Shown one piece after another: positions 1 through 64,000 of a stretch of 64,000 bases of DNA. Location: positions 2,016,001 to 2,080,000 of the forward strand of contig CAWCYI010000004.1 in assembly GCA_963799845.1 (NCBI GenBank). Reading direction: 5' to 3'. Every line of letters begins with the position of its first letter. Position 1 is the stretch's first letter. Below the pieces are notes generated by a model. It searched no databases. It was given only the letters and a program-made list of their open reading frames with translations, and had not been told where the DNA came from. A program made the position numbers and the translations under genes. Origin of the DNA: an uncultured Nitrososphaerota archaeon (GTDB lineage: Archaea > Thermoproteota > Nitrososphaeria > Nitrososphaerales > CADDZS01).

Positions 1-173
1 GTTCAGTGCAACAGTGTGTTTCTGTAGGAATCTGAATAGTTCCTTCGCTTCCGAGAGCAGGAGAAACGCAAAACCACCTTACCGTATTTTTCTCGGTTTC
101 TCTTTTGCGTCCTTGAGCGATAGGAGTCAGATGTTTTTGCAGAACGTAAATTAGTCCTAATCGCCGAAATCTG

Positions 174-491
174 TTATTGACGTCTTTCCAGTTCTGCCCG
201 AATATCCCTAATCTTAGTCGTGATAACTTCTCGTGCCTGAGGATTATCAATTCTTAGACGGTCAAATTCAATCAAACTCCCTTTCAAATTCTTGAGAAAA
301 GTCTCAAGCGAATCTGTAGGGATTTCCGAATACTTTCCTTGTTCAATCAGAGGAACGTAATCCGTTCCTTCAATTTTGGCTTTGAAGTTCACAACTTTCT
401 CTTTGTCTTTATTCACGGTTCCGAAGAACAAAGAAAGCAAAGTCAGTATAAAAGGAATAATCAAACTCGGCGAAAATGACAAAAGACGCAA
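174..491 (-). CDS. Hypothetical protein with N-terminal hydrophobic segment
   Basis: 105-aa ORF, hydrophobic start then charged helical region; start uncertain. Confidence 0.45.
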   Translation of the reverse strand: MRLLSFSPSLIIPFILTLLSLFFGTVNKDKEKVVNFKAKIEGTDYVPLIEQGKYSEIPTDSLETFLKNLKGSLIEFDRLRIDNPQAREVITTKIRDIRAELERRQ

Positions 492-676
492 CAGAAAACA
501 TTATTCTGTTAGGAAGAAAATTTTTCACGCTTTCTTTCGTGTGTTCTTTTTGCGTCCATTAGCGAAAGGAGTTAGGGTATAAGGGAAGAGGGGTAGGCAT
601 CTCTTTTTTGTGCTGAAGGCGTAGTAACAAAGAATAAAGCGGAATCTTAGGAGAGACCTTTAGTTTCCGTTCTCCG

Positions 677-1303
677 ATGAGAAGAGAAATCGTTTCAACT
701 CTGATAGTAGTGGCTTTGATTGTCGGTGCTGGAATAGGATATTTTGCAAATACTACCAGCAAGACAACTCAAACCGTGACTTATACGGAAAGTAACACTA
801 CGACTGAGGAAATCACATCAATTGTAACATTGCCAATCGTCGAACAAAACAGCACGAATAGTTCTTCTTATAACGAGACAGGTGTCAGCACGGTTTATTG
901 TGTGGTTTCGGTCGAAGGCAGCGGAGTATACCTTCGAATTGCGGATTCTTCGAACCACTCACTAGTCGGTCTGACAGTCTACGCGGTTCCAAAGGCGACA
1001 AGTTGTCTGGGAGAGCCTCCATTTCCCACACCTTTCGAGCAAACTTCCAACGCGACAGGCTGGGTCGCCCTAAACTCTCCGAATATTCAGGCGAATTACT
1101 ACTATCAAGTTACCGTCCTTGATTACGGGGGGAAAAACTACTCGCTCGTCCTGCCCCAATGGCCTCTACAGACTACTCTCGCAAATCTGAGTTTGCCCTC
1201 TGGAAATCTTACTGTTCAATTCTGTCAGACTCTCTTCGAGCCGACTAGGTTTTCGTGTAACCCCTTCGTAAATTCGACATCCACCTCTTCGACAACACCC
1301 TAA
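677..1303 (+). CDS. Membrane-anchored Ser/Thr-rich surface protein (module C: 'C-x-V-S-x-x-G-x-G-x-Y ... LPSGN')
   Basis: N-terminal TM helix, Thr-rich linker, C-terminal domain similar to 56605-57225, the C-terminus of 52260-53408 and 61471-61941. Confidence 0.8.
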   Translation: MRREIVSTLIVVALIVGAGIGYFANTTSKTTQTVTYTESNTTTEEITSIVTLPIVEQNSTNSSSYNETGVSTVYCVVSVEGSGVYLRIADSSNHSLVGLTVYAVPKATSCLGEPPFPTPFEQTSNATGWVALNSPNIQANYYYQVTVLDYGGKNYSLVLPQWPLQTTLANLSLPSGNLTVQFCQTLFEPTRFSCNPFVNSTSTSSTTP

Positions 1304-1406
1304 ACGATACTCCTTTGCTTCCTTGAGCGTCAATTTTGGAGGTATTTTGGATTCTAATCTAGAATCTACAAATCCAAAATAAACTGTCCGTGAAATACGA
1401 ACCTGT

Positions 1407-1673
1407 TTGAACAAACAGTATCTTGTCTGCGGTGCAATTGTCACCATTTTCGGGTCTTTCTTGATACCTATTACATCGTTCCTCAATGGATATCCTATTT
1501 GTTTGTGCTTACAAGTAGGTGGAATCCTGTATCTGACCGTTCTGAGAATTATTGCCTCTCCCCTAATTGTCATTGGAGTGGGATTAATTTTAGTAGGAAT
1601 CTTTTCGTCCGACAAAACCCCTCACCATGTCCTTCTTAAGACAGAATCAGAGGAATCTAAGGAAGAAGTATAG
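1407..1673 (+). CDS. Small two-TM membrane protein
   Basis: Two hydrophobic segments and a charged tail. Confidence 0.55.
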   Translation: MNKQYLVCGAIVTIFGSFLIPITSFLNGYPICLCLQVGGILYLTVLRIIASPLIVIGVGLILVGIFSSDKTPHHVLLKTESEESKEEV

Positions 1674-1733
1674 TTATCTTACTACCTTTCGCTTGTGGAG
1701 AATTTTTCTCGGTCTCTTTCGTGGTCGTTTTTT

Positions 1734-2093
1734 CTATGGACAATTATTTGCGTGTTCATTTGTCGGCGGAGTGGGGCTCACGCAATAGTAGGTTGAATTG
1801 TCATACCAAATCATATAGACAACAGCATTGACTGTGTAATTTGAATCGTAGTAGTATTTGCCCTGAAACAGTATGAGTTTAGCGGTGATAGTCTGATTAA
1901 GTGATGTTATACAAGGGAGTTGCAACGCACCACATGGTATCCCCGCTGTCTCGCCAAAGACAGTAATGTTATTCTTAACCACTACGTAAGTGGACGAGGA
2001 TGATTTTGAATAGTAAAACATCCAAAAGAGAATCCCGATAGCAATCAAAAGCACTACTAGAAGGCTTATCGCAACAACTAGCCTTGTTTGCAT
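1734..2093 (-). CDS. Membrane-anchored surface protein, MQTR-leader family
   Basis: MQTRLVVAI N-terminus matches paralogous leader; Cys pairs; shared promoter block upstream. Confidence 0.75.
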   Translation of the reverse strand: MQTRLVVAISLLVVLLIAIGILFWMFYYSKSSSSTYVVVKNNITVFGETAGIPCGALQLPCITSLNQTITAKLILFQGKYYYDSNYTVNAVVYMIWYDNSTYYCVSPTPPTNEHANNCP

Positions 2094-2099
2094 TTTTTG

Positions 2100-2170
2100 A
2101 GTATTTGGTGGATTTGAGTGTCGTAATATTTGAGACTATGCAATGACAGGACTGTTCTCACAACGGAACT
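2100..2170 (-). promoter_or_regulatory. Shared promoter block GTTC-N8/9-GAAC ... ATTG-x-x-TAG ... AAATAT
   Basis: Similar blocks upstream of 2093, 3372 and 4065 (minus) and 49047 (plus). Confidence 0.6.
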
Positions 2171-2248
2171 GGATATCATAGCGTAATTAGGAGCATCTCT
2201 GAGGCGAATTTTTCTCGATTTCTTTCGTGTGCTTTTGAGTCGAGCATA

Positions 2249-2653
2249 TTATTCGATTTCCAATTCTCCATTGATTGTGTCTCCGCTCGTGAAATTCAAA
2301 AAATAGCCAACAAACGTTCCCTTCACAATAGTAACTGGTATTTGGATAGTTACATTCGTAATCTTCCCCGATGGAATCGGAATAGTCGATGTTGATTCTT
2401 TGATTACTAAATTGGTGGTCGTATTGAAGATTTTAACCTCATTCAACGCTGTCTTTGCGTAAGGATTGTTTATCTCAAAGAAGCATTCCTTTGTGGAAGC
2501 AAAGCAAGAGTATTCGGAAAGAGTAGGGATTTGGGGAGGAATAGAATAAGTTCCCCAAGTGAATAACCCGACGGTAACCACGACGGCGACTACAAACACG
2601 CCAAGGGCGATGAAAGAGACTAAAATTGTCTTTGTTATTCCAAGTATTTGCAA
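2249..2653 (-). CDS. Pilin/archaellin-like membrane-anchored beta protein
   Basis: 'GI-TK' followed by long hydrophobic stretch and beta-rich domain; class III-like signal is inferred. Confidence 0.55.
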   Translation of the reverse strand: MQILGITKTILVSFIALGVFVVAVVVTVGLFTWGTYSIPPQIPTLSEYSCFASTKECFFEINNPYAKTALNEVKIFNTTTNLVIKESTSTIPIPSGKITNVTIQIPVTIVKGTFVGYFLNFTSGDTINGELEIE

Positions 2654-2802
2654 AATTCGGACTTACCCACTTTGAAGAATTTTCAAATCAAATTAAGACG
2701 TATGGAATCCAAATACAGATTCTTTGAATTGCCTCGCTTTGGATGATTACGCTTACCTGTAATCGTACTTCGTTTGATATCATAATTTAGGCATAAATGG
2801 AA

Positions 2803-3372
2803 TCATGTAGTTGTCGTGCTTGTTCCGTTCGGAACAACACAACAAGCGTAATCTATAGACATCTGAGGTATGTCATAGACCTCGGCACTTGAACTAATAT
2901 TCAGAAGTGGCACTGTTACTGTCAGCATGCTAACGGTCTCGTTTCTGGCGAAGGCGCATGTTACGGTTTGATTGCCATAACCAATGAATACGACCACGGT
3001 ATCATTTGGCAGAGTGGTCGTTACGCCATTTACAGTTTGCACTCCGTTACTTTCATTGTAACCGTAGGCAAGAGTATAGGGCGTGTTATTTTCGGCTTGG
3101 ATAAATTTGGGGTAGTATGCTACGCTGAGAGCAAGGTTGTGAATGTATGGTGGATTTGGGCATGCCGTAAGGTTCGTCAGCCCTAGAATCCTTGTGGTCA
3201 CCTTTTGTATCAGAGTAAGAGTGGTTGAGAGACTAATCGTTGAATGGTAAGTCTCAGTTGTTGCAGTGGTTGTAGTTATTTTCGGTAAAGCAAAGTATCC
3301 TACGGTTGTGCCGAGCGTAAGACCAATAATTGCGACTACGATAACGAGGGCAACAACCTGACCTGTTTTCAT
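2803..3372 (-). CDS. Membrane-anchored surface protein, M(K/Q)T(G/R)QVVA-leader family
   Basis: MKTGQVVALVIVVAIIGLTLGTTVGY leader and Thr-rich linker. Confidence 0.8.
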   Translation of the reverse strand: MKTGQVVALVIVVAIIGLTLGTTVGYFALPKITTTTATTETYHSTISLSTTLTLIQKVTTRILGLTNLTACPNPPYIHNLALSVAYYPKFIQAENNTPYTLAYGYNESNGVQTVNGVTTTLPNDTVVVFIGYGNQTVTCAFARNETVSMLTVTVPLLNISSSAEVYDIPQMSIDYACCVVPNGTSTTTT

Positions 3373-3465
3373 TTTTCCTTGAATCTATTCGAGGGATTTG
3401 TAATGCCGATATTTGATGCTATCCAATAGCATGGACGTTCTCACAAACAGAACGACAACGAACGC

Positions 3466-4065
3466 TCAATCGACGCAGTAATACTCAGTAATAGATACGA
3501 ACCATCCGCATCCAATTTGATAATTTGAGATATTCGGACTCACAGAGTAAACTGGTAGTCTTACGGCATCTAGTTTTTCATAGTTAGACGGAGAATTTGT
3601 CTGATTGGGATTTCTAATTATGAGATAAATATCATAGGTAAAATTATTCGGCACCTGAACGGTGTAAGTCCCGTTGAATTCTTGTGCGCTGGAAACATCT
3701 AGTGTGCTTTTAGCAGTCCAATTTTCAATATTTGATATGGGAGAACTATAATTCTGATTTCCGCAGAAAGCACTACCAAGGATACCAGTCAAATTACCGT
3801 AGTAACAAACACGGAAACTAATTTCAACTGGCACATAACTTTCCGCTCTGACCGTCCCACTCACCGTGATGATTTTTGGAGAGGACACTGAGGTTATCTT
3901 TGTCGTCGTTACTGATTGAATAATTACGACACTAGACTGGTTTGTAACGGTTTGCGTCAGAGTCGTAGTTTTTCCTGAAGAAACACTGTATCCTAAAGTG
4001 GTGCCGAGAGCGAGAGCAATAATTGCGATTATTATTACGATTGCAACGACTTGTCCTGTTTTCGT
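3466..4065 (-). CDS. Surface protein of the QVVA-leader family with ACG in place of the ATG start
   Basis: Frame is open upstream of the called ORF to ACG AAA ACA GGA CAA GTC GTT GCA (TKTGQVVAIVIIIAIIALALGTTLGYSVSSGKT) at 4065. Confidence 0.7.
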   Translation of the reverse strand, partial: TKTGQVVAIVIIIAIIALALGTTLGYSVSSGKTTTLTQTVTNQSSVVIIQSVTTTKITSVSSPKIITVSGTVRAESYVPVEISFRVCYYGNLTGILGSAFCGNQNYSSPISNIENWTAKSTLDVSSAQEFNGTYTVQVPNNFTYDIYLIIRNPNQTNSPSNYEKLDAVRLPVYSVSPNISNYQIGCGWFVSITEYYCVD

Positions 4066-4427
4066 GCTCTTTCCAATTCCAATGATTTCATTAGCCCATA
4101 TTTGAGGCTACGCAATAACAATACTGTTCTTAACGTTAGAAACGAAACAAAGGAAAATCAACGCCCTTTTCTCCCCAAACTTTCGAGTCCGCGCGAATGT
4201 CAGAGCCTAGTACTGTGAATCCGTGAGTTTCTAGGACGCGGCAGATCGCGCGGTTGCCCGAGGCAGGATCCCAGACCTCACCCGCGAATGTTTCTTTTCC
4301 AGAAGCTTCTAGACTACAATGCTCGGTGTTCGTAGAAATCTCCCTTCGATCTGCTTTTCTTGAAATTGTGTCCAGCGAACCTCATCGTCTCGCGAGTTTG
4401 ATTTTGGAGTACGCTAATCTGTTTCAA

Positions 4428-5066
4428 CTAGTACTTCTCCCCGAATCTTGGTCTGTATGCCAGAGCTCGATCTTTGTCGCCAGAAGTACCGAGAACTTTC
4501 GCAGTGTTATCCGTGTAGAAATGATGCAGCTCGAAGGGATAGTGATACTGCGGCCCGTGTGTCGTGTGCGGATCTTTCAACGGGTACTGATGCCTGAACG
4601 TCGAGAGGTTAGGTACTCCACCTTCATCGAGCTTAGGGCGGGCTTCGTAAAGAGCAGGTCGAGCCGGCACGGAATCCCAGGTCGGCTGATCGTGCCACGC
4701 TTTCAGAGCTCGCATTGCGGAATCGCTCATGTCGAAGGAAATACTTGCGATCTCAAAGGGCGCGTGGAAATTCTTTCCCTCAAAACGCAGCCAAGCCCAG
4801 GCGAGGTTCACTGTTCCAAATCCCTTCGGTTTCTTCTCTAGCATCTGGACCGCGAAATAATCTCGCTCGGGTTTCGGACGCGGAACAGTCTCTCTGACGA
4901 TCTTCCCCACGTCTTGAAGCTGCTCGTAGAGCTCGGGCAAACTGAGGGGTTCAGGCTCTCCGCGTTTTCGAGTGAATATCCTGAGTCTGCCACTGTGCTT
5001 TTCCATAATCCAAGCTTTGAAAATTACGGTGCGACGAAAAACTGAGGCAGACCTAGTGAAGCTCAA
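4428..5066 (-). CDS. Hypothetical protein
   Basis: 212-aa ORF at the end of a tightly packed minus-strand operon. Confidence 0.6.
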   Translation of the reverse strand: MSFTRSASVFRRTVIFKAWIMEKHSGRLRIFTRKRGEPEPLSLPELYEQLQDVGKIVRETVPRPKPERDYFAVQMLEKKPKGFGTVNLAWAWLRFEGKNFHAPFEIASISFDMSDSAMRALKAWHDQPTWDSVPARPALYEARPKLDEGGVPNLSTFRHQYPLKDPHTTHGPQYHYPFELHHFYTDNTAKVLGTSGDKDRALAYRPRFGEKY

Positions 5067-5081
5067 GCTCGATGATCAAAG

Positions 5082-5381
5082 CTACCTGTTCTTTTTATGC
5101 AAGCTGTCTCGGGCGTTCTTGAAGGCAGTCGTCGCGTCGTCTAAAATCTGCCCCCACTGATTGAACGCAGCTTCATGGCTCTCGTCCTCGACGCGGAAAG
5201 AAAATTTGGGATTAGGGGCGTTGGCAGAGTTGTTTGGTTCGACGAATTCCATAGAGACAACTTTCTTGTCCTTCTTCGTGCTGAAACTGAATGTTATGAG
5301 TACGCCGCGCACTAATTTCGCGGTGATGCAATCCCTCTGAATCGCGTCGTTGTCTCGCAGCTGATCTGTCCTAGAACTCAT
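5082..5381 (-). CDS. Hypothetical protein
   Basis: Overlaps neighbour within the operon. Confidence 0.6.
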   Translation of the reverse strand: MSSRTDQLRDNDAIQRDCITAKLVRGVLITFSFSTKKDKKVVSMEFVEPNNSANAPNPKFSFRVEDESHEAAFNQWGQILDDATTAFKNARDSLHKKNR

Positions 5382-5628
5382 ACTTCGCTTTCATCCTCTT
5401 GATTTCTGCCTCGATTGCATCAGAATTTTCTCGCAGCCGTTTCCTGAGTTTCCTCGATTTGTACCCCGCGAGGCTGAGACAAAGTAAGCTCAACCCTTCG
5501 CACATCAACGCCTGATTGTGATTCACCTGTCGGACTTTAGGATCGCTGCTCTGGCGAAAGACTCTCGCCAAAAGCTCAAACTGTTTCGATTGCCGCTTGA
5601 ATTCAAGCTTGTCTTGTTTGCTGACCAT
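5371..5628 (-). CDS. Small basic helical protein
   Basis: Operon context with overlapping stops and starts. Confidence 0.6.
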   Translation of the reverse strand: MVSKQDKLEFKRQSKQFELLARVFRQSSDPKVRQVNHNQALMCEGLSLLCLSLAGYKSRKLRKRLRENSDAIEAEIKRMKAKYEF

Positions 5629-6070
5629 TGTTATTCTCCTTTAGAGTAACCCTTCCGTGGAAATCCTGTCGGACTGTGTAACTAACATGGCTGCCGTTCT
5701 TCGACTGTTCCAGTACTCGCAGTTTGATCAAATCTTCCAGAGTGTCGCGCAGTTTCGAGCCGCTACTAGCGTATGCGTAGACGTTCTCCAACTGTTTCAC
5801 AACGTCGCTCATGTTGAACCTCTCCTGCGGTAGCTTGTTGTGATAGATCAGTGCGAACACTTTACCTAAAGTGTCAGAGTCGCTCAACTCCCTCGCTGGA
5901 AGATTCTCGGTGAAAATGTAACGCGGAAAACTTTCGACCACGTTGATCTTAGCCGGTACTTCTATCGTCGCACCAGCAGGCGGCAGAGGACCACCTTTCA
6001 GCCTAGCCTCGATCCGGGTGTCGACGAGCTCGTTGATTACTTTCCGCAGCGGATCTATTTCGTATGCCAA
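5603..6070 (-). CDS. Winged-helix-like protein
   Basis: C-terminal 'FNMSDVVKQL...LRDTLEDLIKLRVLEQSKNGSHVSY' fits a wHTH pattern. Confidence 0.6.
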   Translation of the reverse strand: MAYEIDPLRKVINELVDTRIEARLKGGPLPPAGATIEVPAKINVVESFPRYIFTENLPARELSDSDTLGKVFALIYHNKLPQERFNMSDVVKQLENVYAYASSGSKLRDTLEDLIKLRVLEQSKNGSHVSYTVRQDFHGRVTLKENNNGQQTRQA

Positions 6071-6264
6071 TCCAGATCACCGATTGCTGCCAGAATCTCT
6101 TGCGCCTCGCCCGAGAGTTTGTGGATCTTTTCCAGATTTTCTCTGCCTATCTCGGGATGTCGATCTAGTAGAACCTGGGCGATGATCCCGACCATAGATT
6201 GAGACTTGATCATTTCCTTCACCAGCTCCGAGACTGACTTCTCTCGAATGGGTACTGCGCTCAT
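6055..6264 (-). CDS. Small hypothetical protein
   Basis: ATGA overlap with the ATPase stop. Confidence 0.55.
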   Translation of the reverse strand: MSAVPIREKSVSELVKEMIKSQSMVGIIAQVLLDRHPEIGRENLEKIHKLSGEAQEILAAIGDLDWHTK

Positions 6265-9200
6265 ATTCCTCTGACCTCTGGATTGAGTTGGTATTTTCCG
6301 TTGACCTTCACGATGAGTCCAATGGTCGTGAGATTAGAGAGTGCGTTCTTGAATCCGCCCGATACCTGGTAGCCAGTAGCTTCCGCAATTTCCTCTCTAC
6401 TGAACCCCTGATCAGGGTTCCTCAGAAGATACTCGTAGATTTTCTGTGGCTGTCCGCCGCCAAGATGTTTGAGCCATTCTTCCAACGCATCTACGCTCGG
6501 TTCTCTGTACTCATCTCCGAGAATTGCGATTATCTCGTTCAAGCGGTCCTCATTGACCGAGAAGCGATTTCCCCTCTGCAAAATGTAGCCCGCTGTTTTC
6601 AGCTTGCTCAAAGAATTCTTGAAGCCGCCTGATGTTGCGCTGTAAATTGTCATCGCCCCGATCTGTTCTCGCGAGAAATCTTTTCCAGGTCGTAATGCGA
6701 GCCACGCTAGGATCTTCCGTTCTGCTTTTCCGAGTTTAGATTCCTCACTGTCCAGTTCATCACTTTGAACAGGCATGGCTTGAACCACAGAGCGAGGCGT
6801 TATGACAGGTTTTGGTGCTTGTATTGGAATCGTTGCCCTAGTTGGAATCGTCTGAGCTTTGACCACTGGCTCAAATGGGATCACCTGCGGAATTTCGGGA
6901 ATCTCGGTCGCGAGAAACCTGTCCGCTTGATCTTTGATCGCAGCACCCTGTTTTCCGATGTTATCTCCGAAGGAACTAACCTGTCTCATAACATCCTTAG
7001 CTTTGAGGAACGCAGTCTGGATCGACTTGAAGCCAGCATTGAATTTCTCGATCATCGCGTTCTGACCTCTCGCGAAATATTCCTCTTGGATCGCCTTAAC
7101 TTTCTCAGGACTCATCGGAGCTTCAAACTGCTGCTGCGCGACCTTCGTTTCCAGATTCTTGTTTTTCATCGTGAGGCTCTGAATTGTGTTCAGGTGTTCG
7201 CGATCTCTAGTACGCAGCTCTCTCAACTCGTCGAGTTTTTTCCTCTTGACCTCGGGGATCTCCTGGAAAGCTTCGAGCTGGGGTTTCACGGCTTCGGGTG
7301 TCGGCGGCGGAATGTAGACCTGACCCGCTTCTTCGGCCTCGGGGTGATGCGTTTGGACCTGACCGACCTTCACCATTCGCAATCCTGAACTGAATATACC
7401 GCCAGAGGCGTAGAAGTACCCTGGCTCAATATTTCTTAATCCCTGCGTCTGCTCTTTGCCCTCTTTCCCGCTGCTAAATCCCAGAATGTCTGCGGCGCGA
7501 TCCTGATCTACATCGGCGTTGGTATTTCCGATCATGTAATTCTTGAGCTCGGCCACCACGTCTTTGCTAAGTTTCGCGAGTCGCTGCGTTGCAAGTACAA
7601 TCGCAAAGCCTCGCTTCCTTCCTTTGCTCGCCAGATCGCGCAGAGCTTGAAGCGAGCTGTCCTCTGGCGATTCCGAGGACGAACCCCTTCTGTGTCCCGA
7701 CTCGGCAGCATAATCGTGGGCTTCATCTATCCAGATCAGGGCCGGATGCCATAATTCCCTCGGGGCATTGACAAGCTGCTCGACAAATCTCGCAACGTAG
7801 ATCTGTCGCTCGGTAACTTTCAATTCGGAAATATCTACAATTAGAGAAGCTTTGGTCCGTAGAGCAGTTAGGGCGAGTGCGTCAGCGGTATTGGGATCCG
7901 CCTCAATGTCTCCCATTAACTTTCCGTCGTCATCGCGCTCGGCGGTCGCGAGGACAAAACCGAATTTCTCTCTGAGACTGGAAAACTCTCCCTCGGGATC
8001 GATTATGATCTGCTGGACGTATCCGAAGAAGAGCTCCATCAGCATCCGCATTAACCAAGAATTGTGTACAAAGATTCCATTTGCGTAGAAGTTTTCGTTG
8101 TCCTCAACTGTCAGGTCGTACACGAAATCTGTCGTCGATGGGAGTTTTTCCACTTCTGTAATTTCATCCCAGTACACGTCCGAATAGGCAAGCCGTTTGA
8201 TGCTGCTCAGTTGCAACTCCTCGACTATGTTTTGTAGTCGCCTTCGTCCTATTACTCCTGTTTGAACAGCCCCATCGATAGAACCGATTGGAGTCCACAC
8301 TGGATTGCCCTTAACATATCGCCCCCGTGAATCGAGCTCTTGCTTTGCATCTTGATACAATTTTGGAGTTGCTGGAATTACGTCGAGAGAATCATACTGC
8401 CAGGGTGAATCTTCGTGGAGAAGTTTCATTCTCCCGCCGATAGTTTCTAGGAATCTGTCGTATGATTCGCCCGAGAACGCTGCTCTATGGTATGGTGTGC
8501 CTCCGACAATCTTGGGTTTTAGATTCAATCGAGCTACGATGCCAAAGCGAAGCAGTAGAACAGCAATATCGGGTTTCAATTTTTGGCTCTTGGTAACATA
8601 TTCGATTGAATGGTGCTTCTTGCCTCTTGGATAGCCGTCGCCGTCAAAGTATCCCTGTAACAGACCCACACAGAATTCATCAGGCGCGTTAAGTACCCAA
8701 TTCGGTATTTTCTTGTTGCTAGATCCCGAACCGAATTGCTCGCTGATCCAATTTGCGAAAGAAATGCCAAAGATTGCAGCCTGACCGTTTCGCCCTGTTG
8801 AGTGAAAGCCGAGACTTTCACCAAAAGTTTTGACGCGATCTAATGTTTCCTGATTATTCTGAGTAACGTACGTTCCCCCGTGATGGACATGCCCTTCTGC
8901 CAGGTAGATGCCACAGAAGTAACCGAATTCGAGATCGAGCTGTAACTTTCTTTGTAAAATCTGGTGAGTGGCAAAATGTCCCTTCTGCGTCCACAAGTCG
9001 GCATTAATCTCTCTAATTGGCTCAGATGAAGGTAGAGATCTGGGAAGTGGAAAACACATTCCCTTTGACAGCTCACTTCCTTTGATCGCCACCCAATCAT
9101 TTTCTCTGAATACGAGAAAGCTATGATCATCTGTTCCAGTTACGACCCGACCCGATCTGGTGTGGACTCGGACGAGATTGTTAGGCGATTTGTGTTTTTG

Positions 9201-9545
9201 TACGGCGAGAACTCGTTTCCACTCTACCTTCAATTCATGGCTGAGCGAAAGCGTCTTGATCTCTGAATGGCGTGGATAAATCTCCGAGGCGAAAGCTTCC
9301 ATAGTAGTTAGGCGAATCTCTCCGTCGATGTTCAATAGAAGCTCGCTGTCGCCTGTTACGGACTTACCACCGCCACTTGAGGCTTCGATGATCATGCGAG
9401 TCTTGATCAGTTTGGGAAGGTCGATGGTCGCCTTTCCGTCCTCTTTGTAGTGCTGCTTTCCCTTCGAGTCAGTCTCGGTCTGTTCGACCCAGGTACCGAA
9501 ATCGAAGTACTGTTTGGATCGCTGCGATGTTTTCTGTGCGCTCAA
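6261..9545 (-). CDS. HerA/FtsK-superfamily (DUF87-like) ATPase with intein, coiled coil and two C-terminal wHTH domains
   Basis: Walker A ASSGGGK^S, IIIDPEGEF, Walker B IWIDEAH, KGRKRG and LATQR motifs; duplicated 'FSREx I...SGGFKNxLSxL' wHTH. Confidence 0.9.
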   Translation of the reverse strand: MSAQKTSQRSKQYFDFGTWVEQTETDSKGKQHYKEDGKATIDLPKLIKTRMIIEASSGGGKSVTGDSELLLNIDGEIRLTTMEAFASEIYPRHSEIKTLSLSHELKVEWKRVLAVQKHKSPNNLVRVHTRSGRVVTGTDDHSFLVFRENDWVAIKGSELSKGMCFPLPRSLPSSEPIREINADLWTQKGHFATHQILQRKLQLDLEFGYFCGIYLAEGHVHHGGTYVTQNNQETLDRVKTFGESLGFHSTGRNGQAAIFGISFANWISEQFGSGSSNKKIPNWVLNAPDEFCVGLLQGYFDGDGYPRGKKHHSIEYVTKSQKLKPDIAVLLLRFGIVARLNLKPKIVGGTPYHRAAFSGESYDRFLETIGGRMKLLHEDSPWQYDSLDVIPATPKLYQDAKQELDSRGRYVKGNPVWTPIGSIDGAVQTGVIGRRRLQNIVEELQLSSIKRLAYSDVYWDEITEVEKLPSTTDFVYDLTVEDNENFYANGIFVHNSWLMRMLMELFFGYVQQIIIDPEGEFSSLREKFGFVLATAERDDDGKLMGDIEADPNTADALALTALRTKASLIVDISELKVTERQIYVARFVEQLVNAPRELWHPALIWIDEAHDYAAESGHRRGSSSESPEDSSLQALRDLASKGRKRGFAIVLATQRLAKLSKDVVAELKNYMIGNTNADVDQDRAADILGFSSGKEGKEQTQGLRNIEPGYFYASGGIFSSGLRMVKVGQVQTHHPEAEEAGQVYIPPPTPEAVKPQLEAFQEIPEVKRKKLDELRELRTRDREHLNTIQSLTMKNKNLETKVAQQQFEAPMSPEKVKAIQEEYFARGQNAMIEKFNAGFKSIQTAFLKAKDVMRQVSSFGDNIGKQGAAIKDQADRFLATEIPEIPQVIPFEPVVKAQTIPTRATIPIQAPKPVITPRSVVQAMPVQSDELDSEESKLGKAERKILAWLALRPGKDFSREQIGAMTIYSATSGGFKNSLSKLKTAGYILQRGNRFSVNEDRLNEIIAILGDEYREPSVDALEEWLKHLGGGQPQKIYEYLLRNPDQGFSREEIAEATGYQVSGGFKNALSNLTTIGLIVKVNGKYQLNPEVRGI
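8061..9362 (-). mobile_element. Intein (434 aa) with LAGLIDADG homing endonuclease
   Basis: Starts SVTGD, block B TDDHSF, GIYLAEGH and LQGYFDGDG motifs, ends VYDLTV...VHN followed by Ser. Confidence 0.93.
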
Positions 9546-9667
9546 GAGGTCTGCACCCTATTCTTTTCAATGTCGATCTTCTTGCCGCAATCAGGACAGG
9601 TCGCTCGGGTGGTGTTACTGCCCCCGTAATTCCACTCGTGGCCGCAGTTTGGACAGCGTAGCTCCAT
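9542..9667 (-). CDS. Small zinc-ribbon protein
   Basis: MELRCPNCGHEW...TCPDCGKK; likely start at 9667; stop overlaps the ATPase start. Confidence 0.7.
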   Translation of the reverse strand: MELRCPNCGHEWNYGGSNTTRATCPDCGKKIDIEKNRVQTS

Positions 9668-9765
9668 TCGACTACTACAACTACGACTACGAACCATGCT
9701 TTCCCTTATAACGTAAGGCAGGGTGTCGTACATTTCCCCAAATTCTGTTTTAGATTCAGAGACTT

Positions 9766-10155
9766 ATGGAAAAGTCCTCAAAGCGAGTCATAGGTGTCGT
9801 CGGCATCGCACTACTCCTGGCGTTAGCTTTCCTGTTCCTCAACATCTGGGGGCTTCTGCTCATTGCGATAGGCGCAGTGTTCGGAGCTAGGAAGTGGGGA
9901 TACAAAGGATCAGCACTTTCAACGTTGGTCCTATTCATCATAGGATTCGGCATCTTCGCCCTAAGTGTCGCCATCACATCGCTCGCTGCAACGCCTTTAC
10001 TGGCATGGTTCTCCGTGAGTGGAGTGTTCCTGAATTGGTTCCACGCGGCGGTCGCTGTACTGCTCGTGCTGGTACTGACCTTCGGGATCGTTCTCAGCTT
10101 CAGATTCAACTATGTCGGCTATTGGTTCGGCAAACAATACTTGAAAGCAATGTAA
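9766..10155 (+). CDS. Hydrophobic multi-pass membrane protein
   Basis: 129 aa, 3-4 TM segments. Confidence 0.75.
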   Translation: MEKSSKRVIGVVGIALLLALAFLFLNIWGLLLIAIGAVFGARKWGYKGSALSTLVLFIIGFGIFALSVAITSLAATPLLAWFSVSGVFLNWFHAAVAVLLVLVLTFGIVLSFRFNYVGYWFGKQYLKAM

Positions 10156-10198
10156 CAGCCTCGTCGCAGCGAACCCGATAAGGCTACCTTTCTTTTTT

Positions 10199-13100
10199 CT
10201 ACCATTTTGCTACAACGGCATCATTGCCCTTAGTGTCGAGTGCGAATTCTTTCTCGACCTGTTCCTTCGCCACTTCGCCAACGTCAGCTTCCCGCCAAAC
10301 CCCAGGATTTTTCACGATGAGTTTTTCCAGAGGCGTATTGGTCCGCTTGCAGTAGATTGTGTAGATGGCCTCGTTTTCTTTAGAGACGATCTGCGGCATG
10401 AAAGGTGGGGGCATCGGTTGGATCAAATTGATTTCGTGGTTCAGCCGATTGTACCAGAACATCAGGTGCTTCGCTTGCTTCCTCTGGAAAATCTTGCTCA
10501 TCGTCATCTGCCTGACGATTTCTTTGTCCTCGTCGTCCGCAGCGAAAGTTGCCAGAAGATTTTCCAGCGGAGATTCAGAGTCCGTGCGATCACTCGTGAG
10601 GCCGCGCCAGAAAGTATTCGCAGCCAGCCGCCTGACCTGTGGGGAAATTTCGCGGGTTAGCTGGGTCGCAACGTCCATCGCCATCCCGAAACGCCTCGCA
10701 GACCTGACACCTTTCTCGATCTGATTTCTCATCTGGACGTTCTCGCGCATCGAGGGATTGTTAGTACCTGCATCCGCAGCCTCGTCCAGAATGGATCGCA
10801 TAGGCAACTGCGTATGCTTCATCTTCCATGCGAGGGCAGAGTACCAGACGTTGATCGCGTTCCGCAGCTCCATATCTACGGGTTTGTGGGTCTTGTCATC
10901 TGTCCACTGCCGCCCGAGGTTTCGGACCGCTATGATCCCCGCTGCCCTGTCGTAACCAAACTCGGGCCCTTCCGCGATAGCTTTCAACTCGTTCAAACAA
11001 TCGGGAATATCAATCGCGAAATTTTCGTACTTCTCGACTTTGATTATCCGGTCATACTTGGTCATCACTTCACCATTCAGCACGTCCAGATTGTCTACAA
11101 TGTTCAGGATCAAGACGGGAACGCCCTGTGGCGGTATCTCGACTTCCTCGGCGCAGAATTTGTACGAGATGTTGCCAGGCATATTCATGTACGGCATGAA
11201 GGCCAGTGTCGGCCAGTTCGACGTTTCAGAAAGCGGGATCAGTACCGGGGCTTTGTGTTCGATAACAGTCTGGGCTGCGAGACGCGAAAGAATCGTAGAT
11301 TTTCCTGAATTGTGAACGATGAGTCCACAGCTCAGGACGTCACTGTTTGTTCCTGGTACATGTAAGTCAAAAGTGTCGGCCTCACCAACTCTTTCAATGG
11401 AGAGGATAGTAGCACTTGCGAGATTCTTGCAGGTCCAGCTCGAATATCCGTCTCGGTAAGTGTTATCGGATAGAGTCCAGCCATTCGCAAAAGTATCAAA
11501 CGTTCCTCGTCCCGTTGTGAATCCTGATGCCAGCGATCCCCATTCGCTTCGATTACGAAAATGGAATTCTTGATCCGAGATTCTGGAAATAAGAATCTGC
11601 CCGCTACGTGTACGCACTTGTTCCAATCCCATTCCAAGTTCATCATGTCGAGGACACGCGATACGTCGCGATGACGGCAACCGATATTTCGGCAAATGAT
11701 AGTGATCCTCTTTTTGGGAGTCAGTTTCTCCCGAATAGTTCTGGCGCAAGTTCGGCTGCAAAAACGGCGTTTGCTTGCGACGGGCTGGAAGGTTCCCTTT
11801 AGACAGTCGGGGTTCTCGCATTTCTTTGGTGGCGCGCGCGCGCATACGAGTTTCTTTGCCAAAGGCGGCTATTCGATCTCCAACATTCAGATTTTCAAGT
11901 GTCTGCCATTGCCCACCCAACTGCAAGAATTTGTGATCTGCGGTCGCGAGGACGATGCCGCTGCTTGTGGTCAGGCGATAAAGCATTTGTCGCTTGTTTT
12001 GAATTGGGATTGCTGATCTGAAAGCAAAGCTACCGTCTCTTTCCAGGGAGAGAACTTTCAGATCCTTTTGCCCCATAACGTCAGCAATTCTCCGTGGACC
12101 CGAGATTGTCTCGATTTGTGTCTCTGCGGACAAGCATCCGGGGTCGCCCGCGAAAAACGAGACTACTGCATATTGAGGACTAGGCATGTAGCGAAAATCG
12201 TAATCAAAGTACGCCTGAACAGTTCCAGTGAGTTCTCCGCTTCGCCAGAAATCTTGATCGATTGTCTGGAAAATAGCGTCGCCTCGGAAGCCGTCCTGAA
12301 TCCGTTGCTTCGATTCATCCGTATCTCCGACCTTATCCCAGATAATTTGCAGAGGTTCGGAGTATTCCACTTCTGCCCTAAACTTGTTGATCAGCGGCCC
12401 CTCGGTTAGAGCCATCATCTCTCCGAAAACTTGGTGGATCTGTTCCCACTCCGCGCCGAACTGAACTTTGTGATACTCTTTCAGCCAGCCGATACACTGC
12501 ACGTTGCTGGCTACTCGAAACAGATCCTGAATGTTGAAGTACCGCTTTGATCCGCCAATTTTGTCAATCGGTGTTTTCAAATCCAGCCCATTGTAAGCCG
12601 CGTAAATCATCAGTTGCAAGATCGCTTTCTCGTCGATGCTCGTGTTTTGCTCTCCGCGAATTGTCTCGAAGTGGAGATCTGAAAGGTAGCGTCGGTACTC
12701 CAAGTTGGAAATCTGAAAATGCTTCCAGCCGTAAGCCTCGTTCACGTCATCCATCAATGTAATGAGTGTCATGTATGCAGCAGCGTAAGCTTTCTCCATC
12801 GCCTCGTACGCGTACCATCCAGCCACGATAGCAGCGTCAGGTTCCACGCCCCTCATTGCAAACATTTCCTCAATTCTCGCGTAATCGTTCACGATTGCGT
12901 TTTCCAGCCTTTCGTACAAATCCTCGATGTTCAGGTTGAGGTCTGCGTAGTCGCTGGTCGCGATCCCCCGCCACGCCCTAGCGTTCCTATCTGAGACTTG
13001 CATCATGCGGTACTCGATGATCGTTTCGAGCTCTCGGGCATCCCGCTTTCTGCGGTTCTTCAAGTCGATTACTTGCAGCATGGTATTGTAGACACCGAGC

Positions 13101-13387
13101 GCGGCGTACATTTTCTCGCGCCATCCGAGAAAGGTCGCTAGACGCTTTTCGTGAACTTGAGCTCGGAAGGCAAATCGATTGAACTGCTCCAGTCCGTTGA
13201 ACCCGGCCATAATGCCCTTAATCTGCATCAAGAGGCCATATCGCTGATCGGCAATGCTGGTCGGATCAGCCTCCATCCTTTCCTGCGCGGCTTTTTGATC
13301 ATCCTCGAACTTCTGCGCCTCGTTCTGGAAAGTTTTCGCTACATTTTGCGGTGCGTATTCGTTGGAAACGCCAGAATCTTGAGCCAA
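10199..13387 (-). CDS. Large P-loop ATPase (FtsK/HerA-like; packaging or secretion type) with intein
   Basis: Spliced Walker A GDPG^SGKST, Walker B ILDEAAD, RSARRFG and VATQ motifs; long helical N-terminal region. Confidence 0.85.
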   Translation of the reverse strand: MAQDSGVSNEYAPQNVAKTFQNEAQKFEDDQKAAQERMEADPTSIADQRYGLLMQIKGIMAGFNGLEQFNRFAFRAQVHEKRLATFLGWREKMYAALGVYNTMLQVIDLKNRRKRDARELETIIEYRMMQVSDRNARAWRGIATSDYADLNLNIEDLYERLENAIVNDYARIEEMFAMRGVEPDAAIVAGWYAYEAMEKAYAAAYMTLITLMDDVNEAYGWKHFQISNLEYRRYLSDLHFETIRGEQNTSIDEKAILQLMIYAAYNGLDLKTPIDKIGGSKRYFNIQDLFRVASNVQCIGWLKEYHKVQFGAEWEQIHQVFGEMMALTEGPLINKFRAEVEYSEPLQIIWDKVGDTDESKQRIQDGFRGDAIFQTIDQDFWRSGELTGTVQAYFDYDFRYMPSPQYAVVSFFAGDPGCLSAETQIETISGPRRIADVMGQKDLKVLSLERDGSFAFRSAIPIQNKRQMLYRLTTSSGIVLATADHKFLQLGGQWQTLENLNVGDRIAAFGKETRMRARATKEMREPRLSKGNLPARRKQTPFLQPNLRQNYSGETDSQKEDHYHLPKYRLPSSRRIACPRHDELGMGLEQVRTRSGQILISRISDQEFHFRNRSEWGSLASGFTTGRGTFDTFANGWTLSDNTYRDGYSSWTCKNLASATILSIERVGEADTFDLHVPGTNSDVLSCGLIVHNSGKSTILSRLAAQTVIEHKAPVLIPLSETSNWPTLAFMPYMNMPGNISYKFCAEEVEIPPQGVPVLILNIVDNLDVLNGEVMTKYDRIIKVEKYENFAIDIPDCLNELKAIAEGPEFGYDRAAGIIAVRNLGRQWTDDKTHKPVDMELRNAINVWYSALAWKMKHTQLPMRSILDEAADAGTNNPSMRENVQMRNQIEKGVRSARRFGMAMDVATQLTREISPQVRRLAANTFWRGLTSDRTDSESPLENLLATFAADDEDKEIVRQMTMSKIFQRKQAKHLMFWYNRLNHEINLIQPMPPPFMPQIVSKENEAIYTIYCKRTNTPLEKLIVKNPGVWREADVGEVAKEQVEKEFALDTKGNDAVVAKW
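11309..12136 (-). mobile_element. Intein (276 aa) with no in-frame nuclease
   Basis: Starts CLSAET, block B ATADHKF, ends FDLHVPG...IVHN followed by Ser. Confidence 0.9.
11332..11862 (-). CDS. Zn-finger plus Vsr/DUF559-like (PD-(D/E)xK) endonuclease overprinted inside the intein
   Basis: CENPDC...RRFCSRTC, then VIEANGDRWH...RDEER...LRMAGLYPITLTETDI; different frame on the same strand, fully nested. Confidence 0.75.
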   Translation of the reverse strand: MAKKLVCARAPPKKCENPDCLKGTFQPVASKRRFCSRTCARTIREKLTPKKRITIICRNIGCRHRDVSRVLDMMNLEWDWNKCVHVAGRFLFPESRIKNSIFVIEANGDRWHQDSQRDEERLILLRMAGLYPITLTETDIRAGPARISQVLLSSPLKELVRPTLLTYMYQEQTVTS

Positions 13388-13524
13388 AAGTCGTCCTCAG
13401 CACAAAAAGGTAGTAGAAATGTTGGGCGGATGCTCTCCCCGGATCACCATCGAGGAAGCTACGGCGGCGTAACTGCAATCCTAGCGCGCGCGCTAAAGTG
13501 TCGTACATTTGCATTTTACTTTAG

Positions 13525-13995
13525 GTGGAACGTACGGAAACTGAAACAAAAGGAATAGCTGAGCTTGAAGAGATCAATCCCGCACCGCCCGCTGCAAAGC
13601 GACTGGCGGTCGACTTTCGCGCAGACAACTATCTGCGTGACAAGATAGAGTATTTCAAGAAGGTTCTCTGCCGACTCAGAGGAACCGATGAGAGTGCTAC
13701 CAGCGAGATAACCGATTCCGTGATCCTGAAAGGAGTAACTGACTTTGGGATCAGCTTTTTTGACGGTCTTGAAAGAGAGACGGCGAAGAAGCATGGAAAC
13801 TTCCGTCGCACAATCTATCATTATTGGTTCACCGCAGAGTCTTGGAAAGGCCACGGACTTACCTGGAAGGATTCGGCTAAACGCGCCGCCCTCGATTTCG
13901 ATGAAAGGACATTAGGGAAGGTCGCAAAGGAAGCACTCACGCAGCTCGGTCGTTCAGATGTTTTCAGGGAACCCGAGCCGTCCGCGTCCCAATAG
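13525..13995 (+). CDS. Possible ribbon-helix-helix-like DNA-binding protein
   Basis: 'LAVDFRADNYLRDKIE...ITDSVILK' pattern; first gene of the divergent plus-strand operon. Confidence 0.45.
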   Translation: MERTETETKGIAELEEINPAPPAAKRLAVDFRADNYLRDKIEYFKKVLCRLRGTDESATSEITDSVILKGVTDFGISFFDGLERETAKKHGNFRRTIYHYWFTAESWKGHGLTWKDSAKRAALDFDERTLGKVAKEALTQLGRSDVFREPEPSASQ

Positions 13996-14010
13996 AGGAC
14001 TGTCTGCAAA

Positions 14011-14835
14011 TTGAAAGCAGAACGGGCAGTGTCGATAATCTGCCTTCTCATAGTTTCCTTTAGCTTTCTCGGCATCGCGGAAACACACGTCGAGGCGGCA
14101 GGCGGACAATTTGGAAATTCTACGAACAGCAGCTCCGTAAATTCCACGAGTACCGCATTTTCGGCCATCCCCAATAACACAGTCTCGGCGATCATAACAA
14201 CGACGACGAATTTCAGCCTGACAACTACCAACAGCAGTAGCGGATTCCAGAACGCGACCGTGGGATCGCAGTACGTCGTCGGCGTTGCCCCCCAAGTTAT
14301 CTATGGCGGTTTCAGCCCAGCTACATTCGTCGTGAATTTCTTCCACACGGGAGTGATCAATACGAGCGTGGACGCGCTTAACAGCGGCCTCTACACCTAT
14401 TTGGCTCAGAACGGCAATCCCACGTCCTCGATCAGTTTCAATCTGAATTCGTCCGACACTTACATCATCTTCATTCAAATTACGTACCCGTATGCCATCA
14501 GTTCTAATCTGACTTGGCGACTCACGGATCCGGGGCAGTTTCCCTCGGGCGGGTCCGAAGGTTTCGTGAAAACCAATATCATTGATTTGGAATTTCAGAT
14601 CAGCTTGCTCGAATACTTTTCAATTCCCTCGGCTGCTCAGATCGCCAACGCCACGGTCTTTGCCGAGCATGATTATCTGGATGAGCAAGTTGTGGATCTT
14701 CACAACGAAGAATTGAATTTCGAGCAGACGACCAACATGATTGTCTTTTGGGATAATATCGGAGTGATCATTGCGGTTATAATCACCGTAATTGCTGCAA
14801 TCTTCATGTACAGGCAGGCGAATAAGATCCGATGA
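14011..14835 (+). CDS. Secreted protein with signal peptide and C-terminal membrane anchor
   Basis: N-terminal signal, Ser/Thr/Asn-rich region, C-terminal TM. Confidence 0.8.
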   Translation: MKAERAVSIICLLIVSFSFLGIAETHVEAAGGQFGNSTNSSSVNSTSTAFSAIPNNTVSAIITTTTNFSLTTTNSSSGFQNATVGSQYVVGVAPQVIYGGFSPATFVVNFFHTGVINTSVDALNSGLYTYLAQNGNPTSSISFNLNSSDTYIIFIQITYPYAISSNLTWRLTDPGQFPSGGSEGFVKTNIIDLEFQISLLEYFSIPSAAQIANATVFAEHDYLDEQVVDLHNEELNFEQTTNMIVFWDNIGVIIAVIITVIAAIFMYRQANKIR

Positions 14836-15882
14836 TAACTCCACTCGCCGTTAGCGTCGGAACAATCGCGACCAGCATAGTAGAAATTTTTGTAATCCTG
14901 GTGGTCATCGCTGTTGGATTTCTTTTCATCTTCCGAGACATTAGACCAGCTTGGAGAGAAGGCACAGCACTTGGGGCTTTCAAGATCTTTCTTCGGACCA
15001 GCGATGGGATCGACGATGTATCTACTAGCTGCGTTGATCTAACCTTCCAGATCAAACATGCTGGCGGGGCCGTCCTAAAGATGTTGTCCAGTGTAGTTAG
15101 ATCCAAAAACTTCGAGGTCGATGATGCTCAAAGACGGGAATTCCTCGCATTGATCCTCAGCTACCAATCCTGCGGATTTCATAGGCGATGGAAATTTTCA
15201 ATGGGCTTTGGTCGGCCTCAAATCTTTCCTTTCGAGGAAGCGAGCTCTTTGGTGTCTCCTGGAAAAGGACAGGACTTTCGGATCATATGCCCGCCCCTCA
15301 TCAAAGAGGAACTATTCCTGGGGTGGACTCATCACAAGAAATATCATCGACGGTGATTTCGTTCCGATCCCTTTCCCACTAGATCTGGGAAACATTGGTG
15401 CAGATATTTACTCGGGGTTCTTCATTCCCACGTCCGTTATCCACAGCCAGAAAGCGGACATGGCCAGGGCAAGCATAGAAAAAATGACGACGCTTTACGC
15501 ACAATTTTTCAGCCTGCTTTCTACTGCACAGCCATCGGCCCAGCTGATCGAATCGAAGGACAAATACATCGCTGACCTGGAAGCTCTTAGACGACAGGAT
15601 CAGGAAACAATCGCGGGTCTGTCTGCAAAGGGAATTGCCGACACTTACACAGGAAAGGGCTTAGTCAAACTTTCTGGCGGTGCAGGCAAAACCCCCATTG
15701 TCAGAGGACAGAGGCAGTGGCTCACGTATCTGCTGATCTGGTTGATACCAATGATTGCCGTGGGAATCGCTGCGGCCGTTGCACCAAAATCATCGATCTT
15801 TGCTTTCGTGGGCCTAGTCAGCTGCCCTTCCAGTGATCACCATGATCCTGAGCATACGGAGATGAAAATTTGTCCGCACTAA
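14832..15882 (+). CDS. Membrane protein, probably one gene with frameshift(s)
   Basis: Overlapping ORFs 14832-15356 and 15208-15882; N-terminal TM, coiled coil, C-terminal TMs. Confidence 0.55.
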
Positions 15883-16877
15883 CGAGCATCCGCCTCTTAC
15901 GGGAAATTGAAGCGATCACCAGCCGACGCAAAACACACCAAGACAAATTCGAGGCTCTAATAAAATTCGTGAACGACGACGCGCAATTTCTGAAAGACAC
16001 TGGCGAGAAATTCTCTCAAACGGTGGGAGATTGGTCGCCCTTTGTCATCGAACCCACGGTCGGAGCTTTCTTCAACGCACAGATCCAGAATCAGACACCA
16101 GCTCTGATCACCCCCTCGGGTCAAGCCGCGCTGTTGCCTCAAACAATCATGCAGCAGCAGCAGCCGCTAAATCTCCAAAATGGTGTCGGAGCTAACGCGG
16201 GGAAAGTTGCGAAATTTCTCTCGGGGTGGCAACAGGTCATCATCGCTTGCGTGGTTCTCGTTTGCATAACTATCATCGTGTCTGCTCTAGTAATTTACAA
16301 ACTGATCAATCCGATTCTCGGTCTGGAAATTGCAGTACTTGTAATTGGGATCACCATCGGCCTCATCTTCGTCGCGCCAATCGTGATCAAGTTTCTGGAC
16401 AGGAAAGAGCTTCAAGAGATCGAGACTAAAATCGAGCCGACGATGCGGGATATGTTCCGCGATATGGACGACACTTACATTACGGGAGTCTTTCTCACGA
16501 AGTATTTGGCGGGTTCAAAGAACGCCGAGCAGATCACAGTACAGGTAAAGAAATCGATAGCGAGAGAGTTACAGGACGTTCTACACGCAAGTATCGTTCC
16601 GATTGATCCGTCAGCCGCGCCCCAAAATCAGACAGGAATGTATCAGGTAACTTTCACCGCGTACTCTGCGATAACCGCGATGAAAGACGAGCTCCTGACA
16701 AGTGTTCCCAAACAGGCGCAGGTAATCTTCCGTGGTTACATTTTGGATCTGGCGCGGCAGATCTATTTCATTTCAGACCGATCGTACTCTCAATTACTCG
16801 AAGCAAACAAGCTCAGCGCGAAGGAAGTTGCCACGGGCCTCTCAAGCAAAGGGATCAACTCGGACGTAGCAGGGTGA
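15870..16877 (+). CDS. Two-TM membrane protein with helical domains
   Basis: 335 aa with a central hydrophobic hairpin. Confidence 0.75.
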   Translation: MSALTSIRLLREIEAITSRRKTHQDKFEALIKFVNDDAQFLKDTGEKFSQTVGDWSPFVIEPTVGAFFNAQIQNQTPALITPSGQAALLPQTIMQQQQPLNLQNGVGANAGKVAKFLSGWQQVIIACVVLVCITIIVSALVIYKLINPILGLEIAVLVIGITIGLIFVAPIVIKFLDRKELQEIETKIEPTMRDMFRDMDDTYITGVFLTKYLAGSKNAEQITVQVKKSIARELQDVLHASIVPIDPSAAPQNQTGMYQVTFTAYSAITAMKDELLTSVPKQAQVIFRGYILDLARQIYFISDRSYSQLLEANKLSAKEVATGLSSKGINSDVAG

Positions 16878-16881
16878 TAGA

Positions 16882-18294
16882 TTGTCTGGAATAACTAATT
16901 TCGTCCACTCTAATCTTGCTGCTATGGTCGAGGTCATAGTGCTGATCTGGATCGTAGCTATGGTCATCTTGTTCTATTTGTATTGGAAGAAGGGTCGTCT
17001 TGAGGGAATAGGCAAAGACGTGAGGGCCATCGAGCAGAAGGTAACCGCTGCAACGGGGAAGATCTTTTGCCCCAAATGTGGAAAGCAGATGGATATGGCG
17101 AAGCCATGCGAGAGTTGTGGATACGACCTGAAAAATCCACCGACGACAGGGCAGACAGAAGCTCCAATGATCACTGCCGCCACTTCTCCAACATCAGAGA
17201 TAGACCTTGGCCACGGTTTCAAGATCAGAGGACATGGCGGGTTCATCGACAATCTGCAAGAGGCTCTACTATCGCCCTCACTCGCTAGTTTGAAGAATAA
17301 CGGCAACGGAACGAAAGAACATGCTATACCACAGACTACGATGAAGGATCCATCACCACCAACACCGTCAGTGACGATCAAGAAAGATGAGCCGACTTTG
17401 GATCAGCTCGTCGATCAAAGAATCGCAACATTGCCGAGCATGGACACGGGTAAGCTGATCGCTCTAAAGACCGAGTTAGACACTCAAGTAGAAACGTATC
17501 AGTCTGCTGTATCGGAGCTGAACATGGAGCTCGGACCATATCGACGGCTACAAAAGGCGACCACGCGAAATCTGATCACAAATCTTGTGAAAGACGGGGC
17601 AATAGACCTGAACGCAAATCCAGAGCTAAAGAGTTTGATCAACGCACCACCCGAAGGTTCGCAGATTATCGACACGTCGAAAGCTTTGCCATCTGATCAT
17701 CCTGTTCTAACGCCACAGCCCGCACTCGCAGCAACAGCTCCCCCAAAGCCTCAGCCGCCACCCGAACCTGAACCGGCTAAGTCAGAGCCAAACGGTCCAG
17801 AGCCAACCAATCCAGAAGATATGGGACACACCGATCCGAATCCAGAACAGCAACATGAAAGTATTCAGAAAGAGCCTGCTATCGAATCCCCGTCAGGAGA
17901 GCCGACTGAGCTGGGTAATACTACCCCTATTACAAACGTGAAGAAAACCGCAAAGGCCGGTCGGTCCAGAAAACGAAAGAGGCAAGAACAAGTACCACCC
18001 GAGGAACCAAAGGATACAGAACCAAAGGATGAACCACCGACACATGAAACTGCCCTAAGTTCAGGATCCAGCCAGCAGTTAGTTGTGCAGACTTATCTAA
18101 ATGAGCAACCGACGAAGGAAGAAACTCAATCAGAGGAATCTGAGGAAGCAGAGTCCGCGTCAGAACACGGTGAGGAATTTGCAGATACGGGATTCTTCGT
18201 AAGCCAGCACTCTGACCCAGAGGAAGGTAACACTGAGGAAGATACTGATGAAGAATCTAGCAACGGCAACAGCGAGGACGAAGATGGCTCTTAA
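16882..18294 (+). CDS. Membrane-anchored Zn-ribbon/coiled-coil protein with Pro-rich and acidic tail
   Basis: TM, CPKCG...CESCG, PPKPQPPPEPEP, Glu/Asp-rich C-terminus. Confidence 0.8.
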   Translation: MSGITNFVHSNLAAMVEVIVLIWIVAMVILFYLYWKKGRLEGIGKDVRAIEQKVTAATGKIFCPKCGKQMDMAKPCESCGYDLKNPPTTGQTEAPMITAATSPTSEIDLGHGFKIRGHGGFIDNLQEALLSPSLASLKNNGNGTKEHAIPQTTMKDPSPPTPSVTIKKDEPTLDQLVDQRIATLPSMDTGKLIALKTELDTQVETYQSAVSELNMELGPYRRLQKATTRNLITNLVKDGAIDLNANPELKSLINAPPEGSQIIDTSKALPSDHPVLTPQPALAATAPPKPQPPPEPEPAKSEPNGPEPTNPEDMGHTDPNPEQQHESIQKEPAIESPSGEPTELGNTTPITNVKKTAKAGRSRKRKRQEQVPPEEPKDTEPKDEPPTHETALSSGSSQQLVVQTYLNEQPTKEETQSEESEEAESASEHGEEFADTGFFVSQHSDPEEGNTEEDTDEESSNGNSEDEDGS

Positions 18295-18362
18295 CGGCCG
18301 ATCTTTAAGGTAAGAGTCCAGATTATCGGCCTTTAACAAATAAAGCGAGCGTCGGAAAGTCG

Positions 18363-18689
18363 TCAGCCAACGGCTGGAAGCTGGTTTGCCAGCATCCGAC
18401 CTAATTTCTCGACGTGTTCAACGGTTATCTCGGGCAGCAGGATAGATCCGTAGGCTCTGTGCCGATCACGACCTTCGAGCATTGGAAAACGTCTGATTCT
18501 CCCACGGGCGTAGAGCCTGTTCACCGAATTCTGAGTCTGCCACCGAGTAGTGGATAACTCTTTCATTATTTCTGAGACACCCAAGTAGGCGAGTCCAGTT
18601 TTCTGATCTTCTTCCGTCAGGGCGCGAGCCTTTGAGTCGAGCAGCGCGAGGATTTTCTTCTGTGTGTGTCCTCGGCGGATCGCGCTCAT
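18363..18689 (-). CDS. Winged-helix DNA-binding protein
   Basis: 'VSEIMKELSTTRWQTQNSVNRLYARGRIRR' HTH pattern. Confidence 0.7.
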   Translation of the reverse strand: MSAIRRGHTQKKILALLDSKARALTEEDQKTGLAYLGVSEIMKELSTTRWQTQNSVNRLYARGRIRRFPMLEGRDRHRAYGSILLPEITVEHVEKLGRMLANQLPAVG

Positions 18690-19726
18690 TTGCTAACGAT
18701 CTGTTCCTCGCGCTCGTACATTTCTTTGATAGCTCGCGCCACGTCGAGCTTTTCTAAAAACTCGATCCGTTCCCTCAAGTCAGAGGACAATAGGTGCTTT
18801 CTCTCCGCGAGATATTCAACACACTTGCCAGCCTGTTTTCCGAGGAACGCTGGTGATGGCGGTTCGTCTTTTCTGGGCTTGGATCCGGATTTACCTTTCT
18901 CGCCCTCAGTCTCGCCCTGGGGAGCTTCGATCTGAGCAGGCTTGCCCATCCGCAGCCGTTTCCTGTTGATCACACTCGCTTTCGCAAAATCTGTAATCTC
19001 GGGCATCGGCTTGTTGTCGGCGATCATTTTCAAAAGTTCGAGGCGATCCGATTTGTCCTTCACTTGAGTAACAAGAGCTAGGTGCGGTTCTTTCATGTTC
19101 TTCACGATGTTGTTCCGAAGTTCCACCGCGTCTTTGATACCTTCCTGCTCGTCCAAAACTTCATCCATCGTTGCAGCGATCTGCAAACAAGTAGCAATGC
19201 GGTCCCGAGCTTTGTTGAAAAAGTCTGCGAGTCCAGGCACGTCGCATTTCAGAATCTTGCGCCCGATCATGTAGAGCTTTCCTTCTTCGTACATCTTGAG
19301 CTGTCGCCGCTGCAAGTTGTCGTCTGCCACGATTTTCATTACGACTAGCTGGCTGACGTTATCGAGGCATTGAAACTCTGCACTTTTGACCTCGGGCATG
19401 AACATCTTGATCGCGCTGCAACGCCTGTGTCCGGTAACTAACTCGTAATAGCCATCTTTCGCTTTTCTCGGATCGGAGTGAGGCACGATGATAGGGCGGG
19501 AGATCAGGCCATTCGCTCTAATGCTGTAAGCGAGCTCTTCCAACCCTTTGCGATCTTCGTAACCGAAAATTCGAGTCTGGTACTTGGACATTACAAGATG
19601 ATCCATGAACGCCGTTACGATATGCGAGTCGAAATTTCGGAGCTTCCCTGCGACCGTGATCTGATCATGCTTCTCGCTCGATGAAACGTGTTCGGGGTTT
19701 TGGCCTTCCTGTGCCGGCATTACCAT
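18686..19726 (-). CDS. ParB/Srx-family protein
   Basis: LEELAYSIRANGLISRPII, YELVTGHRR, DNLQRRQL motifs. Confidence 0.88.
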   Translation of the reverse strand: MVMPAQEGQNPEHVSSSEKHDQITVAGKLRNFDSHIVTAFMDHLVMSKYQTRIFGYEDRKGLEELAYSIRANGLISRPIIVPHSDPRKAKDGYYELVTGHRRCSAIKMFMPEVKSAEFQCLDNVSQLVVMKIVADDNLQRRQLKMYEEGKLYMIGRKILKCDVPGLADFFNKARDRIATCLQIAATMDEVLDEQEGIKDAVELRNNIVKNMKEPHLALVTQVKDKSDRLELLKMIADNKPMPEITDFAKASVINRKRLRMGKPAQIEAPQGETEGEKGKSGSKPRKDEPPSPAFLGKQAGKCVEYLAERKHLLSSDLRERIEFLEKLDVARAIKEMYEREEQIVSK

Positions 19727-19738
19727 TCTTTTCCACCA

Positions 19739-20398
19739 CTAAACAAAGCCAACAAAGAGCGAGTCTTGTTTCACGTTCAGGATTGAACGCATACCGTTTG
19801 CAGATTCCAGCATCCGATCCCGATGTTCAAGATCATCGTAATCTCCCATAATATCGCCACCTGCCCTCGTACTGGCGTAGTGATCGACTGTTGACAACTT
19901 CTCTCCCTTCATTGGGTCAGCAATCGTGCCGATGAGAAGCAATCGAGTCCGAGATTTTATTTTCGCAGTGTCGATCCACGGCTTTGCTTTGCGGCTCGGG
20001 TCCACGCCAGTTTCTCCGTGCTTCATCAAAGCCGTTCCAACGTTCTGCTTGAGCTGCATCATGTTGCGCGAGTCCTCGATCTCGGGGATATGCCCTTTCA
20101 GGAGATCGTGGAGTACGCCCGCATCTCGAAGCTCCTGGATGAATTTTCCAGTGGTGTGCGCGGTTCCCTTTGAATCGCCGTACACTAGCGAGCTGTCAGG
20201 GCCGCGACCGTACTTTTCTCCCGCTGCAAAACTCACAGGAACGAATCGAAAATCTTGAGATTGTTCTGCCCCGCAGCCACTACAAACATATTGAGTGCCG
20301 AAGGCTTCGTTTTCGTCTCGAACTATTTCGCCACCGCAAACTTTTCCATCGCCGAGGCGAGGAACTTCACATATCCACTGAGCATCTGCCGTACCCAC
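19739..20398 (-). CDS. N-terminal Zn-ribbon protein resembling the TFIIB/TFB ribbon
   Basis: C...CGGEIVRD...YVCSGCGA; no clear cyclin repeats. Confidence 0.55.
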   Translation of the reverse strand: MGTADAQWICEVPRLGDGKVCGGEIVRDENEAFGTQYVCSGCGAEQSQDFRFVPVSFAAGEKYGRGPDSSLVYGDSKGTAHTTGKFIQELRDAGVLHDLLKGHIPEIEDSRNMMQLKQNVGTALMKHGETGVDPSRKAKPWIDTAKIKSRTRLLLIGTIADPMKGEKLSTVDHYASTRAGGDIMGDYDDLEHRDRMLESANGMRSILNVKQDSLFVGFV

Positions 20399-20553
20399 AG
20401 GAGATTTCAGAAATTGCGCTGTGAAAGAATCGATATAAGGTGTATTCTTATGTAAAAATCCTCTAGTTTGACGTTCACCCCTGATGTATTTTGCACCAAA
20501 ATTTAGGCTCGATATGAGCTGAATACCCCGACTACTACTACTACCAGAACAAG

Positions 20554-21156
20554 TTAGTCGTTTCGCGCGCGCTCTGTGGCCACTTTCAAAAGTTTAGAGC
20601 AAGCAACGAGGAAATCTAGTCTGAGATCCATTGTAGCAGAGCAAACTTGGAAAGATATTGGATTGCAACCGTTAGTGCCGTATTGAGTGAATGGAGTCGA
20701 GCTGCCGATGGATGCTTGATATGATCCCTCTGGCACTCCTTTGATTATCGTTTGAGCTGAAAAGTAATAGGCGTACTGCGCGGCTGGCACGTTGACAGTA
20801 ATCGTGTAAGGCCCGTGCGTTACTCCCGAGCTATCGACGACCTGGATCGTGAATGTGAAACTCAGAGGAAAGATGTTCTCCTGTGGAATTACGAGCTGCT
20901 GATACTCAGGAACGCCTAGCAGATCTAGCGCGGAAGGTGCAGCGCATTGGGTTGCCCCGTACTGAAAGACAAATCCGCTGACCCAATGTGAGAGGCCGTT
21001 GTCGTTGTATGTTCCCTCGACAATTAGAGTAGTGTTGCAGATTGGCGTGGAGCTGCCGCCGAAGGCTGCTGCGGGAATAGATCCGAGAGCTAGCACTACT
21101 CCCGCTGCGACAAGCAAGATCAGAAAAAATGCGATGTATGCTTTAGCACTCGCCAT
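20554..21156 (-). CDS. Secreted or membrane-anchored beta-rich protein
   Basis: Signal-like N-terminus and Ig-like composition; C-terminus may be frameshifted. Confidence 0.7.
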   Translation of the reverse strand: MASAKAYIAFFLILLVAAGVVLALGSIPAAAFGGSSTPICNTTLIVEGTYNDNGLSHWVSGFVFQYGATQCAAPSALDLLGVPEYQQLVIPQENIFPLSFTFTIQVVDSSGVTHGPYTITVNVPAAQYAYYFSAQTIIKGVPEGSYQASIGSSTPFTQYGTNGCNPISFQVCSATMDLRLDFLVACSKLLKVATERARND

Positions 21157-21630
21157 TTATCTTCGCCTAGAGTTGAGGACGTTTGCTCTCTCGAACACGA
21201 TGACAGCTACCGTGAAATCGAGAACCGCCGCAATAATCGCGAGAATGATGAAGGCCACGGTCGGACCGACTGGGATCGCCATAGAGGATTTTCCAGTAAC
21301 CGAAAGCAATGCAAAATAATTGCCTGGCGATGAGAACGCGCCAGTTGCCAAAAAGTAGCTGAGTATTAGGAGTCCAACGAATGTCGCAACGCCGACGAGC
21401 GCGAGTTTCGCACCCTGTTTCGAGAGGATCAGCAAAGCGATCAGCCCGGTACCCGCGAAAATCAATGGGAAGAACCACTGACTAAGCCAGCCTAGCGTAG
21501 AGGAAAAGACGTAGCCGATCAGAACGCCGCCCACGGTGAAGATCAACAAAACGAGGGGCAGGCCCACGGTACCCAACGCCGTAACTAATATCCCGAGAGC
21601 CACGGCCACGTCTATGATCTTGCTGACCAT
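21157..21630 (-). CDS. Multi-pass membrane protein
   Basis: Likely start MVSKIID at 21630; almost entirely hydrophobic. Confidence 0.75.
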   Translation of the reverse strand: MVSKIIDVAVALGILVTALGTVGLPLVLLIFTVGGVLIGYVFSSTLGWLSQWFFPLIFAGTGLIALLILSKQGAKLALVGVATFVGLLILSYFLATGAFSSPGNYFALLSVTGKSSMAIPVGPTVAFIILAIIAAVLDFTVAVIVFERANVLNSRRR

Positions 21631-21657
21631 GAAAGAAAAACCACTTTTTCTGTTGTC

Positions 21658-21990
21658 ATGCCTTCGACACATATCCTCAAGATGATCGGCTTTGGGTTCC
21701 TCTCGGCTGCAATCGGGGTGATCCTGCTGATCAACGCATACATCATTCACCCGCCTTACATCTATCTGCCGATAGTACTGGCTGCTGTAATGATTCTGAT
21801 CGCAGCGGTAACAATGCTATGCACCCAGAAGCTCTCGGAGAAGCTGGCGGATTTCTTCTTGGTGATCCTCGGTCTATTACTTTTGTTAGTGCCGATCTTT
21901 AACGCGCCAGTACTATCTACCGTGGTAGTTGCGGCAATCATCCTGATTGTGGGAGTTATCGAAATCGTCATCGGTCTTGTTATGGCGTAG
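21658..21990 (+). CDS. Four-TM membrane protein
   Basis: Divergent from 21630 across a 27-bp spacer. Confidence 0.75.
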   Translation: MPSTHILKMIGFGFLSAAIGVILLINAYIIHPPYIYLPIVLAAVMILIAAVTMLCTQKLSEKLADFFLVILGLLLLLVPIFNAPVLSTVVVAAIILIVGVIEIVIGLVMA

Positions 21991-21998
21991 TTGAGAAA

Positions 21999-24051
21999 AT
22001 GAGACTAGAGAAAGGACGGTTTTCTGTAAAGAAAATTAGTCCTTTGGCAGTAATCCTGCTCTGCGCCCTCGCTTCTATGGCTGCCGTGCCGAGCCTTTTC
22101 ACGAGATCTTTTGCAGACACCGCGAATGTCATCCAATCAGGACAGACCATCCATTGCAGTTCCACTGCCACTCTGACGTTGGGAAGCGACGTAACCGCTG
22201 GTGATGTTCTGATCGTTGGAATTGATTTTGGGGCGGCAGAATCGGGTCCAACGTACAGCGCCCATCTGACCGACAGCCAGAGTAATTCATTCGCCGAACA
22301 AGTTTTGCATGAACGCACCAGTACGCTTTCACCACCCGACGGCGGCGGAGAGTATGAATCTGGGATCTACACTGCGGTTGCGAAAGCGAATTCTTCAGAC
22401 ACTTTCACGCTGACCGCGCAGTATGAATCGGAAGATACCGACACCTGTTACAGCATCCAGGTTGTCGAGGCATCAGATATTTACGCTACACCGATCAGCA
22501 CGGGGATCGGCAGCGGGAATGAAGGAAACTGCTGCGGTCTGAATTCGTCTCTTACCTTCAACACGATTGATTTCGCTACCGCCCTAACCGACGACACGGG
22601 CGAAGGGACGTGGAGCTGTACCAACAGCAACTTCACCTGCCTGACCGCAAGCCAGACTGAATTCTTCGGCGGAAATGGCAACGGAGAGTACGCGCTGATC
22701 GATGGAAATCAATCAACTAGCCAGATGAACATGACCCTAACAACGGCAAAGGACGTGTTCGTTGAAACTGCTGCGATCTTTGAACAGGTGATCCCGCCAG
22801 TGATAGTGTACGATGTGGGTTCGAGCAATGGGGCCTGCAACGTCGCGAGCCTCACAAATTCTCTCACCACGAACAACGCGAGCGAGGTAATTGTGGGTCT
22901 AGTCTCTTGGTCAAACACTAGCGCATTTACGATCAACTCGGGATGGAATTTCCGTCAGTCCGAATACATAGATCCGGGCGGCAGTGGAAACGTCCAGTAC
23001 GGCGAAAATCTAACGGAGTACTGGATGGATGCCCCGACCCCAGGTACCTATTCCCTTACCGTAACTGAGAATCCTAGCAACACAGAAGCCTGCATTGGGA
23101 TAATTGAATTCTCGGTGATAGGAGTGAACACTACCGCGCCCTTCGATCCCTCGTTCACTTTGCCCTCGGTTACGACAGACACTACCGGACTTCCAAATGG
23201 AACCGTGGTAGCTACCACGAATCCCAATAATATGATCATAGGACTCGAAGGGGATCAGCAAAGCAGTAATCAGATAGCTGGCTCTGGATTTACGCTCGCT
23301 CAAACAAACTCTAATGGCGAGGACGTTAGCGCGGAATATCTAGTGGTGAACCAAACCCAGAGCGATCTAGCAGTACCATTCGCGCAAAGCCTGACCTATC
23401 CGTGGATACAGTTCACCGATGCCCTAACCCACGGCGACGGCACGGGTGCGCCCATTCCACCTGGTCCAACAACAACAACAGCAAACAACGCGGGCTGCTG
23501 CCAAGTATTCAATCCAACAACATACACCTCAAGCAATTTCCTGACCTCGACCTCGACAGTTACCTCGTCCACGACCACAAAGACGACTATCACTTTCACC
23601 AGGGAGTACCCGTACATTGATGACATTGTTACCAACGTGCCGCCGAACAAGCCCCTTCTCGCAGGTTACAATTTCGTAGTGGATAATTCTGGCGCGGGCA
23701 ATCAGACACAGCTCTTGCAGATTACTCTCAAATATCCAAATTCCAAAATACAAGTCATCTATCCTGCATCCGAGCTTCCAATAATGGTCGCGGCTGCGAG
23801 CAAAGCAAATCTGCCCTTCAACCTCTCGATCTCAAGCCCAGGTCTGCCGACGAAGAGCTGACGTGATTCAGGGAACAGCGGAATTCCTGAAATTTAACGG
23901 GCCGACTTTCGCGTACGTCAATAGCCCGTTCACGATCACAGTGAATTCAGGCTCTGCCATCCTCGTAGAATTGTTTCCATGGATCCTAGTAGTTGCAATG
24001 GTCCTATTAGTGGGCGCGGTACTAACCGTGATCGTCCAGCGCAGACGGTAG
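21999..24051 (+). CDS. Large secreted beta-rich adhesin/spike-like protein with C-terminal anchor (frameshift near 23860)
   Basis: Signal peptide, Ser/Thr/Cys-rich domains; the TM anchor lies in the next ORF 23863-24051. Confidence 0.7.
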
Positions 24052-24054
24052 AAA

Positions 24055-25095
24055 TTGAAGAAAAGAATTCTGATCGCCATCGAGGTTTTGCTTGTCGTCA
24101 TTACGGCTAGCTTTTCCACTCCGTCAGCATCAGCCAGCGGGGTCGGTTTTCTCGCCTCGTTTGACACAAACACCAACAATCCTCATTTCGCAGTTCTGGG
24201 AATTTCACTAGCGAATCTCTCGGACACTGGACAGTTGGCCACCGCTTACACCAACTATTGTTTGGGATGCAGCACCGTCTCGATTCCCTCGATCAGCGTA
24301 CTAGTGGGGCAAACATATCTTGTCCTCGTTTCGGTGAACACCAGCTCTTCGAGTTGTGGCGGATTGTCTGACACCTTAAGGCAAACCTTCACGCCAACGG
24401 CTGCGGCACACAGCTCCACCGGACATGCAACAGTCTGCGCCTATAATGAAGGAAGCATTACGTCGAGTGGCATGGACGCTATCAGTGTTACGGATCTTTC
24501 GCTGAATTACAACATAGAAGTCTATGTCTACGTCCTAACAGGTTACTCAAATGGAACCCTCGGCTACAACTCTGCTGATGATGCGACCTGTTCATGCAGC
24601 CCCACGATCCCCCAGCTCTACTTCAATTATGTCTCGGTCAATCCTGGATGGTTTGGCGCGGGGGCCTATGACAGCACCGCGCTGACTACTGTACAGCTGA
24701 CCTATGAGGCTGGCACTACTGGGATCGGCGAAGGCGTTAGTGGCGGTCAATATGCGGGCTTTGGTGGAGAATATTTCATCAATACTGGACCCATCACCAG
24801 CACGGTTACGACGACCACGCCTATCACAACTACTACAACTTCGGCAGTTACGACAACTGCGCCCGGCCCGTGCTGCGTCCAAGTTCAGGGCGGCGGCGTT
24901 CAAACTACAACGGCCATCGGTCCTACAACCGTGAGCGCGAGTACGCTAACTCAGGTCAGATCGTCCTCGGTCAAATCCATCCTGACTATCTTCGAGCTAT
25001 CGAGCTCGGAATGGTTCGTCGCGATCATCGCAGTAGCGATTGCTGTCCTCGCAAGCGTCGTCGTAGTGATCCGCGTGAGGACTCGCCATTTCTAG
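24055..25095 (+). CDS. Secreted protein with Thr-rich stalk and C-terminal anchor
   Basis: Signal peptide, poly-Thr, CC motif as in 21999, C-terminal TM. Confidence 0.8.
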   Translation: MKKRILIAIEVLLVVITASFSTPSASASGVGFLASFDTNTNNPHFAVLGISLANLSDTGQLATAYTNYCLGCSTVSIPSISVLVGQTYLVLVSVNTSSSSCGGLSDTLRQTFTPTAAAHSSTGHATVCAYNEGSITSSGMDAISVTDLSLNYNIEVYVYVLTGYSNGTLGYNSADDATCSCSPTIPQLYFNYVSVNPGWFGAGAYDSTALTTVQLTYEAGTTGIGEGVSGGQYAGFGGEYFINTGPITSTVTTTTPITTTTTSAVTTTAPGPCCVQVQGGGVQTTTAIGPTTVSASTLTQVRSSSVKSILTIFELSSSEWFVAIIAVAIAVLASVVVVIRVRTRHF

Positions 25096-25487
25096 CCGAT
25101 TTTGAAAAACTGTCTCGCGCTAGGACTCAACTCGGCCACTAAGACGGCTACGCCAAGTACCAAAGCGGGGATCAGAAAAATTTCATTACCCAGAGCTACG
25201 AATAGTAATGTTGCCGAGAACAGGATGATGAGAACCGATGATAAAAGGGTGAAGGCCCAAGCAATCCGAATTCCAGCAAATAACCAAATGAAAAGGATCA
25301 ATCCGACCAGACCTAATGCGATATAGAAAAACCCAAACAGGCCGTTGAGGGCTCGGTTTTGAAGCTGCATGATATTAGCTAATCCAAACCAAGCAGCTAT
25401 GCTACCCATAACGAGAAGATACATGCTTTCAACTCCCTGCAACACTCCTAGCGCGATTACACCATTCGTCCTTTTTCCGTGCGCCAT
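25092..25487 (-). CDS. Four-TM membrane protein
   Basis: Hydrophobic segments; ends in 'SARQFFK'. Confidence 0.75.
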   Translation of the reverse strand: MAHGKRTNGVIALGVLQGVESMYLLVMGSIAAWFGLANIMQLQNRALNGLFGFFYIALGLVGLILFIWLFAGIRIAWAFTLLSSVLIILFSATLLFVALGNEIFLIPALVLGVAVLVAELSPSARQFFKIG

Positions 25488-25569
25488 GTAACTAAAAGGA
25501 AATCTTGTAGTTAGTACAACGTACCGAGAAATTTCCTTTTACATTTACGAAGGAAAAGCGCAGCTAAAA

Positions 25570-26358
25570 ATGCCGAAGTTCTTCCTAGTCGGTAGTGCCG
25601 GTCAAAGCCGCCACCACTTTGAACAGCGTTCTCAGCGAAAGCAAAGGAAAGCTACCGCTAGGAGATCCTCGGTAGTCAAAAAGAAATCCCGAGCCGTCGA
25701 GCGTCCAGTTCCCAAGAAGATCGAAAAGCGGGAAATGGAAGCTAAGGCAGTAGCTCAAGTTGTTTCGCAAAGACCACCCCTTGGGGCGCACACGGTTGAT
25801 ATTACTCAGGACGTTGCCAGGGCGATTGAGAATTCTAAATTTGGTCCGCTGATCAAAGCGCGAGAAGCTGCGGCAAAGTCAGCCCCAACAAATGAGCAGA
25901 TCATTCGATTTCCAAACAGACCCAGGCCGAGGCCGCCTAGTCGCCCGTACAATTCGATCCAAACTCAGAAGGAAGCTGCTGCGGTCAGAGAGCAGAAGAA
26001 AGAGACTAGAGAGCTTATCAAAGAATTTCCAGACCTGAATTCAAAGGAAAAAGATCTCATCAAGAAAGCTGGACTTGTCGGCGTTGGAAAACCGAAAGTC
26101 TCGATCAGCAAACCCGACTCTACAATAGTGGTGCAGCAAAAGGTCGTTCAGACTCCGACGACGAGCAGTGGGCATGATACGGGTTGGGATCTCGTGGGGA
26201 AAGTTCCTTCATCCAGCGGCCACGGAGATTACGAGATTAAGATCAATCGGAACACGGGAAGATTAGGCTGTTCTTGTCCGCGATACAAATTCAGCGGTAT
26301 GCAGAGCTGCAAACACACGGAAGCGTACCAAGCGAACCCAGAAGCCTATAAGGTCTAA
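25570..26358 (+). CDS. Leader-tagged basic protein with C-terminal SWIM-type Zn finger
   Basis: MPKFFLV...RHHF leader; SSSGHGDYEI...GCSCPRYKF...SCKH. Confidence 0.8.
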   Translation: MPKFFLVGSAGQSRHHFEQRSQRKQRKATARRSSVVKKKSRAVERPVPKKIEKREMEAKAVAQVVSQRPPLGAHTVDITQDVARAIENSKFGPLIKAREAAAKSAPTNEQIIRFPNRPRPRPPSRPYNSIQTQKEAAAVREQKKETRELIKEFPDLNSKEKDLIKKAGLVGVGKPKVSISKPDSTIVVQQKVVQTPTTSSGHDTGWDLVGKVPSSSGHGDYEIKINRNTGRLGCSCPRYKFSGMQSCKHTEAYQANPEAYKV

Positions 26359-26363
26359 CGCCC

Positions 26364-27497
26364 GTGCCGAAGTACTTCCTCGCGAAGCACTATCCACGCA
26401 GAGCTCCGCCAGCAAAAAAGAATCCTCGCCCTAAATTTGAGTACAAGCACGAGGAAGCCAAATACCGCGTAGATCTAAAACGCGATCTGCGAGTCCGAGG
26501 AATTCCGTTTAACAAAGAAGCCAAGACGGAGATTCTGGAAAAGGCACACGAGAGAGTTGGCGAAACCTATCCGCGTGTTACTGTGATGGGTGGGATGTTC
26601 TCAAATCTGATTACATCTCCACGCGCAATTTTGCTGGACAGAAACCTGGCGGGAAAAATCAGTTCTGTTTGTGGACATGAACGGTGGACCGAAAGATATG
26701 GTGCGAGTGCTGTATCTCACGGGCCGAGACGCTGGAAAGATCGAGAAGGTCAGGCTAGGAAATCTCAACGCTGATATGTACGACAGGACCCCGATGACGT
26801 TGAAAGAGGCGAAGGACGAGGCTGCGAAAAATCTCAAGCGATCCAAACTGGAAGCTTTCGCGAATTCACACGCAGTTACTCGTAACGAAGTGGTTGCCAT
26901 TGCAGCTGAAGATGAGGAAAGATCTTCACGCCTCTCCAGATGGGCTGCAAGTGATGAGCCACGGTCTAATGAAAGACAGCGACCTTCAAATCACAGTCAA
27001 GATGCCCGAGGGAAAACGGATCTCCCAGAATCAAGTGAAAGAGGCGATCCGCAACGCTGGATACAAAGGCGAGATGGAAACTTTCCTCTTGGGCCGCGTG
27101 ATTGAGGTCAGGTTCATAGTACCGGGTCAGGATAAGGCGCGTGAAGAACTGGAAAAGATTGAGGCAGAGGAAGAACGGAAATCTCGAAATGATCTGGCGC
27201 GTCGAAGTCGGCAGGACAGAAAAAGCCGACCTGCTTCGAGAGGATTTGAAGAAACGGAATCTCCCAGGAGCTTTCATCTTGGGATACGACGATGCGGTTC
27301 GCAGCACGGATCCTAACAACGTCAATTACGACAAATCATTCGACGCGAGCAAGCCAGAGGAAATGTCACAGCGAATCATAAACAGTTTTGGTGATCCGAA
27401 ATTGCAGACCAAGCAGTACGCTGATGGAGTCAGAGCCTTCGTGAAAGCGAAGAAAGAAGGAAAGGACGTTTCAAAACCGTTGGACTGGTTACTATGA
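26364..27497 (+). CDS. Leader-tagged protein, probably one gene broken by several frameshifts
   Basis: MPKYFLAKHYPRR start; staggered ORFs at 26364, 26671, 26894 and 27141. Confidence 0.55.
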
Positions 27498-27577
27498 AAA
27501 AAATTAGAAGATCTGTGACAATCACTGACAAAAAATCAAATTCCATCCTGAAGCTTTGTAAAAGCACCAGCCGAGTT

Positions 27578-29401
27578 TTAGGTGGAGGGGAATGGAGAAT
27601 AGTATACCTCAGTGAGAGAGCTCAAGCCCGGTGAGAAGTCTAGTCCTCCGACGCAGAAGATCTCAGCTTTGGCAGTGAAACATGATTGGTCTGAGACAGC
27701 TGAAGGATAGTCGGATCCAGCACTCCAATTGCCTAAACCTGACGAACTCACAAGGGAATAGTAGGTCTGATTCAACGAGTAGCCACTCGCATTCTCCCCT
27801 CCGACGCACTCTATTATTCCCGTGTTGTAGGCACACGCCGCGCTTGCAACCGCCCATGGGTACGCGGGACCCTGCGACCACGGCCCGATTTGCCCATTCG
27901 AGAATGGTGCGTAATACACGGCGTTAGTTACGCCATTCGGTCCATAGCCTCCGACACAAATGATCCAGCCTCCGCCGCTCGTGCATGGCATGCTGTAGTA
28001 AATGGAGACCGGATAGTTATAGGGAGAGAGTCGCCATTGTCCTAGACCGTTGCTCGTCATAGTCGCGTAATACACCGAGTTATCGTTTCCAGATATGCAG
28101 TAAACATAGTCTGATATTGACGCGCAGCTTCCAACAAAGTTCATTGGATAGCTGGTTGTCTCTTTCCAAACTCCGACTCCTGAGGATGAAATGGGGGCAT
28201 AATAGGTCGCATTGGTGTCACTGGGTGCGGCGTCGTCTCCACCAATGCAGTACACAAAGCCCCCGTAGGTGACGCACTGCAGATCCGTGTCGTTCAAAGG
28301 GTACGGAGTGGTGCTCTGCCACTCGCCTAAGCCACTAGAAGTTACCTCCGCGTAATAAGTCGCGTTTGATCCAGATTCATTGCCAATTCCGGCTATACAG
28401 TATACATAACCAGAGCTCTGCACACAGGACCCGTCGGCGAACTCTTGGGGATAGGTTGTCGTCGCGTTCCACAAAATGCCGTTGCTAACGACAGGATTCG
28501 GACCGGGGTAAGTGATTTCTGGCAAATACAGGAAAACGGTGAAATTGTTAGTCAGTGACCATTTCTGAGTAAACATTGTTCCTGAAACATTCTTCGAATC
28601 GATCGCGAAGCTCAAGCTGATACTGAAATTAGTCTGGGGACCGGTATAATTCTGCTGCATCACTTCGCCGATTTTGCCTTCTAGAAACTTTCCACCGCCC
28701 AAAGACCAATTGACATCTGTTGGTGGAGACCCACCATTAGGGACGTTCAGGCTCACCACATCAAAATCGAATGTACTAGAGCCAACCTGAGTAATGTTGA
28801 ACGATACAGTATCGAGCGGCATTTCGTTGTAGGGATCAGTAGCAGGATATACCGCATAGCAGGTCATCGTATTCTGGTTTGTAAAAATTGGGTAGGACTC
28901 TCCTCCACCACTCATGTCGCCACAATCCAGGCCGATCCCGGTCTGATTACCTGCCAGAAAATCACTGGTGTATTGAGAAATCCCAGCTGAGGGGCCACTC
29001 AACTGTCCCGAACTAAAGACCAGACTAGTGAAAACACCTCCGAAATGGCAGGGAGGTGGTGGCATGGTCGCGTTACCCTGCGAGCACGGCGTAAAAGTCG
29101 AGGTAGTCATCGGTGTCGAAGTAAAGTTTGTAATCACCCTAGTCGTGTTTGTCGAGCTATTCTGAATCGAAGAGTAATTTGCAATGTGTGAACCGCTCGA
29201 ATTGGAATATTCGCTGAGAGTTGTAGATTCCTGTGAAGAGGTGGTTGTAGCTGCCGAGATTGCAGTCGTTGTTGAAGAAGGTTGATCCAATACTACCGAA
29301 GATTGAGTAGAAGAGGTTACTTCAACAGCCGCAATGACTAATGCAGCAACAACAATCAAAGCACCGATAGCAAGGAGGGATGATCTCCCTGGCCGAGGCA
29401 A
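27578..29401 (-). CDS. Membrane-anchored protein with Kelch-like beta-propeller repeats
   Basis: About five repeats of 'YP....SC....GYVYCIGG....TYYA.I.S.G.G.W'. Confidence 0.8.
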   Translation of the reverse strand: MPRPGRSSLLAIGALIVVAALVIAAVEVTSSTQSSVVLDQPSSTTTAISAATTTSSQESTTLSEYSNSSGSHIANYSSIQNSSTNTTRVITNFTSTPMTTSTFTPCSQGNATMPPPPCHFGGVFTSLVFSSGQLSGPSAGISQYTSDFLAGNQTGIGLDCGDMSGGGESYPIFTNQNTMTCYAVYPATDPYNEMPLDTVSFNITQVGSSTFDFDVVSLNVPNGGSPPTDVNWSLGGGKFLEGKIGEVMQQNYTGPQTNFSISLSFAIDSKNVSGTMFTQKWSLTNNFTVFLYLPEITYPGPNPVVSNGILWNATTTYPQEFADGSCVQSSGYVYCIAGIGNESGSNATYYAEVTSSGLGEWQSTTPYPLNDTDLQCVTYGGFVYCIGGDDAAPSDTNATYYAPISSSGVGVWKETTSYPMNFVGSCASISDYVYCISGNDNSVYYATMTSNGLGQWRLSPYNYPVSIYYSMPCTSGGGWIICVGGYGPNGVTNAVYYAPFSNGQIGPWSQGPAYPWAVASAACAYNTGIIECVGGENASGYSLNQTYYSLVSSSGLGNWSAGSDYPSAVSDQSCFTAKAEIFCVGGLDFSPGLSSLTEVYYSPFPST

Positions 29402-29541
29402 TTTTCTCCGGACCCTTTCACTTGGAAGTTATGAAGTGCGGTTACTTTAACTTTGAAGAGACGTTCGCGCTTCGGAAGCATTACTTCCTTGGAAAGACAG
29501 AAATTTATAATCGCCCTCTGTTGATAGAATAAGGTGAAAAT

Positions 29542-29985
29542 ATGCTAAAGACGAGCCCGTTTCTTCTGTTTGACGGAAACTGCGCTGAGGCAATGACTTT
29601 CTACCACGAGTGCTTTGGAGGAGAGTTAAGACTGACAAAGCTTGCCGATTCACCTATGAAGGATATGCTACCTCCCGAGAAACACAACCGAATCATCAAT
29701 GCATATCTGAAAAATGGCATCATTGAGATCTCGGCCACCGACTGGATGGCGGCCCCGCAGTACGAACCAACCCTGGGAGAGATGTACGCCGTATTTGTCA
29801 GGGGCAATTATGACGAGGTAAAGCCGGTATTTGACAAGCTTGCAGTTGGGGCAGAGAAGGATAGGTTCCAAGAACTGCACCAGATGCCGTTTGGAATGTA
29901 CGGACAGATGTATGATAAATTCCACAGGCATTGGATATTTGTGGCGGATGAAAAGAATAACCCGGCTGATGCTACCCAAAAGTGA
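29542..29985 (+). CDS. VOC/glyoxalase PhnB-like protein
   Basis: PFLLFDGNCAEAMTFY...FGG, MPFGMYGQMYDKF...W; TTTATAA box upstream. Confidence 0.9.
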   Translation: MLKTSPFLLFDGNCAEAMTFYHECFGGELRLTKLADSPMKDMLPPEKHNRIINAYLKNGIIEISATDWMAAPQYEPTLGEMYAVFVRGNYDEVKPVFDKLAVGAEKDRFQELHQMPFGMYGQMYDKFHRHWIFVADEKNNPADATQK

Positions 29986-30302
29986 AGGAAAGAAACTTGT
30001 GCAGCCGTAAACAGCTTCTATCTTGATCCTGTTTGGGGCGGCGAAGACACGGCTCCTCTGTTCAATACTGTAACATTTGGATAGTGAGCAGATCTAAATT
30101 CTAAGATGCCGCGGTCGCAGAGGTTCCTGAATCAAGTCGTCTACTGGCCCCTCGAAAATCAGTCGAGAACAGACGGCAGAAGATCAAGAAACGCGGGTTA
30201 AGAAACGCCTGGATTTGAAGCACTGACAAAACCCGATCCCGAGGAAGAAAAGAAAGAGCAGGCGCGACGATTGAGAAACTTTCTAAATCCGCTGTACTTC
30301 AA

Positions 30303-30809
30303 CTAGCAGAATCCAAAGTAGTCTGAGGATTCAGAATTTTCTCGTAATTTACATCGCTCATCAAGAATAGTTGCCCCTGTTCGGCCATGTCCACGATCAG
30401 CTCGAGCTCCCTTCGGCAACAAGTACTCATCAATATCCTCGGGATTGATCTTCTCGTCAGGATTGTTGTCGTCCTCTGTCAGATACCATTCAACACCGTC
30501 GCGAGTAGCCAGCCACAAAACTTTCGCGTCAGGTCCGAATCGTTTTTCGATCTCAACAAAAATATCTGCGAGTTTGGAATTCTTCCGCATCCCCCGGTTC
30601 TCCGCAATCTCGCCCCTCTCGTCGTTGTGCAGCTCTTTGATTTCATGGGTGATAACTTCTTCCGAGTTTCTGTATCCCTCGCCGTACGCTGTCTCTGTGC
30701 GGTATCCCTTCATCGCAGAGAGAATTTCGCGAGCTTCCTTCGTGCGTTCAGGAATTCGGATCTTGTGTGCAGCTCGCTTCGGTCCGCGCTGCGGATAATG
30801 CTTACTCAA
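30303..30809 (-). CDS. Leader-tagged hypothetical protein
   Basis: MSKHYPQR; TTG start overlaps the upstream TGA; C-terminus may be frameshifted. Confidence 0.7.
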   Translation of the reverse strand: MSKHYPQRGPKRAAHKIRIPERTKEAREILSAMKGYRTETAYGEGYRNSEEVITHEIKELHNDERGEIAENRGMRKNSKLADIFVEIEKRFGPDAKVLWLATRDGVEWYLTEDDNNPDEKINPEDIDEYLLPKGARADRGHGRTGATILDERCKLRENSESSDYFGFC

Positions 30810-30982
30810 AGAGAATCTTCGAGATCGTCGCCGCTTTCCAGCCTGTCGCTCGTCGAGAATTTAGCTTCCAGTTCCTCGGGCGGTTCCCGATCCTCGCTGG
30901 GCTTCCTCTTGTGCGATTTGCCGAAATGCGGTCGTTTAGATTTGCCACTAGCCGTTCTGTTTGGATAGTGGCGGCTCGGCAT
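30806..30982 (-). CDS. Leader-tagged 58-aa protein (not in ORF track)
   Basis: Manual translation MPSRHYPNRTASGKSKRPHFGKSHKRKPSEDREPPEELEAKFSTSDRLESGDDLEDSL. Confidence 0.7.
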   Translation of the reverse strand: MPSRHYPNRTASGKSKRPHFGKSHKRKPSEDREPPEELEAKFSTSDRLESGDDLEDSL

Positions 30983-30984
30983 GT

Positions 30985-31290
30985 CTATCGCCCAAGCGAT
31001 CTGACGTAACTTTCGTCCACTTTTGCAGTGGCTAGAATATCTCGTCCTTTGTTTCTGTGCCAGACGACCAAGTTGTTCAATGCGTGGATAACTGCACCTG
31101 AGCCGTGTCTTTCGACGGCCATTCGCAGGGCAGCTTCCCTTTCGCCTCTGGACAGATCGACATGGTATCCCTCATCTGTCAGGATCCCTGGGTGGACCCG
31201 AGGAATTCTAATCTTCGGCTTTCTCGTACCACGGGCACGGCCTCTCGACCGCGATTTAACGGTACGTTGCGGGTAATGTTTCTGAGACAA
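30985..31290 (-). CDS. Leader-tagged DUF5771-like small basic protein
   Basis: MSQKHYPQR; 'GILTDEGYH...EREAALRMAVERHG...VIHALNNL...D.SYV' resembles the DUF5771 pattern, by eye. Confidence 0.6.
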   Translation of the reverse strand: MSQKHYPQRTVKSRSRGRARGTRKPKIRIPRVHPGILTDEGYHVDLSRGEREAALRMAVERHGSGAVIHALNNLVVWHRNKGRDILATAKVDESYVRSLGR

Positions 31291-31324
31291 TTCCGTCCAA
31301 TTCTAAAAACACTTTTTCTAGTGC

Positions 31325-31894
31325 ATGGCCAAGAATCCTCGGCATCATTTCTACCTCGCGAAAGTTGGGAAGAAAACTCGATCTCCCAAGCCCAAACCGA
31401 GAGCGAAAAAGAAACCCAGAGCAGTAGAGCCATTTGTATCGGGCGTGAAGGAACTGCGGGAAGAATTCCCGCAGGCGACGATCATCACTGCTAACGGGAT
31501 TTCGACCCCGCCAGAACACGGGATCGAACATTATCAGAAAAGACCTGAACCCGATCTGACGCTGAAAGACCTCGGCCAATATTACGGATCGCAGGAATGG
31601 CAACGGGACCGTCTGACTGGCGTACTTCTAACTGATGGAGTCCGCTACATCATGGAGAACGGGTACGGCTGGTTTGTCTCCGATGCACTTCCAGTATTGA
31701 AAGAAAACGAGGCGAAAGGCGAGGCGTTCCAAGTCGTCGAATTGAAGTTGGGCCCAGGCAAAACAGCTGATCTGACAATCGGTGATGGAAATAATCACCA
31801 GCTCTACAAGAAACACATCAACTACACGGACGCGAAGGCGAAGCCCAAACTCTACTTTACTGATAATGTATTGATGCTCGCTGGCGAGTATTAG
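31325..31894 (+). CDS. Leader-tagged DUF6876-like protein
   Basis: RHHFYLAK leader; DLGQYYGS..LTDGVRY..GWF..FQV..DGN..INYTD..VLMLAGEY. Confidence 0.8.
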   Translation: MAKNPRHHFYLAKVGKKTRSPKPKPRAKKKPRAVEPFVSGVKELREEFPQATIITANGISTPPEHGIEHYQKRPEPDLTLKDLGQYYGSQEWQRDRLTGVLLTDGVRYIMENGYGWFVSDALPVLKENEAKGEAFQVVELKLGPGKTADLTIGDGNNHQLYKKHINYTDAKAKPKLYFTDNVLMLAGEY

Positions 31895-31910
31895 GGCAAC
31901 GGTCTAGCCT

Positions 31911-32348
31911 TTGGCGCGTAAGCACTATCCTTCGCGCCGTCCACGCGCCAGAAGATCAAGAAAGAATCCACTCTACACGGAATCAATCAATCGATTCCGT
32001 ATAATTCCCAAGTGGACAGGTGAGCCAGCTCGCGAAGTACTCGCGAGGATTTACGTTGATTATGAATATGGCGGTGTTTCTGATGAAAAAGGCAACAGCA
32101 TCGCCGTTTTCAATTTTGGAGAACATGGTAAGAAACGGATCAACCTGACTTATTTCGGGCTTGTCGATGGGGTTCCCAGAAGAGCTGGGATCGGTAAGAG
32201 GGCCTTTGAGAATCTTGAGGACCACTTCCACGATCAGGGATTCACGAGAATCACTCTGCAAAATGTGATCGCGTCGGCCGAACCGTTCTGGAAGTACATG
32301 GGTTTCAGTCCAACACAGAAACCGCACGAATGGGCGAAGGAAATCTAA
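31911..32348 (+). CDS. Leader-tagged GNAT acetyltransferase
   Basis: MARKHYPSRR; RRAGIGKRAF (acetyl-CoA motif), AEPFWKYMGF. Confidence 0.85.
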   Translation: MARKHYPSRRPRARRSRKNPLYTESINRFRIIPKWTGEPAREVLARIYVDYEYGGVSDEKGNSIAVFNFGEHGKKRINLTYFGLVDGVPRRAGIGKRAFENLEDHFHDQGFTRITLQNVIASAEPFWKYMGFSPTQKPHEWAKEI

Positions 32349-32597
32349 TTGCCACCACATCATTATCCCAAAAAACGAGGCGGCCAGATCCCGAGACGGA
32401 ATGGATTCCCACGGAAGGAGAACGACGGGGAGGGAATGGCTGGTTTTGCTGCACAAAGAATGATCAAAGGGTACATGGAAAGACGGGACTATTCGGTACT
32501 ATCCGACAGTCCACTTTTGGTCCGCAGGCAATTCCACGATATTGACGTGGAAGCTTCATTCGATCCAATAAAGAACGAATTGGTAGTAACAGCCTAG
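32349..32597 (+). CDS. Leader-tagged small protein
   Basis: MPPHHYPKKR; abuts the upstream stop. Confidence 0.65.
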   Translation: MPPHHYPKKRGGQIPRRNGFPRKENDGEGMAGFAAQRMIKGYMERRDYSVLSDSPLLVRRQFHDIDVEASFDPIKNELVVTA

Positions 32598-32713
32598 AAA
32601 GGCGCAGATGATCAAAAGCCATTCCTAAACGTGCGCGTGGGAAAATTACATTCAATCGATAGCGTTTCAAAAGCCGTGGAATTTGTCGAGACGATTAAGG
32701 CGGACTAAAGTAA

Positions 32714-33106
32714 ATGTCTCACCAGTACACTAACCGCCGCAGCACTCGGTATCGTCCTGGAGTACGGAAGATTCTCAAAGAGATCGAGGCTCGCGCGGCT
32801 CGCGAGGCTATCTCGCGCCACAAAGCTGAGAAAGCCAAACTAGCTGAAAAACTATCTGAGACGGCCTTTAGGCAAAAAGTAGCTGCGCTGAAAACGCTCA
32901 TCGCGAAAGATGCGAAGTTCCGAGAACCACTAACGAATACTGCGGGATTCGAGACTCCTGAATTTTTCGCTGCTTTAAACACGCGAGCTATCGTCAGAAA
33001 GCGGGTCTACACATTGATCCACGAGCTGCAAGAGTCCGCGCCAGAATTTGACTGGACCGCCATTCAGCGGGCTTTTCTGATCATAGATCGCGAACAAAGA
33101 AAGTAG
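32714..33106 (+). CDS. Leader-tagged helical protein (variant leader)
   Basis: MSHQYTNRR. Confidence 0.65.
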   Translation: MSHQYTNRRSTRYRPGVRKILKEIEARAAREAISRHKAEKAKLAEKLSETAFRQKVAALKTLIAKDAKFREPLTNTAGFETPEFFAALNTRAIVRKRVYTLIHELQESAPEFDWTAIQRAFLIIDREQRK

Positions 33107-33126
33107 CTCGGGTAGTGCTTCTGCAT
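33064..33126 (-). pseudogene. Orphan leader peptide (20 aa)
   Basis: MQKHYPSYFLCSRSMIRKAR, preceded by TTTCCTTTTTCTCTTA. Confidence 0.5.
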
Positions 33127-33144
33127 TAAGAGAAAAAGGAAATT

Positions 33145-33657
33145 CTACATCGTCGGGCTAGTGTTCACGGGTTTGGGCGGGAAAATAGTGGCAGAGAGAC
33201 GCGGCCAAAATTTCTCGTGATCTTCATATTTTGCATCATTCCAGCCTGGGTACTCTTTCTTGAGCGCGTCGAGGACGCTGTTCCAAGCCTCGGGTGTAAA
33301 GTGATGAGATCCGTGGACATACCGCCAGTTATCTCGCTTGTATTTTGGTAGCAGAGCTTCTACTGATTCCGAGGAAGGTCCATCGACCCATCTCACGTCG
33401 ATACTCTCGCCGCCAGAGTATTGATCAATGCGTACTGAGGACGACGCATCGGGAAACATTTCTTTCAACTCTACTCTCAGGACTTTTGCAGCATCCTGGA
33501 CAGGCATCTCTTTGAGATCCTTTTCGGAGTACCTAGAGGGAATTATTTTTGGTACTTTCTTCCGTTCATTCCTCTCGATACGGGGCGCACCGCCAGTCGA
33601 TCTTCTGTAATTTAGTACCCGATCATGGGGCTGCCGTCTCGGATAATGCTGCGCCAT
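33145..33657 (-). CDS. Leader-tagged LPD29-like (large polyvalent protein domain) protein
   Basis: MAQHYPRR; AAKVLRVELKEMFP...SVRIDQYSGGESIDVRWVDGPS. Confidence 0.8.
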   Translation of the reverse strand: MAQHYPRRQPHDRVLNYRRSTGGAPRIERNERKKVPKIIPSRYSEKDLKEMPVQDAAKVLRVELKEMFPDASSSVRIDQYSGGESIDVRWVDGPSSESVEALLPKYKRDNWRYVHGSHHFTPEAWNSVLDALKKEYPGWNDAKYEDHEKFWPRLSATIFPPKPVNTSPTM

Positions 33658-34012
33658 TATTGGAAAAAGGAGATTTTCTGGATCGATTGCTACGTGATGA
33701 GAAATTCATCCGTGATGACGACCAGCCTAACAATGGTTAATCTGATCGAGAGATGCGAGATTCTTTTCGGTCTGCCTCGGCCCTTAGCGCGAGCAACAGG
33801 TTATCCGTCAGCTGTACGGTCTTATTCTGTGCCAACTCAAGACCTGATATGTTTCAGGATTTTCTCGCAGCTCTCAAGCATCGATCGTACATCCTCTTTG
33901 CTGAGAGTCCTTTCCGTGAACACTGCGGTGCTACCGAGTCGCCTCTTGATATTGCTGACCTCGCTCTCGACGAGAACAGGCTGCATCGTCATTACAGGTA
34001 AAAAGGAAGATT

Positions 34013-34387
34013 CTAACAGGAAAGGTTAATCGGGGCCGACGCGCTCAAGACGCTCAAAGTAAAGTTGCTGGTCTTACACGTACTCTGGATGATGTTGCCG
34101 TAAGTGATGATCGCGTAGTACGAATGGCTATTGTCCAGACCCGCCGTGTAATTGACAGTGTTCGCGGGGTTTCCAACTAATTGCGAATTGAAAACAACTT
34201 GCTGTCCATGCTCGTAAGTGATCAATTGGATCTGCTGGACAGGATTTCCATTATTCGCCGTTGCCGTTCCGCTGACGCTGACGCTCGGATAAACAATGCT
34301 TGGATTCTGCGAGACGTAGAGAAACCCGCCGATGATGATGACTATTAGGACGACGATGATAACCGCCGCTACTGCCTTTGCACTCAT
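34013..34387 (-). CDS. Membrane-anchored small beta protein
   Basis: N-terminal TM; CTTTTTC motif upstream. Confidence 0.7.
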   Translation of the reverse strand: MSAKAVAAVIIVVLIVIIIGGFLYVSQNPSIVYPSVSVSGTATANNGNPVQQIQLITYEHGQQVVFNSQLVGNPANTVNYTAGLDNSHSYYAIITYGNIIQSTCKTSNFTLSVLSASAPINLSC

Positions 34388-34412
34388 AGACGAAAAAGCG
34401 TAATTCCGAAAG

Positions 34413-35141
34413 TTAGGCTCTTTCTTCTTCGCCGCGTGTTTCTGTCTCAGCTAATTCCTCGGTGGACCGCTGTTGAGAAAGGTGTGGCTGCGCGGGCGGT
34501 CTTGCTACGAAGGCATTGGACGAGAGACGTTGCGCCCAATTCTGCCAGCTTGCGGGATCCACGTCCTTCGGGTTGATCCTAGCATTGACGTACACGATTT
34601 TATTGCCCTGTTCATCCTCGGAAGCTAAAGGCAACGAATCGCCGCCAGGAACAGAGGCTGCTGGAAACATGGCTCTAAAGTAGACCATTCCATCGTCGCT
34701 GCCGATTCTCATCTGATCGGTGTACTGGTATCCGACAGTGATCCCACTCGATTCAGGAAAAAACCATTGGCCATCAGGAGCTTGGATCGCGTACAGGAAT
34801 CGCTTGTCGTTTGGCGAGCCATCCTCGTTGGTAACTTTTGGACTCAAAAGAAACGAAGATCTGAGATCGCCTAACGACTCAAACATGCTTTCGAGAACCA
34901 CGGCGGCCCTAACCTTTTCCACGTCCATCTCGGGATTCTTTTGCAGCTCTTCGTCAAGATGCCCCATATTCGACTCCATCTTTTGCTGAAACACTCCGAG
35001 AGTAGAATTTGAGTTAGAAGCTGGCGGCAACGGTCTTTCGTTATCCGCAAAGTCTTGGGGTGGCAGCAGAGGCATACGGGGCCCTGGTGCGGTCTTTGGT
35101 TTCTTCTGGGAATAGTGGTGGGTGGGCGTTTCGCTCATCAA
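34413..35141 (-). CDS. Leader-tagged hypothetical protein
   Basis: MSETPTHHYSQKKPK. Confidence 0.7.
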   Translation of the reverse strand: MMSETPTHHYSQKKPKTAPGPRMPLLPPQDFADNERPLPPASNSNSTLGVFQQKMESNMGHLDEELQKNPEMDVEKVRAAVVLESMFESLGDLRSSFLLSPKVTNEDGSPNDKRFLYAIQAPDGQWFFPESSGITVGYQYTDQMRIGSDDGMVYFRAMFPAASVPGGDSLPLASEDEQGNKIVYVNARINPKDVDPASWQNWAQRLSSNAFVARPPAQPHLSQQRSTEELAETETRGEEERA

Positions 35142-35359
35142 CGTCGCCGATCTGGTGGACTCTTGGCTATGTGTTCCATTGCCTCGGCTTTATCTTTCAG
35201 CGTTCCGCCGTTCCTGATAATATCTCGCTCGGTTCCGAACACGTAAGCTCCCGCCCTTTTCTTTCCAATCGTTTTTGTGGCACTCGCGAGAGCTCTATTT
35301 CGGATCTGGCGATACTTCGTCATATTCAATCGCCCGCCGTAGTGGTGGCCACTTGGCAT
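35138..35359 (-). CDS. Leader-tagged small basic protein
   Basis: Likely start MPSGHHYGGR at 35359, after TTTTCCTTTTTCCTCT. Confidence 0.65.
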   Translation of the reverse strand: MPSGHHYGGRLNMTKYRQIRNRALASATKTIGKKRAGAYVFGTERDIIRNGGTLKDKAEAMEHIAKSPPDRRR

Positions 35360-35475
35360 AGAGGAAAAAGGAAAATACATGCTTTTTCTTATGTTTAGGA
35401 TGCCGGTGCGCTACAAATTTCTCGCTGTCTCACTGTCGCTAATAATTCTGATTAGTCTGGCGGGCCTCGGCGGTT

Positions 35476-35958
35476 TTGGGTTGCGTTCATCCGCTTCAAC
35501 TGAGACGCGCGCGCGCGCCTCTGGCACTTCCTCTGGATTCCATTCCATTGCAGACTACTGTGAGTACTGCCGAAGCCTTTGCAGACGTAATTTACGTTGA
35601 TCGGACAAAGGGCATTTTACGGCACACTCACACCGAAGATTGCAAGCTCCGTGAAAAATGTCGTGGGGTAGGTCGATGGAAAACGATCTACATGCAAACT
35701 CGGACGGGTCCGCAAATCGGCCCCGTTTTCATTGATTGCTGCGATGAGTGCGGTGGGAAGGGCTGTCTAGTCCGAAAGCGCAAACGGAGAAAAGATGCCA
35801 GAGCTGGACACCAATGGCTCGAAGATGTTGCACCCCAATCAGCGATTGAGTTGATGTGGTCGACACCACTCTATCGCTTCCTGATAGTGGACGGTTCACG
35901 TTTCAGAAAATTGTTTGAAACTGTGGTCGAGATCAACATGCTCGAAGGCGTTGCATGA
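35476..35958 (+). CDS. Cys-rich (DnaJ-type Zn finger-like) hypothetical protein
   Basis: CRGVG and CDECGGKG motifs; start uncertain. Confidence 0.5.
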   Translation: MGCVHPLQLRRARAPLALPLDSIPLQTTVSTAEAFADVIYVDRTKGILRHTHTEDCKLREKCRGVGRWKTIYMQTRTGPQIGPVFIDCCDECGGKGCLVRKRKRRKDARAGHQWLEDVAPQSAIELMWSTPLYRFLIVDGSRFRKLFETVVEINMLEGVA

Positions 35959-36243
35959 ATCTAAATAGACAGCGCGAGAGCGCGTTCTAACTGTCGTAGA
36001 TAATCCAAAGCCTTCTCATCCTCGGTATGCGAGCGAAAAGTCTTGAGATGAGTTTCGCAGATCACATCGTCACCAGCGAGCCAGTTCAGGAATCTGGATA
36101 ACAGACTTTCCATGAGAGTAAAAGGGAATTTACTCGATCTTCTTGAAATTCCCGTACTTCGCCATCTGCTCGTTGATGTACTTCACTAGATAATCCCGAA
36201 CCTTCTGGTGAATATAACTCGGCCCACTTATGAACAAGCAAGT

Positions 36244-37104
36244 TCAGGGAGCCATAAATGCGTTGATATTTTCTCTCGCCCACATTTCAAATGTGCGACC
36301 GTGGTGTCCCGTGAGTCTCTCCACGGTATCAGAAACATATCCAAATTTGCTGCTGCGAATAGCACCAAGCGACTCAACTAGTCCGGCTACGACTTGTGGC
36401 CCAAGACCCATTCTCGCCATCGGTTCTGCCGCGGCGGATTCCGGTACTTCTACGTAGCGGATAGATCTGCCCGTTGCTTTGGACAAAACATTGACCATGT
36501 CGGCGATTGTTAGAGACTCGGGGCCGGTGACATCGTAAGCGTGCCCTAGGTGTCCCGGTTCCGTCAGCACTATCTTTGCAACAGCTGCTATATCGTGTGG
36601 ATCCACCGGGGAAACTCGTCCCTTCCCGCCTGGAAAGAACACGGTATTCTGTTTCTGTATGTTTCTCGCCCACCACTGTATTGTGTTCGACATCATCATG
36701 TTGGGTCGGAGATGTGTCCAGGCGAGACCACTCGCCTCGATGCTCTTTTCATCTTCTCTGTGCCACTTCCCCGGGCCTATCGGCGGGACAGCCCCGGCTT
36801 CAATCGTCGACTGCCTTACGACGTGTTCTACGCCAGCTTCCTTTGCGGCTGCAATCAGGTTTGGTAGCTGGACTGAGCCAAATGTGATGGCGTATACTCC
36901 ACTCACACCATCCATGATTCCGCTTAGTGTTTCTGCTTTCTCCAGGTCGCAAACTCTTACATCAGCACGTCTGTCAATTAATTCTCTCCTAACTGAATCT
37001 CGCGTCAGCGCCCTAACATTCACACCCGAATCTAAGAGTTGGGGCACAAGTTCCTTCCCAACGTTTCCTGTCGAACCAGTCACAAGAATTACTTTCTTTG
37101 CCAC
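36244..37104 (-). CDS. NmrA-like atypical SDR oxidoreductase
   Basis: ILVTGSTGNVG Rossmann motif, WTHLRPN, VDPHDIA, YDVTGPESLT. Confidence 0.92.
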   Translation of the reverse strand: MAKKVILVTGSTGNVGKELVPQLLDSGVNVRALTRDSVRRELIDRRADVRVCDLEKAETLSGIMDGVSGVYAITFGSVQLPNLIAAAKEAGVEHVVRQSTIEAGAVPPIGPGKWHREDEKSIEASGLAWTHLRPNMMMSNTIQWWARNIQKQNTVFFPGGKGRVSPVDPHDIAAVAKIVLTEPGHLGHAYDVTGPESLTIADMVNVLSKATGRSIRYVEVPESAAAEPMARMGLGPQVVAGLVESLGAIRSSKFGYVSDTVERLTGHHGRTFEMWARENINAFMAP

Positions 37105-37452
37105 TGAAAACTTCCCATCAATACTGTAACTATAGAAACGTTAAAGCTTTATTGCTTATGCTTTATCCGTGTCTATTACCATTAACTATGCCTGACGATA
37201 CTGAATGGGATAGATTGGTTATTCGTTTGTACCCGATGAAGCGTTGGCAAGCATTTCTTTTCCTCGGACAAGTTGCAAGACTAAAATTACCGTAGTTGTT
37301 CCACGAGATGAAGGGTCGAACAATATCCTGATTGGCAATGATTATATGAAAAAGACTGGAATGGTGGTCGGCTTTACTCGTCCAAGGATTTTCTCCTGCT
37401 CCCTTCCCTCTAAGAAGGAGGATCAAATCGAAGTTTTTGAACATGATTAGAA

Positions 37453-37746
37453 CTAAAAACTTCTAAAGAGTAGCTTCGTGTTTATTTGTTCCTTGATGAA
37501 TGATGGGCTTAATTTCGTGTAATACTGCAAAATTGTCGCAGGCTTGTCTCCTGCGTTCTCGATTACAATGCTGATTGGGATGTTACTCTCAAAACTAAGC
37601 GTGATGTAGGTGTGCCTTACGCAATGCCAAGACTTTAGTTTGCTCAGAATCCGGCCAGTCCACTTCTGAATCGTTCGTTCCACAGTCTTTGAGGACATAT
37701 CAAAGAACTTTGGACTTCTCTTGTCCACTCTCTCATTTCTCGGCAT
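37453..37746 (-). pseudogene. C-terminal fragment of a tyrosine recombinase/integrase
   Basis: HCVRHTY (HxxR) and GDKPATILQYY (catalytic Tyr region); N-terminal part missing. Confidence 0.8.
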
Positions 37747-38470
37747 CTTGCAACCTTTGATCCGCCCCTGATAGTCGTTCTGTCGCTTTCACAGTTCTTA
37801 GGTACGAATAGATCTCATAAGAAACTATAGCAATCCAAAGTATGATTGATCCGATCAGAAAACGCTCGAATAATCCGCTATAGCTGTTCGAGAAATGACG
37901 GAAGAACGGTCGTACTCCCCAGTAGAATACCATGAACAAAACTCCGATTACCGAAATGGCGAGTGCTAACTTTTTCGTAGGCTCAGGAAGTTTCACGCTT
38001 TTCAGTTGTAGAGATATCGAGAGCTCGCCGAGTGGTGCTGCGATGAATGCGATTATTCCGATCACCGTATGAATCGCCAAAGTCTTGCCTGTGGCCGGAA
38101 AAGCAGCTAACAAGAGAGCTCCGACGCCCCAGATTCCAATTGCATACAGTCCTAATCTGAACCTTCTCGAAATGGCCCCGAGCTCGGGAAGGATCTTGCC
38201 AAATGCATAAACGAAAAGAAGGGAAAAGACACCGCGATTCACGAAGTTGATCGTCATAATATACCCGTAGGGTCCTACTGCAAGCAGACTTTCGGTTTGG
38301 GATATTGGACTATAGTGAGGCGGGAGCAACTGAGCTATGGCGACGAGCGCCACGTAGAGAACGATAAGGAAGTCAATTAAAAGAAATATCCTTAGATCAA
38401 TTGTCTTGTTACCATGATCTTTAGCGGCCATTCTTGTCGGTCCTCCGTGGTGTGTCTTACACAATGCCAA
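37733..38470 (-). CDS. DUF998-like membrane protein
   Basis: YSPISQTESLLAVGPYG, AAFP, H, GLFERF motifs; multiple TMs. Confidence 0.8.
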   Translation of the reverse strand: MALCKTHHGGPTRMAAKDHGNKTIDLRIFLLIDFLIVLYVALVAIAQLLPPHYSPISQTESLLAVGPYGYIMTINFVNRGVFSLLFVYAFGKILPELGAISRRFRLGLYAIGIWGVGALLLAAFPATGKTLAIHTVIGIIAFIAAPLGELSISLQLKSVKLPEPTKKLALAISVIGVLFMVFYWGVRPFFRHFSNSYSGLFERFLIGSIILWIAIVSYEIYSYLRTVKATERLSGADQRLQDAEK

Positions 38471-38495
38471 GATTATGCGGATTTCAAAGTTCTTG

Positions 38496-39077
38496 TTAAA
38501 TCCGTTTACATTCTTTTAGTGCTTTGCATAATAATCGGCGACTGCCCTGAATGACTCCTTCGGTTCCCAAGGCATGTCGGGGTAAGTCTGTGATGATGTA
38601 GTATCCGTGATCCTCAAGCCCAGGGATCTTGAAGGGTTGAGAGTAGATCGCTTTCCCCTCGGGTATGAGCGCCTCTTGTTTCAGCTGATCGAAGGATTTC
38701 GATTTCTTCTCTTGAAGTGGCGGCGTGGGGATAATTGGTGGGATCTGTTTCGTTGTCTCGGGATTGAGACTGTTGATCCGATTATAGAAGGCTAGGGCCG
38801 CTGCATCTTCGTTGGGCTGCGATGGTTCCGCCTTTAGGACAGTCCTTTTCTGATCTGCTTTGAGGCCATAGACAAAATCAGTCTGCCCGTTTCGCAGATT
38901 GTCTGGATATTTCTCTACGTTCTCGGCGTAGATTTCCTTCGCGAGTTTGATCAATCTGTCCAGCGGAGTGCTTCGAGAAACTTTCTTCGGTCGTTTCGGT
39001 CGTTGCGAGTTTTTCTGCCGATGTTTATTCGGGACTAGAAAGAAGCGAGGCTTTCGATTCGGATAGTGCTTATTCAT
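38496..39077 (-). CDS. Leader-tagged hypothetical protein, possibly truncated
   Basis: MNKHYPNRKPRFFLV. Confidence 0.7.
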   Translation of the reverse strand: MNKHYPNRKPRFFLVPNKHRQKNSQRPKRPKKVSRSTPLDRLIKLAKEIYAENVEKYPDNLRNGQTDFVYGLKADQKRTVLKAEPSQPNEDAAALAFYNRINSLNPETTKQIPPIIPTPPLQEKKSKSFDQLKQEALIPEGKAIYSQPFKIPGLEDHGYYIITDLPRHALGTEGVIQGSRRLLCKALKECKRI

Positions 39078-39397
39078 CGGGCAGTATCACGCCTTCCCAA
39101 TATTCGCCGTTCTTCGTCAGGGTAACGTGGTATCCTTTCAGATGATCGATCGCACCACTTGGGCGTTCTTTGATCTTGTCGAGGCAGAGCATCACTTTGT
39201 CTGGACCGCCAACGTTGTAACCCGTATTATTCCAGAGGCCGCCGATGTAGCGTTCAGCAAAAGGATCCGCCTGTCTTGATCCGAATCTTCTTTCCTTTTC
39301 TTGGGCCATTCGATCTGAGCTCTTCCCTCGTATATCCTAAGAACTGGCTCGACCGAATTGTGCGAGTGCGATGCTTGCGCCGTGGATAGTGCTTCAA
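39070..39397 (-). CDS. Leader-tagged protein, frameshifted
   Basis: TTG at 39397 gives MKHYPRRKHRTR..., stopping after 47 aa; the downstream part lies in ORF 39070-39309. Confidence 0.55.
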
Positions 39398-40110
39398 TCA
39401 TCCTCAGCGTAGACGAGTTTTCCGAGTTTGCGATCTAGGACATAATACGTTCCGTTGCCAGTAAGGTGATACTCGCGATTGAAGTTCACGAAACGATCTT
39501 GCAGCTTGTCGGTCCTCAGCTCAAGCTCAATATCTTTGTGCCGTCCGCCGCCGCTGAATGGTTTAGTTTCTTCCTGCACCGATAAGTAAAATCGGTCTGG
39601 CGGATCCGCATCCCAGTGTACTGCACCATACTCGATTTGTAGAGCGTTGGGTGGGCTGCCGATCATCTTCGTTCCCAATCTGTAATATTCATTGTTGCCC
39701 TTTGGATCATCTCCGCGTACGACGTGGCGCAAATCAGTGTGAATGTTGTGCGGCTCGAATCCAGCTTCCAGCAAGACGTGTGGTTTGATGCTGTTCTCAA
39801 TGAATTCTTTGAAGGTCCTGCCGCGAGAAATGTGATAGAGCATTACCAGGCTCTCGAATTCTTTCCATGCTGGTAATTCTAGTGATGTTAGCTTTCTATT
39901 GATGTTAGGCTTCGCACCAAAATCGTTGTCGATAAGATCTTGGAAAGCAACCTCGTTAATGTCTAGGCCCTGTTTTTCGAGATAACCCTGATTTGCTTCG
40001 GCATATTCCCTTTTCGGTTCCTTCTTGGGTCTAACGCCGAGAAAGAAATTATTCGTGGCTTTTCGCGGTGAAGCTTTCGCAGGATAGTGCTTGCGGCCTT
40101 TCGATGCCAA
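39394..40110 (-). CDS. Leader-tagged hypothetical protein
   Basis: Likely TTG start at 40110: MASKGRKHYPAK...NNFFLGV. Confidence 0.75.
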   Translation of the reverse strand: MASKGRKHYPAKASPRKATNNFFLGVRPKKEPKREYAEANQGYLEKQGLDINEVAFQDLIDNDFGAKPNINRKLTSLELPAWKEFESLVMLYHISRGRTFKEFIENSIKPHVLLEAGFEPHNIHTDLRHVVRGDDPKGNNEYYRLGTKMIGSPPNALQIEYGAVHWDADPPDRFYLSVQEETKPFSGGGRHKDIELELRTDKLQDRFVNFNREYHLTGNGTYYVLDRKLGKLVYAEDD

Positions 40111-40148
40111 CTTGATTCCACTAGCTAGTAAAATCACTTTTTCTGTAC

Positions 40149-40475
40149 ATGGCTCGAAAGAAATCCTCTCACCACTACGGCAGCCGTCCACCGCGAGCGA
40201 GGAAGGGCGACCTATCGAGCTTCGTTCCGAAGGATAGAACGCCGCCAGCGGGTCTGCGGGCTTTCGATGCTGAACCACGGAGATTGAAGCGGGAAGGCGC
40301 AGAAGATCACCGTCTCGATTCGACACTTGGGATTTACCTGGACAATCAGGGAAGGGTCGATGATCCCGTGCTAACTCTGGACTTCGAGGAAGATGCCCAG
40401 AAGCTCAGCGATTTCCTTAGGGTTTGTCTCGGTGCTTTCTTCCGTAGTAGTGGTGAGCCATCTACGAGAGCCTAG
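40149..40475 (+). CDS. Leader-tagged hypothetical protein
   Basis: MARKKSSHHYGSR. Confidence 0.65.
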   Translation: MARKKSSHHYGSRPPRARKGDLSSFVPKDRTPPAGLRAFDAEPRRLKREGAEDHRLDSTLGIYLDNQGRVDDPVLTLDFEEDAQKLSDFLRVCLGAFFRSSGEPSTRA

Positions 40476-40996
40476 CGATAATTGTAACTTCTCAAACGCT
40501 TCGCGTCCTCGACGCTGCCAGCTCGCTGCAACGCCATATCGTATTCGGTGTCCTCGCTTACTAGGCCCGATTTCTTGGCTGCCTTCACCAATTCCATTAG
40601 GGCTGCAAGACCATTTTCAGCTGCCTCGCTGTTTGATTGCATACCGCCAGAGTGCATTTCGCCTTCCAAATTTTCCAGATACTCTTTCGCTGCCGAATAT
40701 TTGTCGTAAGAAATCGCTGGACGCGAAACAGAAGAAACGCCCATCTCTACGATCCGGTAGTGCAGATTTTCTTTCGCCCATTTCTGCTCTGCTTTATTCA
40801 GACCTGAATCCCTCAGCATATCTTCCCAGCTGTACATGCCGCTAAACTGAGAATCCATTGCATCATTGACCTTTCCAATCACATACTCTTTGTTAATCGG
40901 CTCGGGAGATCGTCTATCGGAACCTCTGCTCTTTCTCATTCTGTCCCGTCCGTGATGGGAATTCGATTTGCGGTTAGGGTACTGATGGCTCGGCAT
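40472..40996 (-). CDS. Leader-tagged hypothetical protein
   Basis: MPSHQYPNRK. Confidence 0.75.
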   Translation of the reverse strand: MPSHQYPNRKSNSHHGRDRMRKSRGSDRRSPEPINKEYVIGKVNDAMDSQFSGMYSWEDMLRDSGLNKAEQKWAKENLHYRIVEMGVSSVSRPAISYDKYSAAKEYLENLEGEMHSGGMQSNSEAAENGLAALMELVKAAKKSGLVSEDTEYDMALQRAGSVEDAKRLRSYNYR

Positions 40997-41014
40997 GATC
41001 TAAAAACACGTTTT

Positions 41015-41376
41015 CTAATCCGTTTCTTCTCTGTGCCGCATCATCTCGGCTTTCTCAAGCATCGCCACTCGCCTCTGGCCCTTTGTACTTGCAAAGTACT
41101 CTATCCTCGTGGGCTTTTCCTGTCCAAACTCCCAAGTCATGTTTGATTGCAGCAAATTCAAGTCCGACAAGTGATGTACCAGCTCTCTATCTTCCTCGGT
41201 CCTCGGAATGAAGGTCTTATTCTTCACAATGTACGCCAGCATTGCATCTTCTCTCTCTGTCGGCCCAGGTTCATCCACAAATCGCACCACTGGCGAAGAG
41301 CTCAGATTCGTAATCCTAGTGGCGCGCGCGCGCGGTTCACCGCTTTGCGATTAGGATAGTGCTGGCGGTTTCCCAC
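41015..41376 (-). CDS. Leader-tagged wHTH-like protein, frameshifted at a (CG)n tract
   Basis: MGNRQHYPNRK at 41376 is 2 nt out of frame with 41015-41290; CG repeat at about 41322-41334. Confidence 0.6.
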
Positions 41377-41401
41377 GATCTAAAAATGCGGTTTTTCTCT
41401 C

Positions 41402-42544
41402 GTGCCTCGCGGGAAATCTTCACGCCATCACTACGGAAAGCGGAGAAGATCCACGCCCGAATACACAGGGCCGTATATTCGCAGAGAACCACAGGGCGAT
41501 TATGGCAGGTATCTGGGTCGCTCGACTTCCTCACGCCGATTGAATCAGCTCCAATGGATGCGCCGAAACAAAGAAACGCTTTCCAAAATTGATGAAGAAC
41601 AGCTTGAGTATGGAGAGAAGCATATCCTAAACGATGAGGTAGAGTACGCAGTAGCGAAATTTCTCACGAGTCCACCAGGATTTGTCGCCGCTTTGAAAGC
41701 AGCAAAGGCAGAGGGGAACATGGACGAGTACTGGCGAAAACTACGGAACCAAAATTACAATTCTCGCTGGTACGATCAGGATCCCTTCAACTACACTAAC
41801 CGCAAATTACAGATTGAGGCCGATGGAAAGGGTCTGCACGTCTTTGTGAAGGGCGGTCCGAAACGGTTCATCAGCTACGAGGATATTTCCTGGAATTACG
41901 TCGATGTGGTATTTCCAGCGGACTATTACAGGAACATCTCCCAGAACATCGCGACAGGTCTGGGAGAGGCGCGGGTCAAGATTCTGGACGACCGTACAGC
42001 TGCCATCATCTCTGACGCAGAAGAATTAGACAGGATTGCGGGCGGCTATGATCAGGCTACCAAGCTGCGCCTAACTCCGAAGGGACAGCCGACCGTCGCC
42101 GACATTCTCCAACCTGGCGATACCATCGAGAGTATATTTGGAGATACCAAAACGGATCGGAAAGCCAACAGATCCGTGTACAAAGTCGTTCAGGTCAATC
42201 AGTTCAATGAATACGGTGGAATCCCAACTTGGAGTCTCGTCCTCGTGGATCCGAAACTCCCCCCGTTGAAAAACGGCGGTTACAGAGAGAACAATTACAG
42301 TGACATCAACGATCTTGTCGCTCAGGACGGAAAGATCCGCGCTCTATTCTACGCCAACGATGAGACACTGAACGTACTTAAGAAAGGGAAGCCAGCACCC
42401 GTGAAAAAATCCGAAGAACCTGCCATGTTCGCAAAGACGGTTCCAGCTCGACCGCCAAAGAAGGTCGACAAAGACCTAGAAGAGATCAAAGAATTCAACG
42501 AGTCCCATCAGGAATCCCTAGATCACTATTTCGATAGAAAGTGA
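41402..42544 (+). CDS. Leader-tagged 380-aa hypothetical protein
   Basis: MPRGKSSRHHYGKRRR. Confidence 0.8.
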   Translation: MPRGKSSRHHYGKRRRSTPEYTGPYIRREPQGDYGRYLGRSTSSRRLNQLQWMRRNKETLSKIDEEQLEYGEKHILNDEVEYAVAKFLTSPPGFVAALKAAKAEGNMDEYWRKLRNQNYNSRWYDQDPFNYTNRKLQIEADGKGLHVFVKGGPKRFISYEDISWNYVDVVFPADYYRNISQNIATGLGEARVKILDDRTAAIISDAEELDRIAGGYDQATKLRLTPKGQPTVADILQPGDTIESIFGDTKTDRKANRSVYKVVQVNQFNEYGGIPTWSLVLVDPKLPPLKNGGYRENNYSDINDLVAQDGKIRALFYANDETLNVLKKGKPAPVKKSEEPAMFAKTVPARPPKKVDKDLEEIKEFNESHQESLDHYFDRK

Positions 42545-42603
42545 TGTACTGGAAGAATGTTACCTCAGCTGCTCTATAACAGCCATTCAAATTTCGCTGC
42601 GAC

Positions 42604-42834
42604 ATGCGATCATTGGAAGTTGCGAAGCTGGTCGTTAAGCTCCGCGACAGAGAGCGAATATTCGGACAGCCCCTTATCGCTGACACTATCGCTTATCAGC
42701 CGTGTACTACTTGTGAGCGACACTCAAATTATCCAAACGTTCTTCCAGTTACAGAACATCGGAACGGGATATGCGTCATCTGTCAAGCTTCGCTAGAATT
42801 TTTCGCGCAGTATCAATTCGGCGGGCCGAGCTAG
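42604..42834 (+). CDS. Small Zn-finger protein
   Basis: CTTC...H...CVIC. Confidence 0.55.
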   Translation: MRSLEVAKLVVKLRDRERIFGQPLIADTIAYQPCTTCERHSNYPNVLPVTEHRNGICVICQASLEFFAQYQFGGPS

Positions 42835-43793
42835 CCCGTGAACAGGGATAGATCGACGTTGGGGTGTTCGTCGGTGTAGCGTTTCATATCTTGAGCTCGG
42901 TAGAACCTGACTTTCTGAGCAGCAGCAGGATTTCGCCTGTTTTCGAGGCCGATCTTCGCAGCTTCTTCTTTCATGTACCAATCCGCCTGTCGCGGTCCGT
43001 CCTCTGACCACGGGAATTCTGCAATTTTCTCTGGCTTACCGTTCCCGACCTTTCGATAGACTGTGTACGGGATCTTGAAAATGTCCTGTTCGCCAAAGGG
43101 CGCGTGATATGCCCTGAGCTAACATGCGGAATTGTGAGTCGTGCCTAGTAACAAGAAGGTGAATTCCCTCATGGATCAGGACTCCTTTCTGCTGCTCGTC
43201 GGTCAGGGTGAAGAACGAAGGATGGACCTGTAAGATCGTGTACATCGCGCGTTTGCCGTCGACCTCTCTTGAAGTGCGGATTACTCTCGCGATTGCCCGC
43301 TGCTCGGGGATTATCTGGGCCGTAAGATCTCACTGCCAGTCCTCTTGAACAGAATCGCCAGGACAACTTCCCATTTCGCGGAGAGGCCATTGATGAGAGT
43401 GTTTTCGGCATCTGTGTTTGGTTCGTACTTGAAAGCAGTATCGATTTGCTTTTCCAGATCAACAACTTTGTCTCCCAGTTTCTCGCGCTGAATGGCTTTC
43501 TTGGCGATAACTTCCTCGGCAACCTTTTGCGTTCCCTTATCGGAAATGTCTTGTAGCAGCTTGTCGAGTTTCTTCGGATCCTTTAGAGCCTTATGGACGT
43601 ACTCTTGCGCGTCCTTTCCAATTTGTTCACGCTCTTTCTCCAAGTATTGCTTATCCAGAGTCTCTTTGATCTTCGTCCCGTGTTTTTTAGGCGGTTTCCG
43701 AGAGAACGATTCCAGCGGTTTCTCGGAAGCAAGAAAGTATCCGTGTCTGGGCCGTAATTTTCGTCGCTTCACTGGATAGTGCCGCTTGGACAT
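42831..43793 (-). CDS. Leader-tagged SprT-like zincin metallopeptidase, frameshifted
   Basis: MSKRHYPV...GYFLAS leader; downstream frame has VLIHEGIHLLVTRHDSQF (HExxH...H); 3' end approximate. Confidence 0.65.
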
Positions 43794-43797
43794 TTCC

Positions 43798-44502
43798 CTA
43801 TGCCTTTAGCGATGAGAGAAACTTTCTGAGAGATTCAGTCGGCAGCTCCTTTTGGCTTACGTATGGGGCAATGGTAACAAAGCCATCTGGGCCCGAGACA
43901 ATCAGTACTTTGTGATCCGCGCCCCAATCCTTCTTACTCAAATATGAAAATGAAATCTGCGTTGGTTTTTCACTCCCTCGGTTAAGAGTTTGAATCGCTC
44001 TCAAGATGTATTCAGCCCTGATGTTAGCCCCATCGATCTCGAAGAAGGAATTCTTTTTCGCTCTCTCCCTTAGATCGCGTTTCAACGTCTCGGTGATGAG
44101 GATATTTTTCGCGACGGGTGTTTGGTCCTTTGTACCTTTGAATTTTGAAATCTCATCGGTGAATCCGATTGTCGCCTCAGTATTCGTGATCAGACCGCCG
44201 CTAAGGTAAGCAGCACCCTTCATTTGCCTTTCCAAAAGTTTCTCCGCAGTGTTGAGCTCCGCAGTGTTGAGCTTCTTGGTAACATCACCATTTGCCGCGT
44301 AGAACCTGGGTACTGCTGAATTATATTCGAGTGGTAGCGGCTTTTCGCGAAAGTGATGTTCTTCCTCTGCAACTTTGGGAACAGGTCTGGGTACTTCTCG
44401 CTTCGTCTTTGCAGCAACAGCAGCTCGGGGAAGCGATCTGTTCTTAGCTGGCTGCCGCTGCGGATAGTGCTTCGGACGAGAGCCAACGAGGAAGTACTTC
44501 AT
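43798..44502 (-). CDS. Leader-tagged protein with possible sliding-clamp-like C-terminal fold
   Basis: MKYFLVGSRPKHYPQR; 'IRAEYILRAIQTL...VLIV...VTIAP' resembles the clamp C-terminal pattern (weak). Confidence 0.65.
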   Translation of the reverse strand: MKYFLVGSRPKHYPQRQPAKNRSLPRAAVAAKTKREVPRPVPKVAEEEHHFREKPLPLEYNSAVPRFYAANGDVTKKLNTAELNTAEKLLERQMKGAAYLSGGLITNTEATIGFTDEISKFKGTKDQTPVAKNILITETLKRDLRERAKKNSFFEIDGANIRAEYILRAIQTLNRGSEKPTQISFSYLSKKDWGADHKVLIVSGPDGFVTIAPYVSQKELPTESLRKFLSSLKA

Positions 44503-44517
44503 GCTAGAAAAAGGAAA

Positions 44518-45662
44518 CTAGAGTAGTCCAGCACGGTGAACTGTGTCGAAGATTTCGAGATCCGTTGCGGTTCTCCCTCGGTCATGCCGCTGGATGGCCT
44601 CAATGTAAATCCGCCGTTGCTGCTCTTTTGTCAGGGGTTTGCCCTTCCGTTTCACCAGCGCGGTACCAGCTTTATTCCAGTGATAGATCCCGCCAGAAAG
44701 ATCGGTTTCCGCTTTCAGCATCGCGACCTGTTTCAAATCCTCAAAATTCAGCACGTTCAATTCCTCGCGAGTGTACTTCTTGAAATACATCTTGAGATCC
44801 TGCTGGACCTCTGGGAGAAAGGCTTTCGCGATTTCCCTCTTACCCCAACGCGCCTTAACATTGTTGTCCGGATCATACAGCGATTTTCTCGGTATCTCGA
44901 TCTCTTCCTCTTGCTTCGAGAGAATTTCGAGGATTCGAGAAAAGGGATAACCCTGATAGGAATAGAGTGGGGTCTGCTCTCCCTCGATCAGTTTGTAAAA
45001 TGCAAAGATGTACTGACCTGGTTTCACTTTGAAAATCGTCGGTTCAATGTGCGAATCGATTCGCAGCACTTGGCTGAGCCACTTTGCATTGACGCCCTCA
45101 TCGGGAATCTTCGGATATTTTCCAATGGAAGCCAGAGCTGCTTTCTTATCTTCCTCGTATTCCGCAGTTTCCCTCTCGACCAACTTTTCTTCCTGCTTTT
45201 CTGCCGCTATCTTTTGCTGGATTTCCCTCGCGGTCATGGCCTCGACGTAGATGTTAGCCCGAGACAGTTCGGAATCGAGATCGTGCCAGGAGTCCGAGGC
45301 AATCGCAAAATCAACCTGATCCAATTTGTCATCGAACACGACTGAATCCCCGCCGTGAGCTTGGAAGGCTGCTTTCCTGAATTCATACCATTTCTGTAAC
45401 GCCCCAATAGGCAGAAGCTTCCTTTTCCTTCCAAATTGGAGATCTGAACGGTACTTGCGGAACCAAACATCATAGAGTCTCTTTACTGTGGGAGATATTC
45501 TGTAATGGTACTTGCGAGATTTTCGCAGTTTGATTTTCTTAGTCTCTTGAGGAACAGGAGCTGGCTTGGGCCGGGGATCGGTCGCTTGATCTTCGGTGCT
45601 AAACGTGGCGAAGGATTCCTGCGATATTCGTTAGGTTTTATGAGAAAATAGTGCTGCGCCAC
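44518..45662 (-). CDS. Leader-tagged protein, frameshifted near the 5' end
   Basis: GTG at 45662 gives MAQHYFLIKP...; main body is ORF 44518-45339. Confidence 0.55.
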
Positions 45663-45690
45663 CGCGAGAGAAAAACTACTTTTTCAACTA

Positions 45691-46515
45691 ATGCCGACTC
45701 GCAAGCATTACCCTGCGAAACCATCTCCAAACACAAATTACCTTGGCACAATGGATGCGTTCCTGGGAACCGCCAGTGGATCGGCAGCCCAAAAAACACC
45801 TGAAAAACGCGAGAGGATCGCGCCTCGAAGTGAAAAAAATGTGGGGCGCGGTTCTGTCTCGCAGAAAGGGAAGAAATCGAAAGCTCCACTCGACGCTGAA
45901 AAGATGACACCGGCGGAAGTGCTTGCGGAGATCCAGAATCTAACGCCTGTGAAGAAAGAGAAGGGTGGACCGCCTAACGTTACCCTGAACCCCGAGAAAC
46001 ACTTTGAGATTTTCACGTTTCATTACGGCGACCTAGTTATCCAGTCGGAGAAACCAATCGTCATTCAGTTCTTGCAGCGAGCTCGCGATCAGCTGGTCGA
46101 GATGGCTGATGACTCTGAAAACCTAGGCCCCACTCTTGCGGATCTGGAAGCCCAAGCCAAGAAGCTGCATAATCAATCACAGTTTTCCAAAGCTGAGGTC
46201 GAGCAAGTCGATAAAGGTCTGGAATATCTCGTGAAAAGACTGAGCGAGATTAGCGGCGTTCCAAGCAAAAGCGAGGAAGTCATGTCATTAGAGCAGCAGA
46301 TCACAACACTGGAAAAACGCGGAGAGGTAGACCCGTACGCTATCAGCGCGGAACGTCTCGCAAAGGATCACCCTTTGACCAAAGCGGCGATTGAAGTGAA
46401 GAAGGTCGAGTTGAAGAATTTGCAGGAAGGATACCGATCCAAGAAAGAGTACGAGGCAGCCCTGGACTCAGCGACGAAGAAATACGCTGAGGAAAGAGCG
46501 AATTTGAGACGCTAA
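45691..46515 (+). CDS. Leader-tagged coiled-coil protein
   Basis: MPTRKHYPAK; helical, charged C-terminal half. Confidence 0.8.
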   Translation: MPTRKHYPAKPSPNTNYLGTMDAFLGTASGSAAQKTPEKRERIAPRSEKNVGRGSVSQKGKKSKAPLDAEKMTPAEVLAEIQNLTPVKKEKGGPPNVTLNPEKHFEIFTFHYGDLVIQSEKPIVIQFLQRARDQLVEMADDSENLGPTLADLEAQAKKLHNQSQFSKAEVEQVDKGLEYLVKRLSEISGVPSKSEEVMSLEQQITTLEKRGEVDPYAISAERLAKDHPLTKAAIEVKKVELKNLQEGYRSKKEYEAALDSATKKYAEERANLRR

Positions 46516-46535
46516 AAAAAGTGGGACGGGCGGAC

Positions 46536-46790
46536 TCAACGCCGTCTTTTATCGTACATGAGTCTGCCCTTTGAGACGTGCGTTCTTCCGCGAACAGGCT
46601 GCACACCACCATCGGATCGTACTCTGATCGCGCCGACTTTACGAGCGTGAGCCACCTCGTAATCTTCCCTCAAGTCGATTGATTTGTTCTCCCCTTTCGA
46701 GTGTCGTATGTGAGGATTATCGCCTGGTCTGCGTCCGCCTCTGCGTGGCTTCTTATTTCCGAAGTGATGGCCGCCTTTCTTCTTAGCCAT
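46536..46790 (-). CDS. Leader-tagged very basic small protein
   Basis: MAKKKGGHHFGNKKPRR from 46790. Confidence 0.7.
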   Translation of the reverse strand: MAKKKGGHHFGNKKPRRGGRRPGDNPHIRHSKGENKSIDLREDYEVAHARKVGAIRVRSDGGVQPVRGRTHVSKGRLMYDKRRR

Positions 46791-46827
46791 TGTGATCATA
46801 AAAGGCAAATTATTTTGTTGTACGACG

Positions 46828-47016
46828 CTACCATTTCGCTATCATGACACTTCGGCGCAAGACGCACTCTTTGTGTTCCCCGACACTCAATCGCCAACAT
46901 GCACAGTGGCAGACCCCGTGCTTCGCTCTGACGTGGACCCCATGAGGACACTCTTTCTCTAGGCCCCCGTGCAGCCGCTTCCAGCAGGGCGAGCAGACAG
47001 GGATCTGACGTTCCAT
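46828..47016 (-). CDS. Small Cys/His-rich Zn-binding protein
   Basis: CSPC...CPH...CHCAC...H..C. Confidence 0.5.
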   Translation of the reverse strand: MERQIPVCSPCWKRLHGGLEKECPHGVHVRAKHGVCHCACWRLSVGEHKECVLRRSVMIAKW

Positions 47017-47083
47017 CAGGCCCCACTAGAAGGCGAATTTGGTATTTGAGGTTACGTTAATTCGCTTTTTCTCCTAGTCTCGC

Positions 47084-48213
47084 ATGACCAAGAAGGGTAG
47101 CCACCATTTCTTCCTCGCCAGTCCGAAACCAAAGCGATCCCTTCTGTTCCAGCGAAGAAATCCAAGAGACATGGACGACGATCTTCGGATTACTCGAACT
47201 ATTCTCCCAACAGCAAATCTTCGGGACGGAAGCCACGAGCAGCAACCCCTCAGATCTCAGAGTCGAAACCGACCCCTGCGAAATTGAGTCAGGCTACAAA
47301 GAAACGCGAGGTAACTAATCTCGGGCAACCGATGTTGCTCTATCTGGACAAAGAAACTCCACGGCCGATCCCCACACCAGAGAAGGTGAAGTACCATTAC
47401 ACAGATTATTCAGAACGCGGAAAAATTGTGGAAGGATTCACCGAGGTTCCAGTGGTCTATCAGGCGTTCAATCAGATCGTCGTGCGGGTTCCTGATGATA
47501 TTCTGATGAAGGAAGATTACAAACGTGACGAGCCTTACTCCGTTGGAGATGCAACCGAGGACGCAGGCAAAGTTATCTTCTCTCCGTACATGCCTAAATC
47601 TTTCAAGACGTTAGAGGACGCTGCGCTCTACGCGAATACCGAGGCAAAGAAGGATATTGACCGCTGGACTCGGGATCGCAAGATCGACAACACCAGGTCA
47701 GAATATCTCGGACTAAAGTACGTCGGAAAGAATCGGACCGATGAAATTCCAAAAGACCAGGCGGAGAAATATTTTGGGAAAATCCCGATTGAGATCGCTG
47801 GAAAAGGAACGCGAGCTCAGACCTTCAACGAAGGCTTTCTCGGGCAGGGAACTGTCTACTCAATAACTGATTATGGTGATTACAAGCGGTTCTCAAAGCA
47901 AGACTTGATCGACAAGATGAGGGCGCGGCTGATGCAGAAAGGCGATGATGTTGGCCATGTGCAGTACGTAGATGTTGTCGATTCAAAGACGGGCGATATT
48001 GCAAACAAGCTTCTGATTACCACGTCGCGCAGCGGCTATTCAGTCGTTCCAGTGTTCGGAGAAACGACCGCAAAGAAACCTGACGTGTTCGCGAGCTTTA
48101 TGGAAGAACGTGCAATGAAAGAGGGAGCTGCGGGAACGGGTAGCCAAACTGACATGCGTACTCGGTTCACCGAAGCTAGGCGCAACGGCGGGCATCCTGA
48201 CTGGGCCCAGTAA
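47084..48213 (+). CDS. Leader-tagged protein, frameshift near 47135
   Basis: MTKKGSHHFFLAS; the frame of 47284-48213 stays open upstream to about 47135. Confidence 0.7.
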
Positions 48214-48830
48214 TGCCACACCATTATTTTCTTGCTAAACCGAGCAAGAAAACTCCCAGGAAGCCTCGACCCAAGAAAGTTTCAGCGGAACACTCGAGAA
48301 TCAGCCCGAAAATCACTCGAAGTACCGGAATCCCAATCACTATAGCGGGCACGACCTATGGATATGCAGGCGGCGGTTACAGCGGGGCGACGAAGGAATT
48401 GGACGAGACCGTTGTCCGCGAGTCTGAATTCATGGCGAAGGAATTCAAGAAACCCGTCGAGATCAGGTTCAACAGCGACAAGCAATCTGGCGGTGCATGG
48501 ATCAGAAATCAAAGCGGCAGCTCTCAGGTCGGCCTCTCCGCTGGACTCTATCCCACATTTCCGAAAGGAATGGATTGGGATTCTTACATCACGTCAAAAG
48601 GGCTGCAACAGACTTCTATTCAAAGGCAGATCGATGAGATCGATGAGCTTCCAAAGCATGTCGGTTACAATACGGTGGTCGATAAAGATGCTCTAAAAGC
48701 AGAGGCGTTGAACCGTTTCAACGGCCCCGACAACGAGAGCAGCAAGCACATTTTCCTGAATCACCCTTCCCTCAAAGCCGCAGCGGACTGGATTGCAAAG
48801 TACGTGGACAGATCCAAAATCATATCTTAG
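48213..48830 (+). CDS. Leader-tagged hypothetical protein
   Basis: MPHHYFLAKPSKK; TAATG overlap. Confidence 0.8.
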   Translation: MPHHYFLAKPSKKTPRKPRPKKVSAEHSRISPKITRSTGIPITIAGTTYGYAGGGYSGATKELDETVVRESEFMAKEFKKPVEIRFNSDKQSGGAWIRNQSGSSQVGLSAGLYPTFPKGMDWDSYITSKGLQQTSIQRQIDEIDELPKHVGYNTVVDKDALKAEALNRFNGPDNESSKHIFLNHPSLKAAADWIAKYVDRSKIIS

Positions 48831-48932
48831 ATGCCCCATCACTATTTCGGGGATATAGTCAGGACTCTAGAAATTGCCGCAGGATACTGTAACACAGTTG
48901 GGGGCAAGAGCTCGCGTGCTACTTTCGTGTAA
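48831..48932 (+). pseudogene. Truncated leader-tagged gene at the right junction
   Basis: MPHHYF followed by non-basic sequence and a stop after 33 aa. Confidence 0.5.
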
Positions 48933-49046
48933 CTTGAATAGTTGAAGAGAAAGACGATTTGTGAGCGTTCTACTTTCGCGAACACTCTGTCATTTCAATA
49001 GAGAGAAATATCTCTGGTCCGCAACAATCATCAGGCCAACAAGACA

Positions 49047-50030
49047 TTGCTCATCAAAGCCGCAATTGGACGGGTAGGACTCGTTTTTGTCCTTGCGATC
49101 ATCATAGTCATTGCAGGTGTGGGTGTCTATGCTTACACAGACACCTCCCAAATGACCACGGCCAAGACGACATCAGCGACAACGGCTTCTACCTTTTACT
49201 ATGCGACTACGTACACAACTCCGTTCATCATCACAAACACCACGATGTCAAACAACACGAAAACAGAAACCGTAGTTAGCAACAATACTGTGACGACGTC
49301 AACCGTCCCTTCTTCAGAGATTAATTCTACTTCTTTAGTCTCAGTGGTGGAGAGTTCTCAAACTCCTTGCATTCCTACCACTGGGTACATGGTGACAACG
49401 ACATTATCCGACCAGTCTACTACAACAGCGGTACAGATGGGATTCGATGGTACGACGTGTGATTTCGGAGATGCCCTCGATGCCCCTTCAGCGATCCTAA
49501 TTCCTGCAAATACTCTGACGTGGACAAACTTTCAATTGCAGAAGAATGGCAGCTACTTTGTTGGTGCTTCAATTGGTTTCTTAGCTGTGCCCGAAGCTAT
49601 AGGCGCTAATGTAACAGTCGCCTTTTACTTGAATGGTCATCATAACTCAAGCACAATATCACAAGTAAGTCAATCGCCGAATGAGGTGACCAACTTTTCA
49701 TTGATCCCCTCTTCTAACTCTTCTTCAAATTCGATCTTCGCCCTAAAGGGATTTACTCCAACTCTGGGAGTAGGCGGGCAAACAGGATGGGCGGTAAGTC
49801 TCAACGGAACCACTATAGCTATTGCTTTCGTAAGTGATAAGCCTCTGTGGCTTTTAGGTTGGACTCCAGAAGATATGTCAAAGGGCACAGGTCCTCAGTT
49901 TGGACAATCAGGCGGCCAGCTCAATGGCACGTACGAATGGCCTGACCCAGAATTATCTCTTCCTAATTCGTTACCGCAACCAACGACTACGTTAACATTT
50001 GAGCTTCGGATTTCAGGTGATTACTTCTAA
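49047..50030 (+). CDS. Surface protein with class III-like signal peptide
   Basis: KAAIGR plus hydrophobic stretch; Thr/Ser-rich linker. Confidence 0.8.
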   Translation: MLIKAAIGRVGLVFVLAIIIVIAGVGVYAYTDTSQMTTAKTTSATTASTFYYATTYTTPFIITNTTMSNNTKTETVVSNNTVTTSTVPSSEINSTSLVSVVESSQTPCIPTTGYMVTTTLSDQSTTTAVQMGFDGTTCDFGDALDAPSAILIPANTLTWTNFQLQKNGSYFVGASIGFLAVPEAIGANVTVAFYLNGHHNSSTISQVSQSPNEVTNFSLIPSSNSSSNSIFALKGFTPTLGVGGQTGWAVSLNGTTIAIAFVSDKPLWLLGWTPEDMSKGTGPQFGQSGGQLNGTYEWPDPELSLPNSLPQPTTTLTFELRISGDYF

Positions 50031-50112
50031 TGAGGCTGCTATCACGAGACGCAGAACGCGAGATAAATATCGTAGCACTGGTAGTCACACAGACCAAGAA
50101 GGAATGAAATCC

Positions 50113-51406
50113 ATGAAATCGAGTTTGTCTGCCATTGGGCGAACAGCGCTGGTGGCCGTTGTAGTCATATTAATCGTTCTAGCAGCAGGGGCAGGATATT
50201 TGGTGAGCAGTTCGCGGACTGTCACTTCAACCGTAACTGCGACCCTACCGCCTGTTACGTCCATCTCAACCTCGGTAATAACAACCGAGATAACGACGGT
50301 TGTTTCTCCCCTGATTACAACCACGACGACGACTCAGCCAATGAATCAATTTCCATCCTATTCCATGACCGAGACAAACGACTCAACTGTCAACTCGACG
50401 CTCGGACTTTCACTTCAGACTCTACACACCCTCGTCGTGTGATTCTCTTGCATGTCTTGGTCGTCTCGACATCATAGCTTTGGTCGTCAACGTTCGCAAC
50501 GTCTCAAACAACGTAACCGATGAAAGTGATTGGCAGTATCCACCGAGCTCACTAAATCCCTACAGCCCTTGTGGTGCAGGACAAGTCGGTTTCGGGATAT
50601 TCCAAGGATACTATGACGAGAATAATTTCAGCAAAGCAATCTCTCTCACTCTTTACAACCAGAGCATTATGTACTCTTGCACAACAATGACTATCGTAAA
50701 TTCAACAGAGGTCTTTTCATTCGAGCCACAAAGCGACCTAGTCCAAGTAACCAATTCTAGCGGGGCGCCATTTTTCAACTCAAGCATTTCCGTTTCCGAA
50801 CTCATCGGCGGCTATTGGGTGGGGCAAATTGGAAGTAATGCGTACCAAACATTTCCTTCAGGAACTTACACGATTATCGCAGCTGACGAGTGGGGACAGG
50901 TGGACTTTCTGCACTTTTCTGTAGTGGCCGCCGCATCAACTACGAGCTCGATATTTACTACGACGTGTTCGGCAGGTTACGTCAACGGAACTTGCGGACC
51001 GATAACTACGACCACCACAACTTTGTTCGATGGTGCTTCCTACTGTTTAGGTTCTAACGAATGCAGCACTCTGTATCCTCCAGTGGTCGCAAATCCCAAC
51101 ATCGAAAATTCGTCTGGCGGTAATCTTACGTTCAGATTTTCATCAAGTAATGTAAAGCTACAAGTTGTTCAAACGCAGGGCTGTGTAAGTTCCATCCCCT
51201 CTTGTACGCACAACAATCTCGCCGTTCTACTTCAAACTACTCCTCAATGCTCGGGATCTGGGAATACAACGTTATGCACATTTGTGACTGATGGGATCTC
51301 CTTACCATCGGTCTCAGCAACTGGCAATTATGTAGAAATTAATCTAAATTATGGGCTCTCGGCTAACCAGACCTTGGGTTCGGAAACTTACTACTTCAGC
51401 TGTTAA
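50113..51406 (+). CDS. Surface protein with DEWG module, frameshifted near 50420-50480
   Basis: MKSSLSAIGR leader in ORF 49999-50442; GTYTIIAADEWGQ..LHF in 50480-51406. Confidence 0.7.
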
Positions 51407-51475
51407 GTGATTCACAACGGAGATAGTCGGGAAGAGCAACTCCACATCTTGAAACACCTTATTCTCAAAGTCACA

Positions 51476-52258
51476 ATGTCAAAATCATCTGCGATCGGAC
51501 GGAATGTATCAGCTGTGATAATAATCGTTGTAACAGTAATTGTTTTGGGTGGTGTCATTGTTTTCGCAAAGAATGGAATCTCGACCAATCCAGACAATGT
51601 GGAATCAGAAACCGTCTGCGTCTATCAATCAACGACGTCTACCATGACATACCACGTCGGAACTATGCCCCTTTGTCCTACGACCTCGACTAGCGCTCCC
51701 AATACGGGTCTCCAACTTGTTATTTCGTTTAATTCAACCGAGATAAGACCAGATAATTCTGTGAACTTGACTGTCTCTGCTCGCAACATTCTTTCCACCC
51801 CAAATAACAAGTCGTCAGCATCTGACTGGGCGCTCCAAACTCTTGGTCAGGGCTTTGGGCCATGCACACCCTTGAACAATTCGCCATTCAGGATTGCAGC
51901 CTTTATGGGATATTACACAATGTCGAACATTTCACAGGCGAGCCCGCTTACTGTGGCCAATCCGATTGGAGGTTACTCGTGCACCGCGATTTCGCAATTC
52001 ATCTACGTAGTTTTTCAGCCCGATAGCAATAATGTAGATGTCTACGGATGCATGGGAAGCAGCTGTCAAACCACGGGCCTTTTTCCGTTCTTTGAGTCCT
52101 ACTTCCAAGTTGCTGGATACTACACTAGCAGCTCATCCGAAATCGGGACAACGACCGAGTCGTATTCATACCATCCTTTGGAAGTCGGGGACTACACGGT
52201 GGCTGTTGGCGACGAGTGGGGCGACCTAACCCTGTTGCATTTCACAGTGACCAATTAG
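51476..52258 (+). CDS. Surface protein with DEWG module
   Basis: MSKSSAIGR leader; GDYTVAVGDEWGDLTLLHFTV. Confidence 0.8.
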   Translation: MSKSSAIGRNVSAVIIIVVTVIVLGGVIVFAKNGISTNPDNVESETVCVYQSTTSTMTYHVGTMPLCPTTSTSAPNTGLQLVISFNSTEIRPDNSVNLTVSARNILSTPNNKSSASDWALQTLGQGFGPCTPLNNSPFRIAAFMGYYTMSNISQASPLTVANPIGGYSCTAISQFIYVVFQPDSNNVDVYGCMGSSCQTTGLFPFFESYFQVAGYYTSSSSEIGTTTESYSYHPLEVGDYTVAVGDEWGDLTLLHFTVTN

Positions 52259-52259
52259 G

Positions 52260-53408
52260 ATGCAGACGAGACAGGCGGTTGCGCTCGTTGTTATAGTTGC
52301 AATCGGTGCTCTCGCTTTAGGAACGATGATGGGGAATAGTATATCCATTGGGAAGACAACAACATCTACAGTAACTCAGACACAAATCATTACGACCTAT
52401 GCTAATTTGTCCAACTCTACACAAACCGAAACGACGAACACCACATTTGGGCTGGAGTTGCTACTTACTTTGAATTCAACGATCATTCAAGATGGAGGCG
52501 CTATTAACGTTACAGTTACGATCTCCAATACTTTACCCCACGCAAACAATGTGTCAGGCGAAAATAAGTGGGCGATCCCTAGTCTGACTAGTTCCGCATC
52601 TTTTCCCTGTCAGAACTACGTTTACTACCAAGTCTTTCAAGGGATCTACTCCGAGTCGAACATTTCTTCAGCTGCGAATCCACTCCAAGTTTCTCCAGTT
52701 TATCAAAGCCTATCTTGCATCATCTTGCAACGACCCTACTATGTTTTCCAACCGCTGAGTGATCAAGCCTCTATTCCTGTTGGTCAGTACACTTCGAATT
52801 CAAGTACGTTTTATCAAACAACTTTCATGAGAATCTCCGAGCCTCTTATAGGAAACTACAGCTCGGTCTACAACGCTTCAGTTTTTACTCAGGCGGGAAC
52901 TTTGCCACCGCCCCCTTTTCATCCTGGAAACTACACCATAATCGCGGGTGACGAGTGGGGACAGCTCGTTCTGCTGCATTTCACCGTGACAAACAATTCT
53001 GTACAAGTATCCAGTTCGAATACCATTAGTGCGAACACATTCTTCTCGACTAGTTGTTCGATTTCTGGAGTCGGCGGCTTTGAATTTCGTCTAGTCTCCG
53101 ATTCAACGGGGCAACCCATTAACGCAAGTAGCATTAGTGCAGTTGACAAGCTTGGTTGCAATCAGGAGAATCAGGCCGTTTACCTGAATCAGTTTTCCTA
53201 CCTTGGAGACGGTTGGTTTGTTCCAATGTTTCCAAGTCAAGCCACTGTGGGAGGTGGTCTCAATGTCACAGTTACTTACCAAGGGGAGACGTACAATTTC
53301 GCAGGGTACTATCCCCCTGTTGGAACAGATTGTGTAACGTTACATGTTCCTTCGGGTAACGTAACCTCGTCAACAGCAATGAACGGAAGTGGTTCGTATT
53401 GTTCGTAG
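52260..53408 (+). CDS. Surface protein: QVVA-type leader, DEWG module and module C
   Basis: MQTRQAVAL; GNYTIIAGDEWGQLVLLHFTV; C-terminal ...VPSGNVT. Confidence 0.85.
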   Translation: MQTRQAVALVVIVAIGALALGTMMGNSISIGKTTTSTVTQTQIITTYANLSNSTQTETTNTTFGLELLLTLNSTIIQDGGAINVTVTISNTLPHANNVSGENKWAIPSLTSSASFPCQNYVYYQVFQGIYSESNISSAANPLQVSPVYQSLSCIILQRPYYVFQPLSDQASIPVGQYTSNSSTFYQTTFMRISEPLIGNYSSVYNASVFTQAGTLPPPPFHPGNYTIIAGDEWGQLVLLHFTVTNNSVQVSSSNTISANTFFSTSCSISGVGGFEFRLVSDSTGQPINASSISAVDKLGCNQENQAVYLNQFSYLGDGWFVPMFPSQATVGGGLNVTVTYQGETYNFAGYYPPVGTDCVTLHVPSGNVTSSTAMNGSGSYCS

Positions 53409-53417
53409 TGAAATTAA

Positions 53418-53675
53418 TTGAATGCGACTAAGAGAGTTGTGACAGTAAGCATAGCAACGGTTGCACTACTGGTCGTAGCCTTATTGATTGTTTACTATTC
53501 GGACATTAATTATTCGAAACTAACTGAGGATGCATACGTCAATCTTTCCAATTGGTTGATTCTCACATTCGGGCTTTTCATCGTCTTTCTAGTGTTGGAC
53601 ATCGCTCTAATAATAGGGATGCTTATGGAACGAAAATGGCCGAAGGAATCATTTGTGGAGCCAGAGGAAGGTTAA
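53418..53675 (+). CDS. Small two-TM protein
   Basis: Two hydrophobic helices. Confidence 0.6.
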   Translation: MNATKRVVTVSIATVALLVVALLIVYYSDINYSKLTEDAYVNLSNWLILTFGLFIVFLVLDIALIIGMLMERKWPKESFVEPEEG

Positions 53676-53748
53676 GGTTGAAGCACCCTTACTATATTCA
53701 GACGTTGTTGGGATTACGAATTCGAGCTCCTCCCTGAGATGAGTTAAG

Positions 53749-54645
53749 ATGCAAACAAGACAGGTCATTGCACTAATAATCGTGGCTGCGATTATTGCTC
53801 TCGCTTTCGGCACGACGTTAGGATACAGTGTTTCTTCAGGAAGGACTTCGACGATAACGAAAACAGGAGCGACCTCGACTATGACTCAGATCGAAGCAAC
53901 CACCGTTACCACGAGTTTCTTTCTTGGAACTTCAATAACAAGTAATTCGTCTTCCAAGAATTTTCTTTTCAATGAAACCTTTGATGTCTATGTAAATTAT
54001 AGTGGTGCATGGGGGCTGTCGTATCAAACACATCTGGGCTTCCCTACACCATCAGACACTCTAGTTGAATCAGGTAATTTCTTCGGGCATAGTCCAGCGA
54101 ATGAGTCAGTCACTGTAACCGAGAACTATACGCTGTTTGATATCGGTTACTTGACTTGCTTCCAAGCTCAGAAACTCGACAACTCAAGTTCACTCTTGAC
54201 CTTGGGATTCACTTCTTCCAACTCTGAAAATAAAACGTCTCTTGCCTTTGGCACCGCAAGTCTCTGTGTAGGAGTGTTCACGGATGGAACAATAACCACC
54301 TCCACCATCTCAAGCGGATTGAATAAGATTGTCTTCCAAGAATCAGGTGCTTGTGATCCTCCTGCATATGTTGCTCCATGGTCTGTAACGCTTGGGGAAC
54401 AGACCTTGGCTCAACCGCCTAACGCAACACTGCCCATTCCAAACGACTCTTTTTCCGCAGCGCCGAATAACAGCATATACTCACAGATGGTTTTCTACGT
54501 TCCTAATGGCACTTATCACTACTCCATCAGTCCAAGTTCAATGTTGGCTGGTTTCCCATCGGCTGGAACCATTTCGATTAATTCTTCCGAAGTAATAAGC
54601 ATCGGCGCACCCCCGATCAGTTGCACGGTTAGTACCAGTACGTAG
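53749..54645 (+). CDS. Surface protein: QVVA leader, NY.G.W module and APWSVTLG module
   Basis: MQTRQVIAL; VNYSGAW; YVAPWSVTLG...VPNGTY. Confidence 0.85.
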   Translation: MQTRQVIALIIVAAIIALAFGTTLGYSVSSGRTSTITKTGATSTMTQIEATTVTTSFFLGTSITSNSSSKNFLFNETFDVYVNYSGAWGLSYQTHLGFPTPSDTLVESGNFFGHSPANESVTVTENYTLFDIGYLTCFQAQKLDNSSSLLTLGFTSSNSENKTSLAFGTASLCVGVFTDGTITTSTISSGLNKIVFQESGACDPPAYVAPWSVTLGEQTLAQPPNATLPIPNDSFSAAPNNSIYSQMVFYVPNGTYHYSISPSSMLAGFPSAGTISINSSEVISIGAPPISCTVSTST

Positions 54646-54672
54646 ACACAAATTGCTTGAGCGGAGAGTTAG

Positions 54673-55671
54673 ATGCAAACAAGACAAGTCGTTGCAATCG
54701 TAGTAGTGATTGCAGTTCTTGCTCTAGCTCTCGGAGTCGCCATAGGATATGGCCTTTCTTCAATTAGGACAACAACGTACACTGCTACTGGTTCCAACTC
54801 GTATCAAGTCGAATTCATTCAACAAGCAGCCACATGCCCGCCCTCTATTCCTGAGTATGTCGCTCCATGGTCAGTAACTTTGGGGAATCAAAGCAAAACC
54901 GAACCGAGCAACGGAACTGGCTACGGTGCTGGCTGGGCCTCGTTTTTCGGTGTGTACTCGAAGATCTCATTTCTCGTACCAAACGGAGTTTACAACTACA
55001 ACGCGACTCCAGACGATAATGGCTACACTCCGTTCGAAGTTTCGTCACCTGCTAATCCTAATGGTGCTTATGACTCTGTAATAGGAACAGTTACCGTGAT
55101 CGGTTCAAACGTAACTGTAAATATTGGCCCAGCTGAAGTTTACTGCTCTGCTGCCCCAACCACTCAAACAACATCATACTCCACGAAGAACAATATTACT
55201 ACAGGGGAAACATTTCACATTCCCACAAATGGAACTCTGACCGCGTTTGCGAGATACTACTACTTCAATTCCACCGCTGCGAGCACTTTCGACTTTACGA
55301 ATGTCACCGAGATTCATCTCGAAGGATTCGATGGACACTCGACATTTGACGCTTCGTCCAACTTTACCGTGGAATCGAACGTAAGCTCGATCCGAATAGG
55401 GGGTCCTCAAAACCAAAGTGAGGGTGTCACGGTGAAGTACGTTATCGGTCTAAAGCCAGGACTGAACGGCACATACACTTTGAACTTTGGGCTATTGTAT
55501 CCATCGCTTTCTGCATGCGCCGTGGATTTCCATCTTGTCGTCGGTAATGGACTGCCTAACTATGATTGGACTGGAAGTTGTACTGCACCCCTCTCAAATG
55601 AGTATCCTGTCAACAGTCAGGGTTTCGTGCCAGGATATTTGTTTGCAGACGTCGCAAGCCTTTCTTCATAA
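54673..55671 (+). CDS. Surface protein: QVVA leader, APWSVTLG module and YYY module
   Basis: MQTRQVVAI; YVAPWSVTLG...VPNGVY; ARYYYFNS. Confidence 0.85.
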   Translation: MQTRQVVAIVVVIAVLALALGVAIGYGLSSIRTTTYTATGSNSYQVEFIQQAATCPPSIPEYVAPWSVTLGNQSKTEPSNGTGYGAGWASFFGVYSKISFLVPNGVYNYNATPDDNGYTPFEVSSPANPNGAYDSVIGTVTVIGSNVTVNIGPAEVYCSAAPTTQTTSYSTKNNITTGETFHIPTNGTLTAFARYYYFNSTAASTFDFTNVTEIHLEGFDGHSTFDASSNFTVESNVSSIRIGGPQNQSEGVTVKYVIGLKPGLNGTYTLNFGLLYPSLSACAVDFHLVVGNGLPNYDWTGSCTAPLSNEYPVNSQGFVPGYLFADVASLSS

Positions 55672-55729
55672 ATTATTGGGAAACGCTCAATCGATTGATA
55701 ACGAAAAACACAAGAGAAATGGAAAGGGA

Positions 55730-56485
55730 ATGAAATCAGGAGAAATTGTTGCTTTCATAATCATAGTTGGAGTGATAGCGCTTGCTCTCGGCACCACGAT
55801 CGGATACAGTCTCTCTTCTGGAAGGACTTTCACTGTAACACAGAGCGGAAAGACTTCAACGATGACAACCACAAATGGCACCTTATTTCCACAGTCCACT
55901 ACCTACACTACAGTTAGTCAAACCACACTATCATTTGGAGGTTCTACTTACGCAACGACAACTGGAGAATATTCGGGTTGTATTCCGCCAGTTCAATGCT
56001 ACCTTACCACGGTTACTACTGTAAATTATCTAAGCACCTCTCCTCCAAATTCAACATCCACAACGTCTGAGAGTTCTCTGTCTTCTTCTAATTCAATATC
56101 AATATCGTCCGTGGGTTCCGAAACTTTCGTAACTTTCGAAACCACTATCGGCATCAATACTACTGTCGGAGGCGCAACCTTCGTCTATCCAATCTCCATC
56201 AATTATAACGGAGGTCCGTGGCTTCTTCATTACTGGGTTCAAAATTATTCTGGAACGCAAAACAGCATTAGTGGAAACCTGATTGGTTCTGTAAACTCCT
56301 CAATATGGATAACGTTCTATGTGTCGGGTTATGTCGAGTATACCCTCTGCGCGAGCGCAACAAAAATGCCTAATGATTCCCCACGACAGTTTGATCTTCC
56401 ATTGACACTGGCTGTATTCAATCAAAACGAGACCGCAATTGGCTCTAATTCAACGGTAGAAGTTTGCGGCACCATGGGAGTGTGA
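55730..56485 (+). CDS. Surface protein: leader and NY.G.W module
   Basis: Likely start MKSGEIVAF at 55730; YPISINYNG...TLCASAT...CGTMGV. Confidence 0.8.
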   Translation: MKSGEIVAFIIIVGVIALALGTTIGYSLSSGRTFTVTQSGKTSTMTTTNGTLFPQSTTYTTVSQTTLSFGGSTYATTTGEYSGCIPPVQCYLTTVTTVNYLSTSPPNSTSTTSESSLSSSNSISISSVGSETFVTFETTIGINTTVGGATFVYPISINYNGGPWLLHYWVQNYSGTQNSISGNLIGSVNSSIWITFYVSGYVEYTLCASATKMPNDSPRQFDLPLTLAVFNQNETAIGSNSTVEVCGTMGV

Positions 56486-56604
56486 TGTTACATTCCATTG
56501 TCCATGGAAAGAATCAATGGCGTGACGCATTCCTACCTGTCTTTGTATCCCAACTGTTCTAAAGACTAGAACCTTATAGGATGACTTCGAGTGAAAACAA
56601 GTAG

Positions 56605-57225
56605 ATGAAAAGTTCAACCATCCTGTCACTCGTCGGAATCGCGATTATCATGCTTGTTATTGGGTTGGCGGCAGGTTCAGTCCTATTTCCCCTAACGAAA
56701 ACAGAAACAACCACGCAGAAAATTACTAGCAACAATGTTGAGACGCAATCCATCACTATTCCGAGCACAATCATAGTAACTGCGAGTGTTACCCAAACTC
56801 AAATGGAATCATCCAGCAGCCTATTTCCGACTTCAGTTACTACATCTAGCAGTGTGGTATGCTCAGTCAGCGCTGCAGGAACTGGACTATATGTGACCGT
56901 GGAATCGGATGGTAGTCAACCTATATCAGGAATTCAAGTGTCGGGAACAGGAGTCATTGAGTTTTCAAATGGAGAAGGTTGTCAACAAGACAATGGCTCG
57001 CTTACCACGAACTCGACAGGAAGCGTCGTTTTCGGAGCAGACACGGGAAGTTACTATCTTCTTTCCATACTCTATCAAGGCGAGAACTACACTGCAACTG
57101 CCCCTGTCTACATTATGCAAAGCACGTATCTGACTCTCAGAGTTCCCTCGGGCAATATTAGCGTGACAGAAATCCCATTCGGTGGATGTATTAGAAATTC
57201 TACGGAAACTCAATGTCCAGGTTAG
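56605..57225 (+). CDS. Surface protein with module C
   Basis: VVCSVSAAGTGLYV...TNSTG...VPSGNIS; paralog of 677-1303. Confidence 0.8.
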   Translation: MKSSTILSLVGIAIIMLVIGLAAGSVLFPLTKTETTTQKITSNNVETQSITIPSTIIVTASVTQTQMESSSSLFPTSVTTSSSVVCSVSAAGTGLYVTVESDGSQPISGIQVSGTGVIEFSNGEGCQQDNGSLTTNSTGSVVFGADTGSYYLLSILYQGENYTATAPVYIMQSTYLTLRVPSGNISVTEIPFGGCIRNSTETQCPG

Positions 57226-57232
57226 GATACGA

Positions 57233-57433
57233 ATGAGACGCAGAACGATTCTTGCGGTAGTAATTGTGATTGGTCTCTTTATCTTCTTTCTACCGATCCT
57301 GCCCGCTAGAACGCCTGCTGGTTGTCTTGAGTGTAATGTTTCGTACTTGAGATCTCCGAGTTGCGTATTAGGTATTGGAATAGGGTTATGGGACAATCAA
57401 TTGACGGATTGTCGAGGTCCATCGATCCCGTGA
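57233..57433 (+). CDS. Small Cys-rich membrane-anchored peptide
   Basis: MRRRTILAVVIV...; four Cys. Confidence 0.5.
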   Translation: MRRRTILAVVIVIGLFIFFLPILPARTPAGCLECNVSYLRSPSCVLGIGIGLWDNQLTDCRGPSIP

Positions 57434-57470
57434 TTGGGTTCGTCTAGCAAGACAATGCGGTAAACAAGCT

Positions 57471-57989
57471 TTGTCAGAATCCAGATCGCGTAAAGTCAGA
57501 AGAAATGTGCTCATCGCCCTAATCATAATCTTGGTGCTCGCATTTTCCGTCACCTACTACGCGAAAATAGGCATGTCTCGAAGTACGACTACGTCTGAGA
57601 GTTCTCAGACTTCTACCCGTTTAACATCTACAACGTCTGTGGGTTCTCAAACTTCGTTCGGCACCATTTTCACCATTTGCTGTGATACTACCGATACTGC
57701 GCAGCTCTTCTACCCCATCACTATCAATTACAATGGCTCATGGAATCTTCAGTATTGGATCGAAGATTCTAGGCATAACATCGTTCTGGGAAATCTGAAT
57801 GGTTCAGGAAATTTTGGGACAACAATAACATTCTATATAGTAGGTTCTGCCGCAGAGACACTGTGTGCAAATGCAACAGAACTGAATCCGCAGAATAATC
57901 TTACATTGTCCTTGAGTGTATTGGGTCAAATCAACAGCACCACTGCTTCCAATCCAACGACGGAGGCTTGTGGTAGCATGGGCGTGTAA
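57471..57989 (+). CDS. Surface protein with NY.G.W module
   Basis: YPITINYNGSW...TLCANAT...CGSMGV; paralog of 55730. Confidence 0.8.
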   Translation: MSESRSRKVRRNVLIALIIILVLAFSVTYYAKIGMSRSTTTSESSQTSTRLTSTTSVGSQTSFGTIFTICCDTTDTAQLFYPITINYNGSWNLQYWIEDSRHNIVLGNLNGSGNFGTTITFYIVGSAAETLCANATELNPQNNLTLSLSVLGQINSTTASNPTTEACGSMGV

Positions 57990-58109
57990 GAAGTCATAAT
58001 TATTTGACGCATCTTGCAAAGTGCTAGGGACCGAAAGTGAAATACTCATTTGCCCTAATGGGTGTAATTATGTTAACAGTTGTCTTGTTGTTAAATCTGG
58101 ATAATTTCG

Positions 58110-58655
58110 TCATGCGGTCGAAGTATTCTTGGGCCTTGGAATTATGAATCTCAACGTGAGACTTCTGCGGCCAAGATTCTGATTCATAGCTTCTGAACGT
58201 CTCTTTGCCTCGTCATCGTTGACGTAACTATAGTCGAAGATTACTCGGCAACGATAATCTTTCCTTACATTTGATATGTATCTGATTGATGGGATGAATA
58301 TCGCGGTTTTACCAGGTGTTTTGTCTTGAGCGGTCAAACCAAGCTGCCCGTTTAGCTTGTTACATTCCTCTTCAGCATTTTCTAAACTGTACCTGCCGAG
58401 CGCTTCTATCTGAGCGCAATAATGAAAGTCCTCAGAATCTTTGCTGAGAAAAATATCCTCCATACTTTTATCCGAACCAACCATGACAAAGTTTCCACCT
58501 TTGCTAAAGTCGAACGCGTTTGCGTCAGTGACACCGTGTTTCGATTTCATATGCTCTTTCAGGTCTGACCAAGATCGATTCATACTCATTCCTACAAACG
58601 TGTACGTGTAGCATGTATTGTAAAGACAAAAGTGGCACGTGTAGTATGAAATCAA
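58110..58655 (-). CDS. C2H2-type Zn-finger protein
   Basis: CHFC...LKEHMKSKH. Confidence 0.6.
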   Translation of the reverse strand: MISYYTCHFCLYNTCYTYTFVGMSMNRSWSDLKEHMKSKHGVTDANAFDFSKGGNFVMVGSDKSMEDIFLSKDSEDFHYCAQIEALGRYSLENAEEECNKLNGQLGLTAQDKTPGKTAIFIPSIRYISNVRKDYRCRVIFDYSYVNDDEAKRRSEAMNQNLGRRSLTLRFIIPRPKNTSTA

Positions 58656-58751
58656 ATTTCAATCTAGATTTTGAGTAGATCATGGAATTTAAGCATTTGA
58701 AGATCCGTTCCATTCATTTTCACTTCAGGCTTTTTGATCTTGATTAGAAAT

Positions 58752-59033
58752 TCATAACCGAATCATAATATCTTCAAACTGTAATATGAAAAATGGGATC
58801 AAGTCCGTCATGATTGACTGGAACGGATGGATTAACGGTAATGACCAAAAAAATTCAGATGAGAGATTTCTCAGGTAATATATCCAGTGCAAAGGAGAAT
58901 CGCTCGTTACCTTTTGTACTTGAGGGCTACTTATCGCGAAACTCAGAAAATATCTGAATAAGCCTGCCGCGATAATTAGCAAAACCACAACTACACTGAC
59001 AGCTTTAGTGATTCCAGACCTAGTTGACTTCAA
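58752..59033 (-). pseudogene. Remnant of a class III-signal surface protein
   Basis: RSGITKAV plus TM, then degenerate sequence. Confidence 0.4.
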
Positions 59034-59302
59034 GCTTGGAACTGATCGGGTGCTATTGCGTATTTTAGACTAATCAGTAGTTTGCCTTCGCTTGACAGTT
59101 GTAAGGTCCGAGACGCTCCCATTTCTCTACAGATGATGTGTAGAGAAATGAGGGGGAGTCGGAGGAATAACAATAATGACACGGCTACTGAGCTCATAAT
59201 GACAGTCAAGATGAAAGCGTCATTCGTAAAAAGGATCCGAAATGAATAGCGAAGATCTCGATTACTAGTTTTCTTGTGCAATCCCATCACGACTTTGTAA
59301 AG

Positions 59303-59956
59303 CTAAGATTCGCTACTATTCGTTGAGGCCCAAACTATTTGATTTGCAAGAGTACCAATAGCTTCGGAATTACTGATGTAGAGACAGGGAAATCCTGCAG
59401 GAACAGCAGTGGCATTTCCCACTGCAAGTTCCATCACGTCTTGGCACTGAATCATTTCGGGATAAGAGAACCCTTGCGGCTGAATAAAATAAAGATGAGA
59501 CTTGGCTTCACTGGTTGGTGTTATCGTGAAGAAAACGTAATCTCCTAGCGGGGATATGATGCCCACATTTGGACTTAAACCAAGCAGAGTCGTAAGAGTT
59601 GAAACATACGTTTCAGTAGCCGTGATTGCAAAGTCGGAAGTTGCAAGTACGAGATGAGTAGCATTAGTTCCTGGAACGTTGTGGTACGTTAAGATTGTTA
59701 TAGCGTCTTTGGGAACGAAGACGGATAATTTTGGCGAGTCATAATAGAAAAATTTGGCACAGATATTGAGGGTCTCTCCTTGGTTAAGTTGGACTGATGT
59801 GACATTGCTAATCGCCCCAGAACTCGACGAACACTTACCAGCAGCGTAATTTGCAGAGCTCGCAAGAATTGATGTTGTGAGAATTGATGTTGCCGACAAA
59901 ACTATGATTGTGGAAAGGAATGCTACTCCAGATTTTGTTCTTAGTTGAGATTGCAA
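59303..59956 (-). CDS. Secreted protein with YYY module
   Basis: KSGVAF signal; CAKFFYYDS region resembles the C-terminus of 54673. Confidence 0.7.
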   Translation of the reverse strand: MQSQLRTKSGVAFLSTIIVLSATSILTTSILASSANYAAGKCSSSSGAISNVTSVQLNQGETLNICAKFFYYDSPKLSVFVPKDAITILTYHNVPGTNATHLVLATSDFAITATETYVSTLTTLLGLSPNVGIISPLGDYVFFTITPTSEAKSHLYFIQPQGFSYPEMIQCQDVMELAVGNATAVPAGFPCLYISNSEAIGTLANQIVWASTNSSES

Positions 59957-59988
59957 TAGAAACTTGACCCAAACTTGGATGTTGGAAA

Positions 59989-60627
59989 ATGAGACTAATA
60001 GTTATGTCAGAACGATCGGGTAAAAGTATATACCAGTTTAACGGAGTATCCTGGGAAAATAGACTAAAAGCGGACGACATTTTGCTTCAAAGAAGAGTAC
60101 TCAAAATCATAGCTCTGACTCTTCTAATCGTCGCATCTATCGTGACTGCACTCTTGTTACTAACTTTGTCTTACCACTCACAAGGTTTGAGCTCTTACGG
60201 TAGTCCACCACAGAATTCTACTATTGCTAAGATTGCATTTGACTATCGATACGACCTCTGCATTTCCACGGTTGTCGTTTGGTTATTAGTTGCGGCGTTC
60301 GGCTCGTGGGTCTGGAAGGGGAGAACTAGGATTGCTTGGAAAGAAACTGGTTTTGACAAGGATGTCTTTGATCTTTTAATGAAGATGAAAGGCGGGAATA
60401 GCCGATTGAAGGTCATGCATGCCCTAGTTTCTAAGTCCAAAGATAGATTGCAGCTTTCAAACGAACTCCAAATGGATTGGAAGACAATAGACCGTCACAT
60501 CAAGATCCACAATGAATATGGTCTAGTCAAAGAACAGACGAGCTATGGAAATAATGTGAAATTCTACATGCTGACTGAAAAGGGGAGCAGTATTTCCGAG
60601 CTCGTAGAAAAATTATCAGAGAACTAA
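59989..60627 (+). CDS. Membrane-anchored ArsR-like wHTH transcriptional regulator
   Basis: Two TMs, then MKGGNSRLKVM...QLSNELQMDWKTIDRHIK...YGLV...Y.LTEKG. Confidence 0.85.
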   Translation: MRLIVMSERSGKSIYQFNGVSWENRLKADDILLQRRVLKIIALTLLIVASIVTALLLLTLSYHSQGLSSYGSPPQNSTIAKIAFDYRYDLCISTVVVWLLVAAFGSWVWKGRTRIAWKETGFDKDVFDLLMKMKGGNSRLKVMHALVSKSKDRLQLSNELQMDWKTIDRHIKIHNEYGLVKEQTSYGNNVKFYMLTEKGSSISELVEKLSEN

Positions 60628-60881
60628 CTAACAACCCAGTCTAGGAAGAGTAGGAGATTGCGAACAGCAGGCTACCAAGATTTCTTGAAATCCTGTTCTT
60701 CTGCAAGTAATCTCTACCCCAAACTTTGGGTCGGCTCTATGTCTGAGGCGGCCAACCATTTACTTTTGGCATAAACGGTGTTCTATGAACTAGAGCCTTA
60801 TAGGACTCATCCGCGAGAAAATGAAGGTAGATGAATGGAGTCTAAGTTTGTTTCCAGTGCGACTGTCGGAGCATAATTCAA

Positions 60882-61941
60882 ATGAGAATCAGATCAGCTA
60901 TCAGTCGAATCGCATCCTTACCAATAGTAGTAGTGGTGATTATTCTTGTATCCACTGGGGTTTTTGGAATTTATCTTAGCCAAATTGTTCCAGAGAGTAA
61001 TACTGGCAGTACCTCATATTCAGTGACCGTTCTAACGACCGAGCTCCCTAGTCCTTCGATTTCTCAAACTGTAAACACTTTACTGACCACAAGTAGTAGC
61101 ACGTGTTATTCTTTGGCTTTGCCTAGGAATGAGACTGTCACTACGAAAACCAATTCAATGCAGACAATGATATTCAATGTAACAGATTATTTCGACGCTG
61201 GAAATTGGGTTAGCTTTCTTGGTAGCCCCATACATTTTTCTTCGTATACTTTCGTAGCATACTCTCCGAATTCAACAACCGTGGGAGGGACAGACTATTT
61301 TTCAGACAGAGCCGCAGTTCTTCGTTAACGTTTCGGAAAGCGGAAGCTCAAGCGCGGTAAGCAATATTCAAACGGGAGCCTGGACAGGATTTCCTACTCT
61401 AGTCGGAATCGGAAGCCAATGGCCGCCAGTTCTGTCGCCCTCCAACGCACAAATTCTCTTCGACGGTAATGTGACCATGCAATTTCTATTTCCTTGCAAC
61501 ACTCGAAGCGTAATGTTCGAGATAGATGTGGCCACAAACAAGAGTCAAACTGTAACGACAACCACGACTCTGAATTCCCACACGACATCTCCTTCCGTCA
61601 TTTGCACCTTCCCTGGGCAGTCTATGGGTCTCGACATGAGTATACTTTCCGATTCTTCATCAACTCCTGTTGTTGGGGCGAATGTTACTGCTATCTACGA
61701 GTTCAATGGAAGTTGTAGCGGCGGATTTCAGCAGAGACAGACGACTCGAACTTTTACAACAAACGATACTGAATGGTACTACCTGGATGGCCTCAATGAT
61801 GGGAATTACACATTTTCGATCAATTATTCCGATCACAATTACAATTTCACCGCCGAACTCAGGCCTTCAGTTTATACATGTGCAATATTGTTTCTTCCCT
61901 CTGGAAAGACAAACGTCACTTTTACTCCAGTATCATGCTGA
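60882..61941 (+). CDS. Surface protein with class III-like signal and module C, frameshifted near 61300
   Basis: RSAISR leader in 60882-61328; continuation 61471-61941 ends LPSGKTN. Confidence 0.65.
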
Positions 61942-62635
61942 TCATTTTGGGAGTGAAGCGAGCGTTTTGATTCGTAAGCAAAATTCATCTCGGCTAGTGT
62001 TGTTGTTTCCTGTGCTCCTAGTATTGATATTCGGGATATTCGTTGCGCACGTTACGTCGTCATCGACGATTGCAGACTCAGTTTTTCAGGTCGCCAGAAT
62101 CAATCCATTAGCTCCTGGACTAAAACTGTCTCTTTCAATTTCCAATCCTGTGATATTCAGCGGAGATAGCATTGGAATCACGATCAGCGAGTCTAACACC
62201 CAGACGACTCCAGTCAACATGAACTTTTCCAGCAATTGGCCCGTGGAAGGTCTGAGCCTATCAATATGCGGAAGGTTGGGATCTCCATTTGCGTTCGGCG
62301 TCGCGCAGGGTTACTACACCATATCTAACATTTCCTCAGCCGAAATGCTGGACATATTCGCACCCACAAGCTTCCCAATGACAGATTGTGCGCCGTCTCT
62401 CTTCAATGCCAGTTCGTACATATTTCAATCGCAGAGCAACATTGTCTCGATAGTGTATCCCTTGCTGGAATCTCAACCCCAGATATACAACGAATCGGAC
62501 GAAGCTTCTGTCTCGGCGAATGGATATTTGCCGAACGTGGGAAACTGGACAGAGTTCCAAATGGGTACTTACACGGTCGTGGGGGGTGATGAGTGGGGAA
62601 ATGTCGTGATACTTCACTTTGCCGTTACTCCTTAA
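61670..62635 (+). CDS. Surface protein with DEWG module (true start likely near 61960)
   Basis: TM 'LVLLFPVLLVLIFGIFV'; GTYTVVGGDEWGNVVILHFAV. Confidence 0.75.
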   Translation: MLGRMLLLSTSSMEVVAADFSRDRRLELLQQTILNGTTWMASMMGITHFRSIIPITITISPPNSGLQFIHVQYCFFPLERQTSLLLQYHADHFGSEASVLIRKQNSSRLVLLFPVLLVLIFGIFVAHVTSSSTIADSVFQVARINPLAPGLKLSLSISNPVIFSGDSIGITISESNTQTTPVNMNFSSNWPVEGLSLSICGRLGSPFAFGVAQGYYTISNISSAEMLDIFAPTSFPMTDCAPSLFNASSYIFQSQSNIVSIVYPLLESQPQIYNESDEASVSANGYLPNVGNWTEFQMGTYTVVGGDEWGNVVILHFAVTP

Positions 62636-62688
62636 GATTATTGAAAAATGAACATCTGCTTACTTCTGAAAGAAAAAGAACCTAGATA

Positions 62689-63392
62689 GTGACAGCGTTA
62701 GAAATGGGAATCTCAAATACTCCGACACGCCGAAGCTTGAATGCAAGCGGAATTTCGAAAATCTCGCTCGCGGTGGTTGTATTGATCACCATATCCCTGG
62801 TTGTAGCGGCCAGCTACATATTTTCTTTCTATGAGACCAGCCCAGGAAGCCAATATCTGGCACAGTGCGACCCGAACTATAATCCATTCACCACTTTTAC
62901 AAATACCTCGCAACTTGAGACTTTCAGTGCGATACGATGAAACCTGATGACGTTGGAAAATTCTGCGCGAGTTACGGTATGTCTTCAGACAGTTCGTTCC
63001 AGTTGAATCTTGCAAACAAGTGGTCTGTTTTCTACGCAAACAATAAGTCGGCGGTTCCCACCTCTCTCCTGCGCATATCCGCAGAACCGAACTCCGTAAC
63101 CGTTCCAGCATTCTCCGACCAGAGTGGACCGAATACTGTGACATACGCTTTATTCACCATATCCACTTCAAACTCCTCTAAGGGATTCTACGCCATTTTC
63201 CTTCCAGGTTTCTGCTCATTCATGGGGCTGGAGGTGGGCTACACTCAAGTGAATTTTTCTGATTTTGAGTATTGGTATCAAACGCCAGTTTCAGGATGTA
63301 CTTACGATGGTGGCGGGATCATATCAACCAGCGACAATGTTGGCGTGGCGTTCACGTCAATTCCGCTAAACGAGCAAAAATATTCTAGTTAA
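62689..63392 (+). CDS. Surface protein, probably frameshifted near 62930
   Basis: SGISKI leader in 62689-62940; beta domain in 62937-63392. Confidence 0.6.
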
Positions 63393-64000
63393 TTTCAAAA
63401 GTTGACGACGATTGAGTGTTAGAAGATCGCGGGGTCAGGAAGTTCGTTGGTTCTAGGCAGTAGAAAACAAAATCTTATCCCCGAGTGCCGAGTTGATTAA
63501 AGACAAGTCTAGTATTTGGTCATCATCTTACTATCTTTAAGACAAGTTACACTTTTTGAAATAGTTCCAGACCAGTCTCAAATAGAGAATCAAAACTAAA
63601 CCTTGTTGCTAAAATTTAACAGAAAGTTGTGATCTTGACTAGACTGACGCGAACCTATTGAAATGGGCTTTTCAACCAAGAAAGCGTCTCTTTCAGAGAA
63701 GCAGCTTTTCGCTCGATGAGAATTAACTTCTCAAATGTAGTTTTTTCTGTAGCAAGACCTCGTTCAGAGATTATCGTCACTACGAAGCCTTAGTCGCGAA
63801 ATATTGCTAGATTCTGAGATAATCTCGTTTAGGAGACGAATGATCGACTTTACGCCGTATTCATCAAGCTCCGAACGATCGTTGTACCGCTCGAATATTT
63901 TTTCTGGTCTCCTCGATTTTTGCGAAAAGAGGAGCCAAATCGGATTCGGGATGAACTCTATCGCTGGTTATAGCTTCTTCTGCCAAAATTTCGATTTCAG

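Follow-up and report, generated by a model that had tools for sequence, protein, structure and literature searches.

Inteins whose homing endonuclease is specified by a reading frame distinct from the intein's own have been described as non-canonical inteins (Gosselin, Arsenault and Gogarten, bioRxiv 10.1101/2025.01.02.630785) and also from cyanobacterial dnaX (Phillips et al., bioRxiv 10.64898/2026.09.14.751524). In the available parts of these two accounts, the out-of-frame endonuclease is either VSR-like and encoded antisense, or endonuclease VII-like and encoded on the same strand in frame 3. A related arrangement is that of fractured genes, in which the halves of a split intein flank a free-standing gene for a Vsr-like endonuclease; as far as the available text of Dassa et al. 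2009 (PMC2677866) extends, the 3′ end of the nuclease gene overlaps the C-terminal intein part by 6-69 bp at 15 loci, and a phage terminase is among the host genes. I-Bth0305I is, in the part of its account available to us, an EDxHD/Vsr-like homing endonuclease encoded by a group I intron that sits in phage recA (Taylor et al. 2011, PMC3239194; PDB 3R3P).

Here, we report an intein from the genome of an uncultured Nitrososphaerota archaeon, found in a window of 64,000 nucleotides (the whole stretch of DNA that was analysed), with a Vsr/DUF559-like nuclease gene lying one base over on the DNA of the intein itself. The preliminary description of this DNA had supposed that out-of-frame nucleases in insertion elements may have precedent, and such precedent does exist in the inteins with separate-frame endonucleases. 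The layout is therefore not new, since it is already represented in phages and cyanobacteria. An insert in a phage methylase also reportedly carries a hidden out-of-frame HNH (PMC11855218). We consider it fairly probable that the present locus is a dual-frame intein that was formerly under selection in both frames and whose nuclease is now decaying after a deletion.

The intein and its host gene

The host ORF (10199-13387) encodes, according to the ORF listing, 1062 aa made up of a 786-aa P-loop NTPase and the intein, and lies on the minus strand, as does every feature of the intein/nuclease locus. Its N-extein (12137-13387) ends in ...VVSFFAGDPG and is identical to that of the relative P0001 at 353 of 380 aligned residues, and its C-extein (10199-11308) begins with SGKSTILSRL, which completes the Walker A motif. 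In Pfam, the intein-free P0011 drew weak P-loop matches alone, and no family placement of the host ATPase was obtained. The region around the gene is rich in ORFans and probably mobile, and the archaeon is one of soil or peat.

The intein (11309-12136) interrupts the Walker A motif and runs over 276 codons from CLSAET to GLIVHN, followed by SGKST. Its N-terminal splicing part (residues 1-95; 11852-12136) contains Cys1 and the block B motif TADH, and is matched by PRK07773, a model of an intein-bearing helicase (E 1.9e-12), and by NCBIfam TIGR01445 intein_Nterm (E 2.5e-4; 21.9 bits, just under the cut-off of 24.5). The C-terminal splicing part (residues 236-276; 11309-11431) ends in GLIVHN, with VHN followed by Ser+1, and the Pfam Intein_splicing match extends to residue 276 (E 3.5e-8; 33.8 bits, just under the curated cut-off of 35.8). 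This part is 34-37% identical to those of loci L006, L007 and L008, which share the G^SGKS site. In the stretch that separates the splicing parts, the host frame reads through the nuclease gene as a weakly conserved spacer of 140 aa (residues 96-235; 11432-11851). The Arg-rich character that had been ascribed to the middle of the intein frame is borne out by its composition: Arg, Ser and Val make up 13.6%, 10% and 0.7% of the spacer, compared with 6.2%, 3.9% and 5.6% of the exteins.

Intein-free alleles, which it had been proposed to search for, were found, and since they exist the boundaries of the open 276-codon frame are defined. The homologues P0011 (791 aa) and P0021 (786 aa) lack precisely the intein and read ...FFAGDPGSGKSTILS..., with an uninterrupted Walker A motif GDPGSGKST. 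In sequencing run X1, two Logan contigs link position 11307 to 12136 and thereby skip exactly 828 nt; the same run holds intein-bearing and empty alleles at similar contig depths (8.9 and 7.2). Judged by its sequence, the element is an intein of the contiguous class-1 type at GDPG^SGKST, without an in-frame endonuclease domain. With its splicing motifs and the host ORF both intact, it would be expected to splice.

The overlapping nuclease frame

The second ORF on the same strand (11332-11862), first noticed in the preliminary description, is open as claimed and contains every motif quoted for it. The +1 frame remains open for 178 codons from stop to stop; a TTG start at 11860-11862 and a TGA stop delimit 176 codons, and there is no ATG ahead of residue 72. 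The ORF reads as a truncated gene for a zinc-finger and Vsr/DUF559-like homing endonuclease. A zinc-finger-like motif C-x4-C...FCSRTC (11746-11820) corresponds in the alignment to the second of the fingers in P0024 and P0025; it has the FCS pattern but with a C-x4-C spacing, and has no Pfam match. The nuclease core (11404-11676) is identical to P0001 at 101 of 116 residues and includes the IEANGDRWH block (11527-11553), and a GLYPI motif is present as well. The tail of the ORF (11332-11431) overlaps the C-terminal splicing part of the intein, and P0024, P0025 and P0003 have tails of comparable length. The tails of P0002-P0004 are, on back-translation, compatible with an overlapping intein block F, an observation that carries no control statistic and is given no weight here.

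The proposed Vsr/DUF559-like homology of this ORF was upheld by database searches. Among 1.84 billion representatives, phmmer returned 10 proteins at E≤1e-3 (2.6e-59 to 3.9e-4), the best being P0001 (2.6e-59), P0002 (1.8e-11) and P0003 (2.4e-10). In alignment A2, whose 10 members include the window's ORF, seven members match Pfam DUF559 (best E 1.9e-15) and six match Vsr; the window's ORF itself matches neither family and has no Pfam match at E≤1, and NCBIfam gave 0 matches. A PHROGs search with the ORF returned two chance-level matches alone (E 0.21 and 0.23), and phmmer against the PDB gave no meaningful match. The profile of the nuclease family, when compared with the PDB, matched 3r3p_A (E 4e-5) and 3hrl_A (E 8e-4), and weakly the FCS finger 2l8e (E 0.041). 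An AF2 model of the +1 product built with a 19-sequence alignment reached a pLDDT of 84.3, a value that leans on the aligned relatives, and the single-sequence model (pLDDT 42.8) was unusable. Foldseek placed 3r3p_A first for the alignment-based model (E 5e-4, prob 1.00, TMt 0.62), with 1vsr and 1cw0 also matched. Leads from the ESM Atlas for the +1 ORF were clusters with DUF559 and zf-FCS, the latter in 14-19% of cluster members.

The E-x-[ND]-G-x-x-W-H block of the family is kept here as IEANGDRWH, and alignment A5 shows no variation at its Glu, Trp or His. The Trp and His of this block correspond to the residues that the available text of Dassa et al. 2009 (PMC2677866) names as Vsr Trp68 and His69. 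By homology the +1 ORF descends from a zinc-finger and Vsr/DUF559-like homing endonuclease of the I-Bth0305I kind, which may in the past have cut the empty allele site-specifically and driven homing.

Both frames are open beyond what chance would provide. When the +1 protein was resampled with synonymous codons, 1 trial in 10,000 kept the host frame open, and the trials averaged 8.4 stops as against 0 in the real sequence; over the nuclease part alone, 0 host-frame stops stand against 5.4 expected (P 0.002). The same resampling of the host-frame protein left the +1 frame open in 1.1% of trials, and the longest +1-frame open run in the window's other 18 ORFs (≥300 aa) is 99 codons. At 43 junctions a T before an AA, AG or GA codon would create a stop; T is found at none of them, and a synonymous T would have been possible at 29. 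The frame equivalent to the host frame in the nuclease genes of relatives holds 4-56 stops in 12 of 12 and is open in none.

Substitutions point to the +1 frame as the conserved one. Read in the host frame, the spacer is identical to P0001 at 22 of 52 residues and differs at 30, and 22 of these differences come down to one change at codon position 1. For 21 of the 30 the +1 frame can stay unchanged, compared with 15 of 53 differences in the N-extein and N-terminal intein part, and the excess of codon-position-1 changes in the spacer over the latter regions is marked (Fisher p = 0.0007). These tests amount to one pairwise comparison, with P0001 known as protein only, and to a minimal-change inference of codons. 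Codon-usage scoring in the spacer favoured neither frame. The host frame thus looks selected to stay stop-free and the dual coding looks selected, with the +1 frame being, on the substitution pattern, the conserved frame of the spacer and the two forming an apparent overprinted pair.

Truncation of the nuclease and alternative histories

The nuclease gene is a net 329 nt shorter than in its closest relative, P0001. With tblastn against the window, P0001 residues 1-527 align in the host frame to ~11693 and residues 645-760 in the +1 frame from ~11670, and at the deletion junction (11671-11692) 22 nt stand in place of 351 nt. These 351 nt encode 117 residues in P0001, which take in a zinc finger, a helical stretch and the [ST]xxE helix. 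That helix is kept in 18 of 18 relatives and is deleted from the window's copy. The PD motif reads FPES (11578-11589), in which Asp has become Glu and Phe has become Ser, and Asp is present in 18 of 18 aligned relatives. The motif had been suspected of being degenerate or miscalled; degenerate it is, and the change is a real substitution and not a miscall. We take its Asp to be the equivalent of Vsr Asp51. Glu is able to stand in for Asp at the metal sites of some nucleases. Among near-identical copies the motif is FPDF (P0001), FPEF (P0019) and FPES (window), and such variation suggests relaxed constraint; P0012 would carry FPDS, as deduced from its host-frame protein, with Asp seemingly retained.

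The preliminary description regarded the ORF as an overprinted homing endonuclease, which holds for its homology and for a host frame selected to stay open, and fails for a complete enzyme, the gene being truncated and lacking both the helix and the Asp. The copy appears crippled and presumably inactive at present: having lost domains to a deletion and afterwards its metal-binding Asp to a Glu substitution, the nuclease is most likely no longer functional, or on the way there. As a counterpoint to decay, the +1 ORF remains fully open over its 176 codons. The confident AF2 model of the truncated protein is a second counterpoint, though it is alignment-driven. Substitutions within the clade, on which selection after the deletion would have to be judged, are few.

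The history that we favour would start from a Vsr/DUF559-like gene of the free-standing type positioned one base over on intein DNA, with its 3′ end entering the C-terminal splicing part. The nuclease frame would in the past have been under purifying selection, and the host frame under stop avoidance alone, so that the C-extein could be made and the intein could splice. A deletion, shared by this copy with its near-identical relatives, would then have removed the zinc finger, the helical region and the first catalytic helix while leaving both frames open, and the change of the metal-binding Asp to Glu would have followed. The intein would thus be at the decay stage of the homing cycle, alongside empty alleles. 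The deletion was presumably in frame, and the net difference of 329 nt from P0001 is of the form 3n+2 and not divisible by 3. Since P0001, the only relative whose nuclease is full-length, is known as a protein only and, as called, has N-extein and nuclease in a single frame, an ancestral gene open in both frames along its whole length is one that we infer.

That the shortened +1 ORF still yields an active homing endonuclease of one finger and the core, started at the TTG of 11860-11862 or coupled to the host message, and that the intein is mobile, is in our judgement unlikely. The ORF is intact in a frame that would be open by chance at the 1.1% given above, the E-x-N-G-x-x-W-H block is retained, the fold model is confident, and the coexistence of intein-bearing and empty alleles in X1 (8.9 and 7.2) is expected of a spreading element. 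Set against this are the loss of both the [ST]xxE helix and the Asp that 18 of 18 relatives keep, the absence of ~117 residues kept by P0001, the lack of an ATG ahead of residue 72 and the variability of the PD motif among near-identical copies; moreover, the ORF would stay open without selection after an in-frame deletion.

It is quite improbable that the ancestor was instead a fractured split-intein gene whose halves were re-fused by chance through the 329-nt (3n+2) deletion, such that lasting dual coding never existed. This history draws on the layout of relatives. P0001 as called is a single ORF from the N-extein through the nuclease, and P0023 is a separate ORF with the C-extein, on a contig of equal length to that of P0001 and probably the same one. 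L007 and L008 are split in the same way, their N-terminal intein half carrying the nuclease as a fusion, and L006 has the classical fractured form, with the nuclease +1 to both intein halves and 38 host-frame stops; all three are at the G^SGKS site, and P0001 differs in length by a number of nt that 3 does not divide. A merely re-fused gene is contradicted by the stop-free host frame over the nuclease part (0 against 5.4; P 0.002), a frame that is closed in 12 of 12 relatives. Before residue 527, furthermore, conservation does not follow the frame of P0001, as 21 of the 30 differences are silent in +1. As that stretch is unconserved in P0001's frame and the zinc finger is in +1 here, the P0001 ORF may have been joined by a 1-nt indel, and ENA contigs of the host gene are rich in frameshifts (P0012, P0015, P0019 and P0020).

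The assembly of the window agrees with public contigs, in which compensating indels were looked for and none was seen, so both frames are truly open as first described. Run X1 supplies a Logan contig of 1068 nt over 11205-12272 that has 2 substitutions and is free of gaps, and X2 supplies one of 649 nt over 11206-11854, likewise gapless and with those same 2 substitutions; from other studies, a contig of X5 covers 11856-12145 with 1 substitution and 0 gaps, and one of X4 also spans the N-terminal part. Among the 11 runs listed for the locus, none was of RNA. It is scarcely credible that the nuclease is in frame with the intein and that two compensating assembly indels fake the second frame, a notion in favour of which nothing was found, although related ENA contigs do contain frameshifts, since gapless X1 and X2 contigs span the whole ORF, the protein P0018 from a separate JGI metagenome contig has the identical 1062-aa frame with 2 differing residues, and a stop-free host frame is not expected by chance.

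Relatives, meaning and comparison with known systems

A second copy of the element was not found in the source genome. Among the genomes of 40 relatives the host gene was present in G012 only, without the intein, and among 400 other genomes of the class two matched P0001, solely in the N-terminal intein part. The DNA encoding P0001, P0002 and P0003 was not found among the genome contigs or viral contigs searched. The pattern EC[ND]GxYWH, on which the single metagenome scan was run, leaves out the nuclease type of the window, and a further scan of genome contigs gave 6 distant bacterial loci at 25-30% identity. Genomic context was read for 16 of 23 loci (L006-L015 and L023-L028).

We tentatively propose, as a somewhat less than even prospect, that archaeal mobile elements hold a lineage of P-loop inteins with a Vsr-like gene stably overprinted in +1 and its tail over the C-terminal splicing domain, and that together with the G^SGKS relatives this lineage forms a living series of endonuclease entry and of loss by in-frame deletions dictated by the host frame. 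Known from actinobacteriophages and cyanobacteria, the layout of inteins with an out-of-frame endonuclease is extended by the present locus to an archaeal genome and, among the cases available for comparison, to a Vsr-like nuclease on the same strand. At one Walker A site there is a natural series of arrangements, from the fractured gene through the fusion of N-intein and nuclease to inteins that are in-frame or dual-coded, which fits the model of free-standing endonuclease genes invading mini-inteins. The locus may also illustrate decay in a dual-coded element, in which survival would be limited to deletions preserving the host frame; a dead nuclease ORF would as a result remain open and may mislead annotation. 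Ordinary gene callers leave +1 ORFs of this kind unreported.

The non-canonical inteins, as far as their available descriptions go, resemble the present one in being contiguous, with an unstructured host-frame spacer and an endonuclease from the same DNA in another frame; a free-standing endonuclease gene invading an intein is the origin proposed, and empty alleles coexist. As far as they could be compared, they differ in that the VSR-like nuclease here is on the same strand in the +1 frame, in that the host is an archaeon and not an actinobacteriophage or cyanobacterium, and in that the nuclease is truncated. With the fractured genes, in the available account of them, the locus shares the kind of nuclease and the overlap of its 3′ end with the coding region of the C-terminal intein part. 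In those genes stops close the host frame and the protein parts are brought together in trans, whereas the host frame here stays open and the intein is contiguous; by eye, no ATG, GTG or TTG start was seen in the host frame directly upstream of the C-terminal intein part. I-Bth0305I is the best match among solved structures, by profile (E 4e-5) and by Foldseek (E 5e-4), a likeness that rests on profile and fold; it is intron-encoded, whereas the window's nuclease is overprinted on an intein and is without the first helix of the domain. The canonical inteins L010, L023, L024 and L028, which end in ...VHN^C, carry the same zinc-finger and nuclease family between their splicing parts with one frame for all, whereas the nuclease of the present intein is shifted to +1.

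The intein and its empty alleles

The intein (11309-12136, reverse strand, 276 codons), delimited by its motifs, by Pfam and NCBIfam matches and by intein-free homologues, is harboured by a P-loop ATPase gene that appears in the ORF listing at 10199-13387 (reverse strand, 1062 codons), and interrupts the Walker A motif of the encoded protein (FFAGDPG / intein / SGKSTILS). Family searches recognised no family for the host ATPase except the P-loop. The intein begins with Cys, has TADH as block B and ends in VHN followed by Ser. Pfam Intein_splicing matched it slightly below the cut-off (E 3.5e-8, 33.8 against 35.8 bits), and NCBIfam matches were obtained for the N-terminal splicing region (E 2.5e-4) and for an intein-bearing helicase model (E 1.9e-12). 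The search for intein-free alleles advised in the preliminary description was successful: GDPGSGKST occurs without insert in the homologous proteins P0011 (791 aa) and P0021 (786 aa), with exteins 87% identical to those of the window; in the public sequencing run X1, two contigs of a diverged strain connect 11307 directly with 12136, so that exactly 828 nt are missing; and a more distant homologue in genome G012 is also intein-free. The intein boundaries are confirmed by these naturally empty alleles.

The stretch occurs in sequencing runs from soil and peat metagenomes. The sole SSU rRNA match in the source genome G000 (contig C1, 1-826, locus L039) is a partial one of about 800 nt, truncated by the contig end, and the archaeal model fits it best (776 bits). 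A neighbouring HerA/FtsK-like ATPase gene (6261-9545, reverse strand; weak DUF87, AAA and Zot matches) has its own Walker A intein at about 8061-9362 on the same strand (GGGK/S...VHN/SW), in which a LAGLIDADG_3 domain lies in frame, as is usual (E 5e-20). Two adjoining P-loop genes therefore carry inteins of different endonuclease types. Among 20 larger ORFs of the window, 17 were without a Pfam family; matches elsewhere were to ParB_N, the ParB N-terminal domain (18686-19726), NmrA-like (36244-37104) and, below cut-off, Kelch repeats (27578-29401). No tRNA genes were found within the 64,000-nt window, the left part of which looks like an integrated mobile element.

A nuclease-derived frame within the intein

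The ORF in the +1 frame relative to the host (11332-11862, reverse strand, 176 codons, TTG start) begins directly past the splicing part at the N-terminus of the intein, and its stop lies 8 codons short of the intein end. Both reading frames are real, as had been claimed. A Logan contig of 1068 nt from run X1 spans 11205-12272 and differs by two substitutions, both of which recur in a 649-nt contig from run X2 (11206-11854); neither contig has a gap. The N-terminal part is likewise gap-free in contigs of X5 and X4, from two other studies. The JGI metagenome protein P0018, from a separate contig, has the same 1062-aa frame and differs in two residues. Compensating indel errors, which were named at the outset as the finding that would overturn the dual frame, are therefore absent from all these sequences. 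At 11340-11342, within the C-terminal splicing part, near-identical copies have different codons: the window encodes Asp, P0018 Tyr, P0019 His and, as deduced from both base changes, the X1 and X2 contigs Tyr; same-site relatives L006 and L007 have an aromatic residue at the equivalent position, and the same base changes alter the +1 tail to V, A or T.

The original reading of the +1 ORF as a zinc finger with a Vsr/DUF559-like nuclease was right. Direct searches of Pfam, NCBIfam and PHROGs identified no family, and phmmer against 1.84 billion representatives returned 10 proteins at E<=1e-3. The best was P0001 (2.6e-59); P0002-P0010 (98-322 aa, 1.8e-11 to 3.9e-4) combine a nuclease domain with zinc fingers of the FCS type. 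When the latter were aligned with the +1 ORF (alignment A2, n=10), Pfam matched DUF559 in 7 of 10 sequences (best E 1.9e-15) and Vsr in 6 of 10, the window's own ORF matching neither. The A2 profile matched the structures 3r3p_A, the I-Bth0305I catalytic domain (E 4e-5), and 3hrl_A, a DUF559 protein (E 8e-4), and weakly the FCS finger 2l8e (E 0.041). A structure predicted with a 19-sequence alignment (pLDDT 84.3) likewise had 3r3p_A as top Foldseek match (E 5e-4, prob 1.00, TMt 0.62), with the Vsr structures 1vsr and 1cw0 further down the list.

Apparent selection on the two frames and probable nuclease decay

Synonymous codons of the +1 protein were redrawn by the window's codon usage in 10,000 trials. 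The host frame came out open in one of them, the expectation being 8.4 stops; the corresponding probability for just the nuclease part is 0.002. At 43 junctions before an AA, AG or GA codon a preceding T would create a host-frame stop; T is found at none of them and is synonymously possible at 29. The nuclease genes of 12/12 relatives (GC 23-60%) contain 4-56 stops in the host-equivalent frame. Because of these three observations, dual coding looks to be under selection. Codon-usage scoring of the host-frame spacer, the intein middle at 11432-11851, did not separate the two frames; its composition is rich in Arg and Ser and scarce in Val, Ile and Ala. Against P0001 the spacer is identical at 22/52 residues, the N-terminal intein part at 69/95 and the N-extein at 353/380, while the nuclease part in the +1 frame is identical at 101/116. 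Of the spacer differences, 22/30 consist of one change at the first position of the host codon (18/53 elsewhere; Fisher p 0.0007), and 21/30 require no change in the +1 frame (15/53 elsewhere). Judged by these substitutions, the conserved frame within the spacer is +1.

Residues 1-527 of P0001 track the host frame of the window and residues 645-760 its +1 frame, with 351 nt in P0001 against 22 nt in the window, a net difference of 329 nt. As called, P0001 has its nuclease in frame with the N-extein, in which case its locus would have the split arrangement seen in relative locus L007, and a 3n+2 deletion would have re-fused the split gene in the window. However, the host frame is stop-free through the nuclease part, most spacer substitutions leave the +1 product unchanged, so that P0001's own frame would be unselected upstream of residue 527, and frameshifts abound in other ENA contigs of the host gene (P0012, P0015, P0019, P0020). 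These three points make re-fusion the less probable reading. The near-identical copies P0012, P0015, P0016, P0019 and P0020 (ENA contigs of 20,094 and 31,822 nt) lie in 2-4 pieces shifting among all three frames, and are, as compared at the protein level, either error-prone assemblies or pseudogenes.

Our preferred reading is of a decaying nuclease. The part missing in the window comprises a zinc finger, a helical region and, at the start of the catalytic domain, the [ST]xxE helix. Its motif is kept, as is the (F)PD Asp, by 18/18 aligned relatives, and the window, with FPES, lacks both, bearing out the early suspicion of degeneracy. The PD motif also varies among near-identical inteins (FPDF in P0001, FPEF in P0019, FPES in the window and P0018, an implied FPDS in P0012), which fits relaxed constraint. 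Only in-frame deletions would be tolerable to the host gene, and since the +1 ORF would stay open after such a deletion even if unselected, it is probably a recent relic of a nuclease. The intein would then be at the decay stage of the homing cycle as modelled in PMC1654191, with empty alleles coexisting.

Gene layouts in relatives and known systems

The layouts of relatives rest on 16 of 23 loci, retrieved by family pattern. L006 is a classical fractured gene, consisting of N-extein and N-intein, a stop, a free-standing nuclease in the +1 frame, and C-intein with C-extein, with 38 host-frame stops between the intein halves. In L007 (5116-7160) and L008 (1151-3189) N-extein, N-intein and Vsr-like nuclease form a single ORF, the nuclease thus being fused to one split-intein half, and C-intein with C-extein starts with Met in another frame, overlapping the upstream ORF by ~28 nt. 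In all three, Walker A is interrupted at the window's position (G/SGKS), and the C-terminal intein part shares 34-37% identity with that of the window. The same nuclease family lies wholly in frame within ordinary inteins in L010, L023, L024 and L028, and is free-standing in the rest of the 16. Two zinc fingers each, together with the long C-terminal tail of the +1 ORF, are found in P0024 and P0025, which are relatives of P0002 and P0004 at full length. At L009 (290-1499) the free-standing nuclease P0007 ends a few bases ahead of a P-loop gene with uninterrupted GQQGSGKS, and an endonuclease gene therefore lies next to an empty target-like site.

That out-of-frame nucleases may have precedent, as first supposed, agrees with published systems. 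In the split inteins described by Dassa et al. 2009 (PMC2677866), Vsr-like endonuclease genes are free-standing, and their 3' ends overlap the C-intein ORF. Contiguous inteins with antisense LAGLIDADG, antisense VSR-like or same-strand endonuclease VII-like genes are reported by Gosselin et al. 2025 (bioRxiv 10.1101/2025.01.02.630785), who propose an origin by invasion of free-standing genes, and Phillips et al. 2026 (bioRxiv 10.64898/2026.09.14.751524) describe a cyanobacterial dnaX intein with an out-of-frame endonuclease and coexisting empty alleles. Among the papers listed by the literature searches, neither a same-strand Vsr-like case nor an archaeal one was found. The layout in the window thus belongs to an already known kind of intein with an out-of-frame endonuclease, here with a probably decaying nuclease.

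What the first reader, a model, noticed from the sequence alone, without database searches (positions are those of the whole stretch)
25570..44502. Tagged cargo resembles a polyvalent protein split into single-domain genes
Seen by motif: LPD29-like (33145), HExxH SprT-like peptidase (43036-43245 frame), GNAT (31911), SWIM finger (25570), DUF6876-like (31325) and a possible clamp-like fold (43798). Established: LPD, zincin peptidase and GNAT domains are components of the giant polyvalent proteins of phages and conjugative elements, proposed to enter the cell with the DNA and counter host defence. Inference: here each domain travels alone with its own tag, giving an exchangeable arsenal. The many unrecognised bodies are candidate new anti-defence or host-takeover effectors.
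Basis: partly seen in the sequence, partly recalled or inferred. Interest (0 to 1): 0.85.

Follow-up and report, generated by a model that had tools for sequence, protein, structure and literature searches.

The report
Leader-tagged cargo of archaeal mobile element
About 25 small, mutually unrelated genes in a mobile element of a soil archaeon all begin with the same short basic leader, which looks like a shared address label of unknown function; a few of the proteins match domains that plasmids and phages use when they invade cells.

Summary
The observation mostly holds. Their products start with one bipartite, basic, proline-rich leader: M-x(1-12)-[KRH]-H-[YF]-P-x-[RK]-x-P, then [KR]-x-[IV]-P. 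The bodies are unrelated to each other.

Pfam passes LPD29 (9.5e-13), DUF6876 (5e-22) and DUF5771 (1e-7). The GNAT and HExxH (WLM/SprT) calls fall below Pfam's cut-offs, but their motifs fit. SWIM is a motif only. The clamp-like fold could not be tested. 19 of 25 bodies match nothing.

The leader is confined to the last ~90 kb of one contig and to one other genome of the genus. Orthologues conserve it.

In other soil and peat metagenomes, single-base differences rejoin four leaders to their bodies. One of these is the zincin.

The polyvalent-protein analogy is partly supported. One true LPD domain is present, and its relatives lie mostly on conjugative plasmids. Solo LPD genes are already known, so the new thing is the shared leader.

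My best reading (0.4) is that the leader is a common recognition or delivery signal for early-acting element proteins. The transfer machine is unidentified and no evidence bears on function.

The parts
25570..26358 (+). Tagged gene, 262 aa. Leader has both the FFLV and HHF motifs. C-terminal SWIM-like CSCP-x11-CKH.
   Evidence: no Pfam hit
26364..27497 (+). Tagged gene (leader with YFLA and HYPRR). The open frame changes three times in the window; whether it is one gene was not checked.
   Evidence: not covered
30303..30809 (-). Tagged gene, 168 aa, acidic body. Other runs lack one base at 30403.
30806..30982 (-). Tagged gene, 58 aa.
30985..31290 (-). Tagged gene, 101 aa, DUF5771 body.
   Evidence: 1e-7, above cut-off
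31325..31894 (+). Tagged gene, 189 aa, DUF6876 body.
   Evidence: 5e-22; solo relatives next to ParB on plasmids
31911..32348 (+). Tagged gene, 145 aa, minimal GNAT-like body.
32349..32597 (+). Tagged gene, 82 aa.
32714..33106 (+). Gene with a degenerate leader (HQYTNRR), 130 aa. Missing from one contig of another study (joint 32605 to 33120).
33145..33657 (-). Tagged gene, 170 aa, LPD29 body. Both leader motifs are invariant in 4 orthologues.
34413..35138 (-). Tagged gene, 241 aa, orphan family F1. Paralogues lie in the sister locus and in G002. Some alleles elsewhere carry an intein.
35138..35359 (-). Tagged gene, 73 aa.
38496..39077 (-). Tagged gene, 193 aa (HYPNR plus FFLV).
39070..39397 (-). 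Tagged gene. Leader and 79-aa body are in different frames in the window. One contig lacks a base at 39272.
39394..40107 (-). Tagged gene, about 237 aa.
40149..40475 (+). Tagged gene, 108 aa.
40472..40996 (-). Tagged gene, 174 aa.
41402..42544 (+). Tagged gene, 380 aa, the largest body, no match.
42834..43793 (-). Tagged gene: leader, coiled coil and WLM/SprT-like zincin (HExxHx5HD). Split over three frames in the window; continuous if the indels seen in other runs at 43316 and 43116 are applied.
43798..44502 (-). Tagged gene, 234 aa (YFLV plus HYPQR). Clamp-like fold not shown.
44518..45662 (-). Tagged gene. Leader (45483-45662) and 273-aa body are in different frames in the window. Two runs have an extra base behind 45572.
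45691..46515 (+). Tagged gene, 274 aa.
46536..46790 (-). Tagged gene, 84 aa. Differences in another run fall largely at steps of three bases.
47084..48213 (+). Tagged gene. Leader and 293-aa body are in different frames in the window. Three runs have an extra base behind 47138.
48213..48830 (+). Tagged gene, 205 aa, the last of the array. One contig of another run diverges right after 48829.
36207..38587 (.). Untagged block inside the array: NmrA-like gene, integrase-like C-terminal fragment, DUF998. One contig of another study has 422 other letters here.
5603..25487 (.). Probable backbone of the same element: two intein-bearing P-loop ATPases, membrane and secreted proteins, winged-helix protein, ParB_N protein. 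Part of it is syntenic with a contig of another genus of the family.

Best explanation
Window 25.5-48.8 kb is the accessory half of an integrated mobile element of about 45 kb in a soil or peat thaumarchaeon. It encodes 25 mostly small proteins (58 to about 380 aa). Each has one unrelated body behind the same N-terminal leader of about 30-50 residues.

The leader is basic and proline-rich, and reads as coil in the one model made. It carries two short motifs. The first is H-[Y/F]-P-x-[R/K]-x-P within 2-13 residues of Met1, sometimes merged with or joined by [Y/F]-F-L-[A/V]. The second, [K/R]-x-[I/V]-P, lies 20-35 residues further on.

I read the leader as a shared recognition signal that gives the element's early-acting proteins one common fate. 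That fate is most likely hand-over to the element's transfer or packaging machine, so that they enter a new cell with the DNA. The bodies recognised so far fit this: LPD29, DUF6876, GNAT, zincin and a zinc finger, plus a DNA ligase in the sister locus.

This is the job proposed for polyvalent proteins. Phage T4 does it with internal proteins that share an N-terminal capsid-targeting sequence (recalled). F-like plasmids do it with translocated leading-region proteins.

Shown: the shared, conserved, translated leader; unrelated bodies; the mobile-element setting; cassette-level variation.

Inferred: recognition by a machine, transfer, and any anti-defence activity.
For: **The leader is real and clustered**
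- 15 of 19 strict-pattern ORFs in 4.6 Mb lie in C4:2,046,303-2,126,708.
- A profile of 25 leaders has no hit below E 0.1 elsewhere in the genome.

**Selection acts on the protein, not the DNA**
- Codons of the H-Y-P-x-R core differ at third positions, and Arg uses both CGN and AGR.
- Both motifs are invariant in 4 LPD29 orthologues that are 60-72% identical.
- The H, Y and P of the first motif are invariant in family F1 at about 31% identity.

**Bodies are unrelated**
- BLASTP of 44 bodies without their first 35 residues gives only 5 pairs, forming 3 families. No pair lies within the window.

**Leader properties**
- Net charge is +1 to +12 (median +8) and proline is 2-25% (median 12%) in the first 40 residues.
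- The first 57 residues of the one model made are coil.

**Bodies fit mobile-element early functions**
- LPD29, DUF6876 and DUF5771 pass Pfam.
- Tagged GNATs pass in the sister loci.
- A protein with a variant leader (H-H-N-P-N-R-Q-P) is an ATP-dependent DNA ligase, 1.3e-18.
- LPD29 relatives are in 100 plasmids, 75 of them conjugative, against 2 phages.

**Link to the backbone**
- By the contig length listed for each (127,094 bases, source ENA), a tagged LPD29 orthologue and an intein-less orthologue of the backbone ATPase probably lie on one contig in another assembly.

**Cassette turnover**
- One gene is absent and one block is replaced in another study's contigs.

**Precedents**
- Solo LPDs next to T4SS or phage structural genes are proposed as early invasion helpers (PMC5512222).
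- An F plasmid translocates several plasmid-encoded proteins to recipient cells (PMC8406263), at least 16 by the later account (PMC11288057) (abstract starts in the listing).
Against: - No transfer or packaging machine is identified. The two large ATPases match no VirB4, VirD4, FtsK or DUF87 profile in six-frame searches. Their exteins gave nothing decisive in Pfam. The fold search gave 0 matches at E<=0.001.
- No capsid, portal or terminase match appeared among the window ORFs that were scanned; not every ORF was scanned.
- Known T4SS signals are mostly C-terminal (recalled).
- 19 of 25 bodies have no match in Pfam, PHROGs, NCBIfam or PADLOC. The functional theme therefore rests on six bodies, three of them weak.
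- A split-half test of the whole-leader profile generalises poorly. It recovers 4 and 3 held-out in-region ORFs at E<1, against 1 and 0 outside. Only the short motifs carry signal.
- A DNA ligase and a zinc finger fit a DNA-tethering or hub-docking leader just as well.
- Gene callers skipped the leader in at least two database entries of the window's own proteins (P0003, P0023).
- An A/T palindrome lies only 5-6 nt before several + strand starts. The transcript 5' ends are unknown.
Confidence: 0.4

Rival explanations
1. The leader is a tether, not a ticket. It is either a basic arm that binds nucleic acid or a short docking motif for a DNA-bound hub, such as a clamp-like, ParB-like or chromatin protein. 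It gathers the element's enzymes on DNA inside whichever cell expresses them.
For: - Leaders carry net charge +1 to +12 (median +8) over 40 residues.
- Tagged bodies include a DNA ligase without a large DNA-binding domain, a SWIM-like zinc finger and a WLM/SprT-type peptidase. That peptidase family acts on DNA-protein crosslinks (recalled).
- The element encodes a ParB_N protein.
- The [YF]-F-L-[AV] motif next to basic residues recalls short clamp-binding motifs (recalled, not tested).
Against: - A non-specific arm would not need an invariant H-Y-P so near Met1.
- No hub was identified.
- The clamp-like fold of 43798 is unsupported, and that protein is itself tagged.
- Several bodies are basic on their own while others are acidic, so charge shows no common theme.
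Confidence: 0.25
2. The leader is regulatory. It is a common nascent peptide or degron that couples translation or half-life of all cargo proteins to one host or element factor. Examples would be proline-rich stalling relieved by aIF5A, or recognition by a protease.
For: - The leaders hold 2-25% proline in the first 40 residues (median 12%), often as P-x-P.
- The position is strictly N-terminal.
- Short divergent operons share an A/T palindrome, which suggests coordinated control.
- A tagged zincin could remove leaders (inference).
Against: - No factor is known.
- A bipartite motif conserved over 30-50 residues is long for a stalling peptide.
- Nothing here bears on stability.
Confidence: 0.12
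3. The leader is an ordinary export signal (Sec or Tat), and the proteins are simply secreted.
For: Motifs such as R-F-F-L-V and H-Y-F-L-A-K look superficially like the twin-arginine R-R-x-F-L-K (the consensus is recalled).
Against: - By eye, no hydrophobic stretch follows in any of the 25 leaders. They stay basic and polar for 30-50 residues.
- Neighbouring secreted proteins of the same genome have plain N-terminal membrane anchors of a different kind.
Confidence: 0.03
4. The leader is an artefact. It is repeated promoter-proximal DNA or a chance pattern that is not part of the proteins.
For: - Gene callers skipped the leader in some database entries.
- An A/T palindrome lies close to many starts.
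- The window has single-base errors or variants.
Against: - Synonymous variation occurs within conserved residues.
- Leader residues are conserved across orthologues at 31-72% identity.
- The open frame always runs from the leader into the body, or does so once the indels seen in two to four independent studies are applied.
- Clustering is 15 of 19 against about 0.3 expected for an even spread.
Confidence: 0.03

Closest known systems
Polyvalent proteins and solo LPD proteins of phages and conjugative elements (Iyer et al. 2017, PMC5512222)
   Same: One body is a true LPD29 domain. GNAT and zincin peptidase classes are also present. The setting is a mobile element. Solo LPDs are already proposed as early invasion helpers.
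   Different: There is no multidomain polypeptide; each body is a separate gene. All bodies share an N-terminal leader that the passages I read do not mention for polyvalent or solo LPD proteins. The host is an archaeon. 19 of 25 bodies are unknown.
Phage T4 internal proteins and Alt with their N-terminal capsid-targeting sequence (recalled; Alt is mentioned in PMC5512222)
   Same: A short shared N-terminal leader sits on unrelated small proteins that are delivered with the DNA, some of them against host defence.
   Different: There is no sequence likeness. No capsid, scaffold or prohead protease was found here. Cleavage of the leader is unknown.
Leading-region proteins of conjugative plasmids, some translocated through the T4SS (PMC11541004, PMC8406263, PMC11288057; listing and abstract starts only)
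   Same: It is an array of small, diverse, fast-turning-over genes at one side of a transferable element. DUF6876 and LPD29 relatives lie on plasmids.
   Different: Those proteins have no common N-terminal leader. The machine here is not a recognisable T4SS.
Effector families marked by a shared N-terminal trafficking module, such as T6SS prePAAR (PMC7773334, abstract start) and MIX, T7SS LXG and the packing signals of contractile injection systems (these recalled)
   Same: The logic is the same: a conserved N-terminal marker with variable C-terminal bodies.
   Different: There is no homology and no such secretion system nearby. Here the marker is a disordered basic stretch with two short motifs.
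Integrative-conjugative elements of Thaumarchaeota (Krupovic et al. 2019, PMC6563490)
   Same: Integrated element of tens of kb with two large ATPase genes, membrane proteins and a ParB-like gene.
   Different: The ATPases match no VirB4 or VirD4 profile here. No TFIIB match was found. No shared leader appeared in the passages of that paper that I read.

Membership tests
Polyvalent protein (Iyer et al. 2017) | 2 to 15 effector domains in one polypeptide | tested here: not met
   Each tagged gene has one recognisable body. The longest is 380 aa.
Polyvalent protein (Iyer et al. 2017) | Contains LPD or conflict-type enzymatic domains | tested here: met
   LPD29 above the cut-off. GNAT and zincin are weak.
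Polyvalent protein (Iyer et al. 2017) | Encoded next to a T4SS or a portal-terminase packaging system | tested here: inconclusive
   Two P-loop ATPases and a ParB_N gene lie nearby. There is no T4SS or terminase profile match and no fold match.
LPD29 (PF18847) | Score above Pfam's gathering cut-off | tested here: met
   49.1 bits against 27. Orthologues carry a precomputed PF18847.
DUF6876 (PF21781) | Score above Pfam's gathering cut-off | tested here: met
   78.6 bits against 27, covering profile positions 3-117 of 117.
DUF5771 (PF19075) | Score above Pfam's gathering cut-off | tested here: met
   32.5 bits against 26.2. No phage match by tblastn.
GNAT acetyltransferase | Score above cut-off; acetyl-CoA motif A (R/Q-x-x-G-x-G/A) | tested here: inconclusive
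   For window 31911 the scores are 18.8 (cut-off 20.7) and 19.7 (cut-off 23.6). Motif A is present by eye. The body is only about 105 aa. The sister-locus GNATs pass.
WLM/SprT-like zincin | Score above cut-off; HExxH plus a third ligand | tested here: inconclusive
   19.6 and 18.5 bits against 26, and 16.7 against 25.6. H-E-x-x-H-x5-H-D is present. The gene is fragmented in the window.
SWIM zinc finger (PF04434) | Profile match; CxCxnCxH | tested here: inconclusive
   No Pfam hit at E<=1. The motif is present and its strict form is unique in the genome.
DNA sliding clamp fold | Clamp-type domain repeats shown by structure or profile | tested here: inconclusive
   No Pfam or PHROG hit. The model has pLDDT 45.9, too low for a fold search. 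The Atlas gave leads below 0.9 only.
Thaumarchaeal integrative-conjugative element (Krupovic et al. 2019) | VirB4/TrbE and VirD4/TraG ATPase pair | tested here: not met
   TraG-D_C, DUF87, AAA_10 and FtsK_SpoIIIE profiles hit other places in the genome, not the window. Only a weak DUF87 P-loop hit, 0.0035, and a PDB DUF87 chain at 0.0025. Inteins in both P-loops may lower the scores.
Thaumarchaeal integrative-conjugative element (Krupovic et al. 2019) | ParB-like gene, TFIIB homologue, integrase | tested here: inconclusive
   ParB_N passes, 28.1 against 26.3. There is no TFIIB match for 19739-20398. For integrase, only a 97-aa C-terminal fragment seen by eye, without a Pfam hit.
Twin-arginine or Sec signal peptide | Hydrophobic core after the charged N-region | tested here: not met
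   Leaders stay polar and basic for 30-50 residues.

The most novel reading that the evidence does not exclude
The H-Y-P-x-R leader is a new protein-sorting signal of an archaeal mobile element. It would be the first recognisable 'load me with the DNA' tag in archaea. It would mark a replaceable set of some 25 or more single-domain effectors, most of them of unknown fold, that are injected with the element to establish it and disarm the recipient. The tag would then serve as a ready-made search key for archaeal anti-defence and host-takeover proteins.
Probability: 0.3. Interest if true: 0.9.

Novelty: new variant of a known kind. Interest (0 to 1): 0.7.

Why it matters
Little is known about how archaeal mobile elements establish themselves in new cells, and I know of no protein-transfer signal for any archaeal element (recalled).

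A short leader shared by 25 unrelated proteins gives a concrete, testable handle. Peptide pull-downs could find what reads it, and reporter fusions could show where it sends proteins. The tag also defines a list of candidate effectors, 19 of which have no known family.

If the leader is instead a DNA- or hub-tethering device, it would still show a new way in which an element organises its accessory enzymes.

For annotation, gene callers tend to cut this leader off, and single-base errors in the assembly hide several of the genes.

Tried and rejected
- **Element boundaries.** No tRNA gene was found in the window, the downstream 58 kb or the last 240 kb of the contig. No flanking repeat longer than 12 nt was found.
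- **Fold of 43798.** The single-sequence model was too poor. The Atlas gave leads under 0.9 only.
- **Identity of the backbone ATPases.**
  - PDB sequence searches found mainly the inteins.
  - Extein pieces gave nothing decisive in Pfam.
  - A model of the intein-less orthologue from a 5-row alignment had pLDDT 52.9.
  - Foldseek against the PDB gave 0 matches at E<=0.001.
- **Family F1.**
  - It has 6 relatives and 11 among 1.84 billion representatives. One of those is a repeat protein that I take as spurious.
  - No locus was found in metagenome contigs or viral contigs.
  - Only the known G002 contig was found in genome contigs.
  - No PDB relative was found.
- **Bodies 41402 and 25570.** No PDB relative.
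- **NCBIfam.** Two weak singletons among 32 pieces.
- **PADLOC.** 0 of 32.
- **Complex prediction** of the leader with the N-terminal 400 residues of the backbone ATPase family gave no verdict, score 0.00.
- **RNA.** No RNA holder is listed among the 12 runs found.
- **Whole-leader profile.** It generalises poorly in a split-half test.
- **Literature.** Four searches turned up no description of such a leader. Word search cannot find a motif described in other terms.
- **Rejected ideas.** A Tat or Sec signal, because there is no hydrophobic core. DNA-level repeats as the cause of the likeness, because codons differ.

Full report
**Setting**

The window is G000:C4:2,016,001-2,080,000 of a 4.6-Mb, 9-contig archaeal genome. 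The only related record with a title is a Thaumarchaeota MAG. The same DNA, in part, is held by 12 soil and peat metagenome runs from four studies.

**The observation**

Upstream and 5' coding DNA and two alignments give the leader:
- Met, then 1-12 residues, then [K/R/H/Q]-H-[Y/F]-P-x-[R/K]-x-P. Weaker forms have G, S, F or T in place of P.
- About half of the leaders also have [Y/F]-F-L-[A/V], placed before, merged with or after the first motif.
- A basic, proline-rich linker follows.
- 20-35 residues on comes a second motif, [K/R]-x-[I/V]-P.

Net charge of the first 40 residues is +1 to +12, with a median of +8.

I count 25 tagged genes between 25570 and 48830.

**Is it more than chance?**

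A strict pattern (start codon, 1-6 residues, H-[YF]-P-x-[RK]) finds 19 ORFs in the whole genome. Fifteen lie in C4:2,046,303-2,126,708: nine in the window and six downstream of it. An even spread would give about 0.3.

A profile of the 25 leaders has no hit below E 0.1 outside C4:2.04-2.13 Mb. It picks up further ORFs downstream of the window that were not used to build it.

A split-half test was weak. It found 4 and 3 held-out ORFs in the region at E<1, against 1 and 0 outside. The signal therefore sits in the short motifs, not in the whole 45 residues.

**Is it protein or DNA?**

Codons of the conserved residues differ at third positions, and Arg uses both codon families.

In four orthologues of the LPD29 gene, 60-72% identical, H-Y-P-x-R-Q-P and K-I-I-P-S-R-Y are invariant.

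In family F1, at about 31% identity, the invariant columns include M1, H8, Y9, Q11 and P14.

The leader is therefore translated and under selection.

**The bodies are unrelated**

BLASTP of 44 bodies without their first 35 residues gave five pairs in three families. The set was 31 window pieces, 10 downstream and 3 from G002. All five pairs link the window, the downstream locus and G002. None links two window genes.

**Domain calls**

| Library | Proteins or pieces scanned | Result |
|---|---|---|
| Pfam | 20 tagged or adjacent proteins | LPD29, DUF6876 and DUF5771 above the cut-offs |
| PHROGs | the same 20 proteins | LPD29 body and acetyltransferase matched; one weak hit (E 0.004) to an unnamed family |
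| NCBIfam | 32 pieces | two weak singletons |
| PADLOC | 32 pieces | nothing |

- **GNAT at 31911.** It is below the cut-offs but is hit consistently on residues 85-139. Two tagged GNATs in sister loci pass.
- **HExxH ORF at 43036-43245.** It scores WLM 1e-3 and SprT-like 7e-3. It reads H-E-x-x-H-x5-H-D.
- **SWIM.** It is seen only as C-S-C-P-x11-C-K-H. The strict form is unique in the genome, and the loose form occurs in 11 of 4515 long frames.
- **Clamp idea for 43798.** It could not be tested.

In all, 6 of 25 bodies have some assignment and 19 have none.

A downstream protein with a variant leader (H-H-N-P-N-R-Q-P) is an ATP-dependent DNA ligase.

**Frameshifts are probably assembly errors or strain variants**

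In the window, five tagged genes have leader and body in different frames. I laid contigs of four runs from four studies on 30000-48900. They show single-base differences at exactly these places:

| Place | Difference in the other runs | Runs |
|---|---|---|
| behind 43316 | one extra base | 2 |
| behind 45572 | one extra base | 2 |
| behind 47138 | one extra base | 3 |
| 39272 | one base missing | 1 |
| 43116 | one base missing | 2 |
| 30403 | one base missing | 3 |
| 42566 | one base missing | 3 |

By my reading of the frames, these differences would put leader and body in one frame for the genes at 39070-39397, 42834-43793, 44518-45662 and 47084-48213. The zincin would then be a tagged protein of about 320 aa. 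The stretch 26364-27497 was not covered.

**Variation**

One contig of another study joins 32605 to 33120, so it lacks gene 32714-33106. Another has 422 other letters in place of 36207-38587, which holds the NmrA-like gene, an integrase-like fragment and DUF998. This is cassette-level turnover.

**Context**

G+C is about 0.50 from 4 to 50 kb and 0.40-0.45 on both sides.

Upstream of the array lie:
- two large P-loop ATPases, each with an intein in the Walker A loop;
- several membrane and secreted proteins;
- a ParB_N protein.

Part of this backbone is syntenic with a contig of another genus of the same family. Going by the contig length listed for each (127,094 bases), an intein-less orthologue of one ATPase and a tagged LPD29 orthologue probably share one contig in another assembly.

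The ATPases could not be assigned. TraG-D_C, DUF87, AAA_10 and FtsK profiles hit elsewhere in the genome but not here. Extein pieces gave nothing. The model was poor and its fold search was empty.

The element resembles the putative integrative-conjugative elements described for Thaumarchaeota (PMC6563490, passages). It does not pass their defining test.

**Distribution**

| Query | Genomes searched | Result |
|---|---|---|
| Leader profile | 41 relatives | 2 hit: G000 and G002 (same genus, 70% complete) |
| Leader profile | 401 genomes of the class | G000, plus one match with stop codons that I discount |
| Backbone ATPase | 41 relatives | 2 hit |
| Backbone ATPase | 401 genomes of the class | 2 hit, one of them weak |

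These are samples, and many of the genomes are incomplete.

**Comparison with the known**

Relatives of the LPD29 body lie in 100 plasmid records, 75 of them conjugative, and in 2 phage records.

A Xylella plasmid has two solo LPD29 genes beside a 1495-aa zincin protein. DUF6876 relatives are solo genes, one of them next to ParB.

Iyer et al. state that LPDs also occur solo next to phage structural or T4SS genes. Single-domain forms are therefore not new. The common leader is.

I found no paper that describes it.

**Verdict**

- The polyvalent-protein analogy is reasonable but thinly based.
- The mechanism is open. I favour a shared recognition or delivery signal (0.4) over a DNA or hub tether (0.25) and a regulatory leader (0.12).

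Noticed in passing
window 6261-9545 (-) and 10199-13387 (-): Both large P-loop ATPases of the backbone carry an intein inside the Walker A loop. The first also has a LAGLIDADG domain and two winged-helix-like repeats at its C-terminus (the repeats by eye). An intein-less orthologue of the second (791 aa, 92% identical) exists elsewhere.
   Followed up: partly
proteins P0005 and P0006, relatives of window 34413-35138: Some alleles of the tagged orphan family F1 carry an intein with homing-endonuclease domains. It is inserted at the conserved P-E | T-S-G loop, which hints that this loop is functionally important.
   Followed up: partly
window 30403, 39272, 42566, 43116, 43316, 45572, 47138: Single-base insertions or deletions relative to contigs of two to four other studies. 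By eye, at least three (43316, 45572, 47138) lie in short C or G runs. The window's assembly probably has indel errors that break genes.
   Followed up: partly
window 21636, 31305, 35372, 40130, 41382, 45671 (also on the other strand near 40996, 33657): An A/T palindrome (AAAA, 3-8 bases, CTTTTTC) lies 5-25 nt before the first genes of short, often divergent operons. One copy is in the backbone. This is 8 pattern matches in 24 kb, against 0.067 per kb in the genome. It could be a promoter or an operator.
   Followed up: partly
L014-L016 (C4:2,080,001-2,138,642): A second, looser set of tagged genes lies downstream of the window. It includes a GNAT with a zinc ribbon, paralogues of family F1 and of a G002 tagged gene, and a DNA ligase with a variant leader. 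It also has a second near-identical integrase-like fragment and, by eye, a LAGLIDADG-like ORF.
   Followed up: partly
L013 (G002 contig, 1-9085): Three tagged genes in a row (GNAT, F2', F1) sit beside a 1123-aa SNF2-type helicase and a 713-aa methylase-like ORF. By eye this looks like a defence system. Neither was profiled.
   Followed up: no
window 677-3372 and 49047-57989: Many paralogous serine- and threonine-rich proteins with one N-terminal membrane anchor flank the element in lower-G+C DNA. Several start M-Q-T-R-Q-V-V-A-L.
   Followed up: no
G000:C4:1,542,700-1,550,430: A separate locus holds TraG-D_C (above the cut-off), weak DUF87 and AAA_10 matches. It is possibly a conventional conjugative element. 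No tagged genes were found there.
   Followed up: no
window 27578-29401 (-) and 29542-29985 (+): A 607-aa secreted Kelch-repeat protein and a glyoxalase-like gene (the latter matched only below Pfam's cut-off) interrupt the tagged array.
   Followed up: no
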